DNA of 64,000 nucleotides, taken from the NCBI GenBank assembly GCA_965231055.1, contig OZ246411.1:732500-796499 (forward strand). The letters are read 5' to 3'. How positions within the stretch are numbered: position 1 is the first letter of the stretch; each line of letters begins with the position of its first letter. A model generated the notes under the pieces. That model had not been told where the DNA came from. It did not search any database and was given only the letters and a program-made list of their open reading frames with translations. The stretch comes from an uncultured Candidatus Saccharibacteria bacterium (GTDB lineage: Bacteria > Patescibacteriota > CALEFQ01 > G965231055). The translations under genes and the position numbers were made by a program. Below are positions 1 to 64,000 of the stretch, piece after piece.

Positions 1-30
1 AAAAGTTAATAGGGAAATAAATTAGAACTA

Positions 31-531
31 TTACAAATCCCCAATAGCAACTATATTGCTGGGCAAATCTTTATATGAAACTCTTACAATACCAACGGGC
101 ACAATTTTTTCATTGCTCTTAACTTGCATTTTATCCACATCGGTAAAAGTTTTCTTATCACAAATATAAACTTTTCCTGTTTTCTTTTTTGCCGCATCTA
201 TTAGATTTTGGGAAGCTTTGAAAAATGAACGCCCTTCTTCATCAATACCGAATTCGCTTTGAGATTCACTCGTAACATCTTCTGGATTAATCAATGATCT
301 AAAAATCGCAACTTCAGCAAATGGCGTTGCCCACACAGCAGATTCACCATCTTTAACTGATTTTTTATCATCGCTCACGAACTGATCTCCTTCTCTGGGC
401 TCTAATACATCAATATCAAATAAAGAACCATGAAAAACATATTTACCCTCTTTTTCAAGGGTAAGAAGTTTTTCTCTGCCGCTCAACTGTTTTTCAACTT
501 CATGGTTATTTTCAGCATTCATAAAACCCAA
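31..531 (-). CDS. hypothetical protein (166 aa), no recognisable motifs
   Basis: ORF track; K/E/D-rich soluble protein with no hydrophobic segment. Confidence 0.45.
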   Translation of the reverse strand: MGFMNAENNHEVEKQLSGREKLLTLEKEGKYVFHGSLFDIDVLEPREGDQFVSDDKKSVKDGESAVWATPFAEVAIFRSLINPEDVTSESQSEFGIDEEGRSFFKASQNLIDAAKKKTGKVYICDKKTFTDVDKMQVKSNEKIVPVGIVRVSYKDLPSNIVAIGDL

Positions 532-545
532 AAATTAAATTAAAA

Positions 546-2309
546 TTATGGAGTAACTATTTTTTTTCTTTTTGTGCGAATTGTATTCAATATTTCTTCT
601 ATGGCTTGTGGGGAATAAAACATATATATCTGCATACCTTTCCTTCTTCTTAACCCAAATGAATTGGAGTCTGGATTATTCGCCTCATATTTCCCAACGG
701 CTTCATAAAAAGCGTAGAGCGAAATAGAATCATCAGTTTTTTTCAATTCTAAATAACATTCATGGGCTGTTTTCCATCCCCCCTCAGGCTCTCCGATAGA
801 CTCAATAGTATTTTCAATATTCTTTGCTAGCTCTGGTCCAACACATTCCGCTATATTACTCTTCACCCTAAACTTACCAAACCATTCACTGCCATGATCT
901 TCCATGTATTCTTCCAACATGCGCTTCAATGTTTTTCTATTAATACCTAGTTTTTTTGCTAGCGCCTCGACAGAGATCCATTTATCAGGTATCTCGGGAT
1001 ATTTTAAATATTCAAATGCCTTGCTTTCGATAATATCAATTAATTCAGCATCAAGACGTTTAGCACTAGCAACATTTTCGGAGCGCTTAACCCAATCAGG
1101 ACGACTTGTAGTATACTTTTTTACAGCTCTATCTATGAAAGAACGACTAACACCCAATCGTCTAGATAAATCATCAACTGTCTCCCCTTTCATAGATGAA
1201 GCATCGCGAGAATTGATTGCTGAATCAAGTTCATTAAATAACTCTGGGCCAATATGTTCTGCTGCTCTGCCTCGAAGAGGTCTAAATACCTTTGTTGAAC
1301 TTTTATTTTCCATTTTGTCCATTCGTCTTTCGATAGTAGAAATATCAACACCTAACCTTTTTGCAGTTTTTCGTTTCGATCTCCATCCAGATTCAGCGAA
1401 TGGCAACACCTCCTTTTTCATAATAGAAATTAGGTCAGGACTATAGTACTCTCTATTTCCAAACTCACCCGATAGCTCTGGATTTGCTTTCAAATATTTT
1501 TCAGATAGTGAAATAAATTTAGCTCTCCTGACGTGTAATTGCCTTGATGCTCCTCTAGCACTAGGCCACCCCAATGGACGCTCTGACAGAATAGGAGCAT
1601 TTATTTCCTGGGCATCCTTGGATTTCTTTTTAATTTCAACTTCTTTTAATAGAGCTATTCGCATATCATCTTTCCATTTCACCTCATCGCCTGGATATAC
1701 TATCTTATCAACTCGGCCTTCAAGCTCCTGAAGTTGTTGTTTAGTCATTCCTGAATAATCCTCCCAGTTTTCTATGGGGTTTTCAATATCTTTGATGATA
1801 TAAGTGGCATTATCTTCCTCGTTGTTTACCATAACTATTCTCGAGTTTTCTGGAAGTATGAACGGTTGATAACTAAGCTCACGAACCATGTTGGGATCAT
1901 TTTTACCACTAACTACTGAATATGGAATCTGCATATCGGAAAGAAGCTCCATCAGAAACTGGGTTCTGGGGATATATTTGGGCTTTTCGAACTTGTTTTC
2001 TCCAGTTATAGCTCGTTGTATCTCTCCTTGATCTGGAGGAAGAATCACTTTACTTGATTGAATGATCTGATCAGGAAGTCTAAGATTCATTCCCTTTGAA
2101 ATTAGATCATCCACATATTCTTTGACTTTGAAATGGGTGAATTCTTTGCCCTTTTTCACTTCTCTGGTCACGAAGTCTCTAGCATTCAAAATTTGTGCCA
2201 TTTCAAAGATAGGAAGTCCTTCATGCAAATATCCTTCTATTTGCTTACTGGTTTTCATCCTAAAATCTTCTCGTTTTCCTATTTCACTTGATTGTTCTGG
2301 ATTGTTCAT
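546..2309 (-). CDS. paralog-family protein A: conserved ~200-aa N-domain plus C-terminal HTH-like W-repeat modules
   Basis: N-terminal 200 aa about 90% identical to ORF 39164..40945 and about 75% to 37492..39066; C-terminus has repeated modules of form P(D/E)GW..LA..LG(V/I)...TI.R...NPEWF...YYSPE.I. Confidence 0.7.
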   Translation of the reverse strand: MNNPEQSSEIGKREDFRMKTSKQIEGYLHEGLPIFEMAQILNARDFVTREVKKGKEFTHFKVKEYVDDLISKGMNLRLPDQIIQSSKVILPPDQGEIQRAITGENKFEKPKYIPRTQFLMELLSDMQIPYSVVSGKNDPNMVRELSYQPFILPENSRIVMVNNEEDNATYIIKDIENPIENWEDYSGMTKQQLQELEGRVDKIVYPGDEVKWKDDMRIALLKEVEIKKKSKDAQEINAPILSERPLGWPSARGASRQLHVRRAKFISLSEKYLKANPELSGEFGNREYYSPDLISIMKKEVLPFAESGWRSKRKTAKRLGVDISTIERRMDKMENKSSTKVFRPLRGRAAEHIGPELFNELDSAINSRDASSMKGETVDDLSRRLGVSRSFIDRAVKKYTTSRPDWVKRSENVASAKRLDAELIDIIESKAFEYLKYPEIPDKWISVEALAKKLGINRKTLKRMLEEYMEDHGSEWFGKFRVKSNIAECVGPELAKNIENTIESIGEPEGGWKTAHECYLELKKTDDSISLYAFYEAVGKYEANNPDSNSFGLRRRKGMQIYMFYSPQAIEEILNTIRTKRKKIVTP

Positions 2310-2468
2310 GTACTTATTTCTATAATCAATTTACACGAATATGCATCATAAAATCCTTTAAAAAAAGATTTTTTTATTAAAATCTTCTTTTCATCATCAC
2401 GCAAGATAACTAGATTTTGAAATATAGTTAATTATGAACAGAGATAATTATAACAATGAGTTATGAGG

Positions 2469-3395
2469 TTAAATACTCGTCATCTTTCTAATTCTCTCCA
2501 TTTTTTTATTTATCTCATCCTGAATTTCTGCGATGGCTTTTTCGTTTTTTGTAGGTTTAAATAAATGTTTGAAGCGACCTTGCATCTCAAGAAAGTTTTC
2601 TATTGGTTCAAGTTTTTTGGGATCGTAATTCAAAATCCATTTACCATTGTCATATTCATAAAGTGGCCAAAAACCAGTTGAGGTAGCTTTTTTAGCAATT
2701 TCAACTGTTTTTGCGGGTACATATTTCCACCCAGGAACGCATGGAGAAAGAATATTAAGGAAAGTAGGTCCTTTGGTTTCTAGAGCTTTTTTGGCCTTGT
2801 TATAAAGATCTGGCCAATTTGCAATAGATGCCTGCGCTGCATAAGGAACCTTGTGAGCTGCCACGATTTCAAAAAGCTCTTTGCGTTGATTGCTTTTACC
2901 TACCAAGGCAGTACTTCCCACGGGAGTTGTAGTGGTATTGGCACCATAAGGAGTAGCACTAGAGCGCTGAACTCCCGTATTCATATATGCTTCGTTGTCA
3001 TAGCAAATATAGGTAAAATCATGACCTCGCTCGAGTGCCCCTGAAAGAGATTGAAGTCCGATGTCATAGGTACCTCCATCTCCGCCAAAAACCACAAATT
3101 TCACATCTTCTTTTATTCTTCCCTGCTTTTTTAGTGATTTATAAGCAGTCTCGACTCCACTCATCGTAGCTGCAGCATTTTCAAAAGCAGAATGTATCCA
3201 TGGTACATTCCAAGAAGTAAAAGGATATATTGTCGAAGTCACTTCGAGGCACCCCGTAGCATTGGCAACTACTACCGGTTTATTGGTAGCGCGTAGCACA
3301 TGACGAACGATTATAGGAATAGCACAACCCTGGCACGTGCGGTGTCCTTGAACAAATCTTTTTTCTGATTTTTCAAAATCTTTTAGAAGAGGCAT
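2469..3395 (-). CDS. porB: pyruvate:ferredoxin oxidoreductase beta subunit (TPP-binding)
   Basis: CQGC near N-terminus and GGDG..D TPP-binding motif; 308 aa; adjacent to porA, porD, porG. Confidence 0.85.
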   Translation of the reverse strand: MPLLKDFEKSEKRFVQGHRTCQGCAIPIIVRHVLRATNKPVVVANATGCLEVTSTIYPFTSWNVPWIHSAFENAAATMSGVETAYKSLKKQGRIKEDVKFVVFGGDGGTYDIGLQSLSGALERGHDFTYICYDNEAYMNTGVQRSSATPYGANTTTTPVGSTALVGKSNQRKELFEIVAAHKVPYAAQASIANWPDLYNKAKKALETKGPTFLNILSPCVPGWKYVPAKTVEIAKKATSTGFWPLYEYDNGKWILNYDPKKLEPIENFLEMQGRFKHLFKPTKNEKAIAEIQDEINKKMERIRKMTSI

Positions 3396-3407
3396 GATTT
3401 TCTATAA

Positions 3408-4589
3408 TTATTTTTTTCCTGGATATTCGTTGGTCACTTTACCTTTTTTCAAATCATCAAAAACTTTTGCTATTTGACTTTGGGTTATTTCTCTACCGCC
3501 AAGTCCGTAAGTATATCCAAAAACTTCTGGGCTATTTTTTATATTGTGAAGCGCATTCTTAACTTCCGAAGCAACCGGACCATATGCTCCATATGAAAAC
3601 GATCTATCAAGTACCGCAACTCGCTTTGCGCCACTTAGTGCTTTTGCCACTTCAAGATATGGAAAAGGCCTAAACAATCTGATTTTTAGTAAAGCTACGT
3701 TTTCACCCCTAGCTCTCATTTCATCAACTACATCTTTGGCTGCGCCGGCAGTAGAATTCAAAGCAACTATAATATAATCTACTTTGGCATTTTTTGTATC
3801 TTTGCCAGTATAAAATTCTACAACATCAAAACTTCTTCCTATAATTTTGGCCAAAAACTTTGAATGCTTTTTAAATGAATCGTAAGCATTGCCCATTCCC
3901 TGCTCTCTTTTTATAGCATCTTCAAAATAGGAATCAGTTAGCTGAAGCGGACCCACTGTAATAGGATTTTTTATATCTAGAAGATTCACCCATGACTTGA
4001 ATTTTCCTATGAATTTTTGCGCAACACTATCTTCCAAAACTTCAAGATTTGACGCCGTATGAGAAGTGATAAAACCATCCTGCATCACCATGACTGGGAG
4101 TTTAACATCTGCATCTTCTGCAATTTTTTGTGCTACCAAAGAATTGTCATAAACTTCTTGAGGATTTTCACTAAAAATCTGCACCCATCCAGAATCCCTA
4201 CACGCCATTGAATCTGAATGATCACAGTGAATATTTATAGGAGCACTCAATGCTCTATTTACTACATGCATAACTATGGGGAGTCTGAGTCCAGAAGCCA
4301 CTCCAGTAATTTCAAACATCAGGGCCAATCCAGCAGAGGAAGTTGCGGTCATCGCTCTCACTCCAGCTGAGGAAGCACCCACAACGGCACTAAGAGCAGA
4401 GTGCTCTGATTCTACAGGGATCATCTCTGTGTCAACTTTTCCATCAGCGACATACTCAGCAAATTTCTCCACAATTGGAGTTTGAGGAGTAATAGGATAC
4501 GCAGCCACAACATCAGGGTTAACCTGACGCATCACCTCTGCGGCTGCTTCTGCACCTGTTAGAACCAATTTTTTCTGTATATTCTTCAT
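3408..4589 (-). CDS. porA: pyruvate:ferredoxin oxidoreductase alpha subunit
   Basis: 393 aa with typical PorA N-terminus (TGAEAAAEV..AAYPITPQT); operon context. Confidence 0.85.
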   Translation of the reverse strand: MKNIQKKLVLTGAEAAAEVMRQVNPDVVAAYPITPQTPIVEKFAEYVADGKVDTEMIPVESEHSALSAVVGASSAGVRAMTATSSAGLALMFEITGVASGLRLPIVMHVVNRALSAPINIHCDHSDSMACRDSGWVQIFSENPQEVYDNSLVAQKIAEDADVKLPVMVMQDGFITSHTASNLEVLEDSVAQKFIGKFKSWVNLLDIKNPITVGPLQLTDSYFEDAIKREQGMGNAYDSFKKHSKFLAKIIGRSFDVVEFYTGKDTKNAKVDYIIVALNSTAGAAKDVVDEMRARGENVALLKIRLFRPFPYLEVAKALSGAKRVAVLDRSFSYGAYGPVASEVKNALHNIKNSPEVFGYTYGLGGREITQSQIAKVFDDLKKGKVTNEYPGKK

Positions 4590-4961
4590 TTATTTTTTAA
4601 GTTCTTCTGATTTTCTATGACTATGATCACTTTTCTTTTTTCCATCACTACCTATTTTACAAAGATACTCCGGAGTCATATGTATACATTTCACAGGGCA
4701 AACATTGGCACAGATTCCACAACCCTTGCAAAATTCAAAATTAATAGGATTTTCTTCATCTATTTTTCCATTTTTTATATTCCAAATTCCCTCTGGACAA
4801 TAATTAAAACAAGCTAAACAATGAATGCATTTTTTAGCATCTCGCTGGGGCCTTAGAGTTCTCCATGATCCGGTTTTGTATTCAATAGAAGAACCAGGGG
4901 TTCTTATGGTACCACCTACATCAGTCTTTATTTTAGTTGTCTTGGTGTTTTCTTTTGGCAT
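4590..4961 (-). CDS. porD: pyruvate:ferredoxin oxidoreductase delta subunit (2x[4Fe-4S] ferredoxin)
   Basis: Two CxxCxxCxxxCP motifs (CIHCLACFNYCP, CKGCGICANVCP). Confidence 0.85.
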   Translation of the reverse strand: MPKENTKTTKIKTDVGGTIRTPGSSIEYKTGSWRTLRPQRDAKKCIHCLACFNYCPEGIWNIKNGKIDEENPINFEFCKGCGICANVCPVKCIHMTPEYLCKIGSDGKKKSDHSHRKSEELKK

Positions 4962-4962
4962 T

Positions 4963-5523
4963 TTAGATTGATGAATATCCTTCGTTAATAGCTTCTATAT
5001 TTGCTTTGGCAATTTTATCACCGAACTTTTTTACAAAAGATTTTTGTACGAATGCAGTGAATTGATCTATCGTCATATCTTTGCTATTTAGAATTTTCAA
5101 AATACTTCCCATCATCACAGCACTAGGCACTGGCTTACCTATTCTTCTTTCAGCTATCTCAGAAGCATTGATAGTGAAAACTTTGCCCTTGAAACCTTTT
5201 TCTGTTTTTACTCTTTCTCCTGAATCACAAGTATTTACTATAATAATAGTATCAGTACCCACACCTGCTGAAATTTCTGGTTCGTCTATCAGTGTTTCAT
5301 CTAGAACTATAACTAGACTTGGATTTTTTATACCCTCAACAATCCTTATTGGTTTAGAATCTATCCTGAGATACGTTTTCATGGGAGCTCCTTCTCTTTC
5401 GGGACCAAAATCAGGAAAAGCTTGTACATACTTTCCATAGCTACCAAAAGCTTCCGCAAGAATTGTAGCTGCGGTTTTTGCACCTTGTCCTCCCCTGCTG
5501 TGAAAGCGTATTTCAATCATCAA
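4963..5523 (-). CDS. porG: pyruvate:ferredoxin oxidoreductase gamma subunit
   Basis: SRGGQGAKTAA motif; 186 aa; first gene of the por operon. Confidence 0.85.
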   Translation of the reverse strand: MMIEIRFHSRGGQGAKTAATILAEAFGSYGKYVQAFPDFGPEREGAPMKTYLRIDSKPIRIVEGIKNPSLVIVLDETLIDEPEISAGVGTDTIIIVNTCDSGERVKTEKGFKGKVFTINASEIAERRIGKPVPSAVMMGSILKILNSKDMTIDQFTAFVQKSFVKKFGDKIAKANIEAINEGYSSI

Positions 5524-5536
5524 TGTAGAATATTTA

Positions 5537-6589
5537 TTATTGACCCACTAGCTCAAAAGCTTTTTTAGCGAGCATGATCTGCTCATCGGTCTCCATGAAG
5601 CAAATTCTCGCATCGTTGTAGAAAGGTAGCCCCTCTAGGACTTTTTTTCTGATTAAGTCTTCTTGTCTAGCGCCTATTGAACCGGTAAACACTATTATAT
5701 CAATATCTCCCAAAATACCAAAATAGCTACCTATATACTTCTTGATTCTGTAGAAAAACAAATCCACAGCAAGTTTCACATTTTCGTCGTTTTTACTGTA
5801 TTGTTCTAGTATCTTTTTCATGTCTTGATCATATCCAGTCATTCCAGCCATTCCACTTTTTTTAAGTAGCAACTCTTCTAGCTTTTTCATATTGAGATTC
5901 ATAGCATCAGCTATATAAAACATCACTCCGGGATCTATGTCGCCAGATCTCGTCATCATCAAAAGTCCCTCGCTTGGCGTAAATCCCATACTCGTATCTA
6001 TCGCTTTGCCATTTTTTATCGCAGTAATACTTGATCCTCCACCAAGATGACAAGAAATAATACTAGCTTTATCAAAATCCATCTTAAATTCTTTGCAAGC
6101 TTCTTTTGAAGCATATTCATGGGAAAGCCCATGAAAACCTATTCTTTGTATTTTGAGTTTTTGTGTTATGTCTTTGGGAATTCCATAGCTTGTTGCATAA
6201 TCAGGCATATCAGTATAAAAACCAGAATCAAAAACTGCTACGTGTTTTGCGCTAGTAAATATTTTTTGAGAAGCTATTATTGTGTCTAGCTCAGCTGGAT
6301 TGTGAAGAGGTGCTAAAATTGAATACTCCTTTATAGCCTCGAGCACATCGTCATTTATCAAAGTTGGCTTTCTGTATTCTATTCCACCATGCACAACTCT
6401 GTGAGCTACCAAGGTCACATCGCTTCCTTTGAGTTTATCTGACAGCACGTCAACAGCATCTCTATGCGTATCATAAGTACCACCTTTAAAAATATTTCCA
6501 AATTCTCCCGAGTCAATGCAGTTGAAATTCTCGGAATCATATAAACTATATTTCAAAGACTGGGATCCTGAGTTGATTGATAGAATCAT
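5537..6589 (-). CDS. ackA: acetate kinase
   Basis: VAHRVVHGG signature; start set at second Met (MILSINSGSQ) giving a 1-nt ATGA overlap with the upstream pduL stop; longest ORF extends to 6637. Confidence 0.8.
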   Translation of the reverse strand: MILSINSGSQSLKYSLYDSENFNCIDSGEFGNIFKGGTYDTHRDAVDVLSDKLKGSDVTLVAHRVVHGGIEYRKPTLINDDVLEAIKEYSILAPLHNPAELDTIIASQKIFTSAKHVAVFDSGFYTDMPDYATSYGIPKDITQKLKIQRIGFHGLSHEYASKEACKEFKMDFDKASIISCHLGGGSSITAIKNGKAIDTSMGFTPSEGLLMMTRSGDIDPGVMFYIADAMNLNMKKLEELLLKKSGMAGMTGYDQDMKKILEQYSKNDENVKLAVDLFFYRIKKYIGSYFGILGDIDIIVFTGSIGARQEDLIRKKVLEGLPFYNDARICFMETDEQIMLAKKAFELVGQ

Positions 6590-7179
6590 TAGTTTAGATT
6601 TATAATTTTGGCCATAGTTCCTTTTTCTGCCCAACAAGCATTGCCTTCATCAGTATCCAAATGCAATGCTAAGTTAAATTTATCTTTTACTCTCATCGGC
6701 ACTTTTTTAAAAACCAACGGTCTTTGATCAGACGCAATTTCTACATCAACAAGATCGCCATCAGCTACTCCTAGAGCCTTTGCATCTTCGGGACTTGCAT
6801 GAATGTGCTTTTTGGCAACTATCACTCCACCCGACATCTTGACTTCACCCATTGGGCCACGAAGAATTATCGGCGCTGATCCTTCCAGGTCTCCTGACAA
6901 TTTGAGCGGAGCTTCTATACCAAGAAAAAAAGTGTCAGTACGAGAAAGCTCTATTTGAGTTTTTTCTCTGGCGGGTCCCAAGACTCTTATATTTTCCAAA
7001 ACTCTTCCGGAAGGACCTATCGCATTTACAACCTCCCTAGCTGCAAACTCGCCTTCTTGGCTTAGGTCTTTGTATTTGGCTAGGTTATGGTCTGGACCAA
7101 AAAGTTTTTTCATATCAGAAACAGAAATATGCATATGTCTAGCCGAGACTTCTACTGGAATTAAATTAGATGTTTTCAT
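6589..7179 (-). CDS. pduL: PduL-type phosphate acetyl/propanoyl-transferase
   Basis: 196 aa with two-repeat architecture and SARHMHIS motif typical of PduL; directly upstream of ack. Confidence 0.7.
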   Translation of the reverse strand: MKTSNLIPVEVSARHMHISVSDMKKLFGPDHNLAKYKDLSQEGEFAAREVVNAIGPSGRVLENIRVLGPAREKTQIELSRTDTFFLGIEAPLKLSGDLEGSAPIILRGPMGEVKMSGGVIVAKKHIHASPEDAKALGVADGDLVDVEIASDQRPLVFKKVPMRVKDKFNLALHLDTDEGNACWAEKGTMAKIINLN

Positions 7180-8140
7180 ATTTGCTTATTTTTACTTTTT
7201 TAGAAATTTTGTTTAGCACTTTTTCGTTCACCAAACCATGTTGAGCCCCTATTTCTTCGGTTACCTTTGAAGACTGAATAATAGCATATTTGAGCGCTTT
7301 TTCAATATCTTCGTGTTTATAAAATGCCCCTATAAAAGTAGCGCCAAAAGCATCTCCAGTACCAGTTGAATCAACACTTTTTGTATCAACTATATCCACA
7401 TGAAAAAGAGTTTTACCATCATAGACATTGGCACCCGCTTCTCCCTCTGTAATTACAACCATTTTCGCTCCGCACTTGTGCATTTTTTTGGATAGAAATT
7501 CCATATCAGAGCTCTTGGAGCCCAAAAGCAACGAAACCTCTTTTCTATTAATAAGCAGGCAATCTATATCCGGCATTATGGACCTAATAAAATCAGGATT
7601 TTGGGATAACTGATTTTGTCCTGGATTAAACGCTATTTTAAATCCCATTTTGCGCTTAAGCAAAAAGATTTTTTCTAAATCTTGCTGCCAATCACCATGA
7701 AGCGAAGTTATATAAACCCATCTTGGTTTTAGTTTTTTTATACCTTTTACGTAAATGCTCAATTTTTCATTGGCACCTCTTGCTACAAATAAAACATGTC
7801 TTCCTTTTTTCTTGGTTATTAGAACCACTGACACTCCCGTATGACTGTCTTTATCTACCTGAACCAATTCAGTGGAGATACCTCTTTTATATAATTCTGT
7901 TTTTACAATTTCACCTCTCGCATCAGCACCTATGTTTATCATAGGAGCTACAGCCAAATTTAATTTTGAAAGTACAATGGCAGTATTCATACCCCCTCCG
8001 CCCAAATTAAACTCTGCGTTTTGAATTTCTATTTTTCTATCCTCATAAAAACTAAAAAGTGCGTTGCCGTGAGCTTCTGGATTGTTTACAATAAATGAAA
8101 CATCTTCGAGAGCACTTCCTATTGTTATAAAATCGTACAT
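7166..8140 (-). CDS. PfkB/ribokinase-family carbohydrate kinase
   Basis: N-terminal GG motif (NLGGGGMN) and C-terminal DSTGTGDAFGATFIGAF anion-hole motif. Confidence 0.75.
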   Translation of the reverse strand: MYDFITIGSALEDVSFIVNNPEAHGNALFSFYEDRKIEIQNAEFNLGGGGMNTAIVLSKLNLAVAPMINIGADARGEIVKTELYKRGISTELVQVDKDSHTGVSVVLITKKKGRHVLFVARGANEKLSIYVKGIKKLKPRWVYITSLHGDWQQDLEKIFLLKRKMGFKIAFNPGQNQLSQNPDFIRSIMPDIDCLLINRKEVSLLLGSKSSDMEFLSKKMHKCGAKMVVITEGEAGANVYDGKTLFHVDIVDTKSVDSTGTGDAFGATFIGAFYKHEDIEKALKYAIIQSSKVTEEIGAQHGLVNEKVLNKISKKVKISKYENI

Positions 8141-8149
8141 TATAAAAAA

Positions 8150-8467
8150 TTATTTTTTAAATCTTTTTTTGTCTCTGTTGGTGTTTTTGTCCATCATTTT
8201 TTTAAACGCATCTGTCAGATCAATCCCCGTATTATTGGCAATGCATATTAATACAAAAAGCACATCGGCCAACTCACCTGCCAAATCATGACCCTCTTCT
8301 TTTTTAAATTTCTGATCACCATATGTTCGAGATATAATCCTAGCAACCTCGCCAACTTCTTCTGTTAACTGTGCTAGCTGAGTCATCTCTGAAAAATATC
8401 TAACACCAATATTTTTAATCCAATCATCTACTATTTTTTGCGATTCTTTAATGGTGATATCTCCCAT
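8150..8467 (-). CDS. MazG-like nucleotide pyrophosphohydrolase (small single-domain)
   Basis: E..GE..R..GD..K/E..ELADV motif layout of MazG-like NTP-PPases; start placed at internal Met to avoid overlap with gpmI. Confidence 0.55.
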   Translation of the reverse strand: MGDITIKESQKIVDDWIKNIGVRYFSEMTQLAQLTEEVGEVARIISRTYGDQKFKKEEGHDLAGELADVLFVLICIANNTGIDLTDAFKKMMDKNTNRDKKRFKK

Positions 8468-8471
8468 AAAT

Positions 8472-10049
8472 TTATTTATTGGATAGATTGGCAAAACTAA
8501 AACCATGCATATCCTTTGGCCTCTTTAGTCCCATTAGATCCAAAATAGTAGGAGCAACATCTCCAAGAAAACCATCAGGAGAAACATCACCCAAATCAAA
8601 AATACTCCTACTCGCATGTTCAAACCCCTTAGCTACAATGCAAAGAGGAACAGGATTTATAGTATGATCAGTTTCCATCATTCCCGTATGGGCATCTCTC
8701 ATGGACTCACAGTTACCGTGATCTGCGGTAATAATAGTCGCACCACCCATATTCAGAACTTCATTTGCAATTCTAGCTACGCTATTATCAACTGTTTCTA
8801 TGGCGATTTTTGTAGCATCAATATTTCCAGTATGCCCCACCATATCGCAATTGGCAAAGTTTATAACTATGAAATCATATTTATTAGTAGCAAGCTCTCT
8901 AAGTACCCTATCTGTAAGTTCCCTAGCTGACATTTCTGGTTTCTCATCGTATTTAGGAACTTGTGGGGAAGGAATCAAGACTCTATCCTCTCCTACAAAA
9001 TTAGCTTCCACTCCTCCATCAAAGAAAACGGTAACGTGAGCATATTTTTCAGTTTCAGCTATGTGAAGTTGTTTTAGCCCAGCTTCACTTATCACCCTAG
9101 CTACTGGATACTCTACATTCACAGGATTAAATGCAATTTCAACGGGTAGATCTTTGTCATACTCTGTCATTGCAACAAATAATAAATCCTCCACCTTCTG
9201 AGTTCTTTTCACTTCATCTGGCAAGCTTGGCATAACAAAAGTCTTGGTTATTTGTAACGCCCTGTCTGGTCTAAAATTGAAAAATATCAGTGCATCTCCT
9301 TTTTCTATTTTTGCTATTGGCTTTTGACCTTCGCAAATCACGGAAGGCTCTACAAATTCATCAGTGATTCCTTTTTCATAAGATGTGGCCACAACATCCT
9401 TTGCATCCTTGTATTTTGGTCCTTCACCTAGCACCATTGAATTGTATGATTTCATAATTCTATCCCAATGCTTGTCACGATCCATTCCAAAATAGCGTCC
9501 TCCTATCGTAGCGATTTTGCAAGAACCAAATCCGGAAATAGCTTTTTCAAGATCCGTTAAATACCCCAAAGCACTTTTGGGAGCAGTGTCCCTGCCGTCA
9601 GTGAATAAATGTAAGAAAATATTTTTTATTCCTTTTTGGGTTGCAAACTCAATAAGCGAATACATATGCTTTTCATATGAGTGAGCAGCTCCGGTACCAA
9701 GAAGCCCCATAATATGAAGTTTGGAATTGTTTTTTTTCACATGCTCTTCTGCTTTTAGAAATGCTGGATTTTGAAAAAAGGATCCGTCTGCAATCGTGCT
9801 ATTTATCCTCGGTAAATCCTGAACCACGATTCTACCAGCCCCCAAGTTTATATGTCCAACTTCAGAATTTCCCGTTTCGCCCCAAGGCAATCCAACACCC
9901 TCCCCAGAAGCACTCAGTGTTGCACTAAAATAACTAGAAGTTAATTTCCTCAAGTTTGATATATTGGAAAGAGAGACCGTATTTCCTGGTCCATTTGGAG
10001 CTATTCCTAGTCCATCTATTATAGTAAGTACTACTGGGCGATAATTCAT
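8472..10049 (-). CDS. gpmI: 2,3-bisphosphoglycerate-independent phosphoglycerate mutase
   Basis: 525 aa, N-terminal VLTIIDGLG and metal-binding D/H motifs of iPGM. Confidence 0.85.
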   Translation of the reverse strand: MNYRPVVLTIIDGLGIAPNGPGNTVSLSNISNLRKLTSSYFSATLSASGEGVGLPWGETGNSEVGHINLGAGRIVVQDLPRINSTIADGSFFQNPAFLKAEEHVKKNNSKLHIMGLLGTGAAHSYEKHMYSLIEFATQKGIKNIFLHLFTDGRDTAPKSALGYLTDLEKAISGFGSCKIATIGGRYFGMDRDKHWDRIMKSYNSMVLGEGPKYKDAKDVVATSYEKGITDEFVEPSVICEGQKPIAKIEKGDALIFFNFRPDRALQITKTFVMPSLPDEVKRTQKVEDLLFVAMTEYDKDLPVEIAFNPVNVEYPVARVISEAGLKQLHIAETEKYAHVTVFFDGGVEANFVGEDRVLIPSPQVPKYDEKPEMSARELTDRVLRELATNKYDFIVINFANCDMVGHTGNIDATKIAIETVDNSVARIANEVLNMGGATIITADHGNCESMRDAHTGMMETDHTINPVPLCIVAKGFEHASRSIFDLGDVSPDGFLGDVAPTILDLMGLKRPKDMHGFSFANLSNK

Positions 10050-10052
10050 AAT

Positions 10053-11330
10053 TTAGATAACACTTTTAAATACACTCTTATTTCCCAAAATTCTTTCTAT
10101 TTCCATAAGTCTATTGTATTTTGCTAGTCTCTCTCCTCTGGCAAGTGATCCTGTCTTGATTTGCATAGCATTTGTCGCCACGGCAAGGTCTGCAATAAAG
10201 GCATCATTGGTTTCCCCTGAACGATGAGATATCACTACTCCATAATTATTGAGTTTGGCTAATTTTATAGCGTCAAAAGTTTCCGTGAGAGTTCCTATTT
10301 GATTTACTTTTATAAGTACTGCATTTGCAATATTCTTATCTATAGCTATTTGTATCCTCTTCACATTTGTAACCAAAAGATCATCTCCTATCAGCTGAAC
10401 TTTTTTACTCATTTTCTCAGTGAGCTTTTTCCATGCATCCCAATCATCTTCTGCAAAACCATCTTCAATAATAGCTACATGAAATTTGTCATGCCATTTT
10501 TCATACATCTCTATAATTTCTTCAACACTAAGTTTTTTATTTAATGTTGTAGATTTATACCCTTCGCTTTTTTCAAAAAATGAAGAAGCAGCTACGTCCA
10601 TTCCTATTTTAATATCCTTACCAAGTCTATAACCAGCTTTTTCAATTGCACTACTTATGAACTCCAACGGCTCATCAAGATTACTCACCTTTGGCGCAAA
10701 TCCTCCCTCATCTCCAACTCCAGTAGCTAATCCCTTTTCATTGAGCACTTTTTTTAGACTATGATAAACCTCTGATCCCATCCTAACTGCGGTAGCAAAA
10801 TCACTAGCCCCAACAGGAAGAATCATATATTCCTGAACATCCAAATTATTATCAGCGTGCTTGCCTCCATTTAAAATATTGAACATAGGAAGTGGCATAT
10901 AGTAAGCCCCATTGCTTCCAAAAATCACTCTAAGATATTCAAACAGCTCAACTCCCAGATGATTTGCATAAGCTCTAGCACACGCCAAAGAAACGCTCAA
11001 AATCGCATTGGCACCCAGTCGCTTTTTATTCTCAGTGCCATCAAGCGAATTCATTTTATAATCTATCGCTGACTGCTCCCTAGCATCCATACCTACAATA
11101 TGCGGAGCTATTTCTTCCTCAACATTTTTTATTGCATTGAGCACTCCTTTGCCCATATATCGCTTGCTATCTCCATCGCGTAGTTCTAGGGCCTCATGAA
11201 TTCCAGTGGATGCGCCAGAAGCAACGCTCGCCACACCTCTTACACCATTTTCCAATATCACGGTGGTCTCAATAGTGGGCTCGCCCCTAGAATCCAAAAT
11301 TTCTTTTGAGTGAATTGAACTTATTATCAT
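10053..11330 (-). CDS. eno: enolase
   Basis: SRGEPTIE N-terminus; 425 aa; canonical enolase motifs. Confidence 0.95.
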   Translation of the reverse strand: MIISSIHSKEILDSRGEPTIETTVILENGVRGVASVASGASTGIHEALELRDGDSKRYMGKGVLNAIKNVEEEIAPHIVGMDAREQSAIDYKMNSLDGTENKKRLGANAILSVSLACARAYANHLGVELFEYLRVIFGSNGAYYMPLPMFNILNGGKHADNNLDVQEYMILPVGASDFATAVRMGSEVYHSLKKVLNEKGLATGVGDEGGFAPKVSNLDEPLEFISSAIEKAGYRLGKDIKIGMDVAASSFFEKSEGYKSTTLNKKLSVEEIIEMYEKWHDKFHVAIIEDGFAEDDWDAWKKLTEKMSKKVQLIGDDLLVTNVKRIQIAIDKNIANAVLIKVNQIGTLTETFDAIKLAKLNNYGVVISHRSGETNDAFIADLAVATNAMQIKTGSLARGERLAKYNRLMEIERILGNKSVFKSVI

Positions 11331-11338
11331 ATTTTTAT

Positions 11339-12502
11339 TTATTTTTTTAAAGCCTCTATCGCAACGAGCTTGCCTTTTTCAAGATATTTAAGCATAGCTC
11401 CTCCGCCAGTAGATACATACTCTACATCTTCTATTAGCTTTATTTCTTCTAACGCGTCTATAGTTTCTCCGCCTCCCACTATAGATTCTCCTGAGGCATG
11501 AGCTATCACTCGAGCCACTTCAAATGTACCTTGGCTAAAATCTTTTTCTTCAAATTTACCCATGGGACCATTCCAAACCACCATACCAGCTTTATTTATT
11601 ATATGAGAAAAAACTCCGATGGTTCTTTGGCCTATGTCAAAAACCTTGTCATCTCTTGTGATTTGCATCACATCTTTTTCCAAAACATTTCCCAAAACAT
11701 CTTTTACTTTTACATCTATTGGGATATGTAAGTTATTATCAGATAATTTGGAAATAAGAATCTTGGCTTCGTTTAAAAAATCTGGCTCTATTTGATCACT
11801 TGAAATTTTTACGCCAGTAGCTGCAAGTAAGGTATTGGCAAGCTTTCCTCCCACCAAAACATTGTCAGCATTATTGATCATGTATTTGAGTAATCCCAGT
11901 TTGGTCTTGAGCTTCGCTCCACCTGTCACAAAAACAAATGGTGTTTTTGGATTGTTCCTCACCTGATCCATTTTTTTTATCTCTTCTTCTAGCTGAAAAC
12001 CGGCAAATGAAGGAAGAAATTTCACCACACCCATCATGGAAGCGTGATCCCTGTGGCAATTTGAAAAAGCTTCATTTACATATATTTCTCCAAGTTCAGA
12101 CAAAGATTTGGCAAAATTCAAATCATTTTCTTCTTCCTCTTTATGAAATCTGAGATTTTCCAAAAGTATAATTCTTTCCACCGAAGAATGTATGATCTTT
12201 TTATATTCTTTGGATATCGAGTCATCTAGCTTGAGAACTTTTTCAGACAAAAGCTTTTCAAGTTTTTTTGCAAAATAACCCCCCAATCTCAAATTATTAA
12301 CCACTTTTCCCTCGGGACTTCCCAAATGAGTCATGAGCACTGCCTTGCCACCCCTATCCAGAATATATTTGATGGTTTTTAGACTAGCGCGTATTCTAAA
12401 ATCACTCTGGGGCTCTCCCTTTTCATCTATGGGTTCATTAAAATCCACTCTTACAAGAGCGATTTTGTTTCTCAAATCTATGTCAGATAATGATTTTATC
12501 AT
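11339..12502 (-). CDS. pgk: phosphoglycerate kinase
   Basis: LVRVDFNEP N-terminal motif; GGGA..LE C-terminal motif; 387 aa. Confidence 0.95.
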   Translation of the reverse strand: MIKSLSDIDLRNKIALVRVDFNEPIDEKGEPQSDFRIRASLKTIKYILDRGGKAVLMTHLGSPEGKVVNNLRLGGYFAKKLEKLLSEKVLKLDDSISKEYKKIIHSSVERIILLENLRFHKEEEENDLNFAKSLSELGEIYVNEAFSNCHRDHASMMGVVKFLPSFAGFQLEEEIKKMDQVRNNPKTPFVFVTGGAKLKTKLGLLKYMINNADNVLVGGKLANTLLAATGVKISSDQIEPDFLNEAKILISKLSDNNLHIPIDVKVKDVLGNVLEKDVMQITRDDKVFDIGQRTIGVFSHIINKAGMVVWNGPMGKFEEKDFSQGTFEVARVIAHASGESIVGGGETIDALEEIKLIEDVEYVSTGGGAMLKYLEKGKLVAIEALKK

Positions 12503-12503
12503 T

Positions 12504-13136
12504 CTAATTTACTCGTTTTTTTAATAAAAAGGATTTTATCTTGCTATCCAGTCTTGCACTAGAGACTCCCCCGTGAAAAACAAATGTATCCATGCCAAAC
12601 TTTTTCGCAGTACCTATATTTTCAGGAGTATCATCTACGAAAAAGCATTGTCCGCCCTTTACTTTCAATTTCCTCATCACGTACTCAAAAATTTGAGGAG
12701 TTGGCTTTCTAAGTCCTATGTCAGCAGAGTTGAAAATATACTTAAACTTCTTGAAAATTTTGTATTTGCGCTTCCACATCTTCATCCATTCCTTATTGTG
12801 ATTGGTAAGCAAAATCAAATCAACTTTTCCGTAAAGTGAATCAATAATATCCCACACCTCGTGAATGGGAATAAAACCGCAAAGAAGCCATTTCTCAAAC
12901 TCTTCACCCCCAACTCCCAGCGAAACTTCTTTGTAAAAGTTAGTAAAAAATCTTTTGGGACTTATTTTACCTATCTCCAAATCTGCAAGCCCACCTTTTC
13001 TCTTGGTATCTCTGAATTTTTTCTCTATCTCATCAGTATCTTCTCCGGTTTCCCGTTTGAGTTTATGAAAAACCTGCTTGGTTCCATCTTCAAGCACCAC
13101 TCCACCAAGATCAAAGATTATATATTTTTTATTCAT
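12504..13136 (-). CDS. HAD-superfamily hydrolase (phosphatase/beta-phosphoglucomutase-like)
   Basis: FDLGGVV motif I at N-terminus and DD motif near C-terminus. Confidence 0.6.
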   Translation of the reverse strand: MNKKYIIFDLGGVVLEDGTKQVFHKLKRETGEDTDEIEKKFRDTKRKGGLADLEIGKISPKRFFTNFYKEVSLGVGGEEFEKWLLCGFIPIHEVWDIIDSLYGKVDLILLTNHNKEWMKMWKRKYKIFKKFKYIFNSADIGLRKPTPQIFEYVMRKLKVKGGQCFFVDDTPENIGTAKKFGMDTFVFHGGVSSARLDSKIKSFLLKKRVN

Positions 13137-14139
13137 TATTTTTACCTACCATAATTACTTCTTCGATCAATCTTTCAGTATAGCCCCATTCGTTGTCATA
13201 CCACGCAACAACCTTAGCGAGATTTCCACCCACCACCATGGTGTATTCCAAATCAACAATGGATGAATAGCTATTTCCAATAATATCTGAAGACACAATT
13301 TGATCTTCTGTAAATGTGAGTACGCCTTTCATTGAATTTTTTGAATACTCTTTTATACCAAGGTTTATTTCTTCGGCGGTCACTTCTTTTTTTAACACTG
13401 CAATAACCTCAGCGATTGATCCAGCAATAACCGGAACTCTATAAGCATTTCCATCAAATAGTCCTTTGAGTTTTGAATATGCTTGGGTTGTGGCCTTTGC
13501 AGCACCAGTAGAAGAAGGAGATATGTTCGCAGCCCCTGCGCGTCCTCTTCGGAAATCTTTTTTAGCAGGCCCATCCACCAAGCTCTGAGTAGCTGTGTAG
13601 GCATGAATGGTGGATGTCATGGCTTTTTCTACTCCGAATTTCTCATCGAGCATTTTTATCACGGGACCTATGGCATTGGTAGTGCAAGAAGCGCAAGAAA
13701 TAATACTTTCGCCTTTGTATTCATTATCATTTACTCCTCTAAGATATGTGGGAATTCCCTCTCCCTTAGCTGGAGCAGATAGTACTACTTTTTTTGCACC
13801 TGCCGTGATGTGCTTTTGTAGATCTTCAAGCTTAGTAAACACCCCGGTTGATTCAATTACCACGTCTACACCAAGATCTTTCCATGGAAGTTTTTCTGGT
13901 TCTTTGATTGCAAAAATAGGAAACTTTTTATCCTCTACGATAATTCCCCCATCATAATATCCTATTTTTTTACCGTATTTTTTTTGAACTGAATCGTATT
14001 TGAGCAAATATGCCAAATTTTCCGGATCTGTAAGGTCATTGATTGCAACTATTTCCAAATCGGGTTTTTCCAAAGCTATTTTAAATGATGCCCTACCTAT
14101 GCGACCAAATCCATTTATAGCTACTTTGATTTTTTCCAT
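13129..14139 (-). CDS. gap: glyceraldehyde-3-phosphate dehydrogenase (type I)
   Basis: INGFGRIGR Rossmann motif and ASCTTN active-site motif; start moved to MEKIKVAING. Confidence 0.9.
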   Translation of the reverse strand: MEKIKVAINGFGRIGRASFKIALEKPDLEIVAINDLTDPENLAYLLKYDSVQKKYGKKIGYYDGGIIVEDKKFPIFAIKEPEKLPWKDLGVDVVIESTGVFTKLEDLQKHITAGAKKVVLSAPAKGEGIPTYLRGVNDNEYKGESIISCASCTTNAIGPVIKMLDEKFGVEKAMTSTIHAYTATQSLVDGPAKKDFRRGRAGAANISPSSTGAAKATTQAYSKLKGLFDGNAYRVPVIAGSIAEVIAVLKKEVTAEEINLGIKEYSKNSMKGVLTFTEDQIVSSDIIGNSYSSIVDLEYTMVVGGNLAKVVAWYDNEWGYTERLIEEVIMVGKNNE

Positions 14140-14149
14140 TATTTTAATT

Positions 14150-15025
14150 TTATTTTTTATTTGGAATAAATTTTCTAGCTGACCCCAAAACATCAATATG
14201 TCCTTCCACAATTTTTTGTACGGCGTCTCTAGCTGGCGCTATTAGCTTTCTTGGATCATAATCATTTTCATGATCTCTTTTGCTAAAAGCTTTTTCCGCC
14301 TCGTCACAGAAAGCCATTCTAAGCTCAGTGTCGTAATTGACCACTGAAATACCTAGCCCTATAGCTTTTTGTATATATTCATTTCGTATTCCCGATCCCC
14401 CATGAAGAACCAAAGGAACACTCACTTTTTCTCGTATTTGTTTTAGTCTATCAAAATCCAAATTACTATCCGCAAGTCCGTGCGAATTACCAATTGAAAT
14501 AGCCAAAATATCTATTCCGGTTTTTTTCACAAATTCAACCGCCTGATTTGGATCCGTATATTCTGCTTCTGTTTCTCTGTAATCCTCTTTGCCCTTATAA
14601 ACTCCTATGATTTTACCAAGCTCTCCTTGCGCCCAAACCCCATGATCATGTGCATAATCGGTTGCTTGTTTTGTAACCTCTATATTTTCATCAAAGGCGA
14701 GTTGCGATCCATCCATATGAATAGATGAAAATCCAGCTCTCACGCATTCAACTACCGAATGAAAACTTCTTCCGTGATCAAGATGCAAAGCGATAGGAAC
14801 ATTGTTTGATTCGTTTTTTGCTATGGTGCTGACTATATGAGTAATGGGCTTTAGTCCTGCATATTCAATAGTGGTTTCACTCACCTGAACTATAATAGGA
14901 GCTGATTTAGCAACGGCACCTCTTATAATTCCTTGTGTGATTTCTAAATTAAAAGTGTTAAAGGCACCAAGAGCGTAACCTTGTTTATCTGCATTTGGAA
15001 CTATGTCTCTTATATGTGATAACAA
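14150..15025 (-). CDS. fba: class II fructose-bisphosphate aldolase
   Basis: LHLDHG metal-binding motif; 291 aa. Confidence 0.85.
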   Translation of the reverse strand: MLSHIRDIVPNADKQGYALGAFNTFNLEITQGIIRGAVAKSAPIIVQVSETTIEYAGLKPITHIVSTIAKNESNNVPIALHLDHGRSFHSVVECVRAGFSSIHMDGSQLAFDENIEVTKQATDYAHDHGVWAQGELGKIIGVYKGKEDYRETEAEYTDPNQAVEFVKKTGIDILAISIGNSHGLADSNLDFDRLKQIREKVSVPLVLHGGSGIRNEYIQKAIGLGISVVNYDTELRMAFCDEAEKAFSKRDHENDYDPRKLIAPARDAVQKIVEGHIDVLGSARKFIPNKK

Positions 15026-15049
15026 TTTAGAAAAATTATAATTATAAAA

Positions 15050-15799
15050 CTACTTTAGAGATTCCAAAATACTTACAAAAGTTTTTTCGTCAGCGCTAGC
15101 TTTGCCAATAAGAAGTCCTGAGATGGATTTATCAGCAACAAATTTTTTGGCATTGGCTTCGGTTATACTTCCCCCATATATCACTGGGATTTTGGATCCA
15201 GTCTTTTCTCCAAATTTATCTAATAGAAAATCTTTTATTATTCTTGCGATCACGAAAGAATCTTCTGGTGTGTCGGCCTGGGAACCTGCAAATCCCGAAA
15301 CAGCCCAAATAGGTTCATAAGCTATAATCAAGTCTTTTGCGTAATCCTTGCTCAAACCATTTAGATCATCCGAGAGTTGCCTTTGAATGTAGTGCTTTGT
15401 GGTTCCCAAGAGTCTTATAGACCTCGTCTCGCCTACGCAAAGTATCACTTTCAATTTGCTCCTAGTCGCAAGTTTTACCTTTTCATTTATGATCAAATCG
15501 GTTTCTTTGTGATGAATTCTTCTTTCAGAGTGCCCCAATATCACATACCTAGCCCCTGCTTCGTACAAAGATTTGGGAGCCACGTCACCAGTAAACGCAC
15601 CCACTTGATTGTAAAAACAATCTTGTGCTCCTATTTTTATTTTTTTTGCATTTTGATTTGCAATAGATATGGATGGGAAAGAGGGACACACAACAACTTT
15701 TAGTTTTCCAGAAACTAGTCCCGAATTTTCCACAAAGGAAATAAACTTACCAACTTCTTTGGTAGTTTTGTACATTTTATGATTAGCAACTATTATCAT
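15050..15799 (-). CDS. tpiA: triosephosphate isomerase
   Basis: ANHKM and GHSERR motifs. Confidence 0.9.
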   Translation of the reverse strand: MIIVANHKMYKTTKEVGKFISFVENSGLVSGKLKVVVCPSFPSISIANQNAKKIKIGAQDCFYNQVGAFTGDVAPKSLYEAGARYVILGHSERRIHHKETDLIINEKVKLATRSKLKVILCVGETRSIRLLGTTKHYIQRQLSDDLNGLSKDYAKDLIIAYEPIWAVSGFAGSQADTPEDSFVIARIIKDFLLDKFGEKTGSKIPVIYGGSITEANAKKFVADKSISGLLIGKASADEKTFVSILESLK

Positions 15800-15804
15800 T
15801 ATTT

Positions 15805-16815
15805 TTATTTTATTTCTCTTAAATAATCAGCGGCATTTTCTGGAGACATTGTATTTATAATCATACCGGTACCCAATTCAAATCCAGCTATCTTGGTAAA
15901 CCGTGGGATCAATTCCAAATGCCAATGGTAATGAGGATATTCTTTTCCATCGCAGGGAGATGAATGAATATAAAAATTGTATGGCGGATCATCGAAAGCC
16001 ACATAAAGCTTGTTTAGCATTTCCCGAAGGTGATCACCGAATTCAAACCTTTCATCATTGCCAATGGTTTCAAAATATGGTTCGTGCTTCTTTGGCATTA
16101 TCCATGTTTCAAAAGGAAATCTAGATGCATAAGGCATGAAGGAGATAAAATTATCACTCTCCATAATCACTCTTTGCTTCTGCATGCTTTCTTGACTAGT
16201 CATATCACAGTAAACACATCTTTGATTTTTGTTGTGATAGTCCAAAGAACCCAAAATTTCATCATTCACATCATTTGTAACCAAAGGAAAAGCGAAAAGC
16301 TGTGAATGAGGATGAGTAATAGAAGCCCCTGCTTTTTCTCCATGATTGTAAATAATACAAACATATTTCACATGATCCTTCGCGCAATGAGTTGAAAATC
16401 TTTCTTGATAGGCCCGTATGAGCTCCGCCATCTCCTCACTACTAAAAAGAGCTGGGTGTTTCTTGGGATCAGCGGTCACGATCACCTCGTGATAACCCAA
16501 TCCCTTTTTATGTTCAAAAATTCCATTTTTATAAACTTTCATTTTATCTCCTGGATCAAAATCAAAAGCAGGATATTTGTTTTCAAAAACTCTCACGGTC
16601 CAGCCGGGAGTATCTGGTCTTCGTCTCGGGTCACTTGAATACGCCAATAATTCGGGAGCATTTTCGGCTTCTCTGCCCTGCGCAAAAGGATCGCTATTAT
16701 CTTTTGCATCAAAAAAAGCTCTTTCTTTGGCTTTGAAAGTTTCTGGGCGTTTCGCTCTCTCTGTGGCAAGCACCACCCATTTATTTGAGATTGGGTCTTT
16801 TCTTAATTCTGGCAC
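15805..16815 (-). CDS. galT: galactose-1-phosphate uridylyltransferase-like nucleotidyltransferase (HIT superfamily), GTG start
   Basis: HPHSQ HIT-like motif and CxxC..H..H Zn site; 336 aa. Confidence 0.65.
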   Translation of the reverse strand: MPELRKDPISNKWVVLATERAKRPETFKAKERAFFDAKDNSDPFAQGREAENAPELLAYSSDPRRRPDTPGWTVRVFENKYPAFDFDPGDKMKVYKNGIFEHKKGLGYHEVIVTADPKKHPALFSSEEMAELIRAYQERFSTHCAKDHVKYVCIIYNHGEKAGASITHPHSQLFAFPLVTNDVNDEILGSLDYHNKNQRCVYCDMTSQESMQKQRVIMESDNFISFMPYASRFPFETWIMPKKHEPYFETIGNDERFEFGDHLREMLNKLYVAFDDPPYNFYIHSSPCDGKEYPHYHWHLELIPRFTKIAGFELGTGMIINTMSPENAADYLREIK

Positions 16816-16870
16816 AGGTAAGTGTTAAATAATAAGTTTTAAACTATAAACCTTAGGTTATTGCCGATCA

Positions 16871-16898
16871 CTGAATACTGAAAACTGAATACTAATAT
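16871..16898 (-). promoter_or_regulatory. CTGAAWA heptad-repeat array (4 units) upstream of galT-like gene
   Basis: ctgaata ctgaaaa ctgaata ctaatat. Confidence 0.45.
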
Positions 16899-17633
16899 TT
16901 ATTTATATTTTCCTGATTTTATATTTCTTCTTATTCTAAAAAGCTCTCTCAGCGTATCTTGTGCGGCTTGTGCAGCTTTTAATTTTGATTCGCCTACATG
17001 ATGCCAGACAATTGGTACTTCCTTGATTTTGAAATTGTGTAATTTCGCAATAGCAAGCACTTCGATATCAAACCCCCATCGTTCAATTGTGAGTTTGGGA
17101 AAAATCAAATCAACAGCCTTCTTGGAAAAAGCCTTGAAACCATTTTGAGTGTCTTTAACTCCCCTCACAGCAAACATTTTTATAAGTAATCTTCCTCCCC
17201 AGCCCAAAATTCTTCTTTTTATCCCCTCTTGTTTTTCTATTTTAGCTCCTTTTATGTGCCTAGATCCCAATACTATGTCATAGCCCTCTTCAAACCATTT
17301 CCAGAAATTATCCATTTCTTCAATGGTTGTGGCACTATCTGCATCCATGAACAATCGCACATCCCCTTTTGCGGAAAGCATTCCTTCTTTTACTGTGTAA
17401 CCTTTGCCATGATTTTCCTTTCTCCCGATAACTTTTATATCAAAATCAGGATGTTCCATCTTAAAAGCTTCCAGCACTTTCACCGTATCATCCTTCGAAC
17501 CATCACTCACTAAAACCATTTCTGAACCAAAGCTTTGCTTTTTTAGATAATTAAAAACACTATCCAAGGTGGGCTTCACTCTTTCACTTTCATTGTAACA
17601 AGGAATAATTACTGATAATTTTGTATTTGTCAT
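16899..17633 (-). CDS. family 2 glycosyltransferase (dolichyl-phosphate mannose synthase-like)
   Basis: SVIIPCYNE motif; start set at ATG (M10) rather than the upstream TTG. Confidence 0.75.
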   Translation of the reverse strand: MTNTKLSVIIPCYNESERVKPTLDSVFNYLKKQSFGSEMVLVSDGSKDDTVKVLEAFKMEHPDFDIKVIGRKENHGKGYTVKEGMLSAKGDVRLFMDADSATTIEEMDNFWKWFEEGYDIVLGSRHIKGAKIEKQEGIKRRILGWGGRLLIKMFAVRGVKDTQNGFKAFSKKAVDLIFPKLTIERWGFDIEVLAIAKLHNFKIKEVPIVWHHVGESKLKAAQAAQDTLRELFRIRRNIKSGKYK

Positions 17634-17672
17634 TTTTTTGTTTTGATTTTTAATATTCAATACATATCATTC

Positions 17673-17707
17673 ATGAATACTGAATGCTAATTATTGAACA
17701 CTAACTA
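17673..17707 (-). promoter_or_regulatory. CTGAAWA heptad-repeat array (5 units) upstream of the GT2 gene
   Basis: atgaata ctgaatg ctaatta ttgaaca ctaacta. Confidence 0.45.
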
Positions 17708-18103
17708 TTTTGCAAACAACTTGTCTAAATATTTTTGCAAAATTAATCGCGCGGCTTCTTTATTTATATCTTCTTTATTTCTAGTTCCCACATTTCCCTC
17801 AGCTTCTTTCGAGGAAAGTCTCTCGTCAATTAATTCAACGGGTATTTTGATACTTTTCTCAAGGACAGCCTTGAATTCTGCAATTTTTTCACTCATCTTG
17901 GAACTACTCCCAGACATTGATATGGGATTTCCAAGCAACACCAAATCCACAGCTTCTTTATTGATTATATTGGCTATTTCCGAAGCCAAAGAAGCCATGT
18001 CTTTGAAATTTATTATACCATACTTGTGTGCTATTGACGACTCACCATCAGAGATAGCCAGCCCCACAATTTTAGTACCAAAATCTATAGATAAAATACG
18101 CAT
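17705..18103 (-). CDS. ruvX: Holliday-junction resolvase-like nuclease YqgF/RuvX
   Basis: N-terminal ILSIDFGTKIVGLAISD and overall 132-aa RNase H-fold layout. Confidence 0.8.
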   Translation of the reverse strand: MRILSIDFGTKIVGLAISDGESSIAHKYGIINFKDMASLASEIANIINKEAVDLVLLGNPISMSGSSSKMSEKIAEFKAVLEKSIKIPVELIDERLSSKEAEGNVGTRNKEDINKEAARLILQKYLDKLFAK

Positions 18104-18117
18104 AATAATAAGTATTT

Positions 18118-18152
18118 ATGAATACTGAGCCCTGAAAACTGAATTCTAAAGA
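18118..18152 (-). promoter_or_regulatory. CTGAAWA heptad-repeat array (5 units) upstream of ruvX
   Basis: atgaata ctgagcc ctgaaaa ctgaatt ctaaaga. Confidence 0.45.
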
Positions 18153-18892
18153 GTTAAAATCTCATGTCCATAATGAGTGACTGCGACAGTATGCTCAAAG
18201 TGAGCAGAGAGCCCACCATCGGCTGTCGAAAAAGTCCATCCATTGTCCTCTGAAACAATATTGTAATCCGAAATAACCACCATAGGCTCAAGTGCCAAAA
18301 CCATTCCCGCTTCAAGTCGTTTTCCAGTTCCAGCTTTTCCATAATTCAAAACCTGTGGCTCCTCGTGAACTGCTTTACCAACTCCGTGACCAACCAGATC
18401 TCTAACCACATCAAAACCCTGACTTTTCACAAAAGATTCTATGGCATGGCCTATGTCTCCAAGCGTGGCTCTGGGATTCATGACCTCAATTCCTTTTTCA
18501 AGCGCTTTTTTAGTTACATCAATTAGCTCCAAAGCTTGGTTACTCACAGATCCTACGGGCACAGTTACGGCGTGATCCGTAAACATGCCTTTGTATATCA
18601 TACCCAAATCAAGACTAACTATATCTCCCTCCAATAGTTCTCTTTTTGATGGAATACCATGAACAATTTCAGCATTTACCGAAGTGCAAAGACCAGAAGG
18701 AAAACTTCCTTTGTAGTTTTTGAAAGAGGGCTCTCCTCCCGCTTCTTTTATCAAGGCCTCGGCTCGCTCATTCAAAAATTCAGTAGTTACTCCGGGCTTT
18801 ACCAAATCAGAAACCTCCCGCAGAATTTCTGCGAGATATTTGCCTCCCTCTTTGAGTTTGGCTATTTCTGATTGTGATTTAAGATAAATCAT
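18146..18892 (-). CDS. map: methionine aminopeptidase type I
   Basis: 248 aa with conserved D/D/H/E/E metal-ligand spacing. Confidence 0.9.
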   Translation of the reverse strand: MIYLKSQSEIAKLKEGGKYLAEILREVSDLVKPGVTTEFLNERAEALIKEAGGEPSFKNYKGSFPSGLCTSVNAEIVHGIPSKRELLEGDIVSLDLGMIYKGMFTDHAVTVPVGSVSNQALELIDVTKKALEKGIEVMNPRATLGDIGHAIESFVKSQGFDVVRDLVGHGVGKAVHEEPQVLNYGKAGTGKRLEAGMVLALEPMVVISDYNIVSEDNGWTFSTADGGLSAHFEHTVAVTHYGHEILTL

Positions 18893-18971
18893 TGCGGTAG
18901 ATAGATTAGTTGAACTAGATGAATCAGAGGTTTCAGGGACTAGGTTTTAAATATAACACTATTACATTACT

Positions 18972-19050
18972 GTCATGCTGAACTTGTTTCAGCATCCATT
19001 TACGGCGTCGAAGACGACGATGTCTGGATCCCCGCATTCGCGGGGATGAC
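18972..19050. other. GC-rich cluster of three consecutive hairpins in the adk-map intergenic region
   Basis: atgctgaa-cttgt-ttcagcat; cgtcg-aaga-cgacg; atccccgc-attc-gcggggat. Confidence 0.5.
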
Positions 19051-19101
19051 AACGAAGCGATAAAATTATCGATCTCGAGCGATAGCTATTCTATAATGGT
19101 G

Positions 19102-19764
19102 CTAAATGTCTTGTCTAGCATTAAACCCTTTCTCAATATCCTCAAACACCTTTTCTCTATCCTGCTCACCATTAATTTCTATGAGGTTACCTTTATTTCT
19201 ATAATATTCAACCAAGGGTTTTGTATTGCGCTCATATTCATCCAATCTCCTTGTAATAGCTTCTTTTGTCTCATCAGCCCTTACTTTTAGCACTGTACCG
19301 CATTTTTTACAAACTTCTATGCCTCTATCACGATCGCCATACTTTTCACCGCATTTAGGACATTCTTTGCGAATAGAAAGTCTTTTGAAAGTTTCTTCTC
19401 TGCTGATATTTATGAAAATAAATACTGACTCTTCTCTATCCCATTCCTTCATTTTTTGTTCAAAATGATCTTTTTGAGCAAGGTTTCTGGGATAACCGTC
19501 AAAGACCACCGCGTCAGAACTTATTACAAGATCTTTGGCTTTTTCGTCAAAAAATTTATTTATATCTGATTCAGGAAGCAGGTTACCTTTATCAATTATT
19601 GATGATATGTGTTTACCAAGCGCGGAACCACTTGCAATTTCATCTCTCAGAAGTTTTCCAGATTCATAGAAACCAAAACCATGTTTTTCAACCAGAAGCT
19701 TGGCCTGAGTACCTTTTCCAGAAGCCTGCGGACCTGTGATAATAATATTTAGCTTTTTATTCAT
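19102..19764 (-). CDS. adk: adenylate kinase (Zn-binding lid)
   Basis: GPQASGKGTQ P-loop; lid CPKCG...CKKCG. Confidence 0.9.
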   Translation of the reverse strand: MNKKLNIIITGPQASGKGTQAKLLVEKHGFGFYESGKLLRDEIASGSALGKHISSIIDKGNLLPESDINKFFDEKAKDLVISSDAVVFDGYPRNLAQKDHFEQKMKEWDREESVFIFINISREETFKRLSIRKECPKCGEKYGDRDRGIEVCKKCGTVLKVRADETKEAITRRLDEYERNTKPLVEYYRNKGNLIEINGEQDREKVFEDIEKGFNARQDI

Positions 19765-19865
19765 AATTTTTCAATTAATAATCTATTGTACCACCTCACA
19801 ATATCTAATTCAAACGCACTTTTTTGGGGAAAACCGTTTGCATATAGCTAAAACAATAATATTAG

Positions 19866-19902
19866 CTATTGGACATCTTGGGCATATTTTGATAGGTTTT
19901 TA
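19866..19902 (+). promoter_or_regulatory. conserved upstream block (promoter/leader) of membrane-protein paralog 1
   Basis: tattggacatcttgggcatattttgataggttttta is about 85% identical to 20457..20494 upstream of paralog 2. Confidence 0.4.
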
Positions 19903-19951
19903 ATATCAGTATTTGAGTATATTAACCCGTTCTTTAAAAAGGAGGTTCGTA

Positions 19952-20365
19952 ATGCTAAAAACCATATGGGCTCACACAATGTTCATACTAACTCTTGCAC
20001 AGATCGGAGTAACTGTCTTTTTTATTAGCGAAAATTCTGCCGTGAACACCTGGATGAATTCCACTGCAACCATAGGAAACAACAATATACCACTCGCCCT
20101 TCTGTTCTCAATCTTGGCATGGTGTTCGCTTGCATGCTACTCTCTTCTGATTTTCCACTCAGCCCACGCCATCAAACCCCAAAAACGGCGCATAATAACG
20201 TCAGCCAGACTAAACATCGCCACATTCCTCATCGGCATTATTATTGCCCTATCAGGATGCGTATATGGTGCCGTATCTGCAATACCACGATTCACATTGA
20301 TAGCTCTTGGACCAATAATGATTGTAAGCCTTACGATACCACTCATAAATTCCAAAGAAGAATAA
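19952..20365 (+). CDS. small multi-pass membrane protein (137 aa), paralog 1
   Basis: AGGAGG RBS 7 nt upstream of ATG; 4 predicted TM helices; the KRRIITSARLNIATFLIGIIIA segment matches paralog 2. Confidence 0.6.
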   Translation: MLKTIWAHTMFILTLAQIGVTVFFISENSAVNTWMNSTATIGNNNIPLALLFSILAWCSLACYSLLIFHSAHAIKPQKRRIITSARLNIATFLIGIIIALSGCVYGAVSAIPRFTLIALGPIMIVSLTIPLINSKEE

Positions 20366-20456
20366 GAAACAAAACAGATCCTTCACACCCTACTGCCTTC
20401 AGTGGGGTTATTTTTTTATAAAATAGAAAATTGCTAGCCCAAAAAAGCTGTTTTTA

Positions 20457-20494
20457 ATTATTGGACATTTTGAGGTAATTTTGATAGGTTTTAA
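20457..20494 (+). promoter_or_regulatory. conserved upstream block (promoter/leader) of membrane-protein paralog 2
   Basis: tattggacattttgaggtaattttgataggtttta; duplicate of the block upstream of paralog 1. Confidence 0.4.
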
Positions 20495-20547
20495 GCACAT
20501 AGTGTTTCTAGATTTATTCAACTCGTTCATTTAAAAGGAGACTAGGG

Positions 20548-20916
20548 ATGAAAAATTTTCTTATCGGTTTAATTGGTGCATTTGCGATTATTCAAGTTGG
20601 CGCGGCGCTTGACATGATTGGAGAATATGCTAAAGCAATCGAAAAAGACGGAACACTACTTATCATCGCAATTCCTCTCCTGACATGGTATGCGCTCACT
20701 ATTTACTCTTTTTGGTTATTTCCACTTGTACTTCTAAGAAATCCCAACAAAACGAGAATTGCAACATCTTTCGGCTTGAGATTTTCAGCGACTTTTATTG
20801 GACTCTGCATTGCCACAGCTGATGCATTGTTCACCGCAAAACTAAGCGTCATTCAACTTATCTTGCTAATAGTGATTAGCTTGGCAACGATCCTTGTGAA
20901 CCCAGTCAAAACCTAA
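20548..20916 (+). CDS. small multi-pass membrane protein (122 aa), paralog 2
   Basis: AAGGAG RBS; hydrophobic profile and the KTRIATSFGLRFSATFIGLCIA segment parallel paralog 1. Confidence 0.6.
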   Translation: MKNFLIGLIGAFAIIQVGAALDMIGEYAKAIEKDGTLLIIAIPLLTWYALTIYSFWLFPLVLLRNPNKTRIATSFGLRFSATFIGLCIATADALFTAKLSVIQLILLIVISLATILVNPVKT

Positions 20917-20945
20917 AAAACCCAACGTTCTCTCTTGAACAAAAA

Positions 20946-20975
20946 AACAGCCCGTAAAAAAGGCTGTTTAAAATT
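20946..20975 (-). terminator. rho-independent terminator downstream of secY (convergent with the + strand membrane-protein genes)
   Basis: aacagcc / ggctgtt 7-bp stem with 9-nt loop; T-run on the minus strand. Confidence 0.6.
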
Positions 20976-20988
20976 GCTCAAAATTAAT

Positions 20989-22266
20989 CTAGATACCCTC
21001 GTAATCTCGCATAACTAACTGAGAATCTATTTGTTTTACTGTCTCTATAACCACAGAAACTACGATCAAAAGCGCAGTTCCACCTATTGTAAGGGTTTGA
21101 ATACCAGTACTTGCCTGAACTATGTTTGGAAGCACAGCTATGATACCGAGAAAGATCGCACCAGTGAGTGTAATTCTGTTTACAATATACTTGAGGTAAT
21201 CAGCAGTGGGCTTACCTGGTCTAATTCCAGGAATAAATCCACCCTGTCTTTGCACATTTTCAGAAATTTGCTTTGGATCAAACGTAATTGAGGTATAAAA
21301 ATACGTGAATGCGACAACCAGCACAAAATACAAAATCGCATAAACCAATTTGTCATTGAAAAATGCCGCTATCGCTGCAGCCGCATTTGCGACTGTGGCA
21401 TTGGAAACACCTGAAAGAAACTGAGCGATGATTCCAGGAAAAAGCATAATAGCTATAGCAAATATAATAGGCATAACTCCCGCCTGATTTACTCTAAGCG
21501 GAAGATGACTCGTAATTCCACCGTACATCCTATTTCCTCTGATTCTTTTTGCATAAGAAACTGGGATATTTCTTTGTCCCTCTGTGATCAAAACTACTCC
21601 GGCGATAACAACTATTGCGATAGCGCCAAAAACTAACATGCTGATTGTTTGAGTAGCATCAGCGACTGATAATGTTTGTTTAATAGAAGCGGGAATTCTA
21701 GAAACAATTCCAGCAAAAATGATTAAAGAAACTCCATTGCCTATTCCTTTTTCAGAAATCAATTCACCAATCCACATCAAAAGCACGGTTCCAGCAGTAG
21801 CCGCAACCACAATTGATACCATATTTGTAACAGAAAGGTCAGTGATCAATTTTACAGAACCTCTGTTCATCAAGGCAATCATGGAATAAACCTGAAGTGC
21901 CGCAAAGGGAACTGTAAAGATTCTAGTAAGTTGATTGAGCTTTTTGCGTCCTTCTTCGCCTTCTTCCTTTTGCATTCTTTCAAGTGCAGGAATAATCATA
22001 GCAAGCAACTGAAAAATAATAGAAGACGTAATATATGGTCCAACTCCAAGCATAGCTATAGAGAGTGAGGAGAGACCTCCTCCAGAAAAAATATCAAGAA
22101 GACCAAACATGTCATTGCTCTCCATAAAATTCGCCAGTGCCGCAGTATCAACTCCGGGAACTGGGATAGCTGAAATAACTTTGAAAATTAAAAGCATAAC
22201 AGCAACAAATATTATTTTGTTGCGTATCTCTTTTACACTAAAAACTTGTTTTAGTTTTTCAAACAC
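20989..22266 (-). CDS. secY: preprotein translocase subunit SecY
   Basis: 425 aa, 10 TM segments with typical SecY motifs. Confidence 0.95.
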   Translation of the reverse strand: MFEKLKQVFSVKEIRNKIIFVAVMLLIFKVISAIPVPGVDTAALANFMESNDMFGLLDIFSGGGLSSLSIAMLGVGPYITSSIIFQLLAMIIPALERMQKEEGEEGRKKLNQLTRIFTVPFAALQVYSMIALMNRGSVKLITDLSVTNMVSIVVAATAGTVLLMWIGELISEKGIGNGVSLIIFAGIVSRIPASIKQTLSVADATQTISMLVFGAIAIVVIAGVVLITEGQRNIPVSYAKRIRGNRMYGGITSHLPLRVNQAGVMPIIFAIAIMLFPGIIAQFLSGVSNATVANAAAAIAAFFNDKLVYAILYFVLVVAFTYFYTSITFDPKQISENVQRQGGFIPGIRPGKPTADYLKYIVNRITLTGAIFLGIIAVLPNIVQASTGIQTLTIGGTALLIVVSVVIETVKQIDSQLVMRDYEGI

Positions 22267-22285
22267 GGTTTTTTATTAAACCCTA

Positions 22286-22735
22286 TTATTTTTTTGCGTC
22301 TTTCTTGTCTCCAAGCAAGCTCGCTGAAAGTTTTATTTCTTTATCAAAAGAAAATGTTTTTTTGCTTTTTCCAGCCACAACCTTAACTGCATTAACGTAA
22401 CTAGCAACTATGTTTTTCTTTTTAAGTTTGGCTATTGTAATAAGTTCTTTGGAATCAAAATATTTGTCCAAAATAGTCATTGATACGGAGTCACTTAGTT
22501 TTTTCTGTAGTTTCATTGCTCCCTTACTTTGACCTCTTAGCTTTGGCATTCTTCTAATAAAAGACTTCATTCCACCTTCAAATCCTGGTCTACTGCCTCT
22601 TCGGCCACCAGATCTAGATCGCTGACCCTTTTGTCCTCTTCCGCTTTTGGCACCACTTCCACCACCAATACCCCTACCTTTTCTGGGTTTCTTGTATGTG
22701 CTTCTGTATTTCGCTTTGATCTGATTTATTTTCAT
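22286..22735 (-). CDS. rplO: 50S ribosomal protein L15
   Basis: G/R-rich N-terminal region (RKGRGIGGGSGAKSGRGQKGQ). Confidence 0.9.
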   Translation of the reverse strand: MKINQIKAKYRSTYKKPRKGRGIGGGSGAKSGRGQKGQRSRSGGRRGSRPGFEGGMKSFIRRMPKLRGQSKGAMKLQKKLSDSVSMTILDKYFDSKELITIAKLKKKNIVASYVNAVKVVAGKSKKTFSFDKEIKLSASLLGDKKDAKK

Positions 22736-22737
22736 GG

Positions 22738-23283
22738 TTATTTCTTAGCTGTATTAGATTGTACTTTTGTATTAGAATTCTTTGCTTTTCTTGTTCTATA
22801 TTTTCCATCAAGAATAGCAATCTTTTCCATCGCCTTGAAAACTGCCTTAACATTATTTATCTTGTTTTGAGATCCCATCATCTTGGCAACAATATCTTTG
22901 ACTCCAGCCATATCCATAACCACACGTACCGAACCACCAGCAATAACTCCTTTTCCTTTTACAGCTGGCTTAAGTAGAACCTTAGCACTTCCGCTTTTAA
23001 CATTTACTTGATATGGGATAGTGGTTCCTTTGAGTGGAACTTGAACAAGATTTTTCTTTGCATGCTCAGCCGCTTTGTTTACCGCAGCACTTACATCAGC
23101 ACCTTTGGCTAGAGCAAAACCTACTTTGCCTTTTCTGTTTCCAACAACAACAAGTGCTCTGAATCTAAATCTTTTGCCTCCCTTAACAACACGAGAAACT
23201 CTGGCAACATCAACTACGCGCTGATCAAACTCGCGTGGTTCTCTGAATCCTCTTGATTTATTGCTTTTTTCAACTTTTGCCAT
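22738..23283 (-). CDS. rpsE: 30S ribosomal protein S5
   Basis: VVKGGKRFRFRALVVVGN motif; immediately abuts rplO with no L30 gene between. Confidence 0.95.
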   Translation of the reverse strand: MAKVEKSNKSRGFREPREFDQRVVDVARVSRVVKGGKRFRFRALVVVGNRKGKVGFALAKGADVSAAVNKAAEHAKKNLVQVPLKGTTIPYQVNVKSGSAKVLLKPAVKGKGVIAGGSVRVVMDMAGVKDIVAKMMGSQNKINNVKAVFKAMEKIAILDGKYRTRKAKNSNTKVQSNTAKK

Positions 23284-23295
23284 CTTTATAAGTGA

Positions 23296-23628
23296 TTAGA
23301 ATTTAAGTCCCCCTTTACGCGCTCCATCCGCAACTGCTTTTACTCTTCCGTGATATTTATATCCTCTTTTATCGAAAACAACTTTGGTAACTTTTTTTGA
23401 AACTGATTTCTTCGCGATCTCTTCTCCGAGGGCAGTAGCCTCCTTAAGTGTTTTACCGCTAGCCTTTGCAGAAAGAATAGTAATACCTTTTACATCATCC
23501 ATCAAAGAAGCGTATATAAATTTATTGCTTTTAAAAACACAAAGTCTTGGGCAATCTGAAGATCCAGAAACCTTAGCTCTGACTCTTTTTACTCGTCTAT
23601 TAAATTTTTCAATTTTACTTGTTGCCAT
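23296..23628 (-). CDS. rplR: 50S ribosomal protein L18
   Basis: RLCVFKSNKFIYAS motif. Confidence 0.9.
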   Translation of the reverse strand: MATSKIEKFNRRVKRVRAKVSGSSDCPRLCVFKSNKFIYASLMDDVKGITILSAKASGKTLKEATALGEEIAKKSVSKKVTKVVFDKRGYKYHGRVKAVADGARKGGLKF

Positions 23629-23645
23629 AATATATTTTCTTAGAA

Positions 23646-24203
23646 TTATTTAGCAGAAGCTTCTTCACCGGCAGCTTTCTTACCTTCTTTTCTCACTATA
23701 TGCTCATCTGCATATTTGATACCCTTACCCTTGTAAGGCTCTGGCGGCTTGATTCCTCTAAGTTCAGCTGAAAACTGTCCCACCATTCTTTTATCTGGAC
23801 CTGAAACTTCTATAGTATTTTTCACAACCTTCACTGAAACTGTTTCTGGTATAGCAAGTTCTACGGGATGTGAAAATCCAACTTCAAGCACAACTTTCTT
23901 GCTTCCTTCAACTTTGATTCTATATCCAACTCCGTTAAATTCCAATTTTTTTGTAAATCCTTTTGACACACCCTCTATTAGATTTGCAACCTGAGTCCTA
24001 GCCAATCCCCAAAAATTTGAAAAATCTTCTTTTCCTTTTTTGGGTTCTAGTGAAACTTGATTGTCAGCTATTTTCATATCAATACTTGGGTGAATCTTAT
24101 CTTTCAATACTACATTTCCTTTTTTAACCTCAACTAGACCGTCTTTTACGGTTACGCTCACTCCCTCTGGTATACTAATTGGTTTTCTTCCTATTCTAGA
24201 CAT
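23646..24203 (-). CDS. rplF: 50S ribosomal protein L6
   Basis: MSRIGRKPISIPEGV N-terminus. Confidence 0.95.
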   Translation of the reverse strand: MSRIGRKPISIPEGVSVTVKDGLVEVKKGNVVLKDKIHPSIDMKIADNQVSLEPKKGKEDFSNFWGLARTQVANLIEGVSKGFTKKLEFNGVGYRIKVEGSKKVVLEVGFSHPVELAIPETVSVKVVKNTIEVSGPDKRMVGQFSAELRGIKPPEPYKGKGIKYADEHIVRKEGKKAAGEEASAK

Positions 24204-24219
24204 ATTTTTTTCTTATATA

Positions 24220-24609
24220 TTACCAAATTTTACCTACGATCTCTCCGCCTATATTAGCTTTCTTAGCTTCTCTACTGGTCATCAGCCCCTTTGAAGTAGA
24301 AATAATAATAATACCATCTCCACCTAAAGACTTACCCATTCTCTGGCATGGACTATAGATTCTCTGACCTGGCTTACTAATCCTCTCTATATGAGATATC
24401 ATTGGGTCTCCATTTGTATAGATAAGCATTAGTTTTATATATGGTTTGCCATCTTTCTCAACATCTCTAAAATCCTCAACATATTTCTCTTTTACTAAAA
24501 TTTCAGCAATTTTCATTTTAAAGTTGGAACGAGGAATCAAAACCGAATCCCTTTTTGAGGACTGGGCATTTCTTATTCTTGTAAACATGTCAGCTATTGG
24601 ATCTGTCAT
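24220..24609 (-). CDS. rpsH: 30S ribosomal protein S8
   Basis: DPIADMFTRIRNA motif. Confidence 0.95.
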   Translation of the reverse strand: MTDPIADMFTRIRNAQSSKRDSVLIPRSNFKMKIAEILVKEKYVEDFRDVEKDGKPYIKLMLIYTNGDPMISHIERISKPGQRIYSPCQRMGKSLGGDGIIIISTSKGLMTSREAKKANIGGEIVGKIW

Positions 24610-24639
24610 TATAGATATATTATTTATTGTATCTTAATC

Positions 24640-24825
24640 TTACCAACTTGATTTTTTGATTCCTGGTATATCACCATTATCAGCAAGCTCTCTAAAACAT
24701 ATTCTGCAAACACCAAATTCTCTCATATATCCTCTTTTTCTTCCGCATCTCCAACATCGTCTCACGTTTCTGGTTGAGAATTTTGGCTTTCTATTTGATT
24801 TTGCGACTTGATTCTTTGTTGCCAT
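24640..24825 (-). CDS. rpsZ: 30S ribosomal protein S14 type Z (Zn-binding)
   Basis: 61 aa with [20 protein letters not shown]. Confidence 0.9.
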
Positions 24826-24827
24826 AG

Positions 24828-25433
24828 CTATTTCTTAGGTTCATTAGCTTTTTTATCTTTCTTCTTTTTCTTATCCTTGCTCTTTTCTATCTTCTCCTTG
24901 GTAAAAGGAAATCCCATCATCTCAAGCATCCTGATAGAGTGATCTCTTTCCTTTGCCTTGATAGTGATAACTACTTCCAATCCGTGAATTTTTTCAACTT
25001 CATCTGGATTTATTTCTGGAAAAGCTGTGTGCTCTCTTAGTCCCACCGCGAGATTACCTCTCTGATCTACAACTGAATAAGGTATTCCTCTAAAATCTCT
25101 AACTCTAGGCAAAGCAACGTTCACAAACTTATCAAAAAATGCATACATTCTCTCTCCTCTAAGTGTAACCATAACTCCAACGATCTGACCTTTTCTGGTG
25201 CCAAAACCCGAAACTGCTCTTTTTGATTTGGTTTTGACTGACTTTTGTCCTGTGATTCTGTTCAATGTGCTCTCGTAGTTTTCTAGCAAAGTCTTGTCTT
25301 CTGAGGCTTTTCCAGCACCGATATTGAGAGTGATCTTTGAAAGAAAAGGAACCTCGTGATCATTATCAAGCTTTAGCTCTTTTTTAAGCTTTTTCTTGAT
25401 TTCTTTATTAAATTTTTCTTTAAGTCTATTCAT
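24828..25433 (-). CDS. rplE: 50S ribosomal protein L5
   Basis: position in spc cluster between rplX and S14 and conserved core; K-rich C-terminal tail. Confidence 0.9.
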
Positions 25434-25747
25434 TAGAATTCTGATTTACATTTTTTACATACTCTAGTGTTTTTATTTCCATCCTTCTTCTTTCCGGTTC
25501 TTGATGGTTTGCCACACTTGGGACAAACTATCATAGCATTTGATATATCAAAATATGCATTAAACTCAACTAGTTGACCTTTTTCTCCTTGCTTCTTTGG
25601 TTTGACACTTTTCTTGCGCTTGTTCATACCTTCCACAACTATCTTGCTCTTTCTTGGATCAACCTTAATAACCTTGCCGGTTTTTCCCTTATCTTTTCCC
25701 GCAAGCATTTTTACTGTGTCGCCTTTTTTTACTTTTAGAATTGACAT
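25433..25747 (-). CDS. rplX: 50S ribosomal protein L24 with C-terminal C4 zinc-ribbon extension
   Basis: KOW motif KKGDTVKMLAGKDKGKTGKV; tail CPKCG...x17...CKKC. Confidence 0.9.
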   Translation of the reverse strand: MSILKVKKGDTVKMLAGKDKGKTGKVIKVDPRKSKIVVEGMNKRKKSVKPKKQGEKGQLVEFNAYFDISNAMIVCPKCGKPSRTGKKKDGNKNTRVCKKCKSEF

Positions 25748-25751
25748 ATTT

Positions 25752-26120
25752 TTATAAAACTTCTGGTGCTAATGAAATAATCTTTTTAAATCCCGCTTGT
25801 CTCACTTCTCTGGCGATAGGTCCGAAAACTCGGGTTCCTCTTGGCTCACCAGCATCATTGAGTACAACTGCAGCGTTCTCATCAAATCTAATATATGAAC
25901 CATCTTCTCTGCGAATTTCTTTTTTCTGTCTAACAATAACAGCCTTTGCAACTTCCCCTTCTTTCACTAATCCTCTAGGTTCAGCGCTTTTAATTGATAC
26001 AACTATTACATCACCGACTCTCGCATATCTTTTTTTGAAACCACCGAGTACTTTAATACAAGCAAGCTCATTTGCCCCTGTATTATCAGCTGATGCCATT
26101 CTTGTTCCTTGCTGTATCAT
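25752..26120 (-). CDS. rplN: 50S ribosomal protein L14
   Basis: [17 protein letters not shown]-terminus. Confidence 0.95.
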
Positions 26121-26127
26121 AGTGATA

Positions 26128-26376
26128 TTACTTAATTATTTTTGTCATTAACCATCGCTTGGTCTTGCTCAAGGGTCTACACTCTACAAACTCAACTTCA
26201 TTTCCAACAATAGCTTCGTCTTTCGCATCATGTACGTAAAACTTCTTAGCTCTCAGAAAGCGCTTCTTGTATTTCTTATGCAGAATGCTTCGGGTAACTT
26301 CCACAACAATCGTGTTTTTCATTTTATCTGAAACAACTGTTCCTTGAAATTTTCTTATTTTTTTAACTTTATCCAT
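26128..26376 (-). CDS. rpsQ: 30S ribosomal protein S17
   Basis: 82 aa, [14 protein letters not shown] motif. Confidence 0.9.
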
Positions 26377-26384
26377 ATTTATTC

Positions 26385-26582
26385 TTAATTAACCTTTTGC
26401 TTTCTCTCATTTAATACCGTCATGATTCTTGCAATTTCTTTCTTGATTTTCACCTTGCTCCAAAAATCTTTCATCTGGTTTTGTGCTAACTTAAAACTAG
26501 CATCACGTTGCTTTTCTTGCAACTCTGAAATTAGCGTCAACAGCTCTTTATCCTGTTTTTCTCTTAATTCTTTGATCTTCAT
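26385..26582 (-). CDS. rpmC: 50S ribosomal protein L29
   Basis: 65 aa between rpsQ and rplP; ELREK...EL motif. Confidence 0.85.
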   Translation of the reverse strand: MKIKELREKQDKELLTLISELQEKQRDASFKLAQNQMKDFWSKVKIKKEIARIMTVLNERKQKVN

Positions 26583-26584
26583 GT

Positions 26585-26992
26585 TTATTTGCTAACAAAT
26601 TTAGTCTTAACTGGCAACTTGTAAGCTGCCAACCTCATCGCTTCTTTTGCAACACTTTCAGATACACCATCCATTTCAAAAATAATTCTTCCAGCTTGAA
26701 CCTTGGTCACGTAATAGTCAACGACTCCCTTACCCTTACCCATTGGAGTTTCTGCTCCTTTGGTGGTCATAGCTTTATCTGGAAAAACTCTTATCCAAAC
26801 TTTTCCTCCACGTTGAATGAATCTCGTCATGGCTCTTCTCGCTGCTTCAAGCTGTCTTGATCTTACATTAACACTCTCGATAGCTTTTAGCCCAAAACTA
26901 CCATAACTCAATTTGCTACCTCGTATTGAAACACCTGAGACTTTTGAGCCTCTTTGTTGCTTTCTGTATTTTACTTTACGTGGAATAAACAT
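26585..26992 (-). CDS. rplP: 50S ribosomal protein L16
   Basis: [16 protein letters not shown]-terminus. Confidence 0.95.
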
Positions 26993-27005
26993 CTGATTGC
27001 TTTAA

Positions 27006-27695
27006 TTATTTTCTGGTAGTTTGAGGGACCTCTTGTTCTACAATTTTATCTTTAAAAACTTGTCCCTTGTAAACCCAAACCTTAATACCAATAATACCGT
27101 ATGTAGTCTGTGCAACATCTTTAGCGAAATCTATATTTGCTCTTATTGTATGCAAAGGAATACTTCCCTGCACCAAATGTTCTCTTCTAGACATTTCAGC
27201 TCCATTAAGTCTTCCAGCAACCATAATTTTTATACCTTTAACACCCACGCTATCCTTTGATCTTTCGATTGCTTGTTTCAAAACTCTTTTAAATGGAACT
27301 CTTTTTTCAAGTTGTTCGGCAATTCCTCTCGCAATAACAGCAGCGTTTCCTAGTGGATCCTTTACTTCTTCTATATTTACCTTGATTTCAAGTTTCTTTC
27401 CAGAAAGCTTTTCGGTCTCTTGCGCAAGTTCCTTTTTCAAATCTTCAACTCCGGCACCACCTTTTCCTATAATAATTCCTGGTCTTGGAGTATGAATTGA
27501 AAAAAGAATACCGCGAGGAGATCTTTCAATTTCAATCTTGGCTACAGCTGCCTCTTTCAGTTTCTTTGAAATAATTTTTCTCAATCTAAAATCTTGTTCA
27601 AGATAGGTTCTAAAATTTCTTCTAGAAAACCACTTGGATTTCCATCCCTGAACATAACCTAATCGCATGCTAATTGGATTGACTTTCTGTCCCAT
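27006..27695 (-). CDS. rpsC: 30S ribosomal protein S3
   Basis: MGQKVNPISMRLG N-terminus; KH domain. Confidence 0.95.
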   Translation of the reverse strand: MGQKVNPISMRLGYVQGWKSKWFSRRNFRTYLEQDFRLRKIISKKLKEAAVAKIEIERSPRGILFSIHTPRPGIIIGKGGAGVEDLKKELAQETEKLSGKKLEIKVNIEEVKDPLGNAAVIARGIAEQLEKRVPFKRVLKQAIERSKDSVGVKGIKIMVAGRLNGAEMSRREHLVQGSIPLHTIRANIDFAKDVAQTTYGIIGIKVWVYKGQVFKDKIVEQEVPQTTRK

Positions 27696-27704
27696 ATTTT
27701 TTGA

Positions 27705-28241
27705 TTATCCCTGACTTGATTTACGTCTAAATAATTGTTTCAAAAATCCTTTGTCACTGCCTCTTGCTGTTGCTTTCTTGTCTGAAACAAATTTCTTTCC
27801 TTTTGAACCACCTTGATCATCCGAAGAATCAGTTTTTGATATATCTTCCTTGGTGCTGATTTTGGAAAACTTAACCTTGTCTTTCTTTTCTGATTTTTTA
27901 CCAGCAACCTCTTTTCCTTCCAAACATATTTGAATATGGCAAGTTCGTTTTAATATAGAATAAGCTCTACCTTTTGAAACTGGTCTCCATCTCTTGAAAA
28001 CTGGACCCTCATCAACTCTAACTTCAGAAACTTTCAAAGTAGCTTCTTCCAAATCACTATTGTTAGTTGCATTTGCCATAGCTGATTTAAGAAGTACTGC
28101 AAAAGGCTTAGCAACATTTTTATTCATAGTCTTTAACTCTATCATAGCAGAAGTAGCATTCATGCCAACAATAAGATCGCCCACTGCTCTGGCTTTTCTT
28201 GGCGCTACATGTAAATGTTTTAGCTTGGCTACAACTTTCAT
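27705..28241 (-). CDS. rplV: 50S ribosomal protein L22 (long K/S-rich C-terminal extension)
   Basis: HVAPRKARAVGDLI motif. Confidence 0.9.
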   Translation of the reverse strand: MKVVAKLKHLHVAPRKARAVGDLIVGMNATSAMIELKTMNKNVAKPFAVLLKSAMANATNNSDLEEATLKVSEVRVDEGPVFKRWRPVSKGRAYSILKRTCHIQICLEGKEVAGKKSEKKDKVKFSKISTKEDISKTDSSDDQGGSKGKKFVSDKKATARGSDKGFLKQLFRRKSSQG

Positions 28242-28246
28242 TTTAG

Positions 28247-28582
28247 TTATTTAGATTTATCATCTGATCCGGCTGCTTTATTCTTAGCACCAGACTCTGC
28301 GGCCTTGGCAGCGGCCTCTTCTTCTTTTGCCATCTTACCACCATGCACAACAAATTTTCTTGTAGGAACAAATTCTCCCAATTTATGACCAACCATGTTT
28401 TCAGTAACGTTCACTTCTTTAAATTCTTTGCCGTTGTATACATCAAAAATCAAATCTACCATGTCAGGAAATATAGTTGAACGTCTTGACCAAGTTTTTA
28501 TCCTATCACCAAGCTTAGCCTTTTTAACTTTGGCTTCAAGATGAGCGTCTCTGAATGGTCCTTTTTTTAGCGATCTAGACAT
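28247..28582 (-). CDS. rpsS: 30S ribosomal protein S19
   Basis: [11 protein letters not shown]-terminus. Confidence 0.95.
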
Positions 28583-28606
28583 ATTGGTAAATAAAATTAG
28601 GTTAAA

Positions 28607-29437
28607 TTATTTTCTTCTCTTTACGATAAACTTATCTGAATACTTTTGTCGTTTTCTTGTCTTGACTCCCAATGCTTTCTTTCCCCAAGGTGTTTTTGGT
28701 CCTTTTCTTAGACCGATTGGAGAATGTCCTTCTCCTCCTCCGTGAGGGTGATCAACTGGGTTCATTGATTTACCGAGTACAGTAGGTCTTATTCCGAGCC
28801 ATCTCTTTCTACCAGCTTTTCCATAAACCACACCTGAGTGATCGATATTGCTTATCTGACCCATTGAAGCTTTGCAACTTTTAAATATACTTCTGACTTC
28901 ACCTGAAGGAAACTTTATCTGAACCAAATCACCTTCCTTTGACATCAACTGAGCATAGGATCCAGCGGATCTAACCAATTTTCCACCTTGATTTGGACTT
29001 ATTTCAATATTGTGAATAAATGCTCCATCTGGAATAAATTCCAAAGGCATTCTATTTCCTGGATTAGCTGAGATTTTTTTACTGGCAAATTCTACACTGC
29101 CACCAACTTCAATTTCTTCTGGTGCGATGATATATCTCTTCTCTCCATCTTCAAACATAACTAACGCAATAAAAGCACTTCTGTTTGGATCGTATTCTAG
29201 CGCAACTACCTTTGCCTTCATTTCTCTCTCTTGTTTGAAATCAACAAATCTGTAAAGATTCTTGTTTCCTGCGCCCTTGTGTCTCGTAGTGATCTTTCCT
29301 TGTGCATTTCTACCAACATCACGTTTCACTCCTTTTACCAATGATTTTTGTGGCTTTTCTTTTGTAAGCCTATCATAAACCACCGAGGTCATGTGACGCC
29401 TTGCTGGTGTTATTGCTTTGTAAGTCTTTAGTGCCAT
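28607..29437 (-). CDS. rplB: 50S ribosomal protein L2
   Basis: MALKTYKAITPARRH N-terminus and GGEGHSP motif; start set at second Met to avoid overlap with rplW. Confidence 0.9.
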   Translation of the reverse strand: MALKTYKAITPARRHMTSVVYDRLTKEKPQKSLVKGVKRDVGRNAQGKITTRHKGAGNKNLYRFVDFKQEREMKAKVVALEYDPNRSAFIALVMFEDGEKRYIIAPEEIEVGGSVEFASKKISANPGNRMPLEFIPDGAFIHNIEISPNQGGKLVRSAGSYAQLMSKEGDLVQIKFPSGEVRSIFKSCKASMGQISNIDHSGVVYGKAGRKRWLGIRPTVLGKSMNPVDHPHGGGEGHSPIGLRKGPKTPWGKKALGVKTRKRQKYSDKFIVKRRK

Positions 29438-29441
29438 ATTA

Positions 29442-29870
29442 TTATATTCCTTCAAAAACTTCTATTTTTTCGCCTTCATTTAATGTAATTATAGCTTTTT
29501 TCCAGGAAGGAGTTGTACCAACTGTTCTTCCCACTTGTCTTGTCTTTCCCTTAACTTTCATTATATTGATACTTTTCACTTTCACGTCATAAAGCTTTTC
29601 TATAGCAATCATAACAGTTCTTTTGTTTGCATCACCACTTACTTCAAAAACATACTTACCACTAGCACTCAAATAGGTAGCTTTTTCTGAAACCACTGGT
29701 CTAACCAAATATCTATATGCAAAACCTGTTTCTTTCTTTAATTTTTTTGTAGCTGGCTTTTTCTTTGAGGTAGTCTGCACTGCCTTTCCGCTCTTGGGAT
29801 TAACTAAAGCTACCGACTTTTTTTCGGTTGCTTTGTTTTCATTTTCAGTTTTTTTACCAAACCATGCCAT
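29442..29870 (-). CDS. rplW: 50S ribosomal protein L23 (with ~45-aa N-terminal K-rich extension)
   Basis: YRYLVRPVVSEKA..YVFEV core. Confidence 0.85.
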   Translation of the reverse strand: MAWFGKKTENENKATEKKSVALVNPKSGKAVQTTSKKKPATKKLKKETGFAYRYLVRPVVSEKATYLSASGKYVFEVSGDANKRTVMIAIEKLYDVKVKSINIMKVKGKTRQVGRTVGTTPSWKKAIITLNEGEKIEVFEGI

Positions 29871-29874
29871 ATCT

Positions 29875-30513
29875 TTATGATTTATTCATTGTTGTTTGAA
29901 AACTCTCAATCGCAGCTTTATCAAAAATCACACCATCATAACTCACCAAGTCTATCAAATTTATATTTGCGATTTTTATAACTTTAACATTTTCCAAATT
30001 TCTAAAAGCCCTGGAAACATTCTTGGATTCATTGTTTGAAATAACAAGGGCGTCTGTAGAATCCTTGGCATTAACATTTTTTATTACATCAGCGGCCAAC
30101 TTGGTTTTTGGATTTTCTAGCTCAAGAGAATCAACTATAGAAAGTTTTTTTGTCGCCACCTTGCCTGATAAAATTGATAGCAATGCTTTTCTTCCAGCTT
30201 TTTTATTTATCTTTACTGAAAAATTTCTATCAGATCTTGGACCAAACACTATTCCACCTTTTCTCCAAACTGGAGTTCTAGATGATCCGACTCTTGCTCT
30301 TCCGGTTCCTTTTTGTGCCCAAGGCTTGATTCCTCCTCCACTAACTTCACCTCTGGTCTTGGTATGAGCAATTACTTTTCTCTTATTTGCTCTTTTTGAC
30401 TCAAAAACATTTCGGATAAGCTTTTCATCCAATTCCAAACCGAAAAGCTTGTCTAAAAGTTTTAGACTGCCTACTTTTTCTCCCTTAATATTTTTAATAT
30501 CTACAGTTATCAT
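29875..30513 (-). CDS. rplD: 50S ribosomal protein L4
   Basis: KPWAQKGTGRARVGS motif. Confidence 0.95.
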   Translation of the reverse strand: MITVDIKNIKGEKVGSLKLLDKLFGLELDEKLIRNVFESKRANKRKVIAHTKTRGEVSGGGIKPWAQKGTGRARVGSSRTPVWRKGGIVFGPRSDRNFSVKINKKAGRKALLSILSGKVATKKLSIVDSLELENPKTKLAADVIKNVNAKDSTDALVISNNESKNVSRAFRNLENVKVIKIANINLIDLVSYDGVIFDKAAIESFQTTMNKS

Positions 30514-30515
30514 GA

Positions 30516-31136
30516 TTATTTAGCATCTTTAATCATAACCAGGCTTCCAAATCTTCCAGGAACTCCGCCTTTTATTGCTATGATATTTTTATCTAAATCA
30601 ATTTTTACAACTTCCTTTTTTACTTCGGTAACTCTTTCATCTCCCATCCTACCAGCCATTCTCAATCCTTTGAGTGTGTGCTGAGGAAATCTTTGTCCAG
30701 TAGATCCACCAATTCTTTCTTCGTGTCTATGTCCATGAGTTGTTGGCATTCCTTTGAAATTGTGTCTTTTTACAACTCCCTGAAAACCTTTACCCTTTGA
30801 TGTTCCTATAACTTCAATTTTATCTCCGGCGCTGAATACATCTACCTTTAGTTCATCTCCCACCTTGAGACTGGATTTTTCATCGTTAATTTTGAACTCT
30901 CTTATGTATCTGTAATTTTCTTCAATCTTGTTCTTTGAAAGTTGCCCCTTAACTGATCTGGCAATATTTTTGGTATTGGCAAATCCGATCTGAATAGCAT
31001 TGTATCCTTCTTTTTCCTTGGTTTTTATCTGGGTCACTTTGCATGGACCAGCTTCAATCAAAGTCACCGGCACTACTATGCCGTTATCTGCAAACACTTG
31101 CGTCATTCCAATTTTTTTACCAAGGATGAATTTCAT
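30516..31136 (-). CDS. rplC: 50S ribosomal protein L3
   Basis: ILGKKIGMTQVF N-terminus. Confidence 0.95.
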   Translation of the reverse strand: MKFILGKKIGMTQVFADNGIVVPVTLIEAGPCKVTQIKTKEKEGYNAIQIGFANTKNIARSVKGQLSKNKIEENYRYIREFKINDEKSSLKVGDELKVDVFSAGDKIEVIGTSKGKGFQGVVKRHNFKGMPTTHGHRHEERIGGSTGQRFPQHTLKGLRMAGRMGDERVTEVKKEVVKIDLDKNIIAIKGGVPGRFGSLVMIKDAK

Positions 31137-31249
31137 TGTATATATGATTTCTAAAAAATGCAGGTCTGCCCTGCATGCTGAAAACAGCTCACAGGCCAGC
31201 CCAGTATCCCACTAACCAAAATTGGTTAATTTGGACTTAAACTAGCTTA

Positions 31250-31600
31250 TTATTGCATTTTAATTTCCACATCAACTCCAGCTGGAAGATTTAGGTTCAT
31301 AAGAGAATCTATAGTCTTTGGAGATAGATTGGTAATATCTATCAATCTCTTGTGAACTCTCATCTCATACTGATCTTTTGATGTAGTATCAATAAAAGGA
31401 GAACGATTTACAGTATAAACCGATCTTTCAGTTGGAAGTGGTATCGGACCAGAAATATTGGCTCCGCTCCTCTTTGCGGTCTCCACTATTTGTTTAGCAG
31501 ACTGCTCAATGATCGTATGATCATAAGCTCTTACCTTGATCCTTATTCTTTGATTTACACCTTCTTCAGTTTCCTTTTTTGAAGAACTCTGCTTTGACAT
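31250..31600 (-). CDS. rpsJ: 30S ribosomal protein S10
   Basis: [11 protein letters not shown] motif. Confidence 0.95.
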
Positions 31601-31658
31601 AATTTATCTTTTAAGAAAGGTGTGCTAGGTATCTAACACACCATATCTCAAGAGATAA

Positions 31659-32867
31659 TTATTTGATAATCTTGACAACAACTCCTGCTCCAACTGTCTT
31701 TCCACCTTCGCGTATGGCGAATTTCATTTTCTCTTCCATAGCGACTGGAGCTGTAAGTTTGACTTTTAATGTAATTGTATCTCCAGGCATAACCATTTCA
31801 GTATTTTCAGGAAGTTCTATTTCGCCAGTAACATCTGTGGTTCTAAAATAAAACTGTGGTTTGTATCCTTTGAAGAATGGGGTATGTCTTCCACCTTCTT
31901 CTTTGCCTAGAATATAAAGTTCTGTTTCAAATTCAGTGTGAGGTGTAATTGATCCTGGCTTTGCAAGAATCTGTCCTCTTTCAACTTCATCTTTCTTTGT
32001 ACCTCGAAGAAGGACTCCGGCGTTGTCACCAGCTACTCCTTTATCAAGAGTCTTGTTGAACATTTCTATTCCCGTAACAACTGTCTTTTGGGTATCCTTT
32101 AGACCAACTATTTCAACGTTGTCATTTATGTTTACTTCACCTCTATCAATTCTACCAGTTACCACTGTTCCTCTTCCTTCAATTGAGAAAACATCTTCAA
32201 TAGCCATAAGGAATGGTTTGTCAGTTTCTCTTTTTGGCTCAGGAATTTTTTCATCCAAAGCTTTGACCAATTCGGTAATAGGTTTGCATTTGGCGCAATC
32301 ATCTTTACCGCAACCACATTCTAGAGCTTGAAGAGCTGAACCTCTAACTACGGCTGCATTATCACCATCAAAATTGTATTTGGTCAAAAGTTCTCTTACT
32401 TCTGCTTCTACCAAATCAATCAATTCTGGATCGTCAACTTGGTCAACTTTGTTTAAGAAAACAACTATAGTAGGAACACCTACCTGACCAGCGAGCAAAA
32501 TGTGCTCTTTGGTTTGAGGCATGGCTCCATCAGCAGCGGAAACCACAAGAATAGCACCGTCCATCTGGGCAGCACCAGTAATCATGTTCTTAATATAGTC
32601 AGCATGCCCTGGGCAGTCTACGTGAGCGTAGTGTCTCTTATCGCTCTCATATTCAACGTGTGAAGTAGAAATAGTAATACCTCTTTCTCTTTCCTCAGGA
32701 GCATTATCAATAGTATCAAAAGCTCTTGCCTTTGATTTACCTTGCGCAGCTAAACAAGTAGTAATAGCGGCGGTTAAAGTGGTTTTACCATGATCTACGT
32801 GACCAATAGTACCAACGTTTACGTGTGGTTTACTTCGATCAAATGTTGTTTTTGCTTCGTCTGACAT
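31659..32867 (-). CDS. tuf: elongation factor Tu, carrying a Cys4 knuckle insertion in domain I
   Basis: [18 protein letters not shown] and NKVD G-motifs; insertion [12 protein letters not shown] at aa 183-194. Confidence 0.95.
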
Positions 32868-33043
32868 TTTTTTATTGTTTCTTTGGGATCACAATTACCC
32901 ATGTGACCCTATATTAATTATTAATAAAAATACAAAACTAGACAATTTATGCGTGTTTTTTAGTATAACACACACCTAAATATGTGCAAGCTAAAATGCA
33001 ATATATAATTTCTACACTAAAATTCAAAACAAGTCAATAGGTA

Positions 33044-35119
33044 TTATTTTGCATCCTCTCCGATAATATCTTTGGCTATATTTCCTGGAACTTCTGCATA
33101 ATGATCGAACTCCATGTTGAAACTAGCTCTTCCCTGCGACATAGATCTTAGCGTAGTAGCATATCCAAACATAGAAGATAGAGGAACCTTTGATCTAATT
33201 GCCTTTATATTGGCGGCTCTATCTGTCATTTCTTCAATTTGACCTCTTTTTGAGTTGATATCTCCGACTATATCACCCATGAATTGCTCAGGAGTTGTAA
33301 CTTCAACTTTCATGATAGGCTCCAAAATAACTGGCTTGGCTCTTCTAACAGCTTCCTTGAAAGCCATTGACGCAGCGATCTTGAATGCAGCCTCGGAAGA
33401 GTCAACTTCATGATATGAACCATCAAACAGGGTTGCTTTCATGTCTATTGCTGGATATCCCGCTATAACTCCATTATCCATAGATTCCCTTACTCCTTTT
33501 TCAACCGGAGGAATGTATTCCTGTGGAATTACTCCACCCTTAATAGCATTTTCAAATTCAAAACCCTTGCCTCTTTCTCGTGGTTCAACCCTTAGGTAAA
33601 CATGTCCGTACTGGCCACGTCCTCCAGATTGTTTTATATATTTTCCTTCGGCTTCTGCTGACTTGGTTATAGTTTCTCTGTAAGCCACCTGAGGTTTTCC
33701 AACATTGGCTTCTACTTTGAATTCTCTCTTCATTCTTTCAACAAGAACATCGAGGTGAAGCTCACCCATACCTGAAATGATGGTCTGACCACTTTCTTCA
33801 TCTCCTTTTACGGTAAAAGTAGGATCTTCTTCAGCTAATTTATTTAGCGCTATGCCAAGTTTTTCTTGGTCAGCCTTGGTTTTTGGTTCAATCGCCAATG
33901 ATATAACTGGCTCAGGAGCTTCTATTCTTTCTAGAATAATAGGATTTTTTTCATCGCAAAGAGTATCTCCAGTCTTAGTGGTTTTAAGCCCTACGGCTGC
34001 GGCTATATTTCCTGCTGAAATTTCTTTTATCTCTTCTCTTTTATTTGCATGCATGTGAAGAATTCGTCCTATTCTCTCTCTCGTACCTTTTGTAGAATTG
34101 TAAATATAAGAACCGGCTTCGAGCTTACCCGAATATACTCTAAAAAAAGCTAAGCTTCCTACAAATGGATCTGTTGCAATTTTAAAAGCTAATGCAGAAA
34201 AAGGCTCATCGTCACTTGCTTTTCTTTGCAATTCTGATTTTTCATCTCTAGGATCAATTCCATGAACTGGTGGCACATCGGATGGAGCTGGTAGGTACCA
34301 GATAACTGCATTCAACATGGATTGCACTCCTTTGTTTTTCAGAGCGGATCCGCAAAGTACTGGATAGATTTTATTTTCAACTGTATGTTTTCTTAAAACT
34401 TTCTTGATTTCTTCTACTGTGACTTCTTTTTCTTCAAGAAATTTTTCAGCTATACCATCGTCAATATCAGCAAGCTTTTCAAGCATCTTATCTCTCCATT
34501 CCTTCGCCTTGGCCTTCATATCTTCTCTAATCTCAGAAGTTTCCATTTTTTCTCCCATCTCGCCATGGAATGAAAGTTCTTTCATCTCAACCAAATCTAT
34601 GCAAGCTTCAAAATTTGCTTCTGTTCCGATTGGGTACTGAATTGGTATTGCATTTGGATTTAGTCTTTCCAAAATTGAATTGTAAGACATTTCAAAATCT
34701 CCACCTGTCTTATCAAGTTTGTTTATAAAACAAAGTCGCGGAACTTTGTATTTGTCTGCTTGTCTCCAGACAGTTTCTGATTGTGGTTCTACTCCCTGAG
34801 CTCCGTCAAATACCACAACGCCTCCATCAAGAACCCTGAGAGATCTTTCTACCTCTACGGTAAAGTCTACGTGCCCTGGGGTATCGATGAGGTTAATGCG
34901 ATGATCCATCCAAAAACAGGTAGTAGCAGCGGCGGTTATCGTGATTCCTCTTTCTTTTTCCTGATCCATCCAGTCCATATCCGCCTCTCCTTCATGAGTT
35001 TCTCCTATTTTGTGCTTTTTTCCAGTGTAATACAAAACACGCTCTGAAACAGTAGTTTTCCCAGCGTCAATATGAGCAATGATTCCTATATTTCTTGTTT
35101 TGTCTATTGAATATTCCAT
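33044..35119 (-). CDS. fusA: elongation factor G
   Basis: 691 aa with [17 protein letters not shown] and NKLD motifs. Confidence 0.95.
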
Positions 35120-35205
35120 TTTTAAGAAGGATTAGCGTTAGATGAAAAAAATTTATAAATCAATTTCACCAATAAAGCCGCCCATATAGACAGCTTTAAA
35201 AAGAA

Positions 35206-35670
35206 TTAAGCAAAGTGAGCAAACGCCTTGTTTGCTTCTGCCATTCTGTGCACATCAGCTCTATGCTTTACCGAAGCACCTTCACCTTTTGAGGCATCAA
35301 GAAGCTCTGTAGCTAATTTTATGTGCATTGGCTTGCCTTTTTTATTTGAAGCTGATTCTAAGATCCATCTAAATGCGAGCATTTGTTTTCTATCACCACG
35401 TACTTCCATTGGTATTTGATAGTTTGCTCCTCCAACTCTCTTTGCCTTGATTTCAAGCACAGGAGCTACGTTTTTCATAGCTTTATCAAAAATAGAAAGT
35501 GGGTCTATCTTGGTTTTTTCTTTTATATAATCAAAAGTGTCATATACAATTTTGCGAGCCACTTCCTTCTTGCCTCTCTCCATAAGATAATTTATGAATT
35601 TAGCAATAACAACGCTTTTATAGCGCGGATCTGGCTGAATTTCTCTTTTTTTAGCTCTTGCTCTTCGCAT
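35206..35670 (-). CDS. rpsG: 30S ribosomal protein S7
   Basis: 154 aa, canonical S7 motifs. Confidence 0.95.
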   Translation of the reverse strand: MRRARAKKREIQPDPRYKSVVIAKFINYLMERGKKEVARKIVYDTFDYIKEKTKIDPLSIFDKAMKNVAPVLEIKAKRVGGANYQIPMEVRGDRKQMLAFRWILESASNKKGKPMHIKLATELLDASKGEGASVKHRADVHRMAEANKAFAHFA

Positions 35671-35696
35671 ATTTAATCAAAATTTATTAACTAGAA

Positions 35697-36122
35697 TTAT
35701 TTCTTTTCCTTAGGTTTTTTGGCTCCATATTTGCTTCTTTGCTGCATTCTTCCATCAACTCCAGCAGTATCTAGAATTCCTCTTACTACATGATATCGAA
35801 CACCTGGTAGATCAGGCACTCTTCCTCCTCGAACCAATACCACGGAGTGTTCCTGCAAATTATGTCCTTCACCTGGAATATATGCGGTTACTTCCATACC
35901 ATTGGTAAGTCTTACCTTTGCTATTTTTCTCAAAGCTGAGTTTGGTTTTTTTGGAGTAGTAGTTTTTACTACAAGACAAACACCGCGCTTGAAAGGATTT
36001 CCTTTGCGTAGTTTTACCGGTTTATTCTTTAACGTGTTGAACTGGGTTTGCAAAGCTGGGGTCCTACTTTTTTTCTTGGGACTCTTTCGGCCTTTGCGGA
36101 CCAGCTGATTCATTGTTGGCAT
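35697..36122 (-). CDS. rpsL: 30S ribosomal protein S12 (about 17-aa insertion after residue 22 relative to E. coli)
   Basis: [11 protein letters not shown] and [12 protein letters not shown] motifs. Confidence 0.95.
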
Positions 36123-36296
36123 AAAAATACTGCTTTTGTAAGCTTAAATAAGTACTTGCATAATTTAGCAGACAACAAAACAAGAGTCAAGTGTATTTCC
36201 GCTAAAATTGACAACAAAATATAAAAATGGTAGTTTCCGCACAATGAGTTTGATCTTTTCCCAGCATTTTGCACAAAACACGAAAGGAGACGCAAA

Positions 36297-36776
36297 ATGA
36301 CAAAGAAGGAATACCAAAAGGTTATTGAGGGTATTGTTTCTCCGATTTGGAAAGAAGAGTTCGGAGATCTCAATGAGGCATTTTCTCGTTCAATATCGGA
36401 TGACACCGAAACACCATGTATCGACTGGGGCAAGGATGTCTACATCAATTTTCATCCTGACTTCAGGGGATTCAACATTGATATATTCCAAAACTTCAAA
36501 ATACCCACCGATTGTACGTTCGACAATGGCATAAAAATCATCAACCTTGCACTTACCACAATGGCTATTAAGATTGATTGGATTCGGGTTTGGAAAGAAG
36601 AATTTTGGGACACTGGCTTCAGCATTAACATGCAACCTTTTCAAATTGAAGACTCCAAAAGCTTCACCGCCAATGTCGAGATTCTTGCAATCCAAAACCC
36701 AAGTGCAAAAAAACTATCTTCAGCACTGAAAATCTTATTCGCCATACTGGGATCGTCAAATTGGCCAAAATCATAA
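36297..36776 (+). CDS. hypothetical protein (159 aa), W/F-rich
   Basis: GGAG RBS 7-8 nt upstream; TTGACA-like promoter near 36207; terminator follows. Confidence 0.5.
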   Translation: MTKKEYQKVIEGIVSPIWKEEFGDLNEAFSRSISDDTETPCIDWGKDVYINFHPDFRGFNIDIFQNFKIPTDCTFDNGIKIINLALTTMAIKIDWIRVWKEEFWDTGFSINMQPFQIEDSKSFTANVEILAIQNPSAKKLSSALKILFAILGSSNWPKS

Positions 36777-36800
36777 CTGCACACTACCCTTTTTCGAACG

Positions 36801-36830
36801 AAACGGGAACCCCAAGGTTTCCGTTTTTTA
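36801..36830 (+). terminator. rho-independent terminator
   Basis: aacgggaa / ttccgtt stem followed by tttttt. Confidence 0.55.
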
Positions 36831-36834
36831 ATAT

Positions 36835-37479
36835 TTAAACTAATTCTTTGCTTTCCAAAAATGTTTTTACTTTCTGAAAAATCAATTTATGTCCTACGGC
36901 ATTGAAATGTACCCCATCCTTATCTAGAACCTTCTCAATTCCAGTTTTTTCGAGCTCTGGCCATATCTCTACAAATTCAACACCCACATTTTCACAAACC
37001 GATTTGGCAATACATCCATATTCCTTCTTGTCTTTGTTACTATATGAGAAATTGGCATCCCAGGAAACTGGATGTGTTTTCAATTCATCCACCATCCCCG
37101 TACCAATAAAAATCACATTTTTAACGAGCTTTTTGGCTTTATCGAGAATCTGCTCAAGATTTAATTTAAAATCCATAGAAGACACTGCGTTGGTATTTTT
37201 ATCTTTTAGAAAAGCTGAGTCATTACTTCCAACTCTAATCAATATAGTCGTCTCATCGTATTTATCATATTTTTATCTAGCTACGGTTTCGCTTTCTATT
37301 CTTTTCAAAACTCCACTAGTGTCATCGCCATCTATCCCGAGATTATAAACTAAAACAAAATAATCCTTACCCTCCATATTTTTCTCGTCAGCAAATTTAC
37401 GAAGTCTTGCGACCCAGCCACCATCAGGATCCCAAGCACCGTAAGTATTGCTATCTCCGAAAATTAAAATTTGAGACAT
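36835..37479 (-). pseudogene. SGNH/GDSL hydrolase interrupted by an in-frame TAA
   Basis: Blocks I GDSNTYG, II GIDGDDTSG, III GSND and V DGVHFN all in one frame; single TAA at 37273..37275 between blocks II and III. Confidence 0.5.
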
Positions 37480-37491
37480 AAATTAAATCTA

Positions 37492-39066
37492 TTAATCTTC
37501 TGATTTCAATTTTGTAATAGCTTTACTAACGGCATCTATCACGCTCGGGGAGTAAAACTTAAGCAATTTACCATTTTTTCTTAAGGACCTAACGAATTGA
37601 TTGCCGTGGCTTTCCACATAATCATGTACGAAGTTGTACACATCAAAATAAATAATACTGGGATTAACCTTCTTGAGATCCATAAATATTTCATGCGAGT
37701 TTTTCCAGCCATCGGGAATTTCAGAAGTTAGAGAAATTTCTTCTTCAATCTCCTGAATCAAATTTAGAGAAACGCACTCTGCAATATTATTGTTAACTAA
37801 GAATGAATGAAACCATTCGGGATGATTTTTGCGAAATTTATTGACCATGCCTACAACTGAAGTTCGATCTTTTCCTAATTTACGCGACAGTGCTTTTAGA
37901 GACATCCAGTTATCGGGAATTTTCTCATACTGACCCCTATTTTTCACCTCATCCGTTAATACTTGAACTAACTCCGGAGAAATACATTGAATCATGTGAT
38001 TTGTTTTTCGGCTTTTAAAAATTTTTACGCCTTCCGGATTATTTTTTTCATATTTACCTAATTTACGGTGAATTGTACTAATATCCAATCCCATTTCATC
38101 AGCCAATTGCCCTAGTGTCTTCCAACCATCTGGCACATCAGCGCGTCCATTTATTTTTGAGGTAATCGCTCTTATTGCTTCGGGAGAAATATAATTATGT
38201 GCGCGACCAATTTTGTTACGAAAACATTGCGTTTTGTCTTCTATACCCAACCCATCTAATTCTTTTTTGATTACAGAAAAATCTACGCCCAGATCGTGAG
38301 CCAGATCAGAAGCGCTCTTCCATCCTTCTGGCAAATCATCAAGACCATGGAGAGCGATTTTTTTAGTATTTCGAGGCTTTTTTATCTGTTCCGCTTCTTT
38401 GGAAAGTTTAGTGCGAAGCCTCTCTTTCCACTTAGTTGGATCATTTGAATAATTAATCTGAACAACTCGACTCTCAAGCTCTTGCAATTGCTGCTTAGTC
38501 ATTTTGGAGTAATGCCCCCAATTTTCTGTGGGATTTTCAACATTCCTGATGACATATGTGGCATTTCCTTCTTCGTTGTTCACCATTATGATCTTTGATT
38601 CTCCTTGTAAAACAAATGTTTGGTAGCTGAGTTTGCGAACCATGTTGGGATCATTTCTTCCACTAATAACTGAATATGGTATTTGCATATCAGAAAGCAC
38701 TTCCATCAAAAACTGGGTTCTAGGGATATATTTGGGTTTTTCAAGTTTGTTTTTTCCGGTAACCGCTTGCTGTATCTCTCCTTGATCTGGAGGCAAGATA
38801 ACCTCATTTGATTGAATTATCTGCTCTGGAAGTTGCAATTCAGAACCCCTGGCAATCAAACTATCTACATACTCTTTGACTCTAAAATGAGTAAACTCTT
38901 TACCTTTGCGACGTTCCACACCCACAAAGTCTTTTGCATTTAAGATTTGAGCCATTTCAGCAACTGGAAGTCCTTCACGCAAATACTCCTCTATCTTTCG
39001 GCTAGTTTGTATTCTAAAATTCTCATTTTTACCGATGGCTTCTCTTGATTGTTCTGGGTTGTTCAT
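37492..39066 (-). CDS. paralog-family protein B (conserved N-domain plus HTH-like W-repeat modules)
   Basis: MNNPEQS N-terminus; about 75% identity over first 200 aa to the other two members; C-terminal modules PDGWK..LA..LG.D.STI.R.L.KY..NNPE. Confidence 0.7.
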   Translation of the reverse strand: MNNPEQSREAIGKNENFRIQTSRKIEEYLREGLPVAEMAQILNAKDFVGVERRKGKEFTHFRVKEYVDSLIARGSELQLPEQIIQSNEVILPPDQGEIQQAVTGKNKLEKPKYIPRTQFLMEVLSDMQIPYSVISGRNDPNMVRKLSYQTFVLQGESKIIMVNNEEGNATYVIRNVENPTENWGHYSKMTKQQLQELESRVVQINYSNDPTKWKERLRTKLSKEAEQIKKPRNTKKIALHGLDDLPEGWKSASDLAHDLGVDFSVIKKELDGLGIEDKTQCFRNKIGRAHNYISPEAIRAITSKINGRADVPDGWKTLGQLADEMGLDISTIHRKLGKYEKNNPEGVKIFKSRKTNHMIQCISPELVQVLTDEVKNRGQYEKIPDNWMSLKALSRKLGKDRTSVVGMVNKFRKNHPEWFHSFLVNNNIAECVSLNLIQEIEEEISLTSEIPDGWKNSHEIFMDLKKVNPSIIYFDVYNFVHDYVESHGNQFVRSLRKNGKLLKFYSPSVIDAVSKAITKLKSED

Positions 39067-39102
39067 AATTGTATTCTAAAATTTATTCTTAAAAAATATT
39101 CG
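39067..39102 (-). promoter_or_regulatory. conserved promoter block of the paralog family, -10-like TAGAAT 6 nt from the ATG
   Basis: Gene-orientation sequence cgaatattttttaagaataaattttagaatacaatt followed by ATG; nearly identical to 40946..40981. Confidence 0.45.
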
Positions 39103-39163
39103 ACTTTATCAATTCCCCTTTCAATAAGACGCTCAAACTTACGCTGCACACAAAAACCTTAAC

Positions 39164-40945
39164 TCAAACTTTTTTAGAATCGCTTTTATTTCTACTCGCC
39201 TTAATTATTTCCATTATATCCATTATTGCTTCGGGAGAATAATAATTGGCTACTTGCCCTCTTTTATTTCTATAAATTTTTATATCATCAGTGCCAGGAT
39301 TTTTTGACTCATATGCCTTGAAAATGTTGTGAACAAACGAAAAAGATATGGATTCACCCTCGCGCTTTAATTCTTTGTAAATTTCATTTGAGTTTTTCCA
39401 GCCCTCTGGGGCATACTCAACGGCTCCGATATCTGCTTCTATTTTTCTCTCCAGCTCGTCCGAAAAACACTGTACAGAAATATTTTTCTTCCAAAACTCG
39501 CCAAACCATTCAGGATTAGTGGAGCGATATGATCCTGCCATTTTTGAAACAAGACTTTCGCTAACACCAATCCTATTCGCCATTGATTTTATAGTAAACC
39601 AACCCTCTGGAAGCTTGTCATGCTCCCTGGGCTTCAATATTTCTTCTTTAATTATTCTAGACATCTTTGGGCTAGCATAAAAAGCTAGTCCTTGACCTTT
39701 TACTTTTTGAAGTTTTTTAATATCTTCACCGCTATTATCGTCATACTTTTTTAATCTATCAATAACAGTATTCTTATCAACCTTCAATCTTTTTGAAATA
39801 TCCAAAGCAGACTCCCAATCGCTAGAAATATCTTCTTGATAACTAAGGGCAGTAGTAATTTTGTCAATCAAATCCGGAGAAAGATATGTAGAGCCCAGCA
39901 AACTAGTTTTCGAACGAAATCGTCCTTTCAACTTCCAACCATCTCCTTCGATTTTTTTAGCTATATTTTCAACGGTATAAAAATCAATTCCTAAATCACG
40001 AGCAACTTGACTGATTAGTTTCCAACCATCTGGAGGAAATGGCAACATCTCCGCTTCAATTTTTTTAAGAATATCCGGGTTATAATACTTTTTCCCTCCA
40101 AATTCTCGCATCAAAGTTGGATTGTTTTCTAGGTGTTTTTCGGCCATGGAAATGAAAGCATCTCTATCTATCTTCAATTGAATGGCAATTTTTTTTGCAG
40201 AACCCCAACCATTATCCAATAATTCATTCAACCCCAGCTCAGCCCCCCTGTCATACTTTTTGCGATCAAAATTACTATCTTGAAGCAGTAAAGATTTTAC
40301 TTCCTGTTTCCAGCTATCCACATTTCCTAGATATGGCAATTTTTCAATTTTATCACCCAACTCTTGCAGTTGTTGCTTAGTCATTTTTGAATAATTCTCC
40401 CAGTTTTCTATGGGGTTTTCAATGTCTTTAATGATATAAGTGGCATTTCCTTCTTCATTGTTTACCATAACTATTCTTGAGTTTTCTGGAAGTATAAATA
40501 GCTGATAGCTAAGCTTACGAACCATATTGGGATCGTTTTTACCACTAACTACTGAATATGGAATTTCCATATCAGAGAGAAGCTCCATTAGGAACTGAGT
40601 TCTGGGGATATATTTGGGCTTTTCGAATTTGTTTTCTCCTGTTGTAGCTTGTTGTATTTCACCCGCATCAGGCGGTAAAATCAATTCCCCTGATTGTATT
40701 ATTGTTTCTGGGAGTTGCAGGTTCGCCCCCTTTGAAATTAGATCATCCACATATTCTTTGACTTTGAAATGGGTGAATTCTTTACCCTTTTTCACTTCTC
40801 TGGTCACAAAGTCTCTGGCGTTCAAAATTTGTGCCATTTCAGAGACAGGAAGTCCTTCACGCAAATATCCCTCTATTCGCTTACTTGTCTTCATTCTAAA
40901 ATCTTCCCTCTTTCCTATTTCATTTGATTGTTCTGGATGGTTCAT
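39164..40945 (-). CDS. paralog-family protein C (conserved N-domain plus HTH-like W-repeat modules)
   Basis: MNHPEQS N-terminus; about 90% identity over first 200 aa to ORF 546..2309; four roughly 70-aa C-terminal modules. Confidence 0.7.
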   Translation of the reverse strand: MNHPEQSNEIGKREDFRMKTSKRIEGYLREGLPVSEMAQILNARDFVTREVKKGKEFTHFKVKEYVDDLISKGANLQLPETIIQSGELILPPDAGEIQQATTGENKFEKPKYIPRTQFLMELLSDMEIPYSVVSGKNDPNMVRKLSYQLFILPENSRIVMVNNEEGNATYIIKDIENPIENWENYSKMTKQQLQELGDKIEKLPYLGNVDSWKQEVKSLLLQDSNFDRKKYDRGAELGLNELLDNGWGSAKKIAIQLKIDRDAFISMAEKHLENNPTLMREFGGKKYYNPDILKKIEAEMLPFPPDGWKLISQVARDLGIDFYTVENIAKKIEGDGWKLKGRFRSKTSLLGSTYLSPDLIDKITTALSYQEDISSDWESALDISKRLKVDKNTVIDRLKKYDDNSGEDIKKLQKVKGQGLAFYASPKMSRIIKEEILKPREHDKLPEGWFTIKSMANRIGVSESLVSKMAGSYRSTNPEWFGEFWKKNISVQCFSDELERKIEADIGAVEYAPEGWKNSNEIYKELKREGESISFSFVHNIFKAYESKNPGTDDIKIYRNKRGQVANYYSPEAIMDIMEIIKASRNKSDSKKV

Positions 40946-40981
40946 AATTATATTCTAGAATTTATTCTTAAAAAATATTCG
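40946..40981 (-). promoter_or_regulatory. conserved promoter block of the paralog family (duplicate)
   Basis: cgaatattttttaagaataaattctagaatataatt followed by ATG. Confidence 0.45.
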
Positions 40982-41499
40982 GTGTTGCCACTTCCTCCTC
41001 TCACAGGACATTCAAAATAATCAGCAATTTTTATTTCATTAGAAGTCAGCTCCTCAACAGTTTTATCCAAAATCTCTTTGGGATTATCAATAACCCTTTT
41101 TCCTTTTATAAATTTTGCCAACTTCCCTACTTCATATTGAGGTTTGAGCAAAGATAGTATCTCCTCTTCTTTTTTGATCAATTTTAATGCCTCTGGCAAA
41201 ATTTTTATCTGTCTGGTCCACCCCACATCTATCACAATAAGATCAACCTTCTCTGGAAGCTCAACCCTCAACGCATTGGTTCTCTCCATAACCACCACTC
41301 TTTCATCTATTCTAAGTTTATAATCCAAAGAACCATAGGCAGTGTCTACCGCATAAACTTTTTTTGCACCATTTTTTAGCAAAAAATCCGTAAAGCCACC
41401 GACATTGCATCCCAAATCAGCACAAACAAAACCGGAGACATCAATATTCCAATGCTTTATCGCTGCTTCTAATTTTTCTCCGCCCCGAGATACGTACAT
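40948..41499 (-). CDS. tlyA: TlyA/FtsJ-like rRNA 2'-O-methyltransferase without S4 domain
   Basis: SRGGEKLE and DLGCNVGGFTDFLL SAM-binding motif; start placed at MYVSRGG because the upstream 37 codons are translated palindromic repeats. Confidence 0.65.
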   Translation of the reverse strand: MYVSRGGEKLEAAIKHWNIDVSGFVCADLGCNVGGFTDFLLKNGAKKVYAVDTAYGSLDYKLRIDERVVVMERTNALRVELPEKVDLIVIDVGWTRQIKILPEALKLIKKEEEILSLLKPQYEVGKLAKFIKGKRVIDNPKEILDKTVEELTSNEIKIADYFECPVRGGSGNTEYFLRINSRI

Positions 41500-41523
41500 A
41501 GAAAAATTTTCTTTATAATAAGG

Positions 41524-41592
41524 TACGGAACGTATATCTGCGTTCCCAATATATACATCCGAAAGTACGGAACGCACATGTGCGTTCCCAAC
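41524..41592. repeat. two tandem copies of a ~27-nt unit each containing a GGAACG..CGTTCC palindrome
   Basis: ggaacgtatatctgcgttcc at 41527..41546 and perfect 20-bp palindrome ggaacgcacatgtgcgttcc at 41569..41588. Confidence 0.6.
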
Positions 41593-41616
41593 ACCTGCGC
41601 TCCCAACCATTATTAA

Positions 41617-42276
41617 TTAGAATAACGCTGCGGCGAAAATTCCCCAAGGAAAACCAAATAGCCACTCAACAAAAATCACCAAATAAGCAAACCCGTAAGA
41701 AAAAAGATTTCCAGCGAAGAACACAAGCATTAGTAGCACAAAAAATCCATATCTTTCAAAGCCCAACTTAAAAGATGCGAAACGGTCTGGAATCAGAGTA
41801 AAAAGAATTTTTGAACCATCGAGCGGAGGAATCGGAATGAGATTGAATACAGCGAGAGTCAAATTTATAAATATAAGTATCGAGATAAGTATAAATATCG
41901 GCCTGTCTGGTCCTATATTTGCATATTCGTAAACAATCTTAAGCACAATCCCCAAAATAGAAGCCAAAATAATATTGGACAAAGGCCCCGCAACGCTCAC
42001 AATAGCGGGCCCCCATTTTTGTTTTTTGAGATTGTAATAATTTACCGGAACTGGCTTACCCCATCCAAATCCCGCAAGAAAAAGAAGTATTGTACCCGCA
42101 AAATCAAGATGCTTGAGTGGATTTAGTGTAAGTCTGCCTTCGTCTTTGGCTGTATAATCACCCAATTTATATGCAGCAAATGCGTGAGAAAATTCATGAA
42201 TCGTAATAGCCGTAAGTATGGCGATCACCCACATAAGACCACGAAGCGGAGATGTAAATAGTTCTACTATAAGCAT
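41617..42276 (-). CDS. site-2 protease family (M50) membrane metalloprotease
   Basis: HEFSHA HExxH motif in TM helix and LDGSKI motif. Confidence 0.75.
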   Translation of the reverse strand: MLIVELFTSPLRGLMWVIAILTAITIHEFSHAFAAYKLGDYTAKDEGRLTLNPLKHLDFAGTILLFLAGFGWGKPVPVNYYNLKKQKWGPAIVSVAGPLSNIILASILGIVLKIVYEYANIGPDRPIFILISILIFINLTLAVFNLIPIPPLDGSKILFTLIPDRFASFKLGFERYGFFVLLMLVFFAGNLFSYGFAYLVIFVEWLFGFPWGIFAAALF

Positions 42277-42439
42277 TTTATTGTTTTTTATTATTTTATT
42301 CTACCACAATGAAAAGCTAAATCCCAAAAATATGATTCTTCACGATCTCAGGGTACCAAGCATGTAACCAACGCGACTTTAGCTTGTCAAAACTCTTTCC
42401 TTATGATACCCTCTTTGAGTAAATATTTAAAGCAAAAAG

Positions 42440-42610
42440 ATGGCACGAGAATGTACAATGTGCGGAAAAGGAACTCAAGTGGTAAACAACAGACCACATT
42501 CTTTGACGATTACAAAACGTAAACAAAAGGCAAATCTTCAATGGACCACCCATAAAGGAAAAAGAGTTAGAGTCTGTACCGCATGCCTAAAGAAGCTTCA
42601 CACAAAATAG
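42440..42610 (+). CDS. rpmB: 50S ribosomal protein L28 (C4 zinc-ribbon form)
   Basis: 56-aa ORF MARECTMCGKGTQVVNNRPHSLTITKRK...VRVCTACLKK, below the ORF-track length cutoff. Confidence 0.6.
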   Translation: MARECTMCGKGTQVVNNRPHSLTITKRKQKANLQWTTHKGKRVRVCTACLKKLHTK

Positions 42611-42620
42611 ATATACGAAA

Positions 42621-42647
42621 AGAGCGCCATTGGTGCTCTTTTTTTAA
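42621..42647 (+). terminator. rho-independent terminator after rpmB
   Basis: agagcgcc att ggtgctct followed by ttttttt. Confidence 0.6.
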
Positions 42648-42709
42648 TCCCGCAAACGGGTTGCAAATGCTATTTCCGATTAGAACAAGTGGGTGCTCGC
42701 ACGAATAAT

Positions 42710-42841
42710 TCATGGACAAACCATCGAATTATTCAAATATTGAACTCCCTTTGCATTAAGTTTGACCGGAAAAGCAAATTTGTAACCTAACGCTTCGCGG
42801 GACAGCTTAATTGTATCATTATCATCTATGTCGTCAAGCAT
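42710..42841 (-). CDS. putative small protein (43 aa)
   Basis: ATG-initiated ORF MLDDIDDNDTIKLSREALGYKFAFPVKLNAKGVQYLNNSMVCP, located about 60 nt downstream (in gene orientation) of a CTGAAWA heptad array. Confidence 0.25.
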   Translation of the reverse strand: MLDDIDDNDTIKLSREALGYKFAFPVKLNAKGVQYLNNSMVCP

Positions 42842-42900
42842 ACGAGTGTTCAGTTTGCAGTGTTCAAAAGTCACGACTGAAATCAATACTTAGACAAAAC

Positions 42901-42928
42901 GTGAATACTGATTACTGAAAACTAAACA
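42901..42928 (-). promoter_or_regulatory. CTGAAWA heptad-repeat array (4 units) upstream of small ORF 42710..42841
   Basis: gtgaata ctgatta ctgaaaa ctaaaca. Confidence 0.4.
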
Positions 42929-43003
42929 CTTATTCATCCCATTGCAATGAGCTAAAAATATTGCTACAATTCACGGGTGAAATTAATTAATAATCTCAAA
43001 AAT

Positions 43004-43177
43004 ATGTACAAAATAGATAAAAGTAAATGTGCTAAATGTGGGACTTGCCTATCTGCTTGTGCAAGTGAATCCATAAAAACTAATAGCGATGGAAGTTTCG
43101 AAATAGACAATGCCAAGTGCATAGAATGCGGAGCCTGCAAAGCGGTTTGTCCAAACGACGCTATTATCGAAGAATAA
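43004..43177 (+). CDS. 2x[4Fe-4S] ferredoxin
   Basis: CAKCGTCLSAC and CIECGACKAVCP motifs; ATG at 43004 preferred over the upstream GTG at 42977. Confidence 0.75.
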   Translation: MYKIDKSKCAKCGTCLSACASESIKTNSDGSFEIDNAKCIECGACKAVCPNDAIIEE

Positions 43178-43208
43178 TTATTTCAAAAAAAGATAATCAA
43201 AAATCGCT

Positions 43209-43238
43209 CCAAGAAGGAGCGATTTTTTATTAAGAGAG
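43209..43238 (+). terminator. rho-independent terminator after ferredoxin
   Basis: perfect 9-bp stem aatcgctcc / ggagcgatt, 5-nt loop, then ttttatt. Confidence 0.7.
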
Positions 43239-43244
43239 CTGTAA

Positions 43245-43397
43245 TCATGGCTTTTTGCGCATTGCCTCAATTGCCTGTTCGGTATCTTTCAAATACTGAT
43301 CCGCCTTTCCAAAATCTTGTTCCTTAATAGCGAGGCACAAAAGTCCAGCAAGCAGCTTCGCTTTTTTCTGATAATCCTTCTTATTCAACATGATCAT
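43245..43397 (-). CDS. putative small helical protein (50 aa)
   Basis: ORF MIMLNKKDYQKKAKLLAGLLCLAIKEQDFGKADQYLKDTEQAIEAMRKKP between the ferredoxin terminator and ndk; no homology recognised. Confidence 0.25.
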   Translation of the reverse strand: MIMLNKKDYQKKAKLLAGLLCLAIKEQDFGKADQYLKDTEQAIEAMRKKP

Positions 43398-43440
43398 CTC
43401 CTTTTCTTGCTTCAACTCCAAGCAAACGAGCGTTTAGAAC

Positions 43441-44097
43441 TCAACACTTCTTAGCTAGCTTTCCGTAAAGTCCCATTTTTTCGTGCATTTTTGAAGTGTA
43501 ATTAACAACTTCATGTTTATCAAACCAAAGTTCAATTTCTTCTTTGGCTTCATCTACCTCTCCAGAGGCATGAACTAAATTATAAAATGGTCTCTTGTAT
43601 TCGTTGGCCAAATCAGCATTGTCCCAACTAAAATCTCCTCTAATTGTACCTGGCTCTGATAGTGTTGGAACAGTTTTTCCAACTAGCTTGCGTCCTATCA
43701 CCACCGCACCCGGTCCCTCCCAAACCATCGCAACAACTGGACCTGAAGTTAGATATTCTACATTCCATGCTTTTATCATTTTACCTATTTTTATAGGATC
43801 ATCTATTCCTAATCTTTTGATAGGATCTATACCTTTTTGTTTGTATTCATCTAGAGTTCTTCCTCCTGCTTTTTTATACCAAGCATCTGTGCTTGGATAG
43901 TGTCTATGCCCCATATCGTCAGTTGCAGATAGCATTTCCATAGCTACCAATTTCAAACCCACTCGTTCAAAACGAGACATAATTTCTCCTACAAGTCCTC
44001 TTGCCACACCATCATGTTTAACAATTATGAGTGTTTGCTCAAAGCGCCTGGAGGTTTTTTTGCTAGATACTTTTTTGGACATATAATAAGTTTTCAA
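43441..44097 (-). CDS. ndk: nucleoside-diphosphate kinase, long form with ~50-aa insertion
   Basis: LIIVKHDGVARGLVGEI, VAMVWEG, IRGDF and NLVHAS (catalytic His). Confidence 0.8.
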   Translation of the reverse strand: MKTYYMSKKVSSKKTSRRFEQTLIIVKHDGVARGLVGEIMSRFERVGLKLVAMEMLSATDDMGHRHYPSTDAWYKKAGGRTLDEYKQKGIDPIKRLGIDDPIKIGKMIKAWNVEYLTSGPVVAMVWEGPGAVVIGRKLVGKTVPTLSEPGTIRGDFSWDNADLANEYKRPFYNLVHASGEVDEAKEEIELWFDKHEVVNYTSKMHEKMGLYGKLAKKC

Positions 44098-44131
44098 TTA
44101 TTAACAATTGGCTTTCAGAATCATATAAACA

Positions 44132-44166
44132 ATGAATACTGAAAACTGAACGCTGATTACTAAAAG
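44132..44166 (-). promoter_or_regulatory. CTGAAWA heptad-repeat array (5 units) between the two ndk genes
   Basis: atgaata ctgaaaa ctgaacg ctgatta ctaaaag. Confidence 0.45.
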
Positions 44167-44768
44167 AAGGCTTCGTCCATTCTCTCATAATTTTCAAATT
44201 CGGGTTTATTTCCTAGCCATATTTTTATCTCACGCTTTGCTTCGTCTTTTTCACCAGATAGATGAACCAAATTATTCATTGATCTACCCTTAAAAGGAGC
44301 TGACAGCTGTGAATCATGAGAATAATCACCAATGATGGATCCAACATCAGCTGTAATAGGAGTTGTAGTGCCTCTGATTTTTCTCGCAACATTGATAGCA
44401 CCCACACCTTCCCAAACCATTACGATAATTGGTCCAGACATAATATACTCAATAAGTTTTTTTACTACTTCTTTGCCAATTTTTTCAGGATTATTTGTAC
44501 CCAAAGATTTCTTGGCATCTATATTAAATTCTTTGTAAGTAGCAAGCGTTTTTTCGCCGATTTTTTTGATCCACTCGGGGCCATTGTCATAGTGAGCTTT
44601 TACTTTTGCTAGTTCTGGCATCTGCATACGGCAGTACACTAGCTTGAGTCCAACCTGCTCAAAACGTCCTGTGATTTTACCAACCAAACCACGATAAACT
44701 CCATCGGGCTTTATCAGGCAAAGTACTTTTTCGGGTTTTGCTATTTCTGGAATCCTGGGAAATTTCAC
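44160..44768 (-). CDS. ndk: nucleoside-diphosphate kinase paralog, long form
   Basis: LIKPDGVYRGLVGKI, IVMVWEG and NLVHLSGE; the insertion sits at the same position as in the adjacent ndk. Confidence 0.75.
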   Translation of the reverse strand: MKFPRIPEIAKPEKVLCLIKPDGVYRGLVGKITGRFEQVGLKLVYCRMQMPELAKVKAHYDNGPEWIKKIGEKTLATYKEFNIDAKKSLGTNNPEKIGKEVVKKLIEYIMSGPIIVMVWEGVGAINVARKIRGTTTPITADVGSIIGDYSHDSQLSAPFKGRSMNNLVHLSGEKDEAKREIKIWLGNKPEFENYERMDEAFF

Positions 44769-44849
44769 TTTTGTATATTAAATATTATTCTCATATTCTA
44801 CTCTTTTCCTAAGAAATATCAACTGCTAAATCTCTGACATTTCCACACG

Positions 44850-45683
44850 TTATTTGATCAAGATATCTCCTATCTCATCAGTTCGCAAAATCTCTGCGCC
44901 AAAGTTTCCAATACGCTCAAGAACCTCTTTAGCAGGATGCCCATAGCGATTTTCCTCCCCCGCGCTCACCACAACTTTTTCTGGATTCACCGCCTTGATC
45001 CAAGAGTCACTATTTGAATATTTGGATCCGTGATGATTGGCATGCATGATTTTTGCAGACACATCAAGGCCTTTTTCTATGATTTTGTTTTCTGTTTCAG
45101 AGTCAATGTCACCAGACAAAAGTAGAATAGGAGCATTATTGAAATAAACTTTCATCGCAACAGATAAATTGTTTAGATCATCTTCTTTGCTTGCAAATTC
45201 ATCTTCAAAAAAAGGATGCAAAACCAAAAAACTAATACTATTATATTCAAAAGCATCTCCCAAATTTGCCCACTCTATTTCTACATCACTAGATTCCAAA
45301 AGAGCATCAAAAATTTGAGATTCCTCGTTTTTGGCACTATTTTTGCTCATTATCACTTTTTCAACTTCATATTTTTCGAGCACGTCTATTAATCCATTTA
45401 TATGATCAGCGTCTCCGTGAGTTAAAACAACTACCTCCATTGTCTTGTCCCAAAAGGGCATGTATTTTCCTATTTTTGAAAGCACTGCACTATTTGGTCC
45501 TCCATCAACCAGTATCTGAAATTCACCTTCTTGTATTAGCGTTGCGTCTCCCTGCCCCACATCAAAAAAGATTATTTCCGGCGCATCATTTTGCTCGTGC
45601 CTAGAAATTAGAACAAAAAAAGATAACGCGACTACTAGCACAAGCACCGTGGTCAAAATAATTTTGAATTTCGAAATTTCCAT
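44850..45683 (-). CDS. comEC: ComEC/Rec2 C-terminal metallo-beta-lactamase domain protein (own N-terminal TM anchor)
   Basis: HGDADHINGL MBL motif. Confidence 0.7.
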   Translation of the reverse strand: MEISKFKIILTTVLVLVVALSFFVLISRHEQNDAPEIIFFDVGQGDATLIQEGEFQILVDGGPNSAVLSKIGKYMPFWDKTMEVVVLTHGDADHINGLIDVLEKYEVEKVIMSKNSAKNEESQIFDALLESSDVEIEWANLGDAFEYNSISFLVLHPFFEDEFASKEDDLNNLSVAMKVYFNNAPILLLSGDIDSETENKIIEKGLDVSAKIMHANHHGSKYSNSDSWIKAVNPEKVVVSAGEENRYGHPAKEVLERIGNFGAEILRTDEIGDILIK

Positions 45684-47161
45684 TTTTTATTAAACTTTAC
45701 AAAAACTATTATACCGCAGATTAATACTAACCACACAATCAATTGCCAAAATTTCATCTCACCAAAATTCCAAGAACAATATTTTATCTTAGCAAGCCAA
45801 TGCATAATAAATAGCTCAAATCTCACACCAATATCAATGCCCACACCAAGAATCCTTCCAATAAAACTATTAAGAGAAGAAACAAAACCCAAAATAAATC
45901 CAGCAATCATAAAAAAAGGCATAAGTAGCTCCAAAATAAATGTACCCACAAAAGAAACCGCGGAAAAATATCCAAAATAGTAAATAGTGATTGGCAAAGT
46001 CACAATACTTGCAGACATTGTGGCTGAGATCGATTCTCTAAATTCCAAAAACGACGGCAAGAATTTCAGAAAATTTTTAAACAAAGAGGAAAGATAAACT
46101 ATCCCAATAGTAGCAAGAAATGAGAGCTGAAAACCTATGTCTTTAAATAATACTTGGGGATTTAGACCCACCATCAATGCCATCGTAAGTGCCAAAAAAA
46201 TCTCAAAATTTCTTCTTCTACCCAGCATTTGCGCACAAAGCACGATAATTCCCGTAATAGAGGCTCTGGTTACTGACGGAGAAATTCCAGCGAGAAATAT
46301 ATAGATAAAAAGAAATATCACGACAAAAATACATGCGATAGTTCTATTTATAAATCTAAGTGAGCTTAGTATTATTGCAGAGATTATAGAAATATTGATC
46401 CCAGAAATCGCAACCAGATGCAATGTGCCCGTGGATCTAAACTCCTCTATTATATCTTTATCGATATTTGAATACCCTCCAAACAAAACCATTTTAATAA
46501 ATCCTGAAGCAGGCAAATGCATAGATATATCAATTGCCTCACCAAACTTATTTTTCACACCAAAAATAAAATGCAGAAATCCACTCCCTCTTTTCTCCAG
46601 TTTCATATAGGGGCTATACGAAACTGAATAAATTTCTTTGGTGGCTAAATAACCAACGAAGTCAAAATCCTCAGCAAAATTTTGCGGAGAATTGATTTTA
46701 CCTGAAATCAATACTCTATCCTTGTATTCAAACTCTTGGTATCGAGAAGTGTAAACCAAAAGTTTTCCGCTAAACGCTATTTTTTCTTTCGTATCTTTCA
46801 GATCCAAAAAACAATTTTGCATTATTAGCTCTGTGTTTTTTTGTTTAACAAGCGGCTCCAAAGAAATTTCGCAAGAAATACTGAAAGAATCTTTGTCATT
46901 GAGCATGCTTATTGGCACATGCTTTTCATAAAATATAGGAACTATTACCCTAAAAAATGCACATGCAAAAACACAAATAAATATACCGATTATTTTTAGC
47001 TTTGTGTTTCCCAAGAAAACAAAAACAACCGAAACAAAAAAAGCTCCCATAAGAGCCAAAAGAATTCTAAAATCAGATAGATTTTCGGAGAAATAATCAA
47101 ACAATCCGCACGCAAAAGCGAATACCAAAAGACATATCAAAAAAACTATATGCTTCTTCAT
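45653..47161 (-). CDS. comEC: ComEC/Rec2 N-terminal polytopic membrane (competence channel) part
   Basis: 502 aa multi-TM; overlaps the MBL-domain ORF by 31 nt in a different frame. Confidence 0.65.
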   Translation of the reverse strand: MKKHIVFLICLLVFAFACGLFDYFSENLSDFRILLALMGAFFVSVVFVFLGNTKLKIIGIFICVFACAFFRVIVPIFYEKHVPISMLNDKDSFSISCEISLEPLVKQKNTELIMQNCFLDLKDTKEKIAFSGKLLVYTSRYQEFEYKDRVLISGKINSPQNFAEDFDFVGYLATKEIYSVSYSPYMKLEKRGSGFLHFIFGVKNKFGEAIDISMHLPASGFIKMVLFGGYSNIDKDIIEEFRSTGTLHLVAISGINISIISAIILSSLRFINRTIACIFVVIFLFIYIFLAGISPSVTRASITGIIVLCAQMLGRRRNFEIFLALTMALMVGLNPQVLFKDIGFQLSFLATIGIVYLSSLFKNFLKFLPSFLEFRESISATMSASIVTLPITIYYFGYFSAVSFVGTFILELLMPFFMIAGFILGFVSSLNSFIGRILGVGIDIGVRFELFIMHWLAKIKYCSWNFGEMKFWQLIVWLVLICGIIVFVKFNKKWKFRNSKLF

Positions 47162-47186
47162 TGCCCTCCTATTAATAAACCAACAT

Positions 47187-47504
47187 CTATCTAATACCCA
47201 AGGCTTGCTGTTGATTGTTCATTTTTAGTCCAAGATCTTCACCACTCACCCCAAAAATCCTAACCACCTTATCCTTACATTTTTCTCCGTGAATAATTAT
47301 CACGGATGACTTCGCAACATCAAAATATTCTGAAAAAAAACTGATTAATTCTTCATTGGCCTTTCCCCCTTCCGGTATTGCGGATATTTTTACCCTAAGC
47401 TTTCCATTCCAAATATCTTTGACTTCAGATTTTTTTGATCCAGGAATTGCCCGTATCTGCAACTCCACTCCACCTTGTATTTCTTTGAAAAAATTCATAG
47501 ACAT
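47187..47504 (-). CDS. DUF167/YggU-family protein
   Basis: 105 aa, L.V.V.A.P..GKAN.E motif layout. Confidence 0.55.
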   Translation of the reverse strand: MSMNFFKEIQGGVELQIRAIPGSKKSEVKDIWNGKLRVKISAIPEGGKANEELISFFSEYFDVAKSSVIIIHGEKCKDKVVRIFGVSGEDLGLKMNNQQQALGIR

Positions 47505-47508
47505 ATTT

Positions 47509-48042
47509 CTAGTATTCTATTCCTTTTCTTGCTGAAATTCCATCTTCATATGGATGTCTGATGCTATCTACTCTTGATATCAGTTTGGCTTTTTGCATTA
47601 TCTTGGGTGAAGCATCTCTTCCTGTAAGCACCAGCTCCATCTTGTGCGGACGTAAATTCAATAAGCTTTCTATGTCATCTTCATGAAGTAGATTAAACTT
47701 GATCGTATCCAAAAGCTCATCAAGAATCAAAACATCATAATAAGCTTTTTCCAAAATTTCCTTTGCTCTTTGTATGCCCATTTCCGCATAATGAATATCA
47801 TTTAGCGTAGGACCTTTTGGTCCTATGAAGTCTCCTGAGCCATATTGTTCCAAAAGAAATTTATAATCAGGATACACTTCTGCCAATGGTTTAGTTTCAC
47901 CAAATTCCCCGTTTTTCATAAACTGAAGAATAGCCACATTTAGCCCTTGACCCAGTGCTCTTAGCGCTTGACCAAAAGCAGCGGTAGTTTTACCTTTGCC
48001 ATTTCCTATATATATTTGTATTATTCCGCCTTTTGTTTTCAT
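47509..48042 (-). CDS. cobA: ATP:cob(I)alamin adenosyltransferase (CobA/BtuR/CobO type)
   Basis: GNGKGKTTAAFG P-loop; 177 aa from internal Met MKTKGGII. Confidence 0.7.
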   Translation of the reverse strand: MKTKGGIIQIYIGNGKGKTTAAFGQALRALGQGLNVAILQFMKNGEFGETKPLAEVYPDYKFLLEQYGSGDFIGPKGPTLNDIHYAEMGIQRAKEILEKAYYDVLILDELLDTIKFNLLHEDDIESLLNLRPHKMELVLTGRDASPKIMQKAKLISRVDSIRHPYEDGISARKGIEY

Positions 48043-48149
48043 TTTTTTGTCTTGGCTTGAATTAGTATGATACCAAATTTTTTGCAAAAAAAATAGTGTC
48101 TACCGATAAATCGATAGACACCAATGAACAATAGCTGAAACTTGAGATC

Positions 48150-48596
48150 TTATAAGACGAAACTTTTCAATTCCTCCCTGAAACGAGGACACTCGTCGAG
48201 AATCTCACTGAAACTACTCATCAAGAAGGAGTTTCCTTCCTTCTTATAAAAGATCCTGAGATTGCCTTCGCAGGAGATCACGTAGTAGCTGAATTCTCCC
48301 TCGGTGAGATCCTTGGGCTTCAGGAGACGAAAACTGCTCGCGTAGAAAATTTTGGGCTCTTCTTTCTTATGATCCGATAAGTACTCCGCGAAAGAGAAGG
48401 ATTCAATTTGATCAATCTCCTGCCCGTGAATTCTCAGTATGCCTCCAAAGTCCCGGTGTTTGAAATATCGCTTACCTTCTTTTGTTTCGAGGTAGTCCAT
48501 ATTCGAGCACCTGTTCTCATCGGTACTTTTCAGAAAACGAATCAGAGCCGTAACCCAATGGGCCATCTCAACTCCATTACAAACTTTATGAGTCAT
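48150..48596 (-). CDS. hypothetical protein (148 aa) with atypical, higher-GC composition
   Basis: Codon usage visibly richer in GAG/CTC/CGC than neighbours; no recognisable motif. Confidence 0.45.
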   Translation of the reverse strand: MTHKVCNGVEMAHWVTALIRFLKSTDENRCSNMDYLETKEGKRYFKHRDFGGILRIHGQEIDQIESFSFAEYLSDHKKEEPKIFYASSFRLLKPKDLTEGEFSYYVISCEGNLRIFYKKEGNSFLMSSFSEILDECPRFREELKSFVL

Positions 48597-48760
48597 TTCT
48601 CATTCCTCCTTGAAAAATGTTTACGTTCCCACAACACAGTGAAGCCACGCAGAATTATTACTTCTTCGCAGCTTTACTGGGTTGTGGATATGTCAAAGAG
48701 CTAACTAATTACAATTTCGATACTAACATATAAGCCATAAAAAGTCAAGCAAACTACAAT

Positions 48761-48784
48761 AAAACCGCTTATTAAAGCGGTTTT
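48761..48784 (-). terminator. rho-independent terminator after the fused nrdJ
   Basis: 10-bp stem aaaaccgctt / aagcggtttt with 4-nt loop. Confidence 0.6.
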
Positions 48785-48794
48785 ATGTGGGGGT

Positions 48795-48831
48795 GTGGAT
48801 AGATTTTTTATCCACACTTAGAGTATCCACA
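48795..48831. promoter_or_regulatory. cluster of three DnaA-box-like 9-mers (TGTGGATAg, TTATCCACA, gTATCCACA) around the nrdJ stop codon
   Basis: gtgtggata-gatttttta-tccacac inverted repeat plus a third copy inside the last codons. Confidence 0.35.
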
Positions 48832-51800
48832 GCTTCGGCAGATAAGGCATCCTTCGGAAAATTCAACAGTGCCTCCGCATTCTGGACACATAGGATTGTA
48901 TCCCAATTCATTGTTTGTGGTGTAAACTTTTTCTTTCTTTTTTTCTTCAACCACAGTTGGCTTCTCTACTTTTTCAACCTTTGGCATAACTAAATCTAGC
49001 TTGAGTTTGACGCTAGGCTTTTCTTCCTTCTTGAATTCCAGTTTTAGTTTACTTTTTCTTTCTATATATCTCTTGAGTGCTAAAGCTATACCATCAGAGC
49101 AAGAAAAAATCGTTCCGCCTTTTGTCATGATGGGAGAAGGGCATCTCACTCCTTCAAGCTGTTTTACTATTTCATTTGGATCTATTCCTGATCTTAGCGC
49201 TATAGAAATCAGTCTTCCTATTGATTCTGAATATGACGCGGGGCATCCTCCTGATTTTCCAAGCTTCGCGAAAACTTCAAACACACTATTCTCATCCTCA
49301 TTTATAGTTACATGCAAAGGACCACATCCAGTCGTGATGACTTCGGTGGTACCCATGACAACTTCTGGTCTCTCTCTTGGTTCAACTGAACCTATGGAAC
49401 CGATGGTTACTTTTGATTTGTCAGCAGATAAACCACTTCCTCTCACAAGCACCTGTTCATCTTTTGATTTGTCTCTATAAATAGTAATTCCCTTGCATCC
49501 GGTACTGTATGCTAGCATGTAGGCTTTTTTCACTTGGTCCACTGTCGCATCCTCTTTGAAATTTACAGTTTTGGAAACAGCGTTGTCAGTATATTTTTGA
49601 AATGAGGCCTGCATTTTTACATGCCACTCTGGATCGATATCATGAGCAGTCACGAAAATTCTTTTTACTTTTTCGGGAACTTCATCGAGATGCTGAACTC
49701 CCCCCTCTGCCTTTACTTTTTCTATTAATTCTTCTGAATAAAAGCCTTCTTCCTTTGCAATTCTTTCAAACTCAGGATGCATCACGACTTGATTTTCTCC
49801 CCCCATTGAATTTTGCATCGTATAGCTTATGGCAAACAACGGCTCTATCCCAGCTGAACAATCTGCGACTATGCTTATAGATCCCGTTGGAGCAATAGTA
49901 GTCACAGTAGCATTTCGCATCGCATCATATTTGCCATTGAAAGTGCTTTCTTTAAACGCTGGAAAGGATCCTCTTTCTTGTCCTAATTTTTGGGATTCGC
50001 TTCTTGCTACCTTGTTTACAAAACCCATAACAACCTCGGCCATATCCGTAGCTTCTTTGCTGTTATAAGGAATTCCAAGTTTAATAAGCATATCAGCCCA
50101 GCCCATTATTCCTAGTCCAGATTTTCTCGTTCTCTTGGTGGCTGATTCTATTTCGGGAAGCACATATTCATTTGATGAAGTTATGTCATCAAGAAATCTC
50201 ACACCTGTTCTCACTACATCCTCTAATCTTCTCCAATCAATTTTGCCATCTTTAACAAACCTGGAAAGATTGACGCTACCAAGATTACACGACTCATAAG
50301 GAAACAATGGCTGTTCTCCGCATGGATTGGTGGCGGTCATCTTACCTAGCCCCGGCACGGTATTACCTTTTTGAATAGTATCAAGAAAAACAACACCAGG
50401 ATCTCCCGAACCCCAAGCGTGTCTAGAAATAAGATCAAATAAATTAGTTGCGCTTACTTCTTTTACACATGCTTTTGTCCTAGGATCTATGAGTTTAAAA
50501 CTCTTATCATCCCTCACGGCTTCCATAAATTCATTTGTAATGCCCACAGAAAGATTGAGATTTTCAACTTCACCAGGAACATCTTTGCATTTTATAAATG
50601 TTTCAATATCAGGATGATCTATATTTAGTATAGCCATTGCGCCCATTTTTCTACCACCTCTGCCTTTTATAGTTCTCATTGTGGCATTTAACGCTCTTAG
50701 AAATTCAACTGGACCAGCTGCGTTTTCTCCAGTGGAACTTACTTTTGAATAGCTAGATCTTATATCTGAGAGATTGAATCCTGTACCACCTCCACTTCGG
50801 AGTATCTGAATATTGTCTCTTACTGTGTTGAATATATCGTTTATGCTGTCATGCATAGGTAGCACAAAACACTTGGACAAGGTTCTGTTTCGTTGTCCTG
50901 CAAAAATCAAAGTGCCCCCACAAAGAAATTCTAAATTCTTTTGAACTTCTGAAAATTTGTTTTTTATTTTTTTGCACTCTTCGTCGGAGCAAAATTCTTT
51001 TTCAGATCGTCCTACGAAATCAGATATTCTATCAAACAATTCTTCGGGAGTTTCTATTACTTCGCCTTTCTCATTTTTGGCAAGAGCTCGCTTTTCCAAA
51101 ACCTTTATCGCATTTGGAGTAAGCTTTGCTTTTTCTTCTTTTGCACCTTGCTCTTCAGGCTGTTTAATTTCAGATGGTTTCTTCTCTTCTTTTTTAACTC
51201 CCATTATCTGAAATTCTTTGCATCCATCTCTATAAATAGTAATACCCTTACATCCAAGCTCATAGGAAAGCATGAAAGCATCTTTGACTTGGTCTATCGT
51301 GGCGTCATTTGGGAAATTTATAGTTTTAGAAACGGCATTGTCTGTATATTTCTGCGCGTTGGCTTGAATTTTTAGATGCCATTCGTATGAAACGTCATGA
51401 GAAGTTACAAAAACTTTTCTCACTGCCTCAGGTATTTCTTCTAAATCCTTTATACTCCCACGAGAAGCTATTTTCTTCATAAGCTCTTCCGAGTAAAAAC
51501 CTTTTTCTTTGGCAACTTCTTCAAAAACAGGATCAGTGATAACTATTTCTTGGTAACTATCACCCTTGAACAATGCTTTTCTTACAGAAACGAGTGAGAA
51601 CACCGGCTCTATACCAGAAGAACATCCGGCGATAAGACTTATGGATCCAGTTGGCGCAATCGTTGTAAGAGTTGCATTTCTTGGTCTGAAACCCGTATCA
51701 ACAAAAATACTCTCTTCAAAAGCTGGAAAAACTCCACGCTCTTTTGCTAGTTCGCAGGAGCGTTTCATCCCTTCTTCTTTTATGAATTTCATAATCTCAC

Positions 51801-52929
51801 CAGATAGTTTTATAGCCTCATCGCTATTATAAGGAATACCTAGCTTATAAAGCATATGAGAAAATCCCATAATTCCAAGGCCTATCTTTCTCGTTCGCTT
51901 TACATTTTCATCTATTTTTTGAAGCGGGAATTTGTTTTCTTCTATAACATTATCCATAAAATGCACTGCGTCTCTCACAGTATTTCTAAGCATATTCCAA
52001 TCCATCACTCCATCTCTGAAATGATTGGTCAAAACTATTGATCCCAAGTTACATGACTCATAAGGAAGCAATGGCTGCTCTCCGCATGGGTTGGTAGCGT
52101 CTATTTTGCCAAGTTTAGGAGTCGGGTTTGATCTTTGTATTCTATCTAGATAAATAGCTCCTGGATCAGCACACTCCCAAGCTTTTTTCGCTATCAAGTC
52201 AAAAACTTCTCTAGCTTTTATTTTTCTAACAACTTCGTTGTTGTGAGGATTTTTCAGATCGTATTCTTTGTTGTTTTTTACCTTCTCCATGAAATCATCA
52301 GTAATTCCCACAGAAATATTGAAATTTTTTATACTTGATCCGCTGTCTTTTAGTTTGATGAAATCCAAAATATCTGGATGATCCACATTCAAAATTCCCA
52401 TATTACCTCCGTGTCTTTTGCTGCCTTGCAAAATTTGAGATAAAGCCGTATCAAAAGTTTTTAGGTAATGAATGGGACCCGCTGCCACATTTGGAATTCC
52501 CCTAACCGAACTTCCTCTTGGTCTTATCGGTGAAAAATTGAATCCAGTTCCTCCGTTATTTTTTTGTATGACCGCTGCATCTGACAATGCCTGAAAAATA
52601 TCTGTGAGCGAATCAGATAGAGGCACCACAAAACAAGCAGAATATTGTCCATTGTGATTGGTTCCTGCTTCAAGTAGCACGGGGCTATTTGGCAAAAATC
52701 TGAGTTGCGCCATCATCTTATAAAACCTGCGGGCATTCTCATCCACAGCTACGGCATCTTTACCGAATTTTTTATCTGCTTCAGAGATACACTTTGCTAC
52801 TCTCCATAACATTTCATCTGGGGTCTCTAAAATATTACCTTTTTCATCAGTTACTAAATAGCGCTTCTTGATAATTTCAAGAGCTGCTTTTGAAAATTTT
52901 GGTTGTGGTAAATCTTTTGGAACTGTCAT
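48808..52929 (-). CDS. nrdJ: tandem fusion of two class II (adenosylcobalamin-dependent) ribonucleotide reductase NrdJ modules; C-terminal Zn ribbon
   Basis: 1373 aa, uninterrupted; module 1 (51201..52929) and module 2 (48808..51120) each have the Cys-containing S(A/K)CFV, NPCGEQPL, ESCNLGS, PTGSIS and KTVNF motifs; joined by a K/E-rich linker (51121..51200); C-terminus CPECGG..CLICRSCG. Confidence 0.8.
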   Translation of the reverse strand: MTVPKDLPQPKFSKAALEIIKKRYLVTDEKGNILETPDEMLWRVAKCISEADKKFGKDAVAVDENARRFYKMMAQLRFLPNSPVLLEAGTNHNGQYSACFVVPLSDSLTDIFQALSDAAVIQKNNGGTGFNFSPIRPRGSSVRGIPNVAAGPIHYLKTFDTALSQILQGSKRHGGNMGILNVDHPDILDFIKLKDSGSSIKNFNISVGITDDFMEKVKNNKEYDLKNPHNNEVVRKIKAREVFDLIAKKAWECADPGAIYLDRIQRSNPTPKLGKIDATNPCGEQPLLPYESCNLGSIVLTNHFRDGVMDWNMLRNTVRDAVHFMDNVIEENKFPLQKIDENVKRTRKIGLGIMGFSHMLYKLGIPYNSDEAIKLSGEIMKFIKEEGMKRSCELAKERGVFPAFEESIFVDTGFRPRNATLTTIAPTGSISLIAGCSSGIEPVFSLVSVRKALFKGDSYQEIVITDPVFEEVAKEKGFYSEELMKKIASRGSIKDLEEIPEAVRKVFVTSHDVSYEWHLKIQANAQKYTDNAVSKTINFPNDATIDQVKDAFMLSYELGCKGITIYRDGCKEFQIMGVKKEEKKPSEIKQPEEQGAKEEKAKLTPNAIKVLEKRALAKNEKGEVIETPEELFDRISDFVGRSEKEFCSDEECKKIKNKFSEVQKNLEFLCGGTLIFAGQRNRTLSKCFVLPMHDSINDIFNTVRDNIQILRSGGGTGFNLSDIRSSYSKVSSTGENAAGPVEFLRALNATMRTIKGRGGRKMGAMAILNIDHPDIETFIKCKDVPGEVENLNLSVGITNEFMEAVRDDKSFKLIDPRTKACVKEVSATNLFDLISRHAWGSGDPGVVFLDTIQKGNTVPGLGKMTATNPCGEQPLFPYESCNLGSVNLSRFVKDGKIDWRRLEDVVRTGVRFLDDITSSNEYVLPEIESATKRTRKSGLGIMGWADMLIKLGIPYNSKEATDMAEVVMGFVNKVARSESQKLGQERGSFPAFKESTFNGKYDAMRNATVTTIAPTGSISIVADCSAGIEPLFAISYTMQNSMGGENQVVMHPEFERIAKEEGFYSEELIEKVKAEGGVQHLDEVPEKVKRIFVTAHDIDPEWHVKMQASFQKYTDNAVSKTVNFKEDATVDQVKKAYMLAYSTGCKGITIYRDKSKDEQVLVRGSGLSADKSKVTIGSIGSVEPRERPEVVMGTTEVITTGCGPLHVTINEDENSVFEVFAKLGKSGGCPASYSESIGRLISIALRSGIDPNEIVKQLEGVRCPSPIMTKGGTIFSCSDGIALALKRYIERKSKLKLEFKKEEKPSVKLKLDLVMPKVEKVEKPTVVEEKKKEKVYTTNNELGYNPMCPECGGTVEFSEGCLICRSCGYSKCG

Positions 52930-52959
52930 GGAGATATATTAGTTTTAAAAAATAAAATA

Positions 52960-55155
52960 TTATATTTTTAGCTTTCCGCTATCATCAAGATATTTTTGAA
53001 TTGCTCTAGAAATAGCATCTGCACATGAAAGCACCGCACCGTCTTTTGTAAGCAATGGCTTTGAGCATCTGATTCCTCTAAGTTCTTTGAGCAAATCCTT
53101 TGGATCCATTCCACCCCTCAATGCAGTTGAAACCAATCTACTAATTGCTTCTACCTGAGATCCTTCGCATCCTCCGCTTTTACCCATTCTTGCGATAACT
53201 TCTACCATTCCTTTTTCATCTTCACTTATAGTCACGAAAAGTCTTCCACATCCGCTCATCATTTTGTATGTTTTGCCGGTCACTACCTCTGGGCGCTTTC
53301 TGGGTCTCATTGGTTGCTCTATAACTTTGACAGCTATTTTTCCAGATTGAATAGATTGAGAGTCTCCAGATTCTTTTGAGCCACCCTCGCTACCAATATT
53401 TAAGACCTGCTTATCTCTTGATTTATCTCTATATACAGTGACACCCTTGCATTTAAGTTTATAAGCGAGATCGAAAACCCTTCTCACATCCAGAGTAGTT
53501 GCGTCATGTGGCATATTAACTGTCTTGGAAACAGCATTGTCTATATTGTCTTGAAAAGCTGCTTGCATTTTTACATGCCAATCAGGAGAAATATCATGAG
53601 AAGTAACAAAAATTCTCTTAACCTCTTCGGGAATTTCACCAAAATCTTTGATGCTTCCCTTCTTTGCAATTTTTTCAAATAAAAATTCATCATAAAATCC
53701 TTTTTCCTTTGCTACCTGACTAAAAAGTGGGTGCGTTTCTGTCATAGAAAAATCACCCAAATCCAAAATATTTTTTCGGGTAAACGAGATAGCGAAAATA
53801 GGCTCAATACCGGACGAACATCCAGCAATTATGCTTATAGTTCCGGATGGAGCTATTGTAGTGACAGTTGCGTTTCGCATGGCTGGAAATCCTTGCTCTG
53901 ACCAAATACTTTTTTCCATATTTGGGAAAGAACCTCTTTCTTCTCCTATTTTTTCAGACATTCGTCTTCCCTCTTCTGATATAAATTTCATCACTCTCTG
54001 CGCAGTAGCTATTCCTTCTTCGCTGTTATATGGAATACCAAGGGCCATAAGCATATCTGCAAATCCCATCACGCCTAGACCAATTTTCCTGTTCGCCTTG
54101 GTTGCTGTATCTATTTTGGTTATGGGAAAATTATTTACATCTATAACATTGTCAAGAAAACGCACAGCGGATCTAACCACGCGACCAAGCTTTTTAAAAT
54201 CAATTGAAACCTTACCTTTGTCATCCATAATCATTCGCGAAAGATTTATGGAACCCAAGTTACATGATTCATAGGGCAACAATGGTTGCTCTCCGCAAAC
54301 ATTGGTTGATTCTATTTTGCCAACACCTGGAGTAGTATTTTTATTGTTAATTTCGTCTATAAATACTATTCCGGGTTCTGCGTTTTTCCACGCCATCTCC
54401 ACAATAAGTCCATAAACATCATTGGCTCTCAGAGTCTTTACGGCATTTTTGGTATGGGGATCAATAAGCTCATATTCCCTATCGTTTTTCACGGCTTCCA
54501 TAAACTTTTCCGTAACTGCTACTGACACATTGAAATTATTAAGTTCTCTTGGATCGTCTTTGACAGTAATAAAATCCAAAATATCAGGATGATCCACTCT
54601 CAAAATTCCCATGATGGCACCTCTTCTAGCGCTTGCCTCATTTATTGTGTTTGTTGAGTTATTAAAAAGTTTCATGAAAGAGATAGGACCAGTTGATCCT
54701 TTTTTTGTAGTTGAGATTATAGATCCTTTGGGACGTAGCTTTGAAAAATCAGATCCGCTTCCGCCACCAGATTTGTGCACCAAAGCAGTTTCGCGCATTG
54801 CTTCAAAAATAGATTCCATAGAATCATCTACGGGTATCACATAGCATCCTGAAAGCTGACCCATCTTGCTTCCTGCATTCATCAAGGTTGGAGAGTTTGG
54901 TAAAAAGTCCAAAGAAGCCATAAGATCATAGAACTCTTGCTTGGTGTTTTTGACTTCTTGTTCCGATGCTCCATATCTGGCATCTGCTTGCGCCACAAAA
55001 GAAGCCACCCTATCAAACATTTCTTCAGCCGTTTCCGTAACCTCTCCACTAGAATTTCTTTGTAAAATTCTTTTTTTCAATACTTCCTCTGCATTTTTTG
55101 ATAGTGTCAATTTCATTTTTTTATTTACTGCGAATCTTTTAAAGGTTATTCGCAA
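52960..55155 (-). CDS. nrdJ: class II (adenosylcobalamin-dependent) ribonucleotide reductase NrdJ, stand-alone
   Basis: 731 aa; LSGCYVIPV, NVCGEQPLLPYESCNLGS, APSGTISI; C-terminal TGCG..GKSGGC subdomain present. Confidence 0.85.
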   Translation of the reverse strand: MRITFKRFAVNKKMKLTLSKNAEEVLKKRILQRNSSGEVTETAEEMFDRVASFVAQADARYGASEQEVKNTKQEFYDLMASLDFLPNSPTLMNAGSKMGQLSGCYVIPVDDSMESIFEAMRETALVHKSGGGSGSDFSKLRPKGSIISTTKKGSTGPISFMKLFNNSTNTINEASARRGAIMGILRVDHPDILDFITVKDDPRELNNFNVSVAVTEKFMEAVKNDREYELIDPHTKNAVKTLRANDVYGLIVEMAWKNAEPGIVFIDEINNKNTTPGVGKIESTNVCGEQPLLPYESCNLGSINLSRMIMDDKGKVSIDFKKLGRVVRSAVRFLDNVIDVNNFPITKIDTATKANRKIGLGVMGFADMLMALGIPYNSEEGIATAQRVMKFISEEGRRMSEKIGEERGSFPNMEKSIWSEQGFPAMRNATVTTIAPSGTISIIAGCSSGIEPIFAISFTRKNILDLGDFSMTETHPLFSQVAKEKGFYDEFLFEKIAKKGSIKDFGEIPEEVKRIFVTSHDISPDWHVKMQAAFQDNIDNAVSKTVNMPHDATTLDVRRVFDLAYKLKCKGVTVYRDKSRDKQVLNIGSEGGSKESGDSQSIQSGKIAVKVIEQPMRPRKRPEVVTGKTYKMMSGCGRLFVTISEDEKGMVEVIARMGKSGGCEGSQVEAISRLVSTALRGGMDPKDLLKELRGIRCSKPLLTKDGAVLSCADAISRAIQKYLDDSGKLKI

Positions 55156-55170
55156 AATATTAATTTATAA

Positions 55171-55614
55171 TTAAAGTTCTAAAATAGTTTTTTGAAAATC
55201 TTCGGGGGAAGAAAAACGATCAAAAACAGATTTAAATCTTATGAAAGCAATTAGATCGAATTTCTGAAGATGCTTAAGCACAATCGATCCGATGTCTTTG
55301 CTATAAATCTCGCCTTCGGAAAAAGCCAATATTTCCTGCTCTATTCCATCAATCAATGAATTGATTTCTTCCTCGCTTCTTCCTCGCTTTGCGCATGCAT
55401 AATTTATAGCTTTGTATAATTTTTCACGATTATACATTTCTTTTTTACCGTTTCGTTTTCGCACCTCAAGTTTTTTCAATTCTATTCGCTCAACCGTCGT
55501 GTATCTTCTTTTGCAGCTCTCACACTCACGCCTTCTTCTAATAGAAATTCCATCCTCTGATATTCGAGAATCTACCACCCTAGTCTCTTTGTATCCGCAT
55601 ATTGGACAATTCAA
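55171..55614 (-). CDS. nrdR: transcriptional repressor NrdR (Zn ribbon + ATP cone)
   Basis: MNCPICGYKETRVVDSR...CESCKRRYTT. Confidence 0.9.
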   Translation of the reverse strand: MNCPICGYKETRVVDSRISEDGISIRRRRECESCKRRYTTVERIELKKLEVRKRNGKKEMYNREKLYKAINYACAKRGRSEEEINSLIDGIEQEILAFSEGEIYSKDIGSIVLKHLQKFDLIAFIRFKSVFDRFSSPEDFQKTILEL

Positions 55615-55649
55615 TTTTTATATTTAACCTGCTTTTATTTTTGTTAAAA

Positions 55650-55697
55650 CCACAATGTATTGTATTGCAGGGATAATCTTACCACAATATCTAGTGC
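55650..55697. promoter_or_regulatory. two tandem NrdR-box-like palindromes, centres 32 bp apart, upstream of nrdR
   Basis: ccacaatgtattgtat and ccacaatatctagtgc compared with the NrdR-box consensus acaCwAtATaTwGtgt. Confidence 0.55.
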
Positions 55698-55714
55698 CAA
55701 AGAATACGTAGTGT

Positions 55715-55738
55715 CTGTGGATAAGTAGTTATCCACAG
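55715..55738. promoter_or_regulatory. inverted pair of consensus DnaA boxes (TGTGGATAA / TTATCCACA) upstream of nrdR
   Basis: ctgtggataa-gtag-ttatccacag perfect palindrome. Confidence 0.45.
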
Positions 55739-55803
55739 CTAGCCATTATTAAATATCAAAAATATAGCTATCTTTTGCTACAAATACGCCAAGATAGTAT
55801 AAT

Positions 55804-56742
55804 ATGAGACCAACTAAATCATTAAAAAACAAACAAATGGAAAATGAAACAGTGAATAATCCAGATCAACCAAAAAAGGAAGTTCCTCACGGTATGATAT
55901 GGATAATACTAGTCGCAGTAGTTATAGTGGCAGCAATTTTTTTCTTGATATTCTGGATAGGTAAAGAAACTGCTAAAGCTCCGGAAGTTTCTTATAACGC
56001 TAGTGAAAACGAAGCTACGGACCCAGCAGGAGAAAGTATTGAATCCCCTGAAATTGCAACCGAAACAAAGGAAGCCCAAAGTAGCGCAAAGACAGGAGCC
56101 GAAACAGTATCAATAGATAGTACATGGAACAAATACACAAATTACGATTTGGGATTTTCAATCAACGTACCAAAGCAAGCTGCATCTGGATATGCTAGTT
56201 GCGAGTTTAATTCAGGTGAAAAGTCCTACAGAGCAAAGGCTGGAATGGTCCAAATAAAAACTTTTGAAGATGCTTCGAGTGGTGTGGTCTACATAGCTCC
56301 TGAATATTTTTATAGACTAGGGGGAGAGAAACAAAATTCGAGTGGAGTCTCCACATTTTCAATTTGTACGAAGATTCAAAACTCTGTCTCTGAAATGAAA
56401 AAATCAAATGAATTAACAGAAATCAACTACTGGAAGCTGACAACACAATCGACTGAAAATGATGTAGAAATTGAAAGCTTCTTGAAATCTATATTTGGAA
56501 CTGCATGCAAACTTGGAGATAAAACTCAAACTTCGGTCGCTGGGGTTTATGACATAAAAATAGATGGAGTTACTGATCTTGATGGTGCATGCCCAATGAA
56601 CGCTGCCTATGTTTTCAAGTATTCACAAGTAAAAAAATTGGTTACAACGTGGACCACTGGACAAGCTTATAGCTTCTACACATCAACAGACTACAGTAAT
56701 GCTCATGACGAACAAATGATAGATAGCTTTAGTTTCAATTAA
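55804..56742 (+). CDS. membrane-anchored (one N-terminal TM) secreted hypothetical protein
   Basis: 312 aa; TM helix IWIILVAVVIVAAIFFLIFWI then low-complexity linker and Cys-containing globular part. Confidence 0.55.
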   Translation: MRPTKSLKNKQMENETVNNPDQPKKEVPHGMIWIILVAVVIVAAIFFLIFWIGKETAKAPEVSYNASENEATDPAGESIESPEIATETKEAQSSAKTGAETVSIDSTWNKYTNYDLGFSINVPKQAASGYASCEFNSGEKSYRAKAGMVQIKTFEDASSGVVYIAPEYFYRLGGEKQNSSGVSTFSICTKIQNSVSEMKKSNELTEINYWKLTTQSTENDVEIESFLKSIFGTACKLGDKTQTSVAGVYDIKIDGVTDLDGACPMNAAYVFKYSQVKKLVTTWTTGQAYSFYTSTDYSNAHDEQMIDSFSFN

Positions 56743-56752
56743 GGACATTAAA

Positions 56753-57253
56753 ATGGCAAACGAAAAATCCAACTACAAAGAAACTCAGATGCAAACCCAG
56801 GTATGGATCTGGGCAATAGTTATTTTTTCCGCATCCATTACGTGGTATCTATTCATTGGCAATATTTTCAATGCTTGGGCTATATACGAAGCACCAAGTA
56901 TTGGCATGACTATCTTCATCTGGTTACTTTGCGGAGTATTTTTGCCGTTTTTACTTCTTGGAACTCGTTTGATTTACGAGGTAAGAGATGATTATCTATA
57001 CGTTTCGTATTTTCCACTTGCAAAGAAAAAGATTTTTTACGACAACATATCAAAAATCAACTCAGAAAAATATCATCCGATACTGGAATTTGGTGGCTGG
57101 GGCATAAGAATAAATCCAGCAAAACCCAAAAAGATCGCCTATTCAACGAGCGGAAATGAGGGAGTTAGAATCATACTAAAAGACGGTAGTGAAATAATGC
57201 TTGGGACCAAAAAGCCAAAAGATATAGAAAAAGCGATCAAGGAAAAAATGTAG
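56753..57253 (+). CDS. membrane protein with two TM helices and a C-terminal bacterial PH-like domain
   Basis: 166 aa; GWGIRINP...IILKDGSEIMLG resembles bPH-like folds. Confidence 0.45.
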   Translation: MANEKSNYKETQMQTQVWIWAIVIFSASITWYLFIGNIFNAWAIYEAPSIGMTIFIWLLCGVFLPFLLLGTRLIYEVRDDYLYVSYFPLAKKKIFYDNISKINSEKYHPILEFGGWGIRINPAKPKKIAYSTSGNEGVRIILKDGSEIMLGTKKPKDIEKAIKEKM

Positions 57254-57282
57254 TATCGCAACTATAAAACCTAAAACCATCA

Positions 57283-57888
57283 ATGCTTAAGATACAAAAA
57301 ATTTCTTGGACTTCTTATATGAATATAGCGATAGTAATCACAATTGCTATTATTGTGGCCTTTTTGGTGTACCAAAACCAAGTTGATCTCATAAAATTAT
57401 ATAGCAAGGATGATACAAAAACGGAGCAACAGCAACTAGAATCTACGAAAAAGACGAGTTCAAGTGAAAAATGGAGCATCGAAATAAATAAACTAAATAT
57501 TTCAGCACCCGTGATACTAAATGTGGATGCAAAAAATGAAGACGAATACTACAAAGCCCTAGAGGGTGGCGTTGCCCACATGAAAAACACCGCACTCCCA
57601 GAAAAAGGAAACACGGTGATTTTTGGTCATTCTAGTTACTACCTTTGGAAACCAGGAGAATATAAAAAGGTTTTTGAAAAATTAAACGACCTAGAAAACG
57701 GAGATCAAATAATCCTTAAAAATAAAGATCAAGAAATAAAATACGAAGTAACAAAAAAGGAGATCGTATCCCCCACCAAAGTTGAAGTTGCAGATCCTAC
57801 CGAAGAATCACAACTAACTCTTATAACTTGCTGGCCCATAGGTTCTACAAAAGAAAGACTTATCGTAGTAGCTAATCAGCGAGAATAG
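57283..57888 (+). CDS. sortase-family transpeptidase
   Basis: N-terminal TM anchor; VIFGHSSY (His) and TLITC (Cys) catalytic motifs. Confidence 0.75.
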   Translation: MLKIQKISWTSYMNIAIVITIAIIVAFLVYQNQVDLIKLYSKDDTKTEQQQLESTKKTSSSEKWSIEINKLNISAPVILNVDAKNEDEYYKALEGGVAHMKNTALPEKGNTVIFGHSSYYLWKPGEYKKVFEKLNDLENGDQIILKNKDQEIKYEVTKKEIVSPTKVEVADPTEESQLTLITCWPIGSTKERLIVVANQRE

Positions 57889-57916
57889 TTTAAAATGAAA
57901 TACCTTAATTATTCAC

Positions 57917-57947
57917 AAAACACTAAAAAACTTTAGTGTTTTTTTAT
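57917..57947. terminator. bidirectional rho-independent terminator between sortase and the Cys-rich protein gene
   Basis: acactaaa / tttagtgt stem, aaac loop, flanked by A-run and T-run. Confidence 0.6.
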
Positions 57948-59692
57948 TTCATAGCACCCTCATAACACTCTCCGCAATAAATATTATAGCCATCTTCCTC
58001 TTTGTATCTAGAATCTATTTCTTTACCACATTTATTGCATTTTATTTTATTGAGGTTATAGGCATGAGGTATTTCCATGAGAAATCTTTTTCTATAGCGC
58101 ACTGCGGGATGAAATCTCGGAATAGGAATACCATTTTTCCTATAATACTCTAGTTCTTTTTTTGTTATACGAAATGGTTTTTTTGACTCTTCACAAATAA
58201 TAATTTTATTAAGAATATCATCATTTACATCATCGATATGGTCTGGGATATTCTTAGCTACCAAATCACTATCTACCACCGTGTCCACAACTGATTTCGC
58301 GAGCGAATAAGAATAATCGTAGTCCATGCCAAAATACTCCAAGTCTTTTTTGATTTTTGATTCGTAGTTATTTTCATCTGGGAAAAACATATTTGCGACA
58401 GTATCTATGTATGGAATACTACCAAAAGCAAATGGCAAAAATTCTCCATACTCTTTTCGCTCAAGCATTTTAATCTTAATCTGCTCAATGAGTTCAAAGT
58501 ATTCTTTCTTTTCGTATTGCTTATTCAAAATGCAATATTTTTTACTGCGAAGCCCCACACAACCAAAACAATCCTGACACCCCATGCATAGATCACAATA
58601 TTCCATATCCCTAGATCCCCTAACCATATTCGAAAACTTGATCATATAATCCTGCATGCCTCCACCTATAGTTTCATACATCACTTCGCTCGCTATTCCA
58701 CCATAGTCCACATCAAGACAATCCTTCCTTCTTCCAGAATTGGTGCAATATCTCAAGTTTTCACTCTCCATCTCATTAAACACATCAAAGGCATTCTTGC
58801 ATCGCCACATACTATCGCCAACTGAATTCTCGCACTGACCAACCAAGACACCTTCATGAGGACTTGCTTTCATCATGTTTACAAAATCTAACTTCAGTTT
58901 TTCAATCGCAGAGTAACTACCCAAATTCATACTTTCCATTTTTGCGAGATAATCATCCTTTGAAAGTTGTTTGTTTTCAAAACAGTATTCCTTATGCCTC
59001 AGATTTGAACACATAAAACAATTTTTGCAATCCCTGCATCCAGCTAAAAAATAACTATCTCTAGAATTTTTAGTATTGAAGCAGTACTTACAACCATAGT
59101 TTTGCTCGCAAGAAACATTTTCATAACACAATTCAGAATAAGCGCACGAAAACATATCAACACAATCCCTAGATTCACCAAAAAAATCACCATACATACA
59201 ATCCTCATTTTTGTATGTAACAAATATCATGTAACAATTTTTATCATTGCCGGTATTATTTGAGTATTGCACATTTTCATTTGAAGGATCGCCTATTAGG
59301 TGAGGTCTTGGCGTAGCTATCCTTAATTTCTGGAATTGTTTAAAAAAAGATTTGTTTAAATCCAAATCCATCCCGTACGTAGCTCCATCAAATCCATCAC
59401 TCCACCACTCTTTTTCATCATAAATTTTATATGGGGAATCATTGCGATACATTGAAATCAAATCAACTCCAGTTTTACCACACTTTCTACTAAAAAGATT
59501 CCGTTCGTTTCTAAAAACCATTCTCCTTTCTCTTCTACACAATGGACATAGAGTAGGAATGGGGACTACAAATTTTTCATAGAAATCAAGATCTTCTTGA
59601 TATACAAAAAAAGCCTTTCCGCAAATTCTACAAGTTTTGTCTCCTGGCTGAGTTTTATCCAAAACATTCAAAATATTTGTTTCAAAGCTCAT
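57944..59692 (-). CDS. very cysteine-rich cytoplasmic protein (582 aa, about 50 Cys) with terminal zinc-ribbon-like motifs and internally duplicated Cys-ladder region
   Basis: N-terminus CRICGK..FY.K..VPIPTLCPLCRRERR echoed near C-terminus (KKPF..YYRKNGIPIPRFHP) followed by CNKCGK...CGEC; two internal segments of repeated C-x2-C / x-C-x-x-x-F units ending in YCFENKQ / YCILNKQ. Confidence 0.6.
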   Translation of the reverse strand: MSFETNILNVLDKTQPGDKTCRICGKAFFVYQEDLDFYEKFVVPIPTLCPLCRRERRMVFRNERNLFSRKCGKTGVDLISMYRNDSPYKIYDEKEWWSDGFDGATYGMDLDLNKSFFKQFQKLRIATPRPHLIGDPSNENVQYSNNTGNDKNCYMIFVTYKNEDCMYGDFFGESRDCVDMFSCAYSELCYENVSCEQNYGCKYCFNTKNSRDSYFLAGCRDCKNCFMCSNLRHKEYCFENKQLSKDDYLAKMESMNLGSYSAIEKLKLDFVNMMKASPHEGVLVGQCENSVGDSMWRCKNAFDVFNEMESENLRYCTNSGRRKDCLDVDYGGIASEVMYETIGGGMQDYMIKFSNMVRGSRDMEYCDLCMGCQDCFGCVGLRSKKYCILNKQYEKKEYFELIEQIKIKMLERKEYGEFLPFAFGSIPYIDTVANMFFPDENNYESKIKKDLEYFGMDYDYSYSLAKSVVDTVVDSDLVAKNIPDHIDDVNDDILNKIIICEESKKPFRITKKELEYYRKNGIPIPRFHPAVRYRKRFLMEIPHAYNLNKIKCNKCGKEIDSRYKEEDGYNIYCGECYEGAMK

Positions 59693-59784
59693 ACTATTGA
59701 ATTAATCATTTATATAGTATATCAGCTAAAACTTCTATTTAAAAGAAGAAGGTGACCCCAGGATCACCTTCAAAAAAAACGTAA

Positions 59785-60255
59785 CTATGCTATAGCTTTT
59801 TTAAGCCACTTTTCAAGAACATCGATGCTTAAATTTTTAAGCGGAATACTTTGACATCCGTCGGCACATGTCGCTCCTCCAACTAGCCCTATCTTTTTTT
59901 TTCCTCTTTGAAGGAAAACTTGTGCAACAGCTTCGCTATCCGTCAGAACACCGAAAAATCCATCCCTAGACAATGAAGGCAATTCCGAAGGCGTAGCGAC
60001 GTGAATATCAACGTTTACAATTTTAAGCATACTGATCACATCATCGACTCTTCCGGTGTCTTCAAAAGAGATCAAGATTTTGCACAAAGAAAGATCTCTT
60101 CCCAAAACCTTTTTATAAACTTTCCTCCTGGTCGAGATAAGCTTTTGATCATCGCTCGGGATGAAATCTGGAGATATACCAGTAACCAATTCACCTCGAT
60201 AAATCAACTTCACATCTCTTCTTTCGTCGCCATTAGACATAGCAACCTCTTTCAT
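59785..60255 (-). CDS. hypothetical protein (156 aa)
   Basis: ORF track; single CADGC motif; no recognised family. Confidence 0.4.
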   Translation of the reverse strand: MKEVAMSNGDERRDVKLIYRGELVTGISPDFIPSDDQKLISTRRKVYKKVLGRDLSLCKILISFEDTGRVDDVISMLKIVNVDIHVATPSELPSLSRDGFFGVLTDSEAVAQVFLQRGKKKIGLVGGATCADGCQSIPLKNLSIDVLEKWLKKAIA

Positions 60256-60353
60256 TGCCTTTCAAAAAGAAAGACCGTTGGGGTTAGTTGAGTGAAATGA
60301 ACTGTTTTTAATATATAAAATTTAATAGCTTTTGGCAAATTTAAAATCCCTTC

Positions 60354-60665
60354 CTATTGAAGGGATTGTTTACTGAAAGATCGCTTGAATTTAAGCTTTT
60401 TAATTATCACTTGGCAAAAATAAAATGTTATCGCAGAAAACATAATGATTTGCCCAAGAGTAAGCCAGTCCTCCTTGATAATAAAAAACTTAACAAGCAT
60501 GGTCGCTGAAACAAACAGTCTTGCTGAAATATCAGTGATGGAAATCAGGGAAACGTCACGCTTGTGCCAAACTTTGCGAATTTGATCAACCACTCCCGCA
60601 GATAAGAATACAAATCCGATAAATGTAAGGATATCAAGAAACATAAACTCACCTCCTATTCGCAA
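60354..60665 (-). CDS. small membrane protein (about 95-103 aa)
   Basis: three hydrophobic segments. Confidence 0.45.
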   Translation of the reverse strand: MRIGGEFMFLDILTFIGFVFLSAGVVDQIRKVWHKRDVSLISITDISARLFVSATMLVKFFIIKEDWLTLGQIIMFSAITFYFCQVIIKKLKFKRSFSKQSLQ

Positions 60666-60696
60666 ACTAGCATATGGAAAAGTTTAAAGCAAACTA

Positions 60697-60762
60697 AAAT
60701 CCGCCTGTCCTTTTCCACTAGCTACAAAGTAGCTTGATGGGTAATGGACAATGGCGGATTTT
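60697..60762 (-). terminator. structured terminator-like element downstream of ftsZ
   Basis: perfect 10-bp outer stem aaaatccgcc / ggcggatttt enclosing tgtcc/ggaca and agctac/gtagct inner stems. Confidence 0.4.
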
Positions 60763-60831
60763 ATATATTAAGATTAACCAAAGCTCGTAACTATTCAGAT
60801 CAAGATGCTTCACGAAAACCTCAAGAGTTGT

Positions 60832-62001
60832 TTATTTCATTTTCTTGCGTATGAACGCAGGAATATCAAGTTCATCTTCTTCTATCGCAGAGCTTTTTTT
60901 AATAGCTTTTGCCTTTTCTCTGGCTTCTTCCTTGCTTTCTCTTTTTACAAGTGGCTCTTCTTCTCTATCGTCATTTCTTTTGGCATGAAGGGCAGCCCAT
61001 GGCATAAGATCATCTGTACTTCCAGAAGCCATAACTTTCTTAGGCTTGCTTTTCTGGTTGAAACCAGTGGCCACAACAGTTACCCTTATTTCGCCCTGCA
61101 TCTCATCGTCTACTACCGCTCCAAATATAACTTTGGCGCTTGGATCGGCTGATTCGGTAATAACCTTTGCAGCTTCATCAATTTCAAACATGCTCATATC
61201 TTGTCCGCCAGTAACATTGAATATAATTCCCTTAGCACCATCTATTGCAAGTTCCAATAAAGGTGATTCGATAGCCTGTCTTGCAGCTTCTGTTGCTCTG
61301 TTTTCTCCAGCTGCCTGACCTATTCCCATAAGGGCAGATCCGGCATTTTCCATCACGGCTCTAATGTCAGCAAAGTCTAGGTTTACAAGTCCTGGAACTG
61401 TAATTAGCTCAGAAATACCTTGCACACCTTGTCTTAGAACATCATCAACGACTCCAAATGCATCCGTGAGAGATGTTTTTTTGTCTATAATCTGAAGAAT
61501 TCTGTCATTTGGAATAGTGATCATCGTATCCACTCTTCCCTCAAGCTCCTCCGCACCAGATTCAGCGATCTCTCTGCGTTGCGCTCCTTCAAAGGTAAAA
61601 GGCTTGGTGACAACAGCTACTGTCAAAGCACCAGCTTCCTTTGCGATGTCAGCTACTACTGGAGCTGAACCAGTTCCGGTTCCACCGCCTAAGCCCAATG
61701 TAAGGAACACCATATCGCATCCCTCAACTGCCTTCTTGATTTCATCCTGATCTTCTTCAGCAGCGCTTCTCCCTATTTCAGGATTCATACCTGCACCCAA
61801 ACCCTTGGTTAGGGTTTTGCCTATATGAACTTTTTTTTGCGCTTCGCAATGATGCAAATCTTGAGCATCAGTATTGATCGCGACAAAATCTATTCCTTTT
61901 AGTTTGTCTTTTACCATTCGCGAAATCGCATTGTTTCCGGCTCCCCCCAAACCCAAAACCTTGATTTTCGCAAACGACTCTAATTTAGGTTTAACTTCCA
62001 T
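60832..62001 (-). CDS. ftsZ: cell-division GTPase FtsZ
   Basis: GLGGAGNNA and GGGTGTG tubulin signature. Confidence 0.95.
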   Translation of the reverse strand: MEVKPKLESFAKIKVLGLGGAGNNAISRMVKDKLKGIDFVAINTDAQDLHHCEAQKKVHIGKTLTKGLGAGMNPEIGRSAAEEDQDEIKKAVEGCDMVFLTLGLGGGTGTGSAPVVADIAKEAGALTVAVVTKPFTFEGAQRREIAESGAEELEGRVDTMITIPNDRILQIIDKKTSLTDAFGVVDDVLRQGVQGISELITVPGLVNLDFADIRAVMENAGSALMGIGQAAGENRATEAARQAIESPLLELAIDGAKGIIFNVTGGQDMSMFEIDEAAKVITESADPSAKVIFGAVVDDEMQGEIRVTVVATGFNQKSKPKKVMASGSTDDLMPWAALHAKRNDDREEEPLVKRESKEEAREKAKAIKKSSAIEEDELDIPAFIRKKMK

Positions 62002-62084
62002 GGTTATAACTCCTTAAGATGCGCAAAGCCAATCCGCATCTTTATTACTTAATAAAATTATTAAAAATATTTAGGCTTCTAAAT

Positions 62085-63332
62085 TTATGGCAACAAGTTT
62101 TTAAACCACCCTTTCATTTTTCCTATGGTGTTTGAAACTGCTGCGTTTCCAGAAAATCCGAAACTTCTTGATCCGCCCATGCCCTGTCTCATTCCCCACA
62201 TCACCAAACCAACGGCAGTAGCAAACGATGGGTCATTGACACTATCTATAATTGTAGGGAATTCTTTTGGTAAACCGATTTGAGCAGGAAGCTTAAGTTC
62301 TTTCTTTGCAAGTTCAACTATACCAGGCATTTTTGCTCCACCACCCACTACCACAACTCCAGCTGGAAGTTTTCCATCTCTACCAATCTGCTTTAGCTCT
62401 TTATTCACCAGGCTAAAGATTTCAGAAATTCTAGCTTCAATAACTTCAGCAACATGATATCTGGAAACTATTTCATCCTCGGTTTCATCTACAGAAGAAA
62501 GGTCTATCTTGTCTCTTTCCGAAACTTCACCAAGAAGAGCGGTACCGTATTCAAGCTTCACCTTTTCTGCGGTAGCTACTGACGTCCTTAACTCCAATGC
62601 GATATCATTTGTTATATGACCAGCGCCTACTGGAATAATTGAGGTATGTAGCAAATCACCTTCTTCATAAACAGTAACACCAGTTTTTCCCTCTCCAATA
62701 TCAACCAACACAACACCCAATTCCTTTTGTCTTTTATCGAGCACAGCATCAGCGGCAGCGAGAGGTGCAAGCACTAGATCGTCAACATCAACACCAGTTC
62801 TATAAACACACTTCGTAAGATTTCTAATGAACCCAGTAGCACCCATTATTACATGAGCCTCTACTTCCAATCTCACTCCGTTCATGCCAATAGGATCTTT
62901 TATGCCACCTTGGTTATCAACTATAAACTGCTTTGGTACAACATGTATGATCTCGTGATTTGGTGGAAGGCTAACTGCCTGGGCAGCTTCTATAACTCTA
63001 CTAACATCATCCTCACCTATTTCACCATCAGCTCTTGATACAGCGATAACTCCTTTGGAAATTTCTGATGTTATGTGAGAACCACTAATCGAGACCAAAG
63101 CATGATTCACAGATATGCCAGTCATGCGCTCTGCCTTTTCAAGAGAATTTGAAATGCTTGATACAGCGTCTTCAACATCTACTACATTTCCTTTTCTGAT
63201 TCCTGCACTATCAGAAATACCGACGCCAAGTATTTTTGGCTTAGCGTCTTGTGATTCTTGGATTTCTCCAACTATAGTCCTTATCTTGCCAGAACCAACA
63301 TCGAGTCCAATTATGTGAGATCCTTTTGACAT
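62085..63332 (-). CDS. ftsA: cell-division protein FtsA
   Basis: 415 aa actin-like ATPase; IIGLDVGSGKIRT N-terminus. Confidence 0.9.
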   Translation of the reverse strand: MSKGSHIIGLDVGSGKIRTIVGEIQESQDAKPKILGVGISDSAGIRKGNVVDVEDAVSSISNSLEKAERMTGISVNHALVSISGSHITSEISKGVIAVSRADGEIGEDDVSRVIEAAQAVSLPPNHEIIHVVPKQFIVDNQGGIKDPIGMNGVRLEVEAHVIMGATGFIRNLTKCVYRTGVDVDDLVLAPLAAADAVLDKRQKELGVVLVDIGEGKTGVTVYEEGDLLHTSIIPVGAGHITNDIALELRTSVATAEKVKLEYGTALLGEVSERDKIDLSSVDETEDEIVSRYHVAEVIEARISEIFSLVNKELKQIGRDGKLPAGVVVVGGGAKMPGIVELAKKELKLPAQIGLPKEFPTIIDSVNDPSFATAVGLVMWGMRQGMGGSRSFGFSGNAAVSNTIGKMKGWFKNLLP

Positions 63333-63478
63333 TTTGTTTTTTTGTAGCGAACAAATTATTTGTTCAACATAGTTTTAACCGACCAAATTTTTTGTTCACC
63401 TTTTATTAATCTATAAAAATTATATAAAAATCTGGGAAAATGTCAATCAAAGAGTTGAAATACTGTGGAAAATCATTT

Positions 63479-63913
63479 TTAGACAGTTTTCAAATTTTCG
63501 AACTCCTTGAGAAGTTTTTCTTGAAGCACAATCATTTTTGGCCTCCCTTTTGTCTCTTCGTGCTCCATCCCGCTTGAATGCAATACACCATGAATCACCA
63601 GCCTTTTCAACTCCTCATCCAATGAAACTCCATATTTTTTTGCATTCTTATTTGCGACTTCAACGCAAATGTATATATCACCAGATATCTCTTTTCCGGA
63701 TCCAATTTCCAGTGAAATCACATCGGTTACATGCTCTCTATCAAATGCCTGTTTGTTTATTTTTTTTATCAATTTACTACCAACAAAGGTTATGCTCAAA
63801 AAAATCAAATCCGTTTTTAATACTTTTCTAGCTACTCTCTCAGCTAGCATTTTGATGTTTTTGAGCACAATCTTGTTCTTGGTTTTGTTTGTAGTAATGA
63901 CATCTATTTTCAT
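63479..63913 (-). CDS. ybeY: endoribonuclease YbeY (rRNA maturation factor)
   Basis: HGVLHSSGMEHE metal-binding motif. Confidence 0.8.
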   Translation of the reverse strand: MKIDVITTNKTKNKIVLKNIKMLAERVARKVLKTDLIFLSITFVGSKLIKKINKQAFDREHVTDVISLEIGSGKEISGDIYICVEVANKNAKKYGVSLDEELKRLVIHGVLHSSGMEHEETKGRPKMIVLQEKLLKEFENLKTV

Positions 63914-63914
63914 C

Positions 63915-64000
63915 CTATTTTTTTAAAGGATCATGTTTGGTAGAAACCTCTTCACCATCAGAATAGCCGTCGCCGTCCGTGTCCCTTTTTACAGGATCAG
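63915..64000 (-). CDS. 3' end of a gene continuing beyond the window; D/G-rich Ca-binding-like repeat
   Basis: Minus-strand frame reads ...DPVKRDTDGDGYSDGEEVSTKHDPLKK then stop. Confidence 0.3.
   Translation of the reverse strand, partial: DPVKRDTDGDGYSDGEEVSTKHDPLKK

What the first reader, a model, noticed from the sequence alone, without database searches (positions are those of the whole stretch)
546..40945. Three-member paralog family with a conserved 200-aa N-domain and variable HTH-like W-repeat C-termini, under a conserved promoter abutting the start codon
ORFs 546..2309, 37492..39066 and 39164..40945 all start MN(N/H)PEQS and share 75-90% identity over about 200 aa. This includes nucleotide-level conservation, which is why the antisense shadow ORFs 2122..2325 and 40614..40958 also look alike. 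Their C-terminal halves differ in length and sequence. They are built from 3-5 loosely repeated ~70-aa modules of the form P(D/E)GW(K)..(L)A..LG(V/I)D.STI.R.L.KY...NPEWF ... YYSPE(L/A)I. The LAKKLGINRKTLKRML-type segments look like helix-turn-helix units, and there is no signal peptide or TM segment, so these look like cytoplasmic multi-HTH proteins. The two tandem copies share a 36-nt identical upstream block (cgaatattttttaagaataaattYtagaataYaatt) with a TAGAAT/TATAAT-like -10 only 6 nt from the ATG, implying leaderless or near-leaderless mRNAs. The third copy has a related TATAGAAAT block. An expanded, fast-diverging family with a conserved head and variable repeat tail, with two copies next to the str operon in place of the usual rpoBC, suggests a lineage-specific system. 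Speculative roles include DNA or RNA binding, phage defence or antirepressor-like function, or a mobile-element remnant. I could not assign any known family.
Basis: partly seen in the sequence, partly recalled or inferred. Interest (0 to 1): 0.7.

Follow-up and report, generated by a model that had tools for sequence, protein, structure and literature searches.

The report
CPR multi-HTH repeat-array protein family
Three paralogous genes in this small Patescibacteria (CPR) genome belong to a large uncharacterised family that joins a conserved new 225-residue head domain to interchangeable arrays of helix-turn-helix-like repeats, which most likely bind DNA.

Summary
Three minus-strand ORFs (546..2309, 37492..39066, 39164..40945) share a head of about 200 aa at 75-88% identity. 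Their tails carry 5, 4 and 5 copies of a ~67-aa repeat, detected by an HMM built only from foreign proteins.

Nearly every relative carries a tandem-repeat tail. Most have this "PEGW...HPEWF" repeat, which is new to Pfam. Others have INT_rpt, HNH_repeat or unnamed repeats. PEGW arrays also occur on SF2 helicases and SNF2-methyltransferase fusions. Tails are basic and heads acidic, which fits modular DNA-targeting arrays carrying a common head of unknown activity.

The "conserved promoter" is misread. Upstream of copy C it is the last 11 codons of an FtsJ-like gene. Upstream of copy B it is a duplicated relic kept at 34/36, so a regulatory role is plausible but leaderless transcription is untested.

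I found no transposon, phage or defence signature.

The parts
546..2309 (-). Paralog A, 587 aa: head plus 5 PEGW repeats
   Evidence: ORF; head HMM E 5e-117; 5 repeats
1605..2309 (-). Paralog A head domain (aa 1-235)
   Evidence: Alignments A1 and A2; 86% nt identity to C from -17 to codon ~195
567..1580 (-). Paralog A repeat array (aa 244-581, 5 units); basic, pI 9.5
   Evidence: Pfam HTH_28, HTH_23, HTH_8 and HTH_29 above cut-off
37492..39066 (-). Paralog B, 524 aa: head plus 4 PEGW repeats (lacks repeat 1)
38359..39066 (-). Paralog B head domain (aa 1-236)
37501..38334 (-). Paralog B repeat array (aa 245-522, 4 units)
39164..40945 (-). Paralog C, 593 aa: head plus 5 PEGW repeats
40241..40945 (-). 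Paralog C head domain (aa 1-235). AlphaFold2 model m906a63d6ee6c, pLDDT 92.6, pTM 0.88
39191..40213 (-). Paralog C repeat array (aa 245-585, 5 units)
40946..40981 (-). 36-nt block upstream of C. It encodes the last residues (..EYFLRINSRI*) of the FtsJ-like gene; stop codon 40948..40950, 2 nt before C's ATG
   Evidence: the FtsJ Pfam domain reaches residue 215 of 220
39067..39102 (-). 36-nt block upstream of B. A non-coding duplicated relic of the FtsJ-like 3' end, 34/36 identical to the C copy; candidate promoter or 5' region
   Evidence: The 24 nt further upstream are only 12/24 identical.
2310..2326 (-). About 17 nt upstream of A that still align with the block (TTATAGAAATAAGTAC)
40948..41610 (-). 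FtsJ/TlyA-like methyltransferase gene directly upstream of C; source of the block
   Evidence: Pfam FtsJ E 1.1e-27
2122..2325 (+). Antisense shadow ORF over the head-coding DNA of A (artefact)
40614..40958 (+). Antisense shadow ORF over the head-coding DNA of C (artefact)

Best explanation
A, B and C are old paralogs of a Patescibacteria-wide family of soluble two-part proteins.

The C-terminal half is an array of ~67-aa modules with consensus APEGW..-LA..LG....TV...A..YR..HPEWF..Y....G...EHYSPELV. Each module starts with a helix-turn-helix. The array most likely lies along double-stranded DNA, each module contacting a few base pairs, so that the number and sequence of modules set the target.

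The N-terminal 225-aa head is acidic, strongly conserved and of a fold with no close known relative. It carries a conserved polar cluster (R115, R143, Y147, E164, N167, T169, K190, and a G-x-G-x-G loop in most relatives). It supplies whatever the family does once on DNA: partner recruitment or oligomerisation (regulator or nucleoid protein), or a still unknown catalytic or ligand-binding activity.

The three copies arose by duplication of a C-like gene together with the end of the upstream FtsJ-like gene, and would now address different DNA sites.

Shown: paralogy, repeat structure, the HTH signature, family size and domain combinations, and the charge asymmetry. Inferred: DNA binding, one-module-one-subsite reading, and the role of the head.
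For: - Repeats are real and HTH-like. TIGR01764 excisionase-type and PADLOC mad1 matches fall on the same helices.
- 113 of the 152 proteins then in hand (150 of them listed hits of the head profile) carry 1-12 PEGW repeats. 26 of 28 others also carry tandem repeats of period 57-126 (most 57-97), including Pfam INT_rpt (P0009, P0016, P0120, P0148) and HNH_repeat (P0151). These two repeat types are otherwise found on integrases and homing endonucleases.
- PEGW arrays are also fused to at least 20 SF2 helicases and to SNF2+methyltransferase proteins, or stand alone. All these partners act on DNA.
- Family-wide, tails are basic (median pI 9.1; 97 of 126 above 8) and heads acidic (median 5.2).
- In 276 within-protein pairs of recently duplicated repeats, differences concentrate in columns 8-25 (the HTH) and 41-48 (the loop). 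The PEGW, HPEWF and EHYSPELV scaffold stays fixed.
- The head is under strong purifying selection (dN/dS 0.06-0.11) and the tails are more relaxed (0.24-0.49).
- The head model has pLDDT 92.6. R143 and Y147 are invariant, and E164, N167, T169, K190 and R115 are conserved in 94-96% of sequences.
- Across 33 non-redundant loci there is no conserved neighbour, so the gene works as a stand-alone unit.
Against:
- HTH profile matches in B and C are below the Pfam cut-offs. The repeat profile reaches only E 0.02 against PDB sequences.
- HTH-like modules can also bind RNA or protein.
- The window proteins deviate from the family at the glycine loop (G101 to T/I/V, G105 to N) and at H173 (to K).
Confidence: 0.55

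Rival explanations
1. Free-standing selfish or site-specific DNA enzyme. The head is a new catalytic domain (nuclease, recombinase-like or DNA-modifying) and the array gives it a long recognition site, as NUMOD, HNH_repeat and INT_rpt arrays do for homing endonucleases and integrases.
For: - Relatives carry INT_rpt and HNH_repeat arrays.
- The head has invariant R143 and Y147, plus conserved E164, N167, T169, K190 and a G-rich loop, which looks like an active site.
- There is no conserved neighbourhood, and the genes sit between housekeeping genes.
- This genome holds several paralogs.
Against: - No nuclease or recombinase motif or fold is recognised.
- The paralogs are old and the head is under strong purifying selection, unlike decaying homing genes.
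- There are no terminal repeats and no copies on viral contigs.
- The head is acidic.
Confidence: 0.15
2. Anti-phage or conflict system sensor. The variable arrays recognise invader nucleic acid or proteins, and the head signals or executes.
For: - A conserved head with a fast-varying recognition tail is the typical layout of immune sensors.
- PEGW arrays sit on SF2 and SNF2 helicase-methyltransferase fusions that resemble restriction or defence enzymes.
Against: - PADLOC hits are HTH-only (mad1, CasR, Csa3 HTH).
- The neighbours are housekeeping genes, with no defence island.
- No partner gene is conserved.
Confidence: 0.08
3. The arrays bind RNA or protein rather than DNA, acting as a scaffold or adaptor.
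For: - The HTH evidence comes from sequence profiles only.
- Best fold neighbours of the head include chaperone-like and protein-binding domains such as YbjN, T3SS chaperones and the FP domain.
Against: - The fusion partners of the same repeat are DNA helicases and methyltransferases.
- The tails are basic.
- The variable positions fall in the HTH.
Confidence: 0.12
4. Transposase or mobile-element remnant.
For: Weak matches fall on the N-terminal HTH parts of IS630, IS481 and IS21 transposase models and on phrog_151.
Against: - Those matches cover only HTH segments and lie far below the cut-offs (22 bits against a cut-off of 100).
- There is no DDE or other catalytic domain.
- No terminal inverted repeats flank any copy.
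- Gaps to the flanking genes are 2-14 nt.
Confidence: 0.02

Closest known systems
Tandem HTH DNA-binding arrays: Myb/SANT R1R2R3 repeats and the archaeal CRISPR-repeat-binding protein Cbp1
   Same: Consecutive helix-turn-helix modules with conserved tryptophans, each expected to read a short stretch of DNA. There is a weak NCBIfam match to HTH_Cbp1 in copy C (E 0.004).
   Different: - The module is longer (~67 aa against about 45-52) and has an extra HPEWF...EHYSPELV part.
- Arrays reach 12 units in the listed head-family hits and 16 in P0153.
- Homology is not significant.
- The arrays are attached to a head domain absent from those proteins.
Pfam INT_rpt (PF14882) and HNH_repeat (PF18780) arrays of integrases and homing endonucleases
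   Same: Tandem ~55-65-aa predicted DNA-binding repeats used as interchangeable targeting modules. Some members of this head family carry exactly these repeats in place of PEGW.
   Different: The window proteins carry neither. The PEGW profile against the INT_rpt profile gives hhalign probability 0.6%.
MerR/excisionase-type and other winged HTH domains (Pfam HTH_17, HTH_28, HTH_23, HTH_29; TIGR01764)
   Same: The first ~32 residues of each repeat match these HTH models, above the Pfam cut-off in copy A.
   Different: These are single-copy domains in small regulators. Here they form tandem arrays with a distinct conserved C-terminal half.
TnsE C-terminal domain and T4 MotA C-terminal 'double-wing' domain (best fold neighbours of the head)
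TALE/BurrH-type programmable repeat proteins
   Same: Modular tandem repeats with a fixed scaffold and variable positions, and a variable repeat number between relatives.
   Different: Repeats within the window proteins are only 18-37% identical to each other. They are twice as long and HTH-based, and no repeat-to-base code is evident.

Membership tests
Helix-turn-helix superfamily (Pfam HTH clan) for the repeats | Profile match to an HTH model at or above the curated cut-off | tested here: met
   Copy A: HTH_28 38.2 bits (cut-off 25), HTH_23 37.7 (24.6), HTH_8 32.5 (22), HTH_29 30.3 (28.1). B and C match only below cut-off. The foreign-built repeat HMM links all 14 units.
Helix-turn-helix superfamily (Pfam HTH clan) for the repeats | Tri-helical fold with a recognition helix, seen in a structure or a confident model | not tested
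   Both structure-prediction jobs went to the head. The repeat profile against PDB sequences gives a best E of 0.021, to the winged-helix regulator 3r0a.
INT_rpt (PF14882) / HNH_repeat (PF18780) | Pfam match above cut-off, or profile-profile homology | tested here: not met
   No hit in A, B or C. hhalign of PEGW against INT_rpt gives probability 0.6%. The repeats are present in other members of the head family.
Insertion-sequence transposase | Catalytic (DDE or other) domain plus terminal inverted repeats | tested here: not met
   Only the HTH parts match, far below cut-off. No flanking inverted repeats.
Known anti-phage defence proteins (PADLOC) | Match to a defence-protein model beyond a generic HTH, in a defence-gene context | tested here: not met
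   Only mad1, CasR and Csa3 HTH segments match. The neighbours are housekeeping genes.
Phage-encoded proteins | Relatives on viral contigs or in PHROGs or BFVD | tested here: not met
   No relative in IMG/VR. PHROG hits are HTH-only. No BFVD fold match at E of 0.001 or better.
Leaderless mRNA genes | -10 element about 6-7 nt upstream of the start codon | tested here: met
   TAGAAT ends 6 nt before the ATG in B and C, and TAGAAA ends 7 nt before it in A. Only 3 of 66 genes in the window have such a hexamer there. The consensus promoter scan is not above shuffles.
Leaderless mRNA genes | Mapped transcription start at the A of the ATG | not testable with these tools
   This needs 5'-RACE or dRNA-seq. 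For C the alternative is read-through from the FtsJ-like gene, which ends 2 nt upstream.

The most novel reading that the evidence does not exclude
The family is a new class of modular, repeat-programmed DNA-targeting proteins of CPR bacteria. Each PEGW module would read a defined DNA sub-site through its variable HTH and loop positions. The conserved head would be a previously unknown DNA-acting enzyme or effector built around R143 and Y147. The same array would be reused to steer helicases and SNF2-methyltransferases.
Probability: 0.12. Interest if true: 0.85.

Novelty: new variant of a known kind. Interest (0 to 1): 0.55.

Why it matters
CPR/Patescibacteria have tiny genomes in which a large share of genes has no assigned function. 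This genome (one 843,892-bp contig) keeps three copies of this gene.

The work defines two building blocks that current domain libraries do not cover:
- a confidently modelled head domain without close structural relatives;
- a ~67-aa HTH-based repeat that also decorates helicases and SNF2-methyltransferases.

If the arrays read DNA module by module, they would explain how these organisms target regulators and DNA enzymes. They could also offer a new scaffold for engineered DNA recognition. If the head is catalytic, it would be a new enzyme family.

At the least, the finding gives annotators two new profiles and corrects a misread promoter.

Tried and rejected
- **Low-complexity noise.** Rejected: a foreign-built HMM finds every unit.
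- **Transposon.** There are no terminal inverted repeats and only sub-threshold HTH matches to IS transposases.
- **Phage origin.** There are no viral contigs, no BFVD fold match, and PHROG hits are HTH-only.
- **Defence system.** PADLOC hits are HTH-only.
- **Conserved operon partner.** None across 33 non-redundant loci, and tandem pairs occur only in this window.
- **Head residues 1-75 as a degenerate PEGW repeat.** hhalign probability is 1.7%.
- **PEGW as a form of INT_rpt.** hhalign probability is 0.6%.
- **Head related to a solved structure by sequence.** Nothing turned up with the 6-sequence or the 141-sequence profile. The one hit to the N-terminal helix profile is a designed repeat protein.
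- **Block as an operator repeated elsewhere.** Only the two known copies exist in 64 kb.
- **Searches that failed.** The AFDB fold library was not available. The exact look-up of copy C in the contig index found nothing, and the cluster look-up gave no names.
- **Literature.** Searches found no description of the family.
Full report
**1. What is in the sequence**

Three minus-strand ORFs lie at the stated coordinates:
- A: 546..2309, 587 aa
- B: 37492..39066, 524 aa
- C: 39164..40945, 593 aa

The first ~197 codons are 88% (A-C), 75% (A-B) and 76% (B-C) identical in protein, and 86%, 74% and 73% identical in DNA. blastn similarity ends sharply near codon 195-205, and no nucleotide similarity is detectable beyond that point.

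The plus-strand ORFs 2122..2325 and 40614..40958 lie on this conserved DNA and resemble each other for that reason only. None of the three proteins has a hydrophobic segment.

**2. The repeats are real**

I built an HMM only from the repeats of two foreign proteins, P0004 and P0005. It detects 5, 4 and 5 units of about 67 aa in A, B and C, with independent E-values from 3e-5 to 3e-16.

The units are positionally collinear between paralogs. A1-C1 are 46% identical, A4-B4 42% and A5-C5 38%. Units within one protein are only 18-37% identical to each other. B has lost unit 1. The arrays are therefore old and diverged in place.

The first ~32 residues of a unit match HTH models. This is above the Pfam cut-offs in A (HTH_28, HTH_23, HTH_8, HTH_29 and others) and below them in B and C. 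Excisionase-type TIGR01764, PADLOC mad1 and a winged-helix PDB regulator match the same helices.

**3. The family**

The word-indexed search found only 7 relatives. A profile of the head run against 1.84 billion cluster representatives found far more:

| E-value threshold | Proteins found |
|---|---|
| 1e-3 or better | 961 |
| 1e-10 or better | 588 |
| 1e-30 or better | 140 |

The head is almost always at the N-terminus of proteins 400-1100 aa long.

Named genomes carrying it are CPR: Moran-, Magasanik-, Doudna- and Saccharibacteria, plus one MAG labelled Bdellovibrionales. The window comes from a contig of 843,892 bp, which fits a CPR genome.

No Pfam, NCBIfam, PHROG or PADLOC model covers the head. 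This includes the newer Pfam release used for the precomputed annotations. No PDB sequence matches it either.

**4. The head**

With a 141-sequence alignment, AlphaFold2 gives pLDDT 92.6 and pTM 0.88. The model has these parts:
- a long N-terminal helix, a short helix, a beta-hairpin and a further helix (residues 1-72);
- an extended conserved PP(D)xGE segment and a G-x-G-x-G loop;
- an alpha-beta4-alpha-alpha-beta-alpha sandwich (residues 115-221).

All are at 6-14% identity. BFVD gives nothing.

R143 and Y147 are invariant. R115, E164, N167, T169 and K190 are conserved in 94-96% of sequences. G101, G103 and G105 are conserved in 78-92%. The window proteins keep all of these except G101 and G105, and they have K instead of the usual H at position 173.

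The pattern looks like a binding or active site, but I could not assign an activity. The head is under strong purifying selection (dN/dS 0.06-0.11), while the tails score 0.24-0.49 with saturated dS.

**5. What the tails tell**

Of the 152 proteins then in hand (150 of them listed hits of the head profile), 113 carry 1-12 PEGW units.

Of the 28 others with a long tail, 26 have significant internal periodicity of 57-126 aa, most between 57 and 97. Some of these are Pfam INT_rpt (P0009, P0016, P0120, P0148) or HNH_repeat (P0151), and others match no Pfam repeat family. By profile comparison, PEGW is related neither to INT_rpt nor to the head's own N-terminal subdomain.

A search with an 11-unit array shows that PEGW arrays also occur in other architectures:
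- C-terminal to at least 20 SF2 helicases (DEAD/ResIII/SWI2_SNF2 plus Helicase_C);
- N-terminal to SNF2-methyltransferase fusions (P0175, P0177, P0183, P0186);
- as array-only proteins.

Family-wide, tails are basic (median pI 9.1) and heads acidic (median 5.2). Across 617 PEGW units, recently duplicated units within one protein differ mainly in columns 8-25 (the HTH) and 41-48 (a loop). The PEGW, YR, HPEWF and EHYSPELV positions stay fixed.

Together this points to a portable DNA-targeting array whose specificity residues vary. No experiment or structure confirms this.

**6. Context**

Across 33 non-redundant loci there is no conserved neighbour. The neighbours are ordinary chromosomal genes. 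Only this window has a tandem pair. No inverted repeats flank the copies, and no relatives lie on viral contigs.

In the window, B and C sit upstream of rpsL. They are separated from it by an interrupted GDSL-hydrolase gene and one plus-strand ORF. rpoBC is not in the window.

**7. The upstream block**

Upstream of C, the 36 nt (40946..40981) are the last codons of the FtsJ-like methyltransferase gene 40948..41610 (..EYFLRINSRI, stop). The Pfam FtsJ domain runs to residue 215 of 220, and the stop codon is 2 nt from C's ATG. The copy upstream of B (39067..39102) therefore descends from that coding sequence through the tandem duplication.

Conservation around B's start is uneven:

| Segment (B vs C) | Identity | Source |
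|---|---|---|
| 24 nt further upstream | 12/24 | |
| The 36-nt block | 34/36 | |
| First 22 nt of the CDS | 20/22 | |
| Head-coding DNA | 73% | |

The chance of 34/36 at a 73% background is about 1e-3. So the block in B is either constrained, as a promoter or translation-initiation region, or was recently converted.

A TAGAAT ends 6 nt before the ATG in B and C, and a TAGAAA ends 7 nt before it in A. Such a hexamer at that distance occurs in only 3 of 66 genes here. Against this:
- consensus promoter counts do not exceed shuffles;
- Shine-Dalgarno motifs are rare genome-wide, in 8 of 66 genes;
- most homologues elsewhere have their TATAAT 17-26 nt upstream.

Leaderless expression is possible but untested. 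C could equally be read through from the FtsJ-like gene.

**8. History**

A and C, 38 kb apart, are the closest pair (head dS 0.63). Both pairs involving B are saturated. Either A is the youngest duplicate or its head was converted by C.

**9. Verdict**

The genes belong to a widespread, uncharacterised CPR family with a new head and a new HTH-based repeat. They most likely act as modular DNA-binding proteins whose head function is unknown.

Confidence is about 0.55 for the DNA-targeting model. The enzyme or homing reading stands at about 0.15, RNA or protein binding at about 0.12, and defence at about 0.08. A transposon remnant is effectively excluded.

Noticed in passing
window 36835..37479 (-): A GDSL/SGNH hydrolase gene directly downstream of copy B is interrupted by a single in-frame TAA (..ETVAR*KYDKYDE..). 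This splits it into ORFs 37273..37479 and 36835..37242. It is a pseudogene or a sequencing error.
   Followed up: partly
window 48808..52929 and 52960..55155 (-): Two adjacent ribonucleotide-reductase genes, each with a TSCPD domain. One is 1373 aa and its barrel domain matches in three separate stretches. This suggests a large insertion, possibly an intein, but no intein model was seen at E of 0.001 or better.
   Followed up: no
window 43441..44097 and 44160..44768 (-): Tandem pair of nucleoside-diphosphate-kinase paralogs. Each matches the NDK profile in two stretches, which implies an insertion. Tandem duplication seems common in this region.
   Followed up: no
whole window: - Nearly all genes lie on the minus strand, and GC skew is negative in all but one 2-kb bin.
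- Only 8 of 66 genes have a Shine-Dalgarno-like motif, and ribosomal-protein genes are among those without one.
- No Rfam family, including tRNA, reaches its gathering score in 64 kb.
   Followed up: partly
window 31..531 (-) and 36297..36776 (+): Two ORFs (166 and 159 aa) with no Pfam match. One lies 14 nt downstream of copy A. The other is the only plus-strand ORF between rpsL and the hydrolase gene. Neither recurs next to family members elsewhere.
   Followed up: partly
relatives P0006, P0155, P0158, P0174-P0177, P0183, P0186; locus L012 10001..12220: The PEGW repeat is a portable module. It is found C-terminal to SF2 helicases and N-terminal to SNF2+methyltransferase fusions of about 1300 aa, and also as array-only proteins. 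These architectures appear undescribed.
   Followed up: partly
loci L013 2650..3210, L014 2695..6902, L012 4476..5114: Sigma-70-family genes lie within a few kb of the family gene or the PEGW-helicase gene in three unrelated loci. This may be coincidence.
   Followed up: no
relatives P0021, P0039, P0031, P0058, P0145: Head-family members with other tandem repeats (periods about 75-85 aa). No Pfam repeat family explains these repeats; their few Pfam matches look spurious.
   Followed up: partly

Follow-up and report, generated by a model that had tools for sequence, protein, structure and literature searches.

In many bacteria, Bacillus subtilis among them, secY is followed by adk and map. The locus described here has the same flanking genes in the same order, except that 1.2 kb carrying two genes on the opposite strand intervenes between secY and adk. 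The two genes, designated A and B, encode small, predicted membrane proteins that resemble several described families in outline. Paired SMR proteins (EbrAB, YdgEF) are likewise ~110–140 residues long, with four transmembrane (TM) helices, and are encoded by adjacent paralogous genes; Fluc/CrcB pairs are built from ~125-residue, four-TM protomers that are often encoded as tandem paralogues; and phage holins and CidA/LrgA-type proteins are small, span the membrane several times and have strong translation signals. Moreover, CPR genomes are rich in lineage-specific orphan small membrane proteins. Taken as a whole, the locus is best explained as a tandem-duplicated, fast-evolving orphan gene, restricted to the analysed genome and its closest relative and located in a variable spot behind secY, a reading to which we assign a probability of about 0.6.

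Organization of the locus

The features of the locus are listed in Table 1, with positions counted in the window, the whole 64-kb stretch of DNA that was analysed. Genes A and B lie on the forward strand, whereas the flanking adk and secY lie on the reverse strand. This antisense arrangement had been proposed in the original prediction, the coordinates and lengths of which were reproduced. The locus is oriented opposite to the surrounding ~55-kb run of mostly minus-strand genes; other small plus-strand genes in that run are found at ~36.3 kb and at ~42.4–43.2 kb.

Table 1 Features of the secY–adk junction and the evidence for each
Feature	Position	Strand	Evidence
adk, adenylate kinase, 220 aa; downstream of the insertion	19102..19764	-	ORF; Pfam ADK on identical Logan contig
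Promoter-like site of adk-map, TTGAAT-N17-TACAAT with TG (predicted)	19785..19813	-	Consensus scan; divergent from gene A
Promoter block of A: -35 TTGGAC (19869-19874), TGA, -10 TAGGTT (19893-19898) (predicted)	19862..19900	+	Direct repeat D2
SD-adjacent conserved block of A, AACCCGTTCTTTAAAAAGGAG; SD AGGAGG 19940-19945	19924..19944	+	Pattern search
Gene A, 137-aa orphan, ATG start	19952..20365	+	ORF; BLASTP against B; hydropathy; AF2; shuffle test
Gene A intrinsic terminator, 9-bp stem then TATTTTTTTA (predicted)	20387..20408	+	Scan; fold -13.3 kcal/mol, z -2.7
Promoter block of B: -35 TTGGAC (20461-20466), TGA, -10 TAGGTT (20485-20490) (predicted)	20454..20492	+	Direct repeat
SD-adjacent conserved block of B, AACTCGTTCATTTAAAAGGAG; SD AAGGAG at 20535	20520..20540	+	Pattern search
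Gene B, 122-aa orphan paralogue of A, ATG start	20548..20916	+	ORF; BLASTP against A; hydropathy; AF2; L082 orthologue
Bidirectional hairpin common to B (+) and secY (-) (predicted)	20945..20969	.	Scan; fold z -3.9 (+), -4.3 (-)
secY, 425 aa; ends the ribosomal-protein cluster	20989..22266	-	ORF; Pfam SecY on identical Logan contig; homologues

The secY–adk junction could be read in 71 related loci. The distance between the two genes varies between <200 nt and 4.7 kb; adk lies within 200 nt of secY in 32 of these loci, and the other 39 have cargo of various kinds between the two genes, most of it on the same strand. The cargo includes P-loop kinases, Ham1, ABC transporter genes and a diversity-generating retroelement. 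The junction is thus variable, because relatives with 54–72% SecY identity either have contiguous secY and adk or carry unrelated cargo between them. At 68–72% SecY identity the map–RuvX–GT–GalT–TIM synteny is shared, and the cargo behind secY is different. The comparison with related genomes, which had been proposed as a check, therefore bears out one half of the claim that the pair splits a conserved operon: A and B are an insertion relative to the usual arrangement, since adk lies close to secY in 32 of the 71 junctions and, outside the same genome and one relative with a 96% identical SecY, no A/B homologue is present in ~90 related loci. The other half needs qualifying: the splitting is less exceptional than had been supposed, because the junction is often interrupted in this clade.

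Architecture and paralogy of A and B

The two proteins share 26% identity over 109 residues (BLASTP E = 3e-7). Their Smith–Waterman score of 94 compares with 33 ± 6 for composition-preserving shuffles (z = 10), none of 1,000 of which scored as high, and the similarity therefore exceeds what membrane-helix composition would produce. At the codon level, second positions are 62% identical and third positions 31% identical, the random expectation being ~29%.

Both proteins have four hydrophobic segments, predicted as TM helices at residues 5–23, 50–68, 93–111 and 114–132 of A and at residues 3–21, 37–55, 84–102 and 104–122 of B. In both, a cluster of Lys and Arg residues (75–86 in A and 64–78 in B) forms the loop between TM2 and TM3, and this common K/R bias gives A and B one and the same predicted orientation. 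The C termini (...INSKEE and ...NPVKT) are short and not highly charged. Models computed with AF2 from two-sequence alignments contain four helices each at low confidence (pLDDT of 52 and 57); because these models are poor, hydropathy and the positive-inside rule are the basis for the predicted four-helix bundle and its topology. An internal 2+2 TM duplication was not supported in either protein. The description of A and B as a paralogous pair with four TM helices each thus agrees with both the alignment statistics and the topology prediction that had been recommended for it.

The codon usage of both genes is atypical. GC3 is 0.43 in A and 0.37 in B, compared with 0.294 ± 0.028 in 35 reference genes, a deviation of only ~1.7–3.4 binomial s.d. 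given how short the genes are, and their CAI-like score is lower than that of all 35 reference genes. Such usage fits an accessory or acquired gene.

Coding status

A relative with a 96% identical SecY, L082, whose reads are those of ERR4067841, carries an orthologue of B in the same position, with 57% amino acid identity. This orthologue is truncated where the 2.8-kb contig ends, and only B, not A, has an orthologue. The indels that separate B from its orthologue are exclusively of whole codons, and substitutions show a synonymous excess (dS of 0.88, dN/dS of 0.33; Fisher p = 1.5e-5). Between the same two genomes, dN/dS of secY is 0.03, and dN of B is ~15 times that of secY. Judged by these substitution patterns, gene B is a real coding gene under purifying rather than diversifying selection overall. 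For gene A, the sole pointer to coding status is its paralogy with B.

Chance open frames in a non-coding spacer would be in keeping with the lack of homologues in very large databases and with the low AF2 confidence. They would explain neither the paralogy of A and B (z = 10) and its concentration at second codon positions, nor the in-frame indels and selective constraint of the L082 orthologue, nor the correct spacing between Shine–Dalgarno (SD) sequence and ATG and the presence of terminators. The possibility that the two ORFs are spurious is largely refuted by these observations, and we regard it as extremely improbable.

Predicted promoters, leaders and terminators

Each gene is preceded by a copy of a 39-nt block, the two copies being 82% identical (rather than ~85% over 37 nt, as first estimated). 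As the original prediction stated, the block is conserved between the two genes; it occurs just twice in the 64 kb, and not at all in 100 shuffles. The block ends 52 nt upstream of the start codon of A and 56 nt upstream of that of B. The −35 element and the extended −10 element are the same in both copies, and the mismatches are confined to the spacer (13 of 18 positions identical). The arrangement TTGGAC-N15-TGA-TAGGTT matches the consensus of a sigma-70 extended −10 promoter. The corresponding grammar, TTGNNN-N14-16-TGNTANNNT, occurs 20 times, compared with 11.5 ± 3.5 in shuffles, and immediately precedes rpsL, rpmB, a ferredoxin gene, the plus-strand ORF at 36297 and adk. By-eye comparison with sigma-54 and ECF consensus sequences led to the rejection of both as readings of the block, since it has neither a fitting GG/GC spacing nor a CGT −10.

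The predicted promoter-like site of adk follows the same extended −10 grammar of the host, which lends support to the earlier suggestion that adk–map would need a promoter of its own.

A second conserved block lies next to the SD sequence of each gene. Its pattern, AACYCGTTCWTTWAAAAGGAG, has two occurrences in the window, compared with 0.01 in shuffles. Strong SD sequences are indeed rare here, as had been noted: 46 of the 75 ORFs lack an SD core in the neighbourhood of any plausible start codon, and an SD of 5–6 nt is found for about ten.

Two conserved non-coding islands per gene, the second of them inside the predicted 5′ UTR, might also be expected of a cis-regulatory leader RNA (riboswitch or attenuator), the other interpretation put forward originally. 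A search against Rfam gave no match at E ≤ 10 within positions 19000–21500 and none at the gathering score in the whole window, and the predicted leaders are no more stably folded than shuffled sequences (z of +0.41 and +1.62). In addition, the first block has the −35/TGn/−10 layout seen upstream of other host genes, with mismatches only in the spacer, and a leader of ~46–50 nt is, to our knowledge, too short for the known riboswitch aptamers. Because the leaders appear unstructured and belong to no Rfam family, the block is better read as a putative promoter, and a leader RNA in place of a promoter seems highly unlikely.

The promoter and SD blocks have remained ~80% identical while the synonymous sites of the coding regions have been randomised, from which A and B are most likely co-regulated and strongly expressed. 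Gene conversion between the upstream regions of A and B could also explain the similarity of the blocks. The conserved spacer of the promoter may be the target of a common regulator.

The hairpins at 20387..20408 and 20945..20969 both have the features of intrinsic terminators, with a GC-rich stem and a U-tract past the stop codon. The terminator originally placed behind secY corresponds to the second of these, which scores on both strands; its U-tract is strong on the minus strand and weak on the plus strand (TTTAAAATT), and the hairpin is identical in L082. Since each gene has its own predicted promoter and A has its own predicted terminator, A and B would not form one operon.

Distribution and origin

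Apart from the B orthologue in L082, no relative of A or B was recovered in the searches that follow. In a word-indexed search of 5.8 billion clusters, they matched only themselves. When 1.84 billion representatives were searched exhaustively with a profile, the only matches were A, B and three tandem-repeat proteins; the latter were rejected as spurious because their scores arise from repeated short stretches. The six-frame profile search of ~90 related loci detected a homologue only in the same genome and in L082, so that the relatives do not show A and B as widely conserved core genes of this position. No further homologues were detected in the rest of the window, in IMG/VR viral contigs or in JGI metagenome contigs (family profile), and an exact search of metagenome contigs for the conserved terminator yielded no longer contig of the close relative. 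Searches against Pfam (E ≤ 10) and NCBIfam gave no meaningful match, PHROGs gave 0 families, and PADLOC gave 0 families at E ≤ 1, so that A and B match none of the anti-phage defence systems modelled there. Among PDB sequences the profile matched nothing above noise level (herpesvirus gB at E ~ 0.07). A Foldseek search of the PDB with the low-confidence models retrieved generic helical bundles, none at E < 1, an outcome judged uninformative, and literature searches gave nothing specific. A and B are an ordinary, fast-evolving, lineage-specific orphan pair, found only in the analysed genome and one close relative.

Fast evolution and a narrow distribution would both be accounted for if A and B were cargo of a mobile element or phage, acting in membrane-level defence or exclusion such as superinfection exclusion or receptor masking. 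Their atypical GC3 and codon usage, the strong SD in a genome mostly without one, the orientation opposite to the mostly minus-strand run, the high dN relative to secY and the fact that relatives carry other cargo, including a diversity-generating retroelement, at this hotspot are all in line with such an origin. However, no convincing integrase, transposase, flanking direct or inverted repeat or tRNA was found nearby, PHROGs, PADLOC and the IMG/VR contigs contain no match, the predicted promoters obey the grammar of the host, and the dN/dS of 0.33 points to selection that is, on the whole, purifying and not diversifying. We consider this origin unlikely.

Proposed model and significance

The locus lies where the ribosomal-protein cluster ends, in a genome of the Patescibacteria (CPR). 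In the preferred reading, that of a tandem-duplicated orphan gene, A and B would each be transcribed alone, as an independent single-gene unit running against the neighbouring genes. Such a unit would consist of an extended −10 promoter of the sigma-70 type, a leader of ~45–50 nt without stable structure, a strong SD inside a conserved 21-nt block, and the coding sequence. The product is predicted to be a small protein of the cytoplasmic membrane with four helices, both termini inside, and a conserved, cytoplasmic K/R-rich loop (P-x-K-x-R-I-x-T-S) between TM2 and TM3. Terminators would insulate secY, with A using its own and B a bidirectional one together with secY, and adk–map would have acquired a promoter of its own. 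We infer that A and B may be abundant accessory envelope proteins that form homo- or hetero-oligomers and have a lineage-specific role in the envelope or at an interface, rather than being a known type of toxin, holin or transporter. Should A and B prove to be abundant in the envelope of an episymbiont, they would become candidate factors of host or phage interaction.

A more specific version is speculative and rather improbable: A and B would be a newborn or extremely fast-evolving family of abundant cytoplasmic-membrane proteins, confined to one Patescibacteria genus, that shapes the envelope or host interface of the symbiont or its phage susceptibility, with a regulator exerting tight joint control through the promoter spacer and the 5′ UTR block. 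If it were true, the locus would offer a rare chance to trace, in a reduced genome, how an orphan membrane gene arose, was duplicated and acquired its regulation.

The value of the orphan pair itself is modest: a real membrane-gene pair, probably well expressed, within a highly conserved bacterial gene string. In this clade of Patescibacteria, the position behind secY is a hotspot whose cargo varies. The duplicated, predicted promoter provides a clean natural example of the grammar of an uncultivated lineage (TTGNNN / TGnTANNNT), which could aid the annotation of transcription units in CPR genomes.

Comparison with known systems

The suggestion that A and B are a toxin/immunity pair, holin-like proteins or transporters found no family match in Pfam, NCBIfam, PHROGs, PADLOC, PDB sequences or the fold search. 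A hetero-oligomeric channel or transporter of four-TM protomers, like those of paired SMR or Fluc/CrcB proteins, is the reading suggested by lengths of 122–137 residues, four TM helices and tandem paralogues. Unlike paired SMR proteins, A and B have no match to Multi_Drug_Res, the Pfam family of SMR proteins, lack the defining membrane-embedded Glu in TM1, share one predicted orientation where dual-topology pairs have two, and would be encoded in separate transcription units instead of an operon. Fluc/CrcB pairs differ in that A and B lack a CrcB match in Pfam and show no sign of opposite topology. No SMR, CrcB or transporter family was matched in Pfam or NCBIfam even at E ≤ 10, and Rfam revealed neither a fluoride nor a guanidine riboswitch, so that a channel or transporter of these types appears quite unlikely.

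Small, hydrophobic proteins with strong expression signals would also suit a toxin/immunity pair or holin-like lysis proteins, and some holins have 3–4 TM helices. The pair is nevertheless unlike a toxin–immunity operon, because A and B are paralogues of the same architecture, instead of a toxin and a distinct partner, and each has its own predicted promoter, with a predicted terminator and the second promoter separating A from B. In contrast to holins, the two proteins have no PHROGs or Pfam match and no charged C-terminal tail, and they are found outside any lysis cassette or prophage context, their neighbours being adk and secY with no endolysin, spanin or phage genes nearby; PADLOC gave no match either. 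This proposal is very unlikely to hold.

A and B resemble the ORFan small membrane proteins of CPR genomes, which are likewise short and hydrophobic, have no Pfam or NCBIfam domain, are confined to a narrow clade, evolve fast and occupy a variable spot. Compared with these, A and B are distinguished by tandem duplication together with their promoter and SD block, and by their terminator-insulated position on the opposite strand inside an otherwise conserved secY–adk–map string.

Locus organization

The end of the ribosomal-protein cluster lies on the minus strand, where S5, L15 and secY are followed by adk, map and a RuvX-like gene. Minus-strand genes predominate from position 1 to approximately 55.8 kb of the window, and A and B, the two small membrane-protein genes whose coordinates and sizes had been correctly predicted, are the only plus-strand open reading frames (ORFs) above 90 aa near the secY–adk junction. 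The predicted promoters and terminators indicate that each would form an autonomous one-gene unit, transcribed divergently from adk and convergently with secY.

Features of the window and of related secY loci
Feature	Position	Strand	Remarks
secY	20989..22266	-	
adk	19102..19764	-	
adk promoter-like site	19813..19785	-	predicted; with TG
map	18146..18892	-	
RuvX-like gene		-	after map
Gene A	19952..20365	+	137 aa; AGGAGG 6 nt before ATG
Gene B	20548..20916	+	122 aa; AAGGAG upstream
39-nt direct repeat (A)	19862-19900	+	
39-nt direct repeat (B)	20454-20492	+	
Gene A terminator	20387..20408	+	intrinsic, clean; z -2.7
Hairpin common to B and secY	20945..20969	both	scores as terminator on both strands; z -3.9, -4.3
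rpsL	35697..36122	-	
rpsL promoter-like site	36190-36162	-	
ORF	36297..36776	+	159 aa, soluble; SD AAGGAG at 36284
Extended -10 match, same ORF	36208-36236	+	
ORF, 135 aa	36835..37242	-	
ORF, 68 aa	37273..37479	-	starts ILIFGDSNTYG
rpmB (L28)	42440..42610	+	promoter match 42384-42412
Ferredoxin gene	42977..43177	+	66 aa, 4Fe-4S; promoter match 42942-42970
P-loop kinase-like gene, L003	7365..7958		
P-loop kinase-like gene, L008	3108..3761		
P-loop kinase-like gene, L055	7355..7954		
Retroelement, L084	9872..11280		

Other small plus-strand genes within the mostly minus-strand run occur at about 36.3 and 42.4–43.2 kb. The first is an orphan-looking ORF with a strong Shine–Dalgarno (SD) sequence, divergent from rpsL, which has a matching divergent promoter-like site. 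Beside it, two adjacent minus-strand ORFs (within 36835..37479) together resemble a single SGNH/GDSL-type hydrolase interrupted by a frameshift or a stop, which could reflect either a pseudogene or an error in sequencing. The second is an islet (42380..43180) of rpmB and a ferredoxin gene; the ferredoxin start lies just 7 nt past the -10 element, suggesting a leaderless mRNA or another start codon. No tRNA genes, and no Rfam families at gathering score, were found in the 64-kb window.

Promoters, leaders and terminators

The 39-nt repeat before A and B occurs in two copies only in the 64 kb and never in shuffled sequences. It is laid out as TTGGAC-N15-TGA-TAGGTT, with the -35 hexamer and the extended -10 element the same in both copies and the differences confined to the spacer. 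The grammar TTGNNN-N14-16-TGNTANNNT has 20 matches in the window, against 11.5 ± 3.5 in shuffles, many of them correctly oriented and directly 5′ of gene starts. Since these include rpsL, rpmB, the ferredoxin gene, the ORF at 36297 and adk, the repeat is best read as a predicted host-type promoter. The original prediction had offered a shared promoter or a cis-regulatory leader RNA; the former stands, and a structured leader is not supported, as the predicted leaders (approximately 45–50 nt) fold no better than shuffles (z-scores of +0.41 and +1.62) and Rfam gave no match on the locus even at E ≤ 10. The separate promoter proposed for adk has a candidate in the promoter-like site upstream of it.

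A further conserved block, 21 nt long (AACYCGTTCWTTWAAAAGGAG) and containing the SD, is likewise unique to the A and B sites. Strong SD sequences are rare in the window, where 46 of 75 ORFs lack an SD core; against this low usage, the small number of genes preceded by AGGAGG or AAGGAG is conspicuous. The hairpin between B and secY has its stronger U-tract on the secY side.

Paralogy and coding status

A and B are paralogous, as originally proposed, with 26% identity across 109 residues (E = 3e-7). Their Smith–Waterman score of 94 was reached by none of 1,000 composition-preserving shuffles (33 ± 6), so the similarity exceeds that from shared hydrophobic composition. Conservation is highest at the end of TM2 and in the following loop (W-[YC]-x-L...S...F...P-x-K-x-R-I-x-T-S-x-x-L). 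Four membrane segments per protein are predicted from hydropathy, and the AF2 models likewise show four helices, though at a pLDDT of only 52 (A) and 57 (B); neither protein showed signs of an internal 2+2 duplication. Lysine and arginine residues cluster in the TM2–TM3 loop (residues 75, 78, 79, 80 and 86 in A; 64, 68, 70 and 78 in B), which by the positive-inside rule would place this loop and both termini in the cytoplasm.

A search with SecY recovered L082, a relative's 2.8-kb Logan contig that carries a truncated orthologue of B directly after secY, on the opposite strand, with an identical terminator hairpin. Between the window and L082, B has 57% amino-acid identity (dS 0.88, dN/dS 0.33), compared with 96% for SecY (0.65, 0.03), 90% for S5 (0.65, 0.08) and 91% for L15 (0.77, 0.07). 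Every alignment gap in B comprises whole codons, and changes affect 36.8 of 71 synonymous against 51.2 of 214 non-synonymous sites (synonymous excess, p = 1.5e-5). B is thus a real coding gene under relaxed purifying selection, its dN approximately 15 times that of secY and its short TM3–TM4 loop changing most rapidly; A is very probably a real gene.

Codon-aligned nucleotide identity between A and B is 39%, 62% and 31% at positions 1, 2 and 3, the last close to the random expectation of 29%. In that time a neutral sequence would have become random, yet the promoter blocks remain 82% identical (spacer 13/18) and so reflect either selection or homogenization by gene conversion; selection could come from the promoter itself plus an overlapping putative operator.

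Distribution and genomic context

When 5.8 billion protein clusters were searched by word index, only A and B themselves were returned, and profile searching with HMMER, run exhaustively on 1.84 billion representatives, added only three tandem-repeat proteins, rejected as artefacts. No member was found in IMG/VR or JGI metagenome contigs. A three-sequence profile run against all six-frame ORFs of the window and 90 fetched loci recovered A, B and the L082 orthologue alone. The window genome belongs to the Patescibacteria, and the nearest SecY proteins apart from L082 (≤72% identical) come from assorted Patescibacteria metagenome-assembled genomes. The insertion is confined to the window genome and the relative with 96% SecY identity (L082), and A and B constitute a new orphan family of a kind ordinary for CPR genomes.

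Among 71 related loci with a readable gene downstream of secY, adk lies within 200 nt in 32, bearing out the view of A and B as an insertion into the usual order; it lies beyond a larger gap in 17 (9 at 201–1,000 nt, 8 above 1 kb), and map is the next recognised gene in 22. Where the gap is about 700 nt, it contains an additional same-strand P-loop kinase; larger gaps contain genes for ABC transporters and for large proteins of unknown function. The kinase-like gene (approximately 197 aa, GMCGAGKSEVADRF...), present in several Patescibacteria, is a recurrent junction insertion distinct from the A/B pair. Cargo is nearly always same-strand, the single clear opposite-strand case being a kinase in L067.

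The closest long-contig relatives (68–72% SecY identity) have the downstream map–RuvX–glycosyltransferase–GalT–TIM synteny in common and differ right after secY, which points to a variable spot in this clade: Ham1 and two small ORFs before adk (L083), a 290-aa gene and a diversity-generating retroelement (L084), no insertion (L086), a 283-aa protein of unknown function (L088) or adk directly (L090). The L084 retroelement (69% SecY identity), in the secY–map junction, comprises a bAvd accessory gene and an RVT_1 reverse transcriptase. In L084, L086 and L088 (68–69%) adk is absent from the junction, with map following secY or the cargo, so adk is probably mobile or dispensable at that position.

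GC3 is 0.43 for A and 0.37 for B, against 0.294 ± 0.028 for 35 reference genes, and on a CAI-like measure both (0.60 and 0.64) score lower than any of these genes (minimum 0.666). With the rare strong SDs, these values fit recently acquired or young accessory genes, although both genes are short. Acquisition from elsewhere, a rival or complementary explanation, is not established: the promoters are host-type, and a search for mobile-element hallmarks nearby found none.

Possible function

Comparisons of A and B with family libraries and structures gave no functional lead, and the functions originally suggested (toxin/immunity, holin-like proteins, transporter subunits) found no match there and sit poorly with the architecture. 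Paralogy and separate promoters argue against a toxin–immunity operon, as do the lack of a lysis context and of a charged tail against a holin. SMR or Fluc pairs are disfavoured by the lack of a match to either family, of a TM1 glutamate and of a riboswitch, and by the same predicted orientation of both proteins. On our best reading, A and B would be accessory proteins of the cytoplasmic membrane, strongly expressed and regulated together, that may act as homo- or hetero-oligomers and serve the envelope in a lineage-specific way.

What the first reader, a model, noticed from the sequence alone, without database searches (positions are those of the whole stretch)
32286..32318. EF-Tu carries a Cys4 knuckle ([12 protein letters not shown]) in domain I
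Where E. coli EF-Tu has GDAEWEAKILELAGFLDSY (the helix after the G5 SAL motif), this tuf has [24 protein letters not shown]. This adds four cysteines with C-x-C-x5-C-x2-C spacing, typical of a small zinc knuckle. The rest of the protein is canonical, so this is not a sequencing artefact of a divergent copy. A metal site in the bacterial EF-Tu G domain is not a standard textbook feature, although zinc ribbons occur in the related archaeal/eukaryotic initiation factor gamma subunits. It could stabilise the domain or mediate a lineage-specific interaction.
Basis: partly seen in the sequence, partly recalled or inferred. Interest (0 to 1): 0.5.

Follow-up and report, generated by a model that had tools for sequence, protein, structure and literature searches.

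The report
Four-cysteine metal loop in EF-Tu
This bacterium's elongation factor Tu carries a conserved four-cysteine loop, probably a structural zinc site, which also occurs in more than 20 bacterial phyla but has no solved structure and no paper I could find.

Summary
The tuf gene (31659..32867, minus strand) encodes a canonical EF-Tu. Residues 184-194 read [11 protein letters not shown] at exactly 32286..32318. The true spacing is C-x-C-x4-C-x2-C, not x5.

The loop is 5 residues longer than in E. coli EF-Tu. It lies between the short helix after the G5 SAL motif and the last G-domain helix.

It is not lineage-specific. In a metagenome sample not selected for cysteines, 5 of 120 EF-Tu loops had the motif.

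The cysteines are kept or lost almost all-or-none. Among the 119 closest relatives, 58 have four cysteines, 24 have three (the second is missing) and 37 have none.

AlphaFold2 models an ordered loop (pLDDT 93-96), but no coordinates were returned, so cysteine distances were not measured. No PDB EF-Tu has the motif, and ten literature searches found nothing.

Best reading: a structural Zn(Cys)4 staple, the zinc-binding ('C+') state of a with/without-cysteine split like that of zinc-binding ribosomal proteins. Metal binding is inferred, not shown.

The parts
31659..32867 (-). tuf gene: elongation factor Tu, 402 aa, the only copy in the window. Gene order is rpsL-rpsG-fusA-tuf-rpsJ-rplC.
   Evidence: TIGR00485, 708 bits against a 522 cut-off; neighbouring genes; one GHVDHGKT motif in the window
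32331..32342 (-). G5 motif G-S-A-L (residues 176-179), the guanine-base recognition loop. It lies four residues upstream of Cys184.
32316..32336 (-). Short helix (residues 178-184) ending at Cys184
   Evidence: DSSP on the AlphaFold2 model
32286..32318 (-). Cys4 loop [11 protein letters not shown] (residues 184-194), spacing C-x-C-x4-C-x2-C. It is part of a segment 5 residues longer than in E. coli-type EF-Tu.
32316..32318 (-). Cys184 (TGT), proposed ligand 1
32310..32312 (-). Cys186 (TGC), proposed ligand 2. This is the cysteine missing in the three-cysteine relatives.
32295..32297 (-). Cys191 (TGC), proposed ligand 3
32286..32288 (-). Cys194 (TGC), proposed ligand 4, at the N-terminal cap of the following helix
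32247..32285 (-). Last helix of the G domain (residues 195-207, [13 protein letters not shown])

Best explanation
The tuf gene encodes the cysteine-containing ('C+') form of bacterial EF-Tu. The connection between the short helix after the G5 SAL motif and the last G-domain helix is an 11-residue loop. Its four cysteines (184, 186, 191, 194) most likely bind one Zn2+ tetrahedrally.

In this reading the C-G-C-G half and the C-x-x-C half, which sits at the N-cap of the next helix, close the loop into a very small knuckle. The knuckle would act as a structural staple next to the guanine-recognition element. It would stabilise this part of the G domain, not create a new activity.

Cysteine-less EF-Tu forms, including E. 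coli, Thermus and many Patescibacteria, replace the staple with ordinary loop packing. The state has been lost many times. This parallels the zinc-binding versus zinc-free forms of ribosomal proteins and the Cys4 versus hydrogen-bonded LID of adenylate kinase.

Shown: the motif, its position, its conservation, its wide and patchy distribution, and its all-or-none pattern of retention. Inferred: metal binding, zinc as the metal, and a stabilising role.
For: - All 120 hits in species genomes share E-C-G-C-G-K-x-[D/E]-C-x-x-C-x-x-I. Positions the search did not force are also conserved: Gly after Cys1 93%, Gly after Cys2 93%, Lys 70%, Asp/Glu 91%, Ile 90%. Both Cys codons are used at each site.
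- The hits come from more than 20 phylum-level groups.
- Retention is bimodal. In a metagenome sample not selected for cysteines, loop Cys counts were 0:80, 1:31, 2:4, 3:0, four or more:5. Among the 119 closest relatives they were 4:58, 3:24, 0:37, with none at 1 or 2.
- Outside the loop, the window's protein is closer to cysteine-less Patescibacteria EF-Tu (80-83% identity) than to Cys4 EF-Tu of other phyla (66-76%). A loop-masked neighbour-joining tree needs at least 19 state changes, against about 80 for shuffled labels. That fits repeated loss of a shared motif.
- AlphaFold2 gives helix 178-184, an ordered loop 185-194 and helix 195-207. Mean pLDDT is 93 for residues 181-190 and 96 for 191-200.
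- E. coli RNA polymerase beta' has ECLCGK...CEKCG at Cys70/72/85/88 (sequence confirmed). That these four cysteines bind zinc is from my own knowledge.
- The same window keeps other Cys4 forms: uS14, uL24 and the adenylate kinase LID.
Against: - No metal has been measured, and no coordinates were available to check sulphur-to-sulphur distances.
- Cys186 is dispensable in the nearest sister lineages (84-86% identical), where Asp, Ser, Thr or Lys replaces it. So a strict Cys4 site is not essential there.
- About a third of the close relatives, and most bacteria, do without the site, so any benefit is conditional.
- C-x-C is not the classic zinc-knuckle half-site.
- The sub-pattern C-x4-C-x2-C also matches the first three ligands of plant-type [2Fe-2S] ferredoxins (my own knowledge). 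Many carriers are anaerobes, so iron cannot be excluded.
Confidence: 0.6

Rival explanations
1. The loop binds iron: either a [2Fe-2S] cluster or a rubredoxin-like single Fe. This would make EF-Tu oxygen- or redox-sensitive in anaerobes.
For: - Cys186-x4-Cys191-x2-Cys194 matches the first three ligands of plant-type [2Fe-2S] ferredoxins (my own knowledge).
- Most labelled carriers belong to anaerobic lineages: Clostridia, Syntrophomonadaceae, sulfate reducers, anammox bacteria, Omnitrophota, Patescibacteria.
- Thermus uS4 is reported to hold an Fe-S cluster (PMC10450194).
Against: - The fourth ligand lies only two residues from the second, unlike ferredoxins.
- An 11-residue surface loop gives little shielding for a cluster.
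- Carriers also include lineages I take to be aerobic: Thermoleophilia, Gemmatimonadota, Sulfobacillus, Nitrospirota (the lifestyles are my own knowledge).
- The closest sequence precedent, the beta' zinc-binding domain, binds zinc (my own knowledge).
Confidence: 0.12
2. No metal is bound. The four thiols form one or two reversible disulfides, a thiol switch that shuts down or protects EF-Tu under oxidative stress.
For: - EF-Tu is a known target of oxidation at another cysteine in cyanobacteria and chloroplasts (PMC10212517, listed).
- Retention in pairs or all-or-none would also fit disulfide partners.
Against: - The cytoplasm is reducing, and most carriers are anaerobes.
- Three-cysteine variants are common (24 of 119), which fits a metal site with one replaceable ligand better than two disulfide pairs.
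- The conserved Gly and Lys pattern matches a known zinc site.
Confidence: 0.1
3. The loop is a docking surface for a partner specific to Patescibacteria.
For: The loop is solvent-exposed in the sense that it is an insertion between two surface helices.
Against: - The same motif occurs in more than 20 phyla.
- The window's nearest relatives vary it or lack it.
- Only about 7 non-cysteine residues are available, and several of them vary.
Confidence: 0.04
4. The motif is a neutral relic with no present function.
For: It has been lost many times without loss of EF-Tu function.
Against: The four cysteines and two glycines are invariant or nearly so across phyla separated by billions of years, with synonymous codon turnover. 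Cysteines are otherwise rare in this protein: 6 in 402 residues.
Confidence: 0.04

Closest known systems
Zinc-binding (C+) versus zinc-free (C-) forms of bacterial ribosomal proteins: uS14, bS18, uL24, bL28, bL31, bL32, bL33, bL36 (Makarova, Ponomarev and Koonin 2001, as cited in PMC10450194)
   Same: - A translation-machinery protein exists with or without a Cys4 site.
- The distribution across phyla is patchy, with recurrent loss.
- Intermediate variants with one cysteine replaced by Asp exist, like the CCCD/CCCE forms of bL33. Here ECGDG and ECKDK are the equivalents.
- The same window has C+ uS14 and C+ uL24.
   Different: - EF-Tu was not among the C+ ribosomal proteins listed in the one paper of that literature I read (PMC10450194).
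- The site is an 11-residue loop, not a zinc ribbon.
- No C+/C- paralogue pair or Zur control was seen. The one two-copy case found has two C+ copies (L035 and L117).
- Zinc binding is untested.
Adenylate kinase LID: Cys4 zinc site in Gram-positive and thermophilic bacteria, a hydrogen-bond network in E. coli (my own knowledge)
   Same: A small structural Cys4 site in a nucleotide-binding housekeeping protein is interchangeable with non-metal packing. The window's own Adk has the Cys4 LID, CPKC...CKKC.
   Different: The fold and the position differ. The Adk LID is a mobile lid over the active site. The EF-Tu loop is a helix-to-helix connector.
N-terminal zinc-binding domain of bacterial RNA polymerase beta' (E. 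coli Cys70, 72, 85, 88)
   Same: The local signature is nearly the same: E-C-x-C-G-K ... C-x-K-C-G, against EF-Tu E-C-G-C-G-K-x-x-C-x-K-C-K (for the beta' sequence).
   Different: In beta' the two half-sites are 12 residues apart, not 4. The proteins are unrelated. This is a precedent for the chemistry only.
Zinc knuckle of archaeal/eukaryotic initiation factor 2 gamma
   Same: It is a Cys4 site inside the G domain of a member of the same translational GTPase family.
   Different: In P. abyssi aIF2-gamma (1kk0) the CPNC...CPYC knuckle lies between G2 (RGITI) and G3 (DAPGH). After G5 (SAL) there is no insertion. It is an independent insertion at another site.
Thermus EF-Tu, with extra residues at the same loop (1eft, 1exm)
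   Same: The insertion lies in the same loop after G5 in a bacterial EF-Tu. Thermus chains are 405 aa, and the loop region does not align with the window's.
   Different: It has no cysteines and a different sequence. The length of its insertion is from my memory and was not measured here.
Same-length cysteine-less loops (E-[AS]-x-S-x-D-...-K-P-I, as in PDB 5w75 'EAPDDPNHEAYKPI')
   Same: Loop length is equal or within 1-2 residues, with the same flanks (E before, K-P-I after).
   Different: All four cysteine positions are replaced. These are probably the degenerate C- descendants.

Membership tests
Bacterial elongation factor Tu (NCBIfam TIGR00485 equivalog) | Whole-protein score above the curated cut-off | tested here: met
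   708.2 bits against a cut-off of 522.4
Bacterial elongation factor Tu (NCBIfam TIGR00485 equivalog) | Three domains (GTP_EFTU, D2, D3) and intact G1-G5 motifs | tested here: met
   All three Pfam domains match end to end. GHVDHGKT 22-29, RGITI 62-66, DCPGH 84-88, NKVD 139-142, GSAL 176-179.
Bacterial elongation factor Tu (NCBIfam TIGR00485 equivalog) | str-operon context (rpsL-rpsG-fusA-tuf-rpsJ) | tested here: met
Structural Zn(Cys)4 site (zinc knuckle or staple) | Four cysteines in two closely spaced pairs | tested here: met
   C184-x-C186 and C191-x2-C194, within 11 residues
Structural Zn(Cys)4 site (zinc knuckle or staple) | All four ligands conserved together across homologues | tested here: met
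   Counts are bimodal at 4 or 0 in the unselected sample. The motif occurs in at least 120 species. Caveat: 24 of 119 close relatives lack Cys2.
Structural Zn(Cys)4 site (zinc knuckle or staple) | Thiol sulphurs within tetrahedral coordination distance in a structure or model | not testable with these tools
   The AlphaFold2 model shows an ordered loop with pLDDT 93-96, but no coordinates were returned.
Structural Zn(Cys)4 site (zinc knuckle or staple) | Stoichiometric zinc in the purified protein | not testable with these tools
   Needs experiment. No PDB EF-Tu carries the motif.
C+/C- dimorphic translation proteins | Orthologues with and without the Cys site, distributed patchily across and within phyla | tested here: met
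C+/C- dimorphic translation proteins | A C- paralogue in the same genome, induced under zinc limitation (Zur) | tested here: inconclusive
   The window has one tuf. The only two-copy contig seen has two C+ copies (L035 and L117). Whole genomes were not searched.
aIF2-gamma / eIF2-gamma type zinc knuckle | Insertion at the same place in the G domain | tested here: not met
   The aIF2-gamma knuckle lies between G2 and G3. Nothing is inserted after G5.
Plant-type [2Fe-2S] ferredoxin cluster motif | C-x4-C-x2-C plus a fourth cysteine about 29 residues downstream | tested here: not met
   The first three spacings match (C186, C191, C194), but there is no downstream cysteine. The fourth, C184, is upstream. 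The motif definition is from my own knowledge.

The most novel reading that the evidence does not exclude
The Cys4 loop was already present in early bacteria. It makes EF-Tu, usually the most abundant protein in a bacterial cell, the largest zinc (or redox-labile metal) pool in its carriers. Translation elongation would then be coupled directly to zinc supply and oxidative stress. The many losses would reflect adaptation to oxygen or to zinc scarcity. Published ancestral EF-Tu reconstructions, all of which lack the loop (6gfu, 6i8r, 7bbn aligned; 5w76 and 6htw ranked below a cysteine-less loop), would then be missing an ancestral stabilising element.
Probability: 0.2. Interest if true: 0.8.

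Novelty: new variant of a known kind. Interest (0 to 1): 0.55.

Why it matters
EF-Tu is one of the best-studied and most abundant bacterial proteins. Its structures and biochemistry come almost entirely from cysteine-less forms (E. coli, Thermus).

If the loop binds zinc, three things follow:
- In carrier lineages, including many anaerobes, anammox bacteria, syntrophs and Patescibacteria, EF-Tu would need roughly one zinc per molecule. That would dominate the cell's zinc budget.
- The with/without-cysteine split known for ribosomal proteins would extend to a translation factor.
- Zinc-thiolate sites are sensitive to oxidants, so EF-Tu could be a built-in redox or zinc checkpoint on elongation.

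It also bears on ancestral EF-Tu resurrection studies, whose reconstructed proteins lack the loop. The question can be tested directly with a recombinant protein and a metal assay.

Tried and rejected
- A protein search with a 93-aa fragment around the loop returned only short gene fragments. These showed the motif outside Patescibacteria (for example Carboxydothermus) but were useless for modelling. I repeated the search with the full protein.
None were there. Foldseek against the PDB only confirmed the EF-Tu fold in the GTP form, TM 0.89 to 1eft and 1exm.
- Ten full-text literature searches found no paper on a zinc or Cys4 site in bacterial EF-Tu. The single 'Zn2+ (1)' entry for EF-Tu in PMC11943819 comes from a table of metal counts per protein family and does not describe this motif.
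I rewrote it from the reverse strand, anchored on ATGCC (Met-Pro). This excludes E. coli-like 'LLP' and cyanobacterial 'LMA' EF-Tu, so the 5/120 frequency is rough.
The Patescibacteria assignment rests on named neighbours at 77-83% identity.
- Homology with the aIF2-gamma knuckle: rejected, different site.
- Sequencing artefact: rejected, identical protein in independent assemblies.
- Single horizontal-transfer clade: rejected, Cys4 sequences do not group together once the loop is masked.
- tRNA and Rfam scans of the window found nothing.

Full report
**1. What is in the sequence**

The ORF at 31659..32867 on the minus strand encodes a 402-aa protein. It lies in the classical gene order rpsL, rpsG, fusA, tuf, rpsJ, rplC.

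The protein is a canonical EF-Tu:
- Pfam GTP_EFTU, D2 and D3 all match end to end.
- The NCBIfam EF-Tu equivalog TIGR00485 scores 708 bits against a cut-off of 522.
- G1 to G5 are intact.
- The AlphaFold2 model superposes on GTP-form Thermus EF-Tu with TM 0.89.

The spacing is C-x-C-x4-C-x2-C, not x5. Only two other cysteines occur in the protein.

Against solved EF-Tu structures the segment is a 5-residue insertion. It begins four residues after the G5 motif GSAL, residues 176-179.

The identical protein is on record from an 843,892-bp NCBI contig and from an independent Logan assembly, so this is not an assembly error. There is one tuf in the window.

**2. Is it conserved among relatives?**

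The 119 other best full-length hits are 76-95% identical. Where they are named, they are Patescibacteria: Andersenbacteria, Parcubacteria, Pacebacteria, Moranbacteria. Their loop states are as follows:

| Loop state | Number of relatives | Examples |
|---|---|---|
| Four cysteines, same spacing | 58 | ECGCGKEDCPKCKP |
| Three cysteines (second missing or spacing shifted) | 24 | ECGDGNPEC, ECSKHDPDC, ECKSKNEDC, Andersenbacteria-type ECAQKGAKDCKDC |
| No cysteines, loop two residues shorter | 37 | EAKSADDEAAKPI |

No relative has one or two cysteines. The closest sister sequences after the 95% one, at 84-86% identity, are all three-cysteine forms. The site is frequently kept, sometimes reduced to three ligands and sometimes erased.

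**3. How widespread is it?**

I wrote a degenerate DNA pattern for G-S-A-L-x4-C-x-C-x4-C-x2-C-x10-D-x3-P. It matched the window once and matched none of 100 shuffles.

All 120 hits translate to EF-Tu with the consensus [14 protein letters not shown][DE]CxxCxxI.

Positions the pattern did not force are also conserved:
- Gly after Cys1: 93%
- Gly after Cys2: 93%
- Lys: 70%
- Asp/Glu before Cys3: 91%
- Ile before the helix: 90%

TGT and TGC are both used at each cysteine.

Record titles place the hits as follows:
- Bacillota, 35, including Moorella, Pelotomaculum, Desulforudis, Sulfobacillus, Symbiobacterium, Caloramator and Syntrophomonas
- Deltaproteobacteria-type lineages, 22
- Planctomycetota including anammox genera, 11
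- Omnitrophota, 7
- Thermoleophilia and other Actinomycetota, 6
- Patescibacteria/Saccharibacteria, 5
- Smaller numbers in Nitrospirota, Nitrospinota, Aquificota, Thermodesulfobacteriota, Binatota, Armatimonadota, Acidobacteriota, Gemmatimonadota, Chloroflexota, Elusimicrobiota and others

A partial sequence from Carboxydothermus islandicus also has the motif.

For a rough frequency I scanned metagenome contigs with a pattern that constrains only the flanks (GSAL ... DKPFxMP), not the loop. Of the first 120 EF-Tu loops returned, 5 carry the Cys4 motif. Loop cysteine counts were 0:80, 1:31, 2:4, 3:0, four or more:5. The Met-Pro anchor excludes some lineages, so about 4% is only an order of magnitude.

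**4. One clade or many?**

Outside the loop, the window's EF-Tu is 80-83% identical to cysteine-less Patescibacteria EF-Tu. It is only 66-76% identical to Cys4 EF-Tu from other phyla.

I built a neighbour-joining tree of 259 sequences with the loop masked. On it the with/without-cysteine state needs at least 19 changes, against about 80 when labels are shuffled. Cys-site sequences fall into 23 separate pure clades.

The tree is crude and the sample is enriched for Cys4, so the root state cannot be read from it. But nineteen independent inventions of the same 11-residue motif are implausible. A shared old motif with repeated loss is the simplest account. Same-length or nearly same-length cysteine-less loops look like its degenerate descendants. 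Examples are ESTSTDPNSPDYKCI, EAKSADDEAAKPI and the PDB 5w75 loop EAPDDPNHEAYKPI.

**5. Structure**

AlphaFold2 with 58 aligned sequences gave mean pLDDT 81.9 and pTM 0.81. It predicts a helix at 178-184, a non-helical ordered segment at 185-194 and a helix at 195-207. Ten-residue pLDDT means are 93 (181-190) and 96 (191-200).

So Cys184 ends one helix, Cys194 caps the next, and Cys186 and Cys191 lie in the short loop between them. That arrangement would easily bring four thiols together.

No chain in the PDB sequence set has this motif. The best local match is a cysteine-less loop.

**6. What it most likely is**

The pattern fits a small structural Zn(Cys)4 site:
- four cysteines in two tight pairs
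- glycines after the first two
- a C-x2-C at a helix N-cap
- joint retention or joint loss

A close sequence precedent is the zinc-binding domain of RNA polymerase beta'. The E. coli sequence reads ECLCGK...CEKCG. That Cys70/72/85/88 bind zinc is from my own knowledge.

The evolutionary behaviour matches the C+/C- ribosomal proteins, including Cys-to-Asp intermediates such as those described for bL33 (PMC10450194). It also matches the Cys4 versus hydrogen-bonded LID of adenylate kinase (my own knowledge).

The same window encodes C+ uS14 (61 aa), a uL24 with CPKC...CKKC and an adenylate kinase with a Cys4 LID. So this genome tends to keep such sites.

I therefore read the loop as a zinc staple that stiffens the connection next to the guanine-recognition motif. 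Metal binding, the identity of the metal and the stabilising effect are inferences.

**7. Rivals**

- Iron or a [2Fe-2S] cluster is possible. C-x4-C-x2-C resembles plant-type ferredoxin ligands, and many carriers are anaerobes. However, the fourth ligand is in the wrong place and the loop is very small.
- A metal-free disulfide switch is possible. It fits the common three-cysteine variants and the reducing cytoplasm of anaerobes less well.
- A lineage-specific docking surface is unlikely, given the distribution across phyla.
- A neutral relic is unlikely, given invariance with synonymous codon turnover.

**8. Comparison with the aIF2-gamma knuckle**

In P. abyssi aIF2-gamma (1kk0) the four cysteines (CPNC...CPYC) lie between G2 and G3. 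The region after G5 has no insertion. The two sites are independent.

**9. Novelty**

Ten full-text searches found no description of a zinc or Cys4 site in bacterial EF-Tu. No solved structure contains it. The ancestral and consensus EF-Tu structures aligned (6gfu, 6i8r, 7bbn) lack it. 5w76, 6htw and 5w7q scored below the cysteine-less 5w75 loop, so they cannot carry it either.

The library does not cover most subscription journals, so an earlier mention cannot be excluded. The sequences themselves have long been public.

I rate it as a new variant of a known kind: an EF-Tu with a probable metal staple that behaves like the C+/C- translation proteins. Interest is moderate to fairly high because EF-Tu is so abundant and so well studied, and because a simple metal assay would settle the question.

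Noticed in passing
window 24640-24825 (-), 25433-25747 (-), 19102-19764 (-): The same window keeps three other Cys4 forms: a 61-aa uS14 (CWRC...CRIC), a uL24 with CPKC...CKKC, and an adenylate kinase whose LID has CPKC...CKKC. The genome seems to retain cysteine-type metal sites in housekeeping proteins generally.
   Followed up: partly
window 48808-52929 (-): An unusually long (1373 aa) ribonucleotide reductase. The Pfam barrel domain matches in three separate stretches. It also has a TSCPD domain and a CPEC...C..C cysteine cluster. No intein domain was reported, and the reason for the extra length is unknown.
   Followed up: no
window 57944-59692 (-): A 582-aa ORF with no Pfam match that contains a CRIC...CPLC cysteine pair-of-pairs.
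   Followed up: no
window 4590-4961 (-) and 43004-43177 (+): Two small ORFs with ferredoxin-type cysteine motifs. The first (123 aa) matches Pfam 4Fe-4S dicluster domains. The second (57 aa) was not scanned.
   Followed up: partly
window 1-64000: No tRNA gene and no Rfam family at gathering score in 64 kb, although the region holds the str, S10 and spc ribosomal operons.
   Followed up: partly
L086 (JACQXV010000210.1): A 2.6-kb contig labelled 'Candidatus Woesearchaeota archaeon' carries a bacterial Cys4 EF-Tu whose loop resembles those of anammox Planctomycetota. It is probably a mis-binned contig.
   Followed up: no
L036, L053 (Sulfobacillus harzensis), L008: After the Cys4 loop these EF-Tu-like genes read EDTHSI or EDAHES instead of the almost invariant EDVFSI at the start of domain 2. 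They may be divergent second copies.
   Followed up: no
L035 and L117 (contig JAURAC010000004.1, Ca. Subterrananammoxibius): Two tuf copies about 16 kb apart on one anammox contig have identical Cys4 loops. There is no C+/C- pair here.
   Followed up: partly
L122-L241 (metagenome sample): 31 of 120 EF-Tu loops have exactly one cysteine. In many of these (for example L123, L133, L199) it sits in 'K-C-[IV]', directly before the last G-domain helix. Some Cys4 loops have a fifth cysteine at that spot (CKCI).
   Followed up: no
window 32023-32331 (+): A 102-aa ORF on the opposite strand overlaps the loop region of tuf. It is most likely a chance antisense frame inside a highly expressed gene.
   Followed up: no

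Follow-up and report, generated by a model that had tools for sequence, protein, structure and literature searches.

Background

In canonical RNRs the nucleotide specificity sites form at the dimer interface. Paralog heterodimers have been described in yeast, Rnr1-Rnr3 (alpha-alpha') and Rnr2-Rnr4 (beta-beta'), which are class I enzymes made of separate chains and in which Rnr4 is catalytically inert. The dimeric NrdJ of T. maritima (PDB 1XJE, 3O0O) is a homodimer of identical chains, each carrying a C-terminal CRD in the full-length enzyme. In the monomeric NrdJm of L. leichmannii (RTPR), which has one active site, a small inserted domain stands in for the dimer partner (PMC5704485). The CRD of S. 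nassauensis NrdJd (C920, 923, 933, 936, 939, 945) delivers electrons to the active site, also between subunits, and is present once per catalytic subunit (Loderer et al. 2017, PMC5704485). In P. aeruginosa the enzyme is split into NrdJa and NrdJb, and the barrel of NrdJa relies on a CRD from elsewhere.

Multiple NrdJs per genome are common, having been found in 1108 organisms (Schell et al. 2021, PMC8365446). Such genomes tend to mix two types of apical loop, and two-NrdJ genomes with differing predicted phosphate specificity have been described. Experiments have established that the apical loop determines whether NDP or NTP is preferred, loop grafting having assigned PNSP to NDP and P[ASG]GR to NTP (PMC8365446). 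In Frankia and Alphaproteobacteria with two NrdJd, the CRD is on one of the two (PMC5704485). The two-NrdJ systems of these papers are encoded by separate genes, and no covalent fusion or three-module operon is reported there.

Here we investigate the RNR system of a Patescibacteria-type bacterium within a 64-kb stretch of DNA, the window. It consists of three anciently diverged class II (adenosylcobalamin-dependent, dimer-type) paralogs, two of them joined in one chain. This layout is real, old and common to more than 100 related database proteins. A fused double NrdJ is not described in the literature searched, in agreement with the first-pass annotation of this DNA, which knew of none.

Results and discussion

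The fused gene is a single ORF with two complete catalytic modules, M1 and M2 (Table 1), as the first-pass annotation had claimed. Its translation was read, and both modules are recognized by Pfam (Ribonuc_red_lgN and Ribonuc_red_lgC twice each) and by the NCBIfam NrdJ equivalogs NF006417 and TIGR02504 (two matches each, above cut-offs). The single TSCPD match and the six-Cys finger (C1348-C1372) belong to M2, which agrees with the earlier statement that M1 lacks a C-terminal subdomain and that M2 keeps it along with a zinc ribbon. The linker has the 27 aa first given for it, but ends at 51201 and not at 51200. Pairwise identities, estimated before at about 40-50%, are 47% for M1-M2, 49.6% for M1 and the standalone NrdJ (S), and 49.1% for M2-S.

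S contains lgN, lgC and TSCPD domains by Pfam, and its catalytic barrel has a PNSP apical loop and NVCGE. It had been described as a complete NrdJ of 731 aa. The ORF is as described; however, the start is likely the ATG at 55116, as in the identical database protein P0121, and the enzyme is not fully complete: its closest ordinary relatives end in a six-Cys zinc finger, which S does not have. The nearest relative of S, P0122 (61% identity), is found in the same operon type. The motif NPCGEQPL, earlier ascribed to all three modules, is present in both modules of the fusion; S has NVCGEQPL, though with the catalytic N, C and E intact.

Table 1. Coordinates of the NrdJ modules and neighbouring features in the window
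Feature	Position	Strand	Description
NrdR-box-like palindromes (two, 32 bp apart), upstream of nrdR	55650-55665 and 55682-55697 (55650..55697)	.	
nrdR	55171..55614	-	147 aa from TTG start; zinc-ribbon and ATP-cone repressor of RNR genes
Standalone NrdJ (S)	52960..55116	-	718 aa from ATG at 55116; ORF extends to TTG at 55155
4-Cys IscU-like TSCPD domain of S	about 52987..53271	-	
Fused NrdJ-NrdJ gene	48808..52929	-	1373 aa, one uninterrupted ORF, two catalytic modules
M1	51202..52929	-	aa 1-576; lgN and catalytic barrel only, nothing after barrel
M1 apical loop	52681..52692	-	P80-N-S-P83
Linker	51121..51201	-	aa 577-603, 27 aa; GVKKEEKKPSEIKQPEEQGAKEEKAKL
M2 catalytic part	49435..51120	-	aa 604-1165
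M2 apical loop	50914..50922	-	shortened to C670-G-G672
TSCPD / IscU-like domain of M2	49066..49341	-	aa 1197-1288; PF12637, 2.3e-21
K/E-rich flexible tether, TSCPD to zinc finger	48895..49065	-	aa 1289-1345
C-terminal six-Cys zinc finger (CRD end)	48811..48894	-	C1348-x2-C-x9-C-x2-C-x2-C-x4-C1372
ATP:corrinoid adenosyltransferase (CobO/BtuR)	47509..48087	-	makes the AdoCbl cofactor; PF02572, 1.7e-53

The same two-module chain is present in 116 database clusters (clustered at 90% identity) from NCBI, JGI, ENA and Logan, at 45-70% identity and with lengths of 1155-1668 aa. Every named cluster is from a Patescibacteria/CPR lineage. The fusion is already in public databases, under generic annotation. 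Among the best 150 matches of a scan covering 1.84 billion representatives, this family alone had true double modules; six other long matches were checked and are single NrdJs with inteins. Alignment-based counts given here refer to 99 of the 116 clusters. Could the fusion have arisen from two adjacent nrdJ genes through a collapsed stop, a frameshift or mis-assembly? Such an artefact is a prior concern for a metagenome-type assembly; we found no support for it, and it is almost certainly not the explanation. The identical 1373-aa protein is present on 4 contigs from different assemblies (NCBI and Logan), the 99 aligned fusions read through unconserved linkers of 18-78 aa, and at least 10 relatives have a Ham1/ITPase domain between M1 and M2 with the same reading frame logic kept. 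In a neighbour-joining tree M1, M2 and the standalone NrdJs form separate groups, except for the M2 of P0108 and P0114, which lie outside the M2 group. Together with a standalone NrdJ just upstream of the fusion in all 11 loci examined, this bears out the earlier view of an old, maintained arrangement.

The five catalytic residues of M1 (C99, N280, C282, E284, C293) and the five of M2 (C687, N868, C870, E872, C881) are invariant in 99 of 99 aligned fusions, so the claim that neither fused module is a dead copy holds. Core columns conserved at 90% or more number 188 in M1 and 167 in M2, of 566, and the APTG phosphate loop is conserved in each. Judged by sequence, both fused modules appear to be of the active type. 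The best match of each is the dimeric T. maritima NrdJ (E 1.8e-121; TM 0.82-0.84), the closest described enzyme in sequence and fold, which has the same catalytic Cys, Asn and Glu and the same specificity-site residues. The equivalents of its D141, R171 and loop-2 R207 are D106, R136 and R172 in M1 and D694, R724 and R760 in M2, and these are invariant. Specificity-site residues are thus kept in both modules, and a site of this kind requires a partner module. The family model of the monomeric RTPR scored below its cut-off on the 1373-aa ORF.

In contrast to the identical chains of T. maritima, the fused modules are 47% identical, differ in loop 2 and the apical loop, and carry C-terminal domains on the second module only. 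Divergence between M1 and M2 is concentrated in the phosphate-binding apical loop, loop 1 and loop 2. The segment from apical loop to loop 2 contains 20 of 40 fixed diverged columns versus 87 of 311 conserved columns (P = 0.0013, against a narrow 'ordinary' reference set consisting of the closest relatives of S; this P value and that of the tether-length test are optimistic because the sequences are phylogenetically non-independent). The apical loop of M1 is PNSP here, but 95 of 99 relatives have PG[SGA]R or PAGR. That of M2 is of a shorter [SCAP]G[GQ] type, neither PNSP nor PAGR; the change from FLPNSP to FLCGG had been noted correctly, without its meaning, an altered apical phosphate-binding loop. 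Paralogs with different apical-loop motifs also characterize the two-NrdJ genomes described previously (PMC8365446). Since the loop of M1 and of S is here the PNSP of the NDP type, an NDP/NTP split is not evident in the window, and M2 alone is atypical. With these three loops diverged, the two sites probably differ in the substrates or effectors that they prefer.

There is only one zinc-finger tail for three modules: it is on M2, and M1 and S have none. The finger is nearly invariant across the fusion family. Its spacing is near-identical to that of S. nassauensis NrdJd, which has the same x2, x9, x2, x2 followed by x5 where x4 is found here. S. nassauensis, however, has a tail on each catalytic subunit and a shorter tether. 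The median tether is 93 aa long in fusions and 55 aa long in ordinary NrdJ; that of the 1373-aa protein measures 72 aa. The TSCPD domain of M2, read as IscU-like following PMC9669993 (section 2.4), keeps four Cys (TGCG, GKSGGC, RC, SC) that most family members have lost. Like P. aeruginosa NrdJa, M1 and the relatives' standalone NrdJs are barrel-only, but there is no separate nrdJb here; the CRD comes from a second full catalytic module, by fusion, the opposite of fission. Having the CRD on one paralog recalls Frankia and the Alphaproteobacteria.

An AlphaFold2 run on a single chain of aa 1-1166 (M1-linker-M2) gave a mean pLDDT of 87.8 and a pTM of 0.78. M1 is mostly above 85, and the linker is the only disordered part (pLDDT below 50 at aa 573-600). 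By the definition of pTM, two unplaced halves would score about 0.5, so the model implies a fixed M1/M2 arrangement. AlphaFold2 does tend to pack tethered homologous domains against each other.

We lean towards, and consider somewhat probable, a single-chain alpha-alpha' pseudo-heterodimer in which both sites are active and specialised and share one reductive tail. M1 and M2, on a floppy linker, would fold against each other within the molecule, and both specificity sites would form within one chain at fixed 1:1 stoichiometry. The active sites would both be competent and not equivalent, with preferences differing by base, by NDP versus NTP, or both. On its long flexible tether the M2 tail would re-reduce the active-site disulfides of both fused modules and perhaps also those of S, which itself lacks a zinc finger; S may act as a parallel enzyme or be the third of the specialised partners. 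The first-pass annotation had suggested such a pseudo-heterodimer, and the pTM and the invariant specificity-site residues are consistent with it, although we infer the intrachain pairing itself. As in L. leichmannii, the same polypeptide would supply the partner surface for the specificity site; here, in place of a small inserted domain, the partner would be a whole second barrel, apparently an active one.

Do the two modules pair with each other or with those of other chains? Rather unlikely, in our view, is that the modules of one chain do not pair with each other and the linker enforces co-expression only. The interfaces would then join different chains (M1:M2' head-to-tail, M1:M1' and M2:M2') or involve S, in tetramer- or hexamer-like assemblies. 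CRD-dependent tetramers and hexamers are documented for the S. nassauensis and T. maritima NrdJ (PMC5704485; PMC9669993), the constant adjacency of a tail-less S suggests physical association, and the junction of M1 and M2 tolerates insertions as long as Ham1. The confident placement within one chain, linkers of just 18-19 aa in 15 of 99 members, and fixed 1:1 stoichiometry as the simplest gain from fusion argue the other way, none of them decisively.

It is improbable that one module is mainly a regulatory or structural pseudo-partner, completing the specificity site of the other. The apical phosphate loop of M2 is unusual and shortened, M1 has no reductive tail, and the inactive Rnr4 of the yeast beta-beta' pair is a parallel. 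Dimer mimicry by the L. leichmannii inserted domain is a precedent (PMC5704485). Yet a structural partner would be expected to lose the five catalytic residues, the APTG loop and the approximately 170-190 core columns that each module has kept across 99 sequences of 45-70% identity; unlike Rnr2-Rnr4, both fused modules keep all catalytic residues. About equally improbable is that all three modules are isoenzymes of the same chemistry, redundant or condition-specific (differing in expression, for example, or in the B12 levels at which they are used), and that their fusion is functionally meaningless. Several NrdJs per genome are indeed common (PMC8365446), but the modules share one nrdR-headed operon and one tail per set, their divergence is aimed at the substrate-choice loops, and small-looking genomes (gene on contigs of approximately 0.5-1.05 Mb) have kept all three over deep divergence.

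The order of the operon is nrdR, S, M1-M2 and the corrinoid adenosyltransferase, with S directly upstream of the fusion. In loci L002, L003, L005, L089 and L092 the adenosyltransferase is likewise encoded downstream, next to the fusion or a few genes further on, and nrdR is upstream of the NrdJ set in L005, L006, L007, L089, L090 and L091. The nrdR product matches PF22811 (2.4e-19, aa 1-42) and PF03477 (9.1e-15). The sequence ACACWATATATWGTGT, which we take from NrdR regulons to be the NrdR-box consensus, has only two matches with 3 or fewer mismatches in the window, both of them in the upstream region of nrdR.

Two class II catalytic modules in one chain

The fused gene had been described in the first-pass annotation as a single stop-free reading frame with two NrdJ modules, and translation confirms that there is no internal stop. 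The all-alpha N-terminal domain of ribonucleotide reductase (RNR; Ribonuc_red_lgN) and the 10-stranded barrel (Ribonuc_red_lgC) are found by Pfam as a pair twice in the fusion, and once in S, the standalone NrdJ encoded upstream of it; the fusion has one TSCPD domain, at aa 1197-1288. Division at a K/E-rich linker yields a first module, M1, and a second, M2. The three modules had been estimated to be about 40-50% identical, in line with the 47% measured between M1 and M2, 49.6% between M1 and S, and 49.1% between M2 and S. The reading frame, domain and identity data therefore uphold that description, small slips aside. The linker ends at 51201, not 51200. The start of S is more likely the ATG at 55116, giving 718 aa, than 55155 (731 aa); the shorter product is identical to a database protein (P0121). 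Of the motifs reported for all three modules, NPCGEQPL is wrong for S, which has NVCGEQPL, and the catalytic residues are present in all three.

Features of the RNR operon and its products
Feature	Position	Strand	Remarks
NrdR-box-like palindromes, two	55650-55697		32 bp apart, upstream of nrdR
nrdR	55171..55614	-	first gene of the nrdR-nrdJ-nrdJJ order; Pfam zinc ribbon at aa 1-42 from TTG at 55614
standalone nrdJ (S)	ORF 52960..55155	-	after nrdR
TSCPD domain of S	~52987-53271	-	four Cys kept
fused nrdJ	48808..52929	-	1373 codons; 30-nt spacer separates S from the fusion
M1	aa 1-576	-	split at K/E-rich linker
K/E-rich linker	aa 577-603 = 51121..51201	-
M2	aa 604-1373	-	split at K/E-rich linker
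TSCPD domain of M2	49066-49341	-	four Cys kept
148-aa ORF	48150-48596	-	between fused nrdJ and cobO
cobO/btuR, corrinoid adenosyltransferase	47509..48087	-	after 148-aa ORF
YggU-family gene, then comEC		-	after cobO/btuR

On the basis of domains, models and active-site residues, both proteins are classed from sequence as class II (AdoCbl-dependent) NrdJ. The fusion matches NF006417 with a score of 1810.7 (cut-off 961) and TIGR02504 with 1301 (cut-off 400), each in two stretches, and S exceeds both cut-offs with 1050.6 and 686.6, respectively. Class I RNR models such as NF006578 and TIGR04170 remain under their cut-offs, and NrdB, NrdG and glycyl-radical domains are absent from the Pfam results. 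AdoCbl would be the radical generator, for which support is indirect: these absences, the corrinoid adenosyltransferase gene in the operon and DUF4430 in a relative. Within class II the fusion resembles the dimeric NrdJd type: the RTPR model of the monomeric NrdJm type, TIGR02505, reaches 123.7 where 340 is required, the specificity-site residues are kept, and dimeric Thermotoga maritima NrdJ is the best match in the PDB.

Inteins are the usual reason for NrdJ reading frames over 1000 aa. An intein-interrupted NrdJ was rejected here, as Pfam finds no Hint, intein-splicing or LAGLIDADG families in the fusion. A split NrdJa plus NrdJb arrangement was likewise ruled out; there is no separate TSCPD/zinc-finger (nrdJb) gene in the operon, and this cysteine-rich part belongs to M2.

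Active sites, specificity sites and predicted structure

Are both fused modules capable of catalysis? Residues were mapped via C134/N320/C322/E324/C333 of T. maritima NrdJ. These correspond to C99/N280/C282/E284/C293 of M1 and to C687/N868/C870/E872/C881 of M2, ten positions that show no exchange in any of the 99 aligned fusions. The catalytic set is also retained in S and in S-short, the barrel-only standalone NrdJ of relatives. The earlier claim that none of the three modules is a dead copy thus holds, with the thiyl-radical Cys, the redox Cys pair, the Asn and the Glu kept in each. Specificity-site residues are invariant in both modules as well, with D106/D694, R136/R724 and the loop-2 residues R172/R760 equivalent to D141, R171 and R207. 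Judged by these residues, there is no sign of a pseudo-domain in the fusion.

An AlphaFold2 model of aa 1-1166, built with the 99-sequence alignment, has a mean pLDDT of 87.8 and a pTM of 0.78, with pLDDT under 50 only at aa 452-459 and in the linker (573-600). For this model the pTM implies a predicted fixed arrangement of M1 and M2: by our own calculation from the definition of pTM, two folded halves of undefined orientation would be expected to give about 0.5, and 0.78 would correspond to an inter-module error of about 7 Å. Foldseek against the PDB returns dimeric T. maritima NrdJ as the best structural match of each module (TM 0.82-0.84), which supports the module fold and, because the search is chain-based, says nothing about the interface between modules. 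Dimer-type NrdJs pair through a four-helix interface of alphaA and alphaB, to which the predicted contact of M1 and M2 may correspond.

One reductive tail per three modules

The C-termini of the modules differ. M1 stops directly past the barrel and has neither the TSCPD domain nor the zinc finger, S has the TSCPD domain and lacks the zinc finger, and M2 continues after the barrel with the TSCPD domain (PF12637), a K/E-rich tether and a six-Cys terminus. There is thus exactly one reductive tail per three modules, in the window and in the family. The six-Cys terminus, C1348-x2-C-x9-C-x2-C-x2-C-x4-C1372, is nearly invariant in the family, and the pattern of Stackebrandtia nassauensis NrdJd is nearly identical. 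In that enzyme the tail binds zinc, shuttles electrons to the active site, also that of another subunit, and drives the formation of tetramers and hexamers (PMC5704485). The tether between TSCPD domain and zinc finger is longer in the fusions (n=70), with a median of 93 aa, than in ordinary NrdJs (n=117), where the median is 55 aa, the samples being non-independent; in this protein it is 72 aa.

The TSCPD domain has been described as IscU-like, with four Cys positions that are possible Fe-S-type ligands (PMC9669993). M2 and S keep all four (TGCG, GKSGGC, RC, SC). Most members of the fusion family have lost them (consensus TxQG, GKSGSF), and in this respect the lineage of the window looks ancestral.

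Diverged substrate-choice loops

Columns were counted as diverged when at least 90% conserved in an ordinary reference set and fixed to another residue in M1 or M2. Such columns are enriched in the stretch between the apical loop and loop 2 (M1 aa 78-192), which holds 20 of the 40 diverged columns, versus 87 of 311 conserved ones (hypergeometric P = 0.0013, for a narrow reference set and related sequences).

Loop 2 in ordinary, fused and standalone NrdJ modules
Module	Loop 2
Ordinary NrdJ	vKQGGTRRGANM
M1 (family)	xlQGxKRxGgNM
M2 (family)	ixxxGGRxxGsM
S-short	vnxaatRraGnM
S of the window	INEASARRGAIM

Loop grafting has shown that NDP use is set by an apical P-N-S-P and NTP use by P-[A/S/G]-G-R (Schell et al. 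2021, PMC8365446). By motif only, the NDP type is present in M1 (P80-N-S-P83) and S and not in M2, and the NTP type is in no module of the window. The M2 loop is one residue shorter and reads C-G-G, with [S/C/A/P]-G-[G/Q] family-wide; that of S-short is S-G-M. Neither matches any of the three motifs named in that study, PNSP, PAGR and PQGSP. Of 99 relatives, 30 have PGGR or PAGR in M1 and another 65 have PGSR or PGAR, 95 in total, and variants with a Ham1 insert mostly have PNSP (PGAR in one checked, P0092). Where an organism has several NrdJs, a mixture of types is preferred and is present in 760 of 1108 cases (PMC8365446). With the fusion, this co-occurrence of differing phosphate specificities would also apply to two modules joined covalently; [SC]G[GQ] and SGM are two further apical-loop types, both uncharacterised.

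Distribution and age of the fusion

NCBI and Logan assemblies have the identical 1373-aa protein on four contigs of up to 843,892 bp. A search of 5.8 billion clusters found 116 with the same two-module architecture, of 1155-1668 aa and 45-70% identity, and all those that are named come from Patescibacteria/CPR (Patescibacteria group, Dojkabacteria/WS6, Kerfeldbacteria, Parcubacteria and Andersenbacteria). Mis-assembly was rejected on these grounds. Across 99 aligned fusions the linker varies from 18 to 78 aa and shows no conservation.

A HMMER search of 1.84 billion representatives, clustered at 50%, informs little on diversity, because the fusion family is reduced to two of them (P0241, P0110); no others of the best 150 hits have true double modules. 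Six other long NrdJs checked, from many in that search, are all single and intein-interrupted. There are no unfused M1- or M2-type genes among the short representatives, 11 of 11 being ordinary NrdJs by best BLAST match, with PNSP in all nine that have a readable apical loop. All 80 loci listed by a genome-contig scan with the fusion alignment are ordinary single NrdJs of many phyla, since the back-translated patterns are the universal NPCGE motifs.

In all 11 loci with upstream sequence (L001, the window's own, L002, L003, L005, L006, L007, L008, L089, L090, L091 and L092) a standalone nrdJ lies upstream of the fusion, adjacent or one to two genes off, usually with nrdR before it and often with cobO after the fusion. 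In most lineages it encodes S-short, of 584-618 aa; in the window, L002 and L089 the product is about 720 aa long with a TSCPD domain and without a zinc finger. Beyond P0122, the nearest relatives of S are ordinary 750-790-aa NrdJs of other phyla (55-59% identity). A rough neighbour-joining tree on 558 columns places M1, M2 and S-short in separate groups, and S with P0122 next to ordinary NrdJs. The exception is M2 of P0108 and P0114, which falls outside the M2 group while their M1 is inside the M1 group; this may be module replacement or long-branch behaviour of the tree. Mean identity between M1 and M2 is 44%, and each is 48-49% identical to ordinary NrdJs. The separate groups and mean identities therefore place triplication and fusion before the split of the sampled lineages. 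Recent duplication was rejected, with modules about 47-50% identical and deeply conserved, and the old, maintained arrangement proposed at first reading is borne out by the tree groups and the synteny.

The fusion proteins carry generic names in NCBI and UniRef ('vitamin B12-dependent ribonucleotide reductase', 'NrdZ'). Two comprehensive analyses of the RNR family (PMC9531940, PMC9669993) mention neither tandem or fused catalytic domains nor Patescibacteria. A full-text literature search of partial coverage found no paper that deals with RNRs of Patescibacteria or with a tandem or fused NrdJ, and a prior description is possible. Both the chemistry and the domains are familiar; the apparent novelty lies in two diverged catalytic modules being joined covalently, in a third paralog conserved beside them and in a tail that they would share.

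A proposed single-chain pseudo-heterodimer

The simplest explanation is a single-chain alpha-alpha' pseudo-heterodimer within the dimer-type class II RNRs. The active sites of M1 and M2 would both be competent, the specificity sites would be built between non-identical modules, the diverged substrate-choice loops would make for specialised sites, and the single zinc-finger tail would serve the chain and perhaps also S. In the main rival the parts are the same, and the modules would form a larger oligomer by pairing with those of another chain or with S; the oligomer-forming tail of S. nassauensis NrdJd is consistent with it, and the predicted fixed arrangement of M1 and M2 would favour pairing within the chain. 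It is much less likely that one module is a pseudo-enzyme, given the invariant catalytic residues, or that the modules are redundant: some 6.3 kb devoted to three RNR catalytic modules in very small genomes argues that each is needed. An assembly artefact is also much less likely, considering the four contigs and the 116 clusters.

In the classical RNR alpha homodimer, each specificity site signals through the subunit interface to the active site. With two identical halves, it is difficult to take apart asymmetry, half-site reactivity and cross-subunit communication. In a natural single-chain alpha-alpha' enzyme the active sites, the specificity sites and the single tail could each be mutated alone, so that such questions would become directly testable, and it would show how very small genomes organise dNTP supply.

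A bolder proposal, which we consider rather unlikely, is a hetero-oligomeric 'division-of-labour' reductase made up of all three modules. In it, each active site would be partly hard-wired for a substrate subset (base and/or NDP vs NTP) via its own loop 2 and apical loop, with specificity sites between non-identical modules and the single long-tethered zinc-finger tail of M2 servicing three sites. Such an enzyme may have evolved because salvage-dependent, host-fed bacteria with tiny genomes receive nucleotides at mixed phosphorylation levels. If true, it would give RNR a new quaternary logic, in place of one site for four substrates switched by allostery.

The operon and its neighbourhood

The two NrdR-box-like palindromes are the only matches to the NrdR-box consensus at up to three mismatches in the 64-kb window, which suggests that the whole nrdR-nrdJ-nrdJJ operon may be autoregulated by NrdR through these putative boxes. 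The public nrdR call (135 aa, L001 352-759) begins at a GTG 12 codons downstream and drops the first zinc-ribbon CxxC; from the TTG, the full NrdR N-terminus is present. The 148-aa ORF has no Pfam match, no similarity to the ORF that occupies this position in the closest relative, and a pLDDT of 37 in a single-sequence AlphaFold2 model; it may be an unexplained ORFan or no gene, and is not counted in the RNR system. comEC is present as two adjacent ORFs, 45653-47161 (Competence/DUF4131) and 44850-45683 (the metallo-beta-lactamase part). Nearly all long ORFs at 1-64000 are on the minus strand, GC skew is negative throughout and GC content is 35-40%. tRNA and Rfam searches gave no match in the 64 kb. 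The ORFs at about 22-36 kb suggest, by size alone, a ribosomal-protein/EF-Tu/EF-G cluster.

At least ten fusion variants of about 1600 aa carry an insert of about 200 aa that separates M1 from M2, a Ham1/ITPase domain (non-canonical NTP pyrophosphatase): P0100 (L008 6001-10821), P0088, P0092, P0102, P0103, P0109, P0110, P0112, P0113 and P0115. Those with names are from Dojkabacteria or the Patescibacteria group. By predicted domain content, M1-Ham1-M2 puts dNTP synthesis and pool sanitation into one chain. NUDIX hydrolase genes between the standalone nrdJ and the fusion, at L006 5000-5878 (WS6 OLB20) and L007 5219-5686 (Kerfeldbacteria), are another putative link to nucleotide-pool hydrolases. 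Downstream of cobO at L005 10871-13058 are genes for DUF4430, DUF6580 and dCTP deaminase, which suggest that in some lineages the neighbourhood extends to further B12-uptake and dNTP genes.
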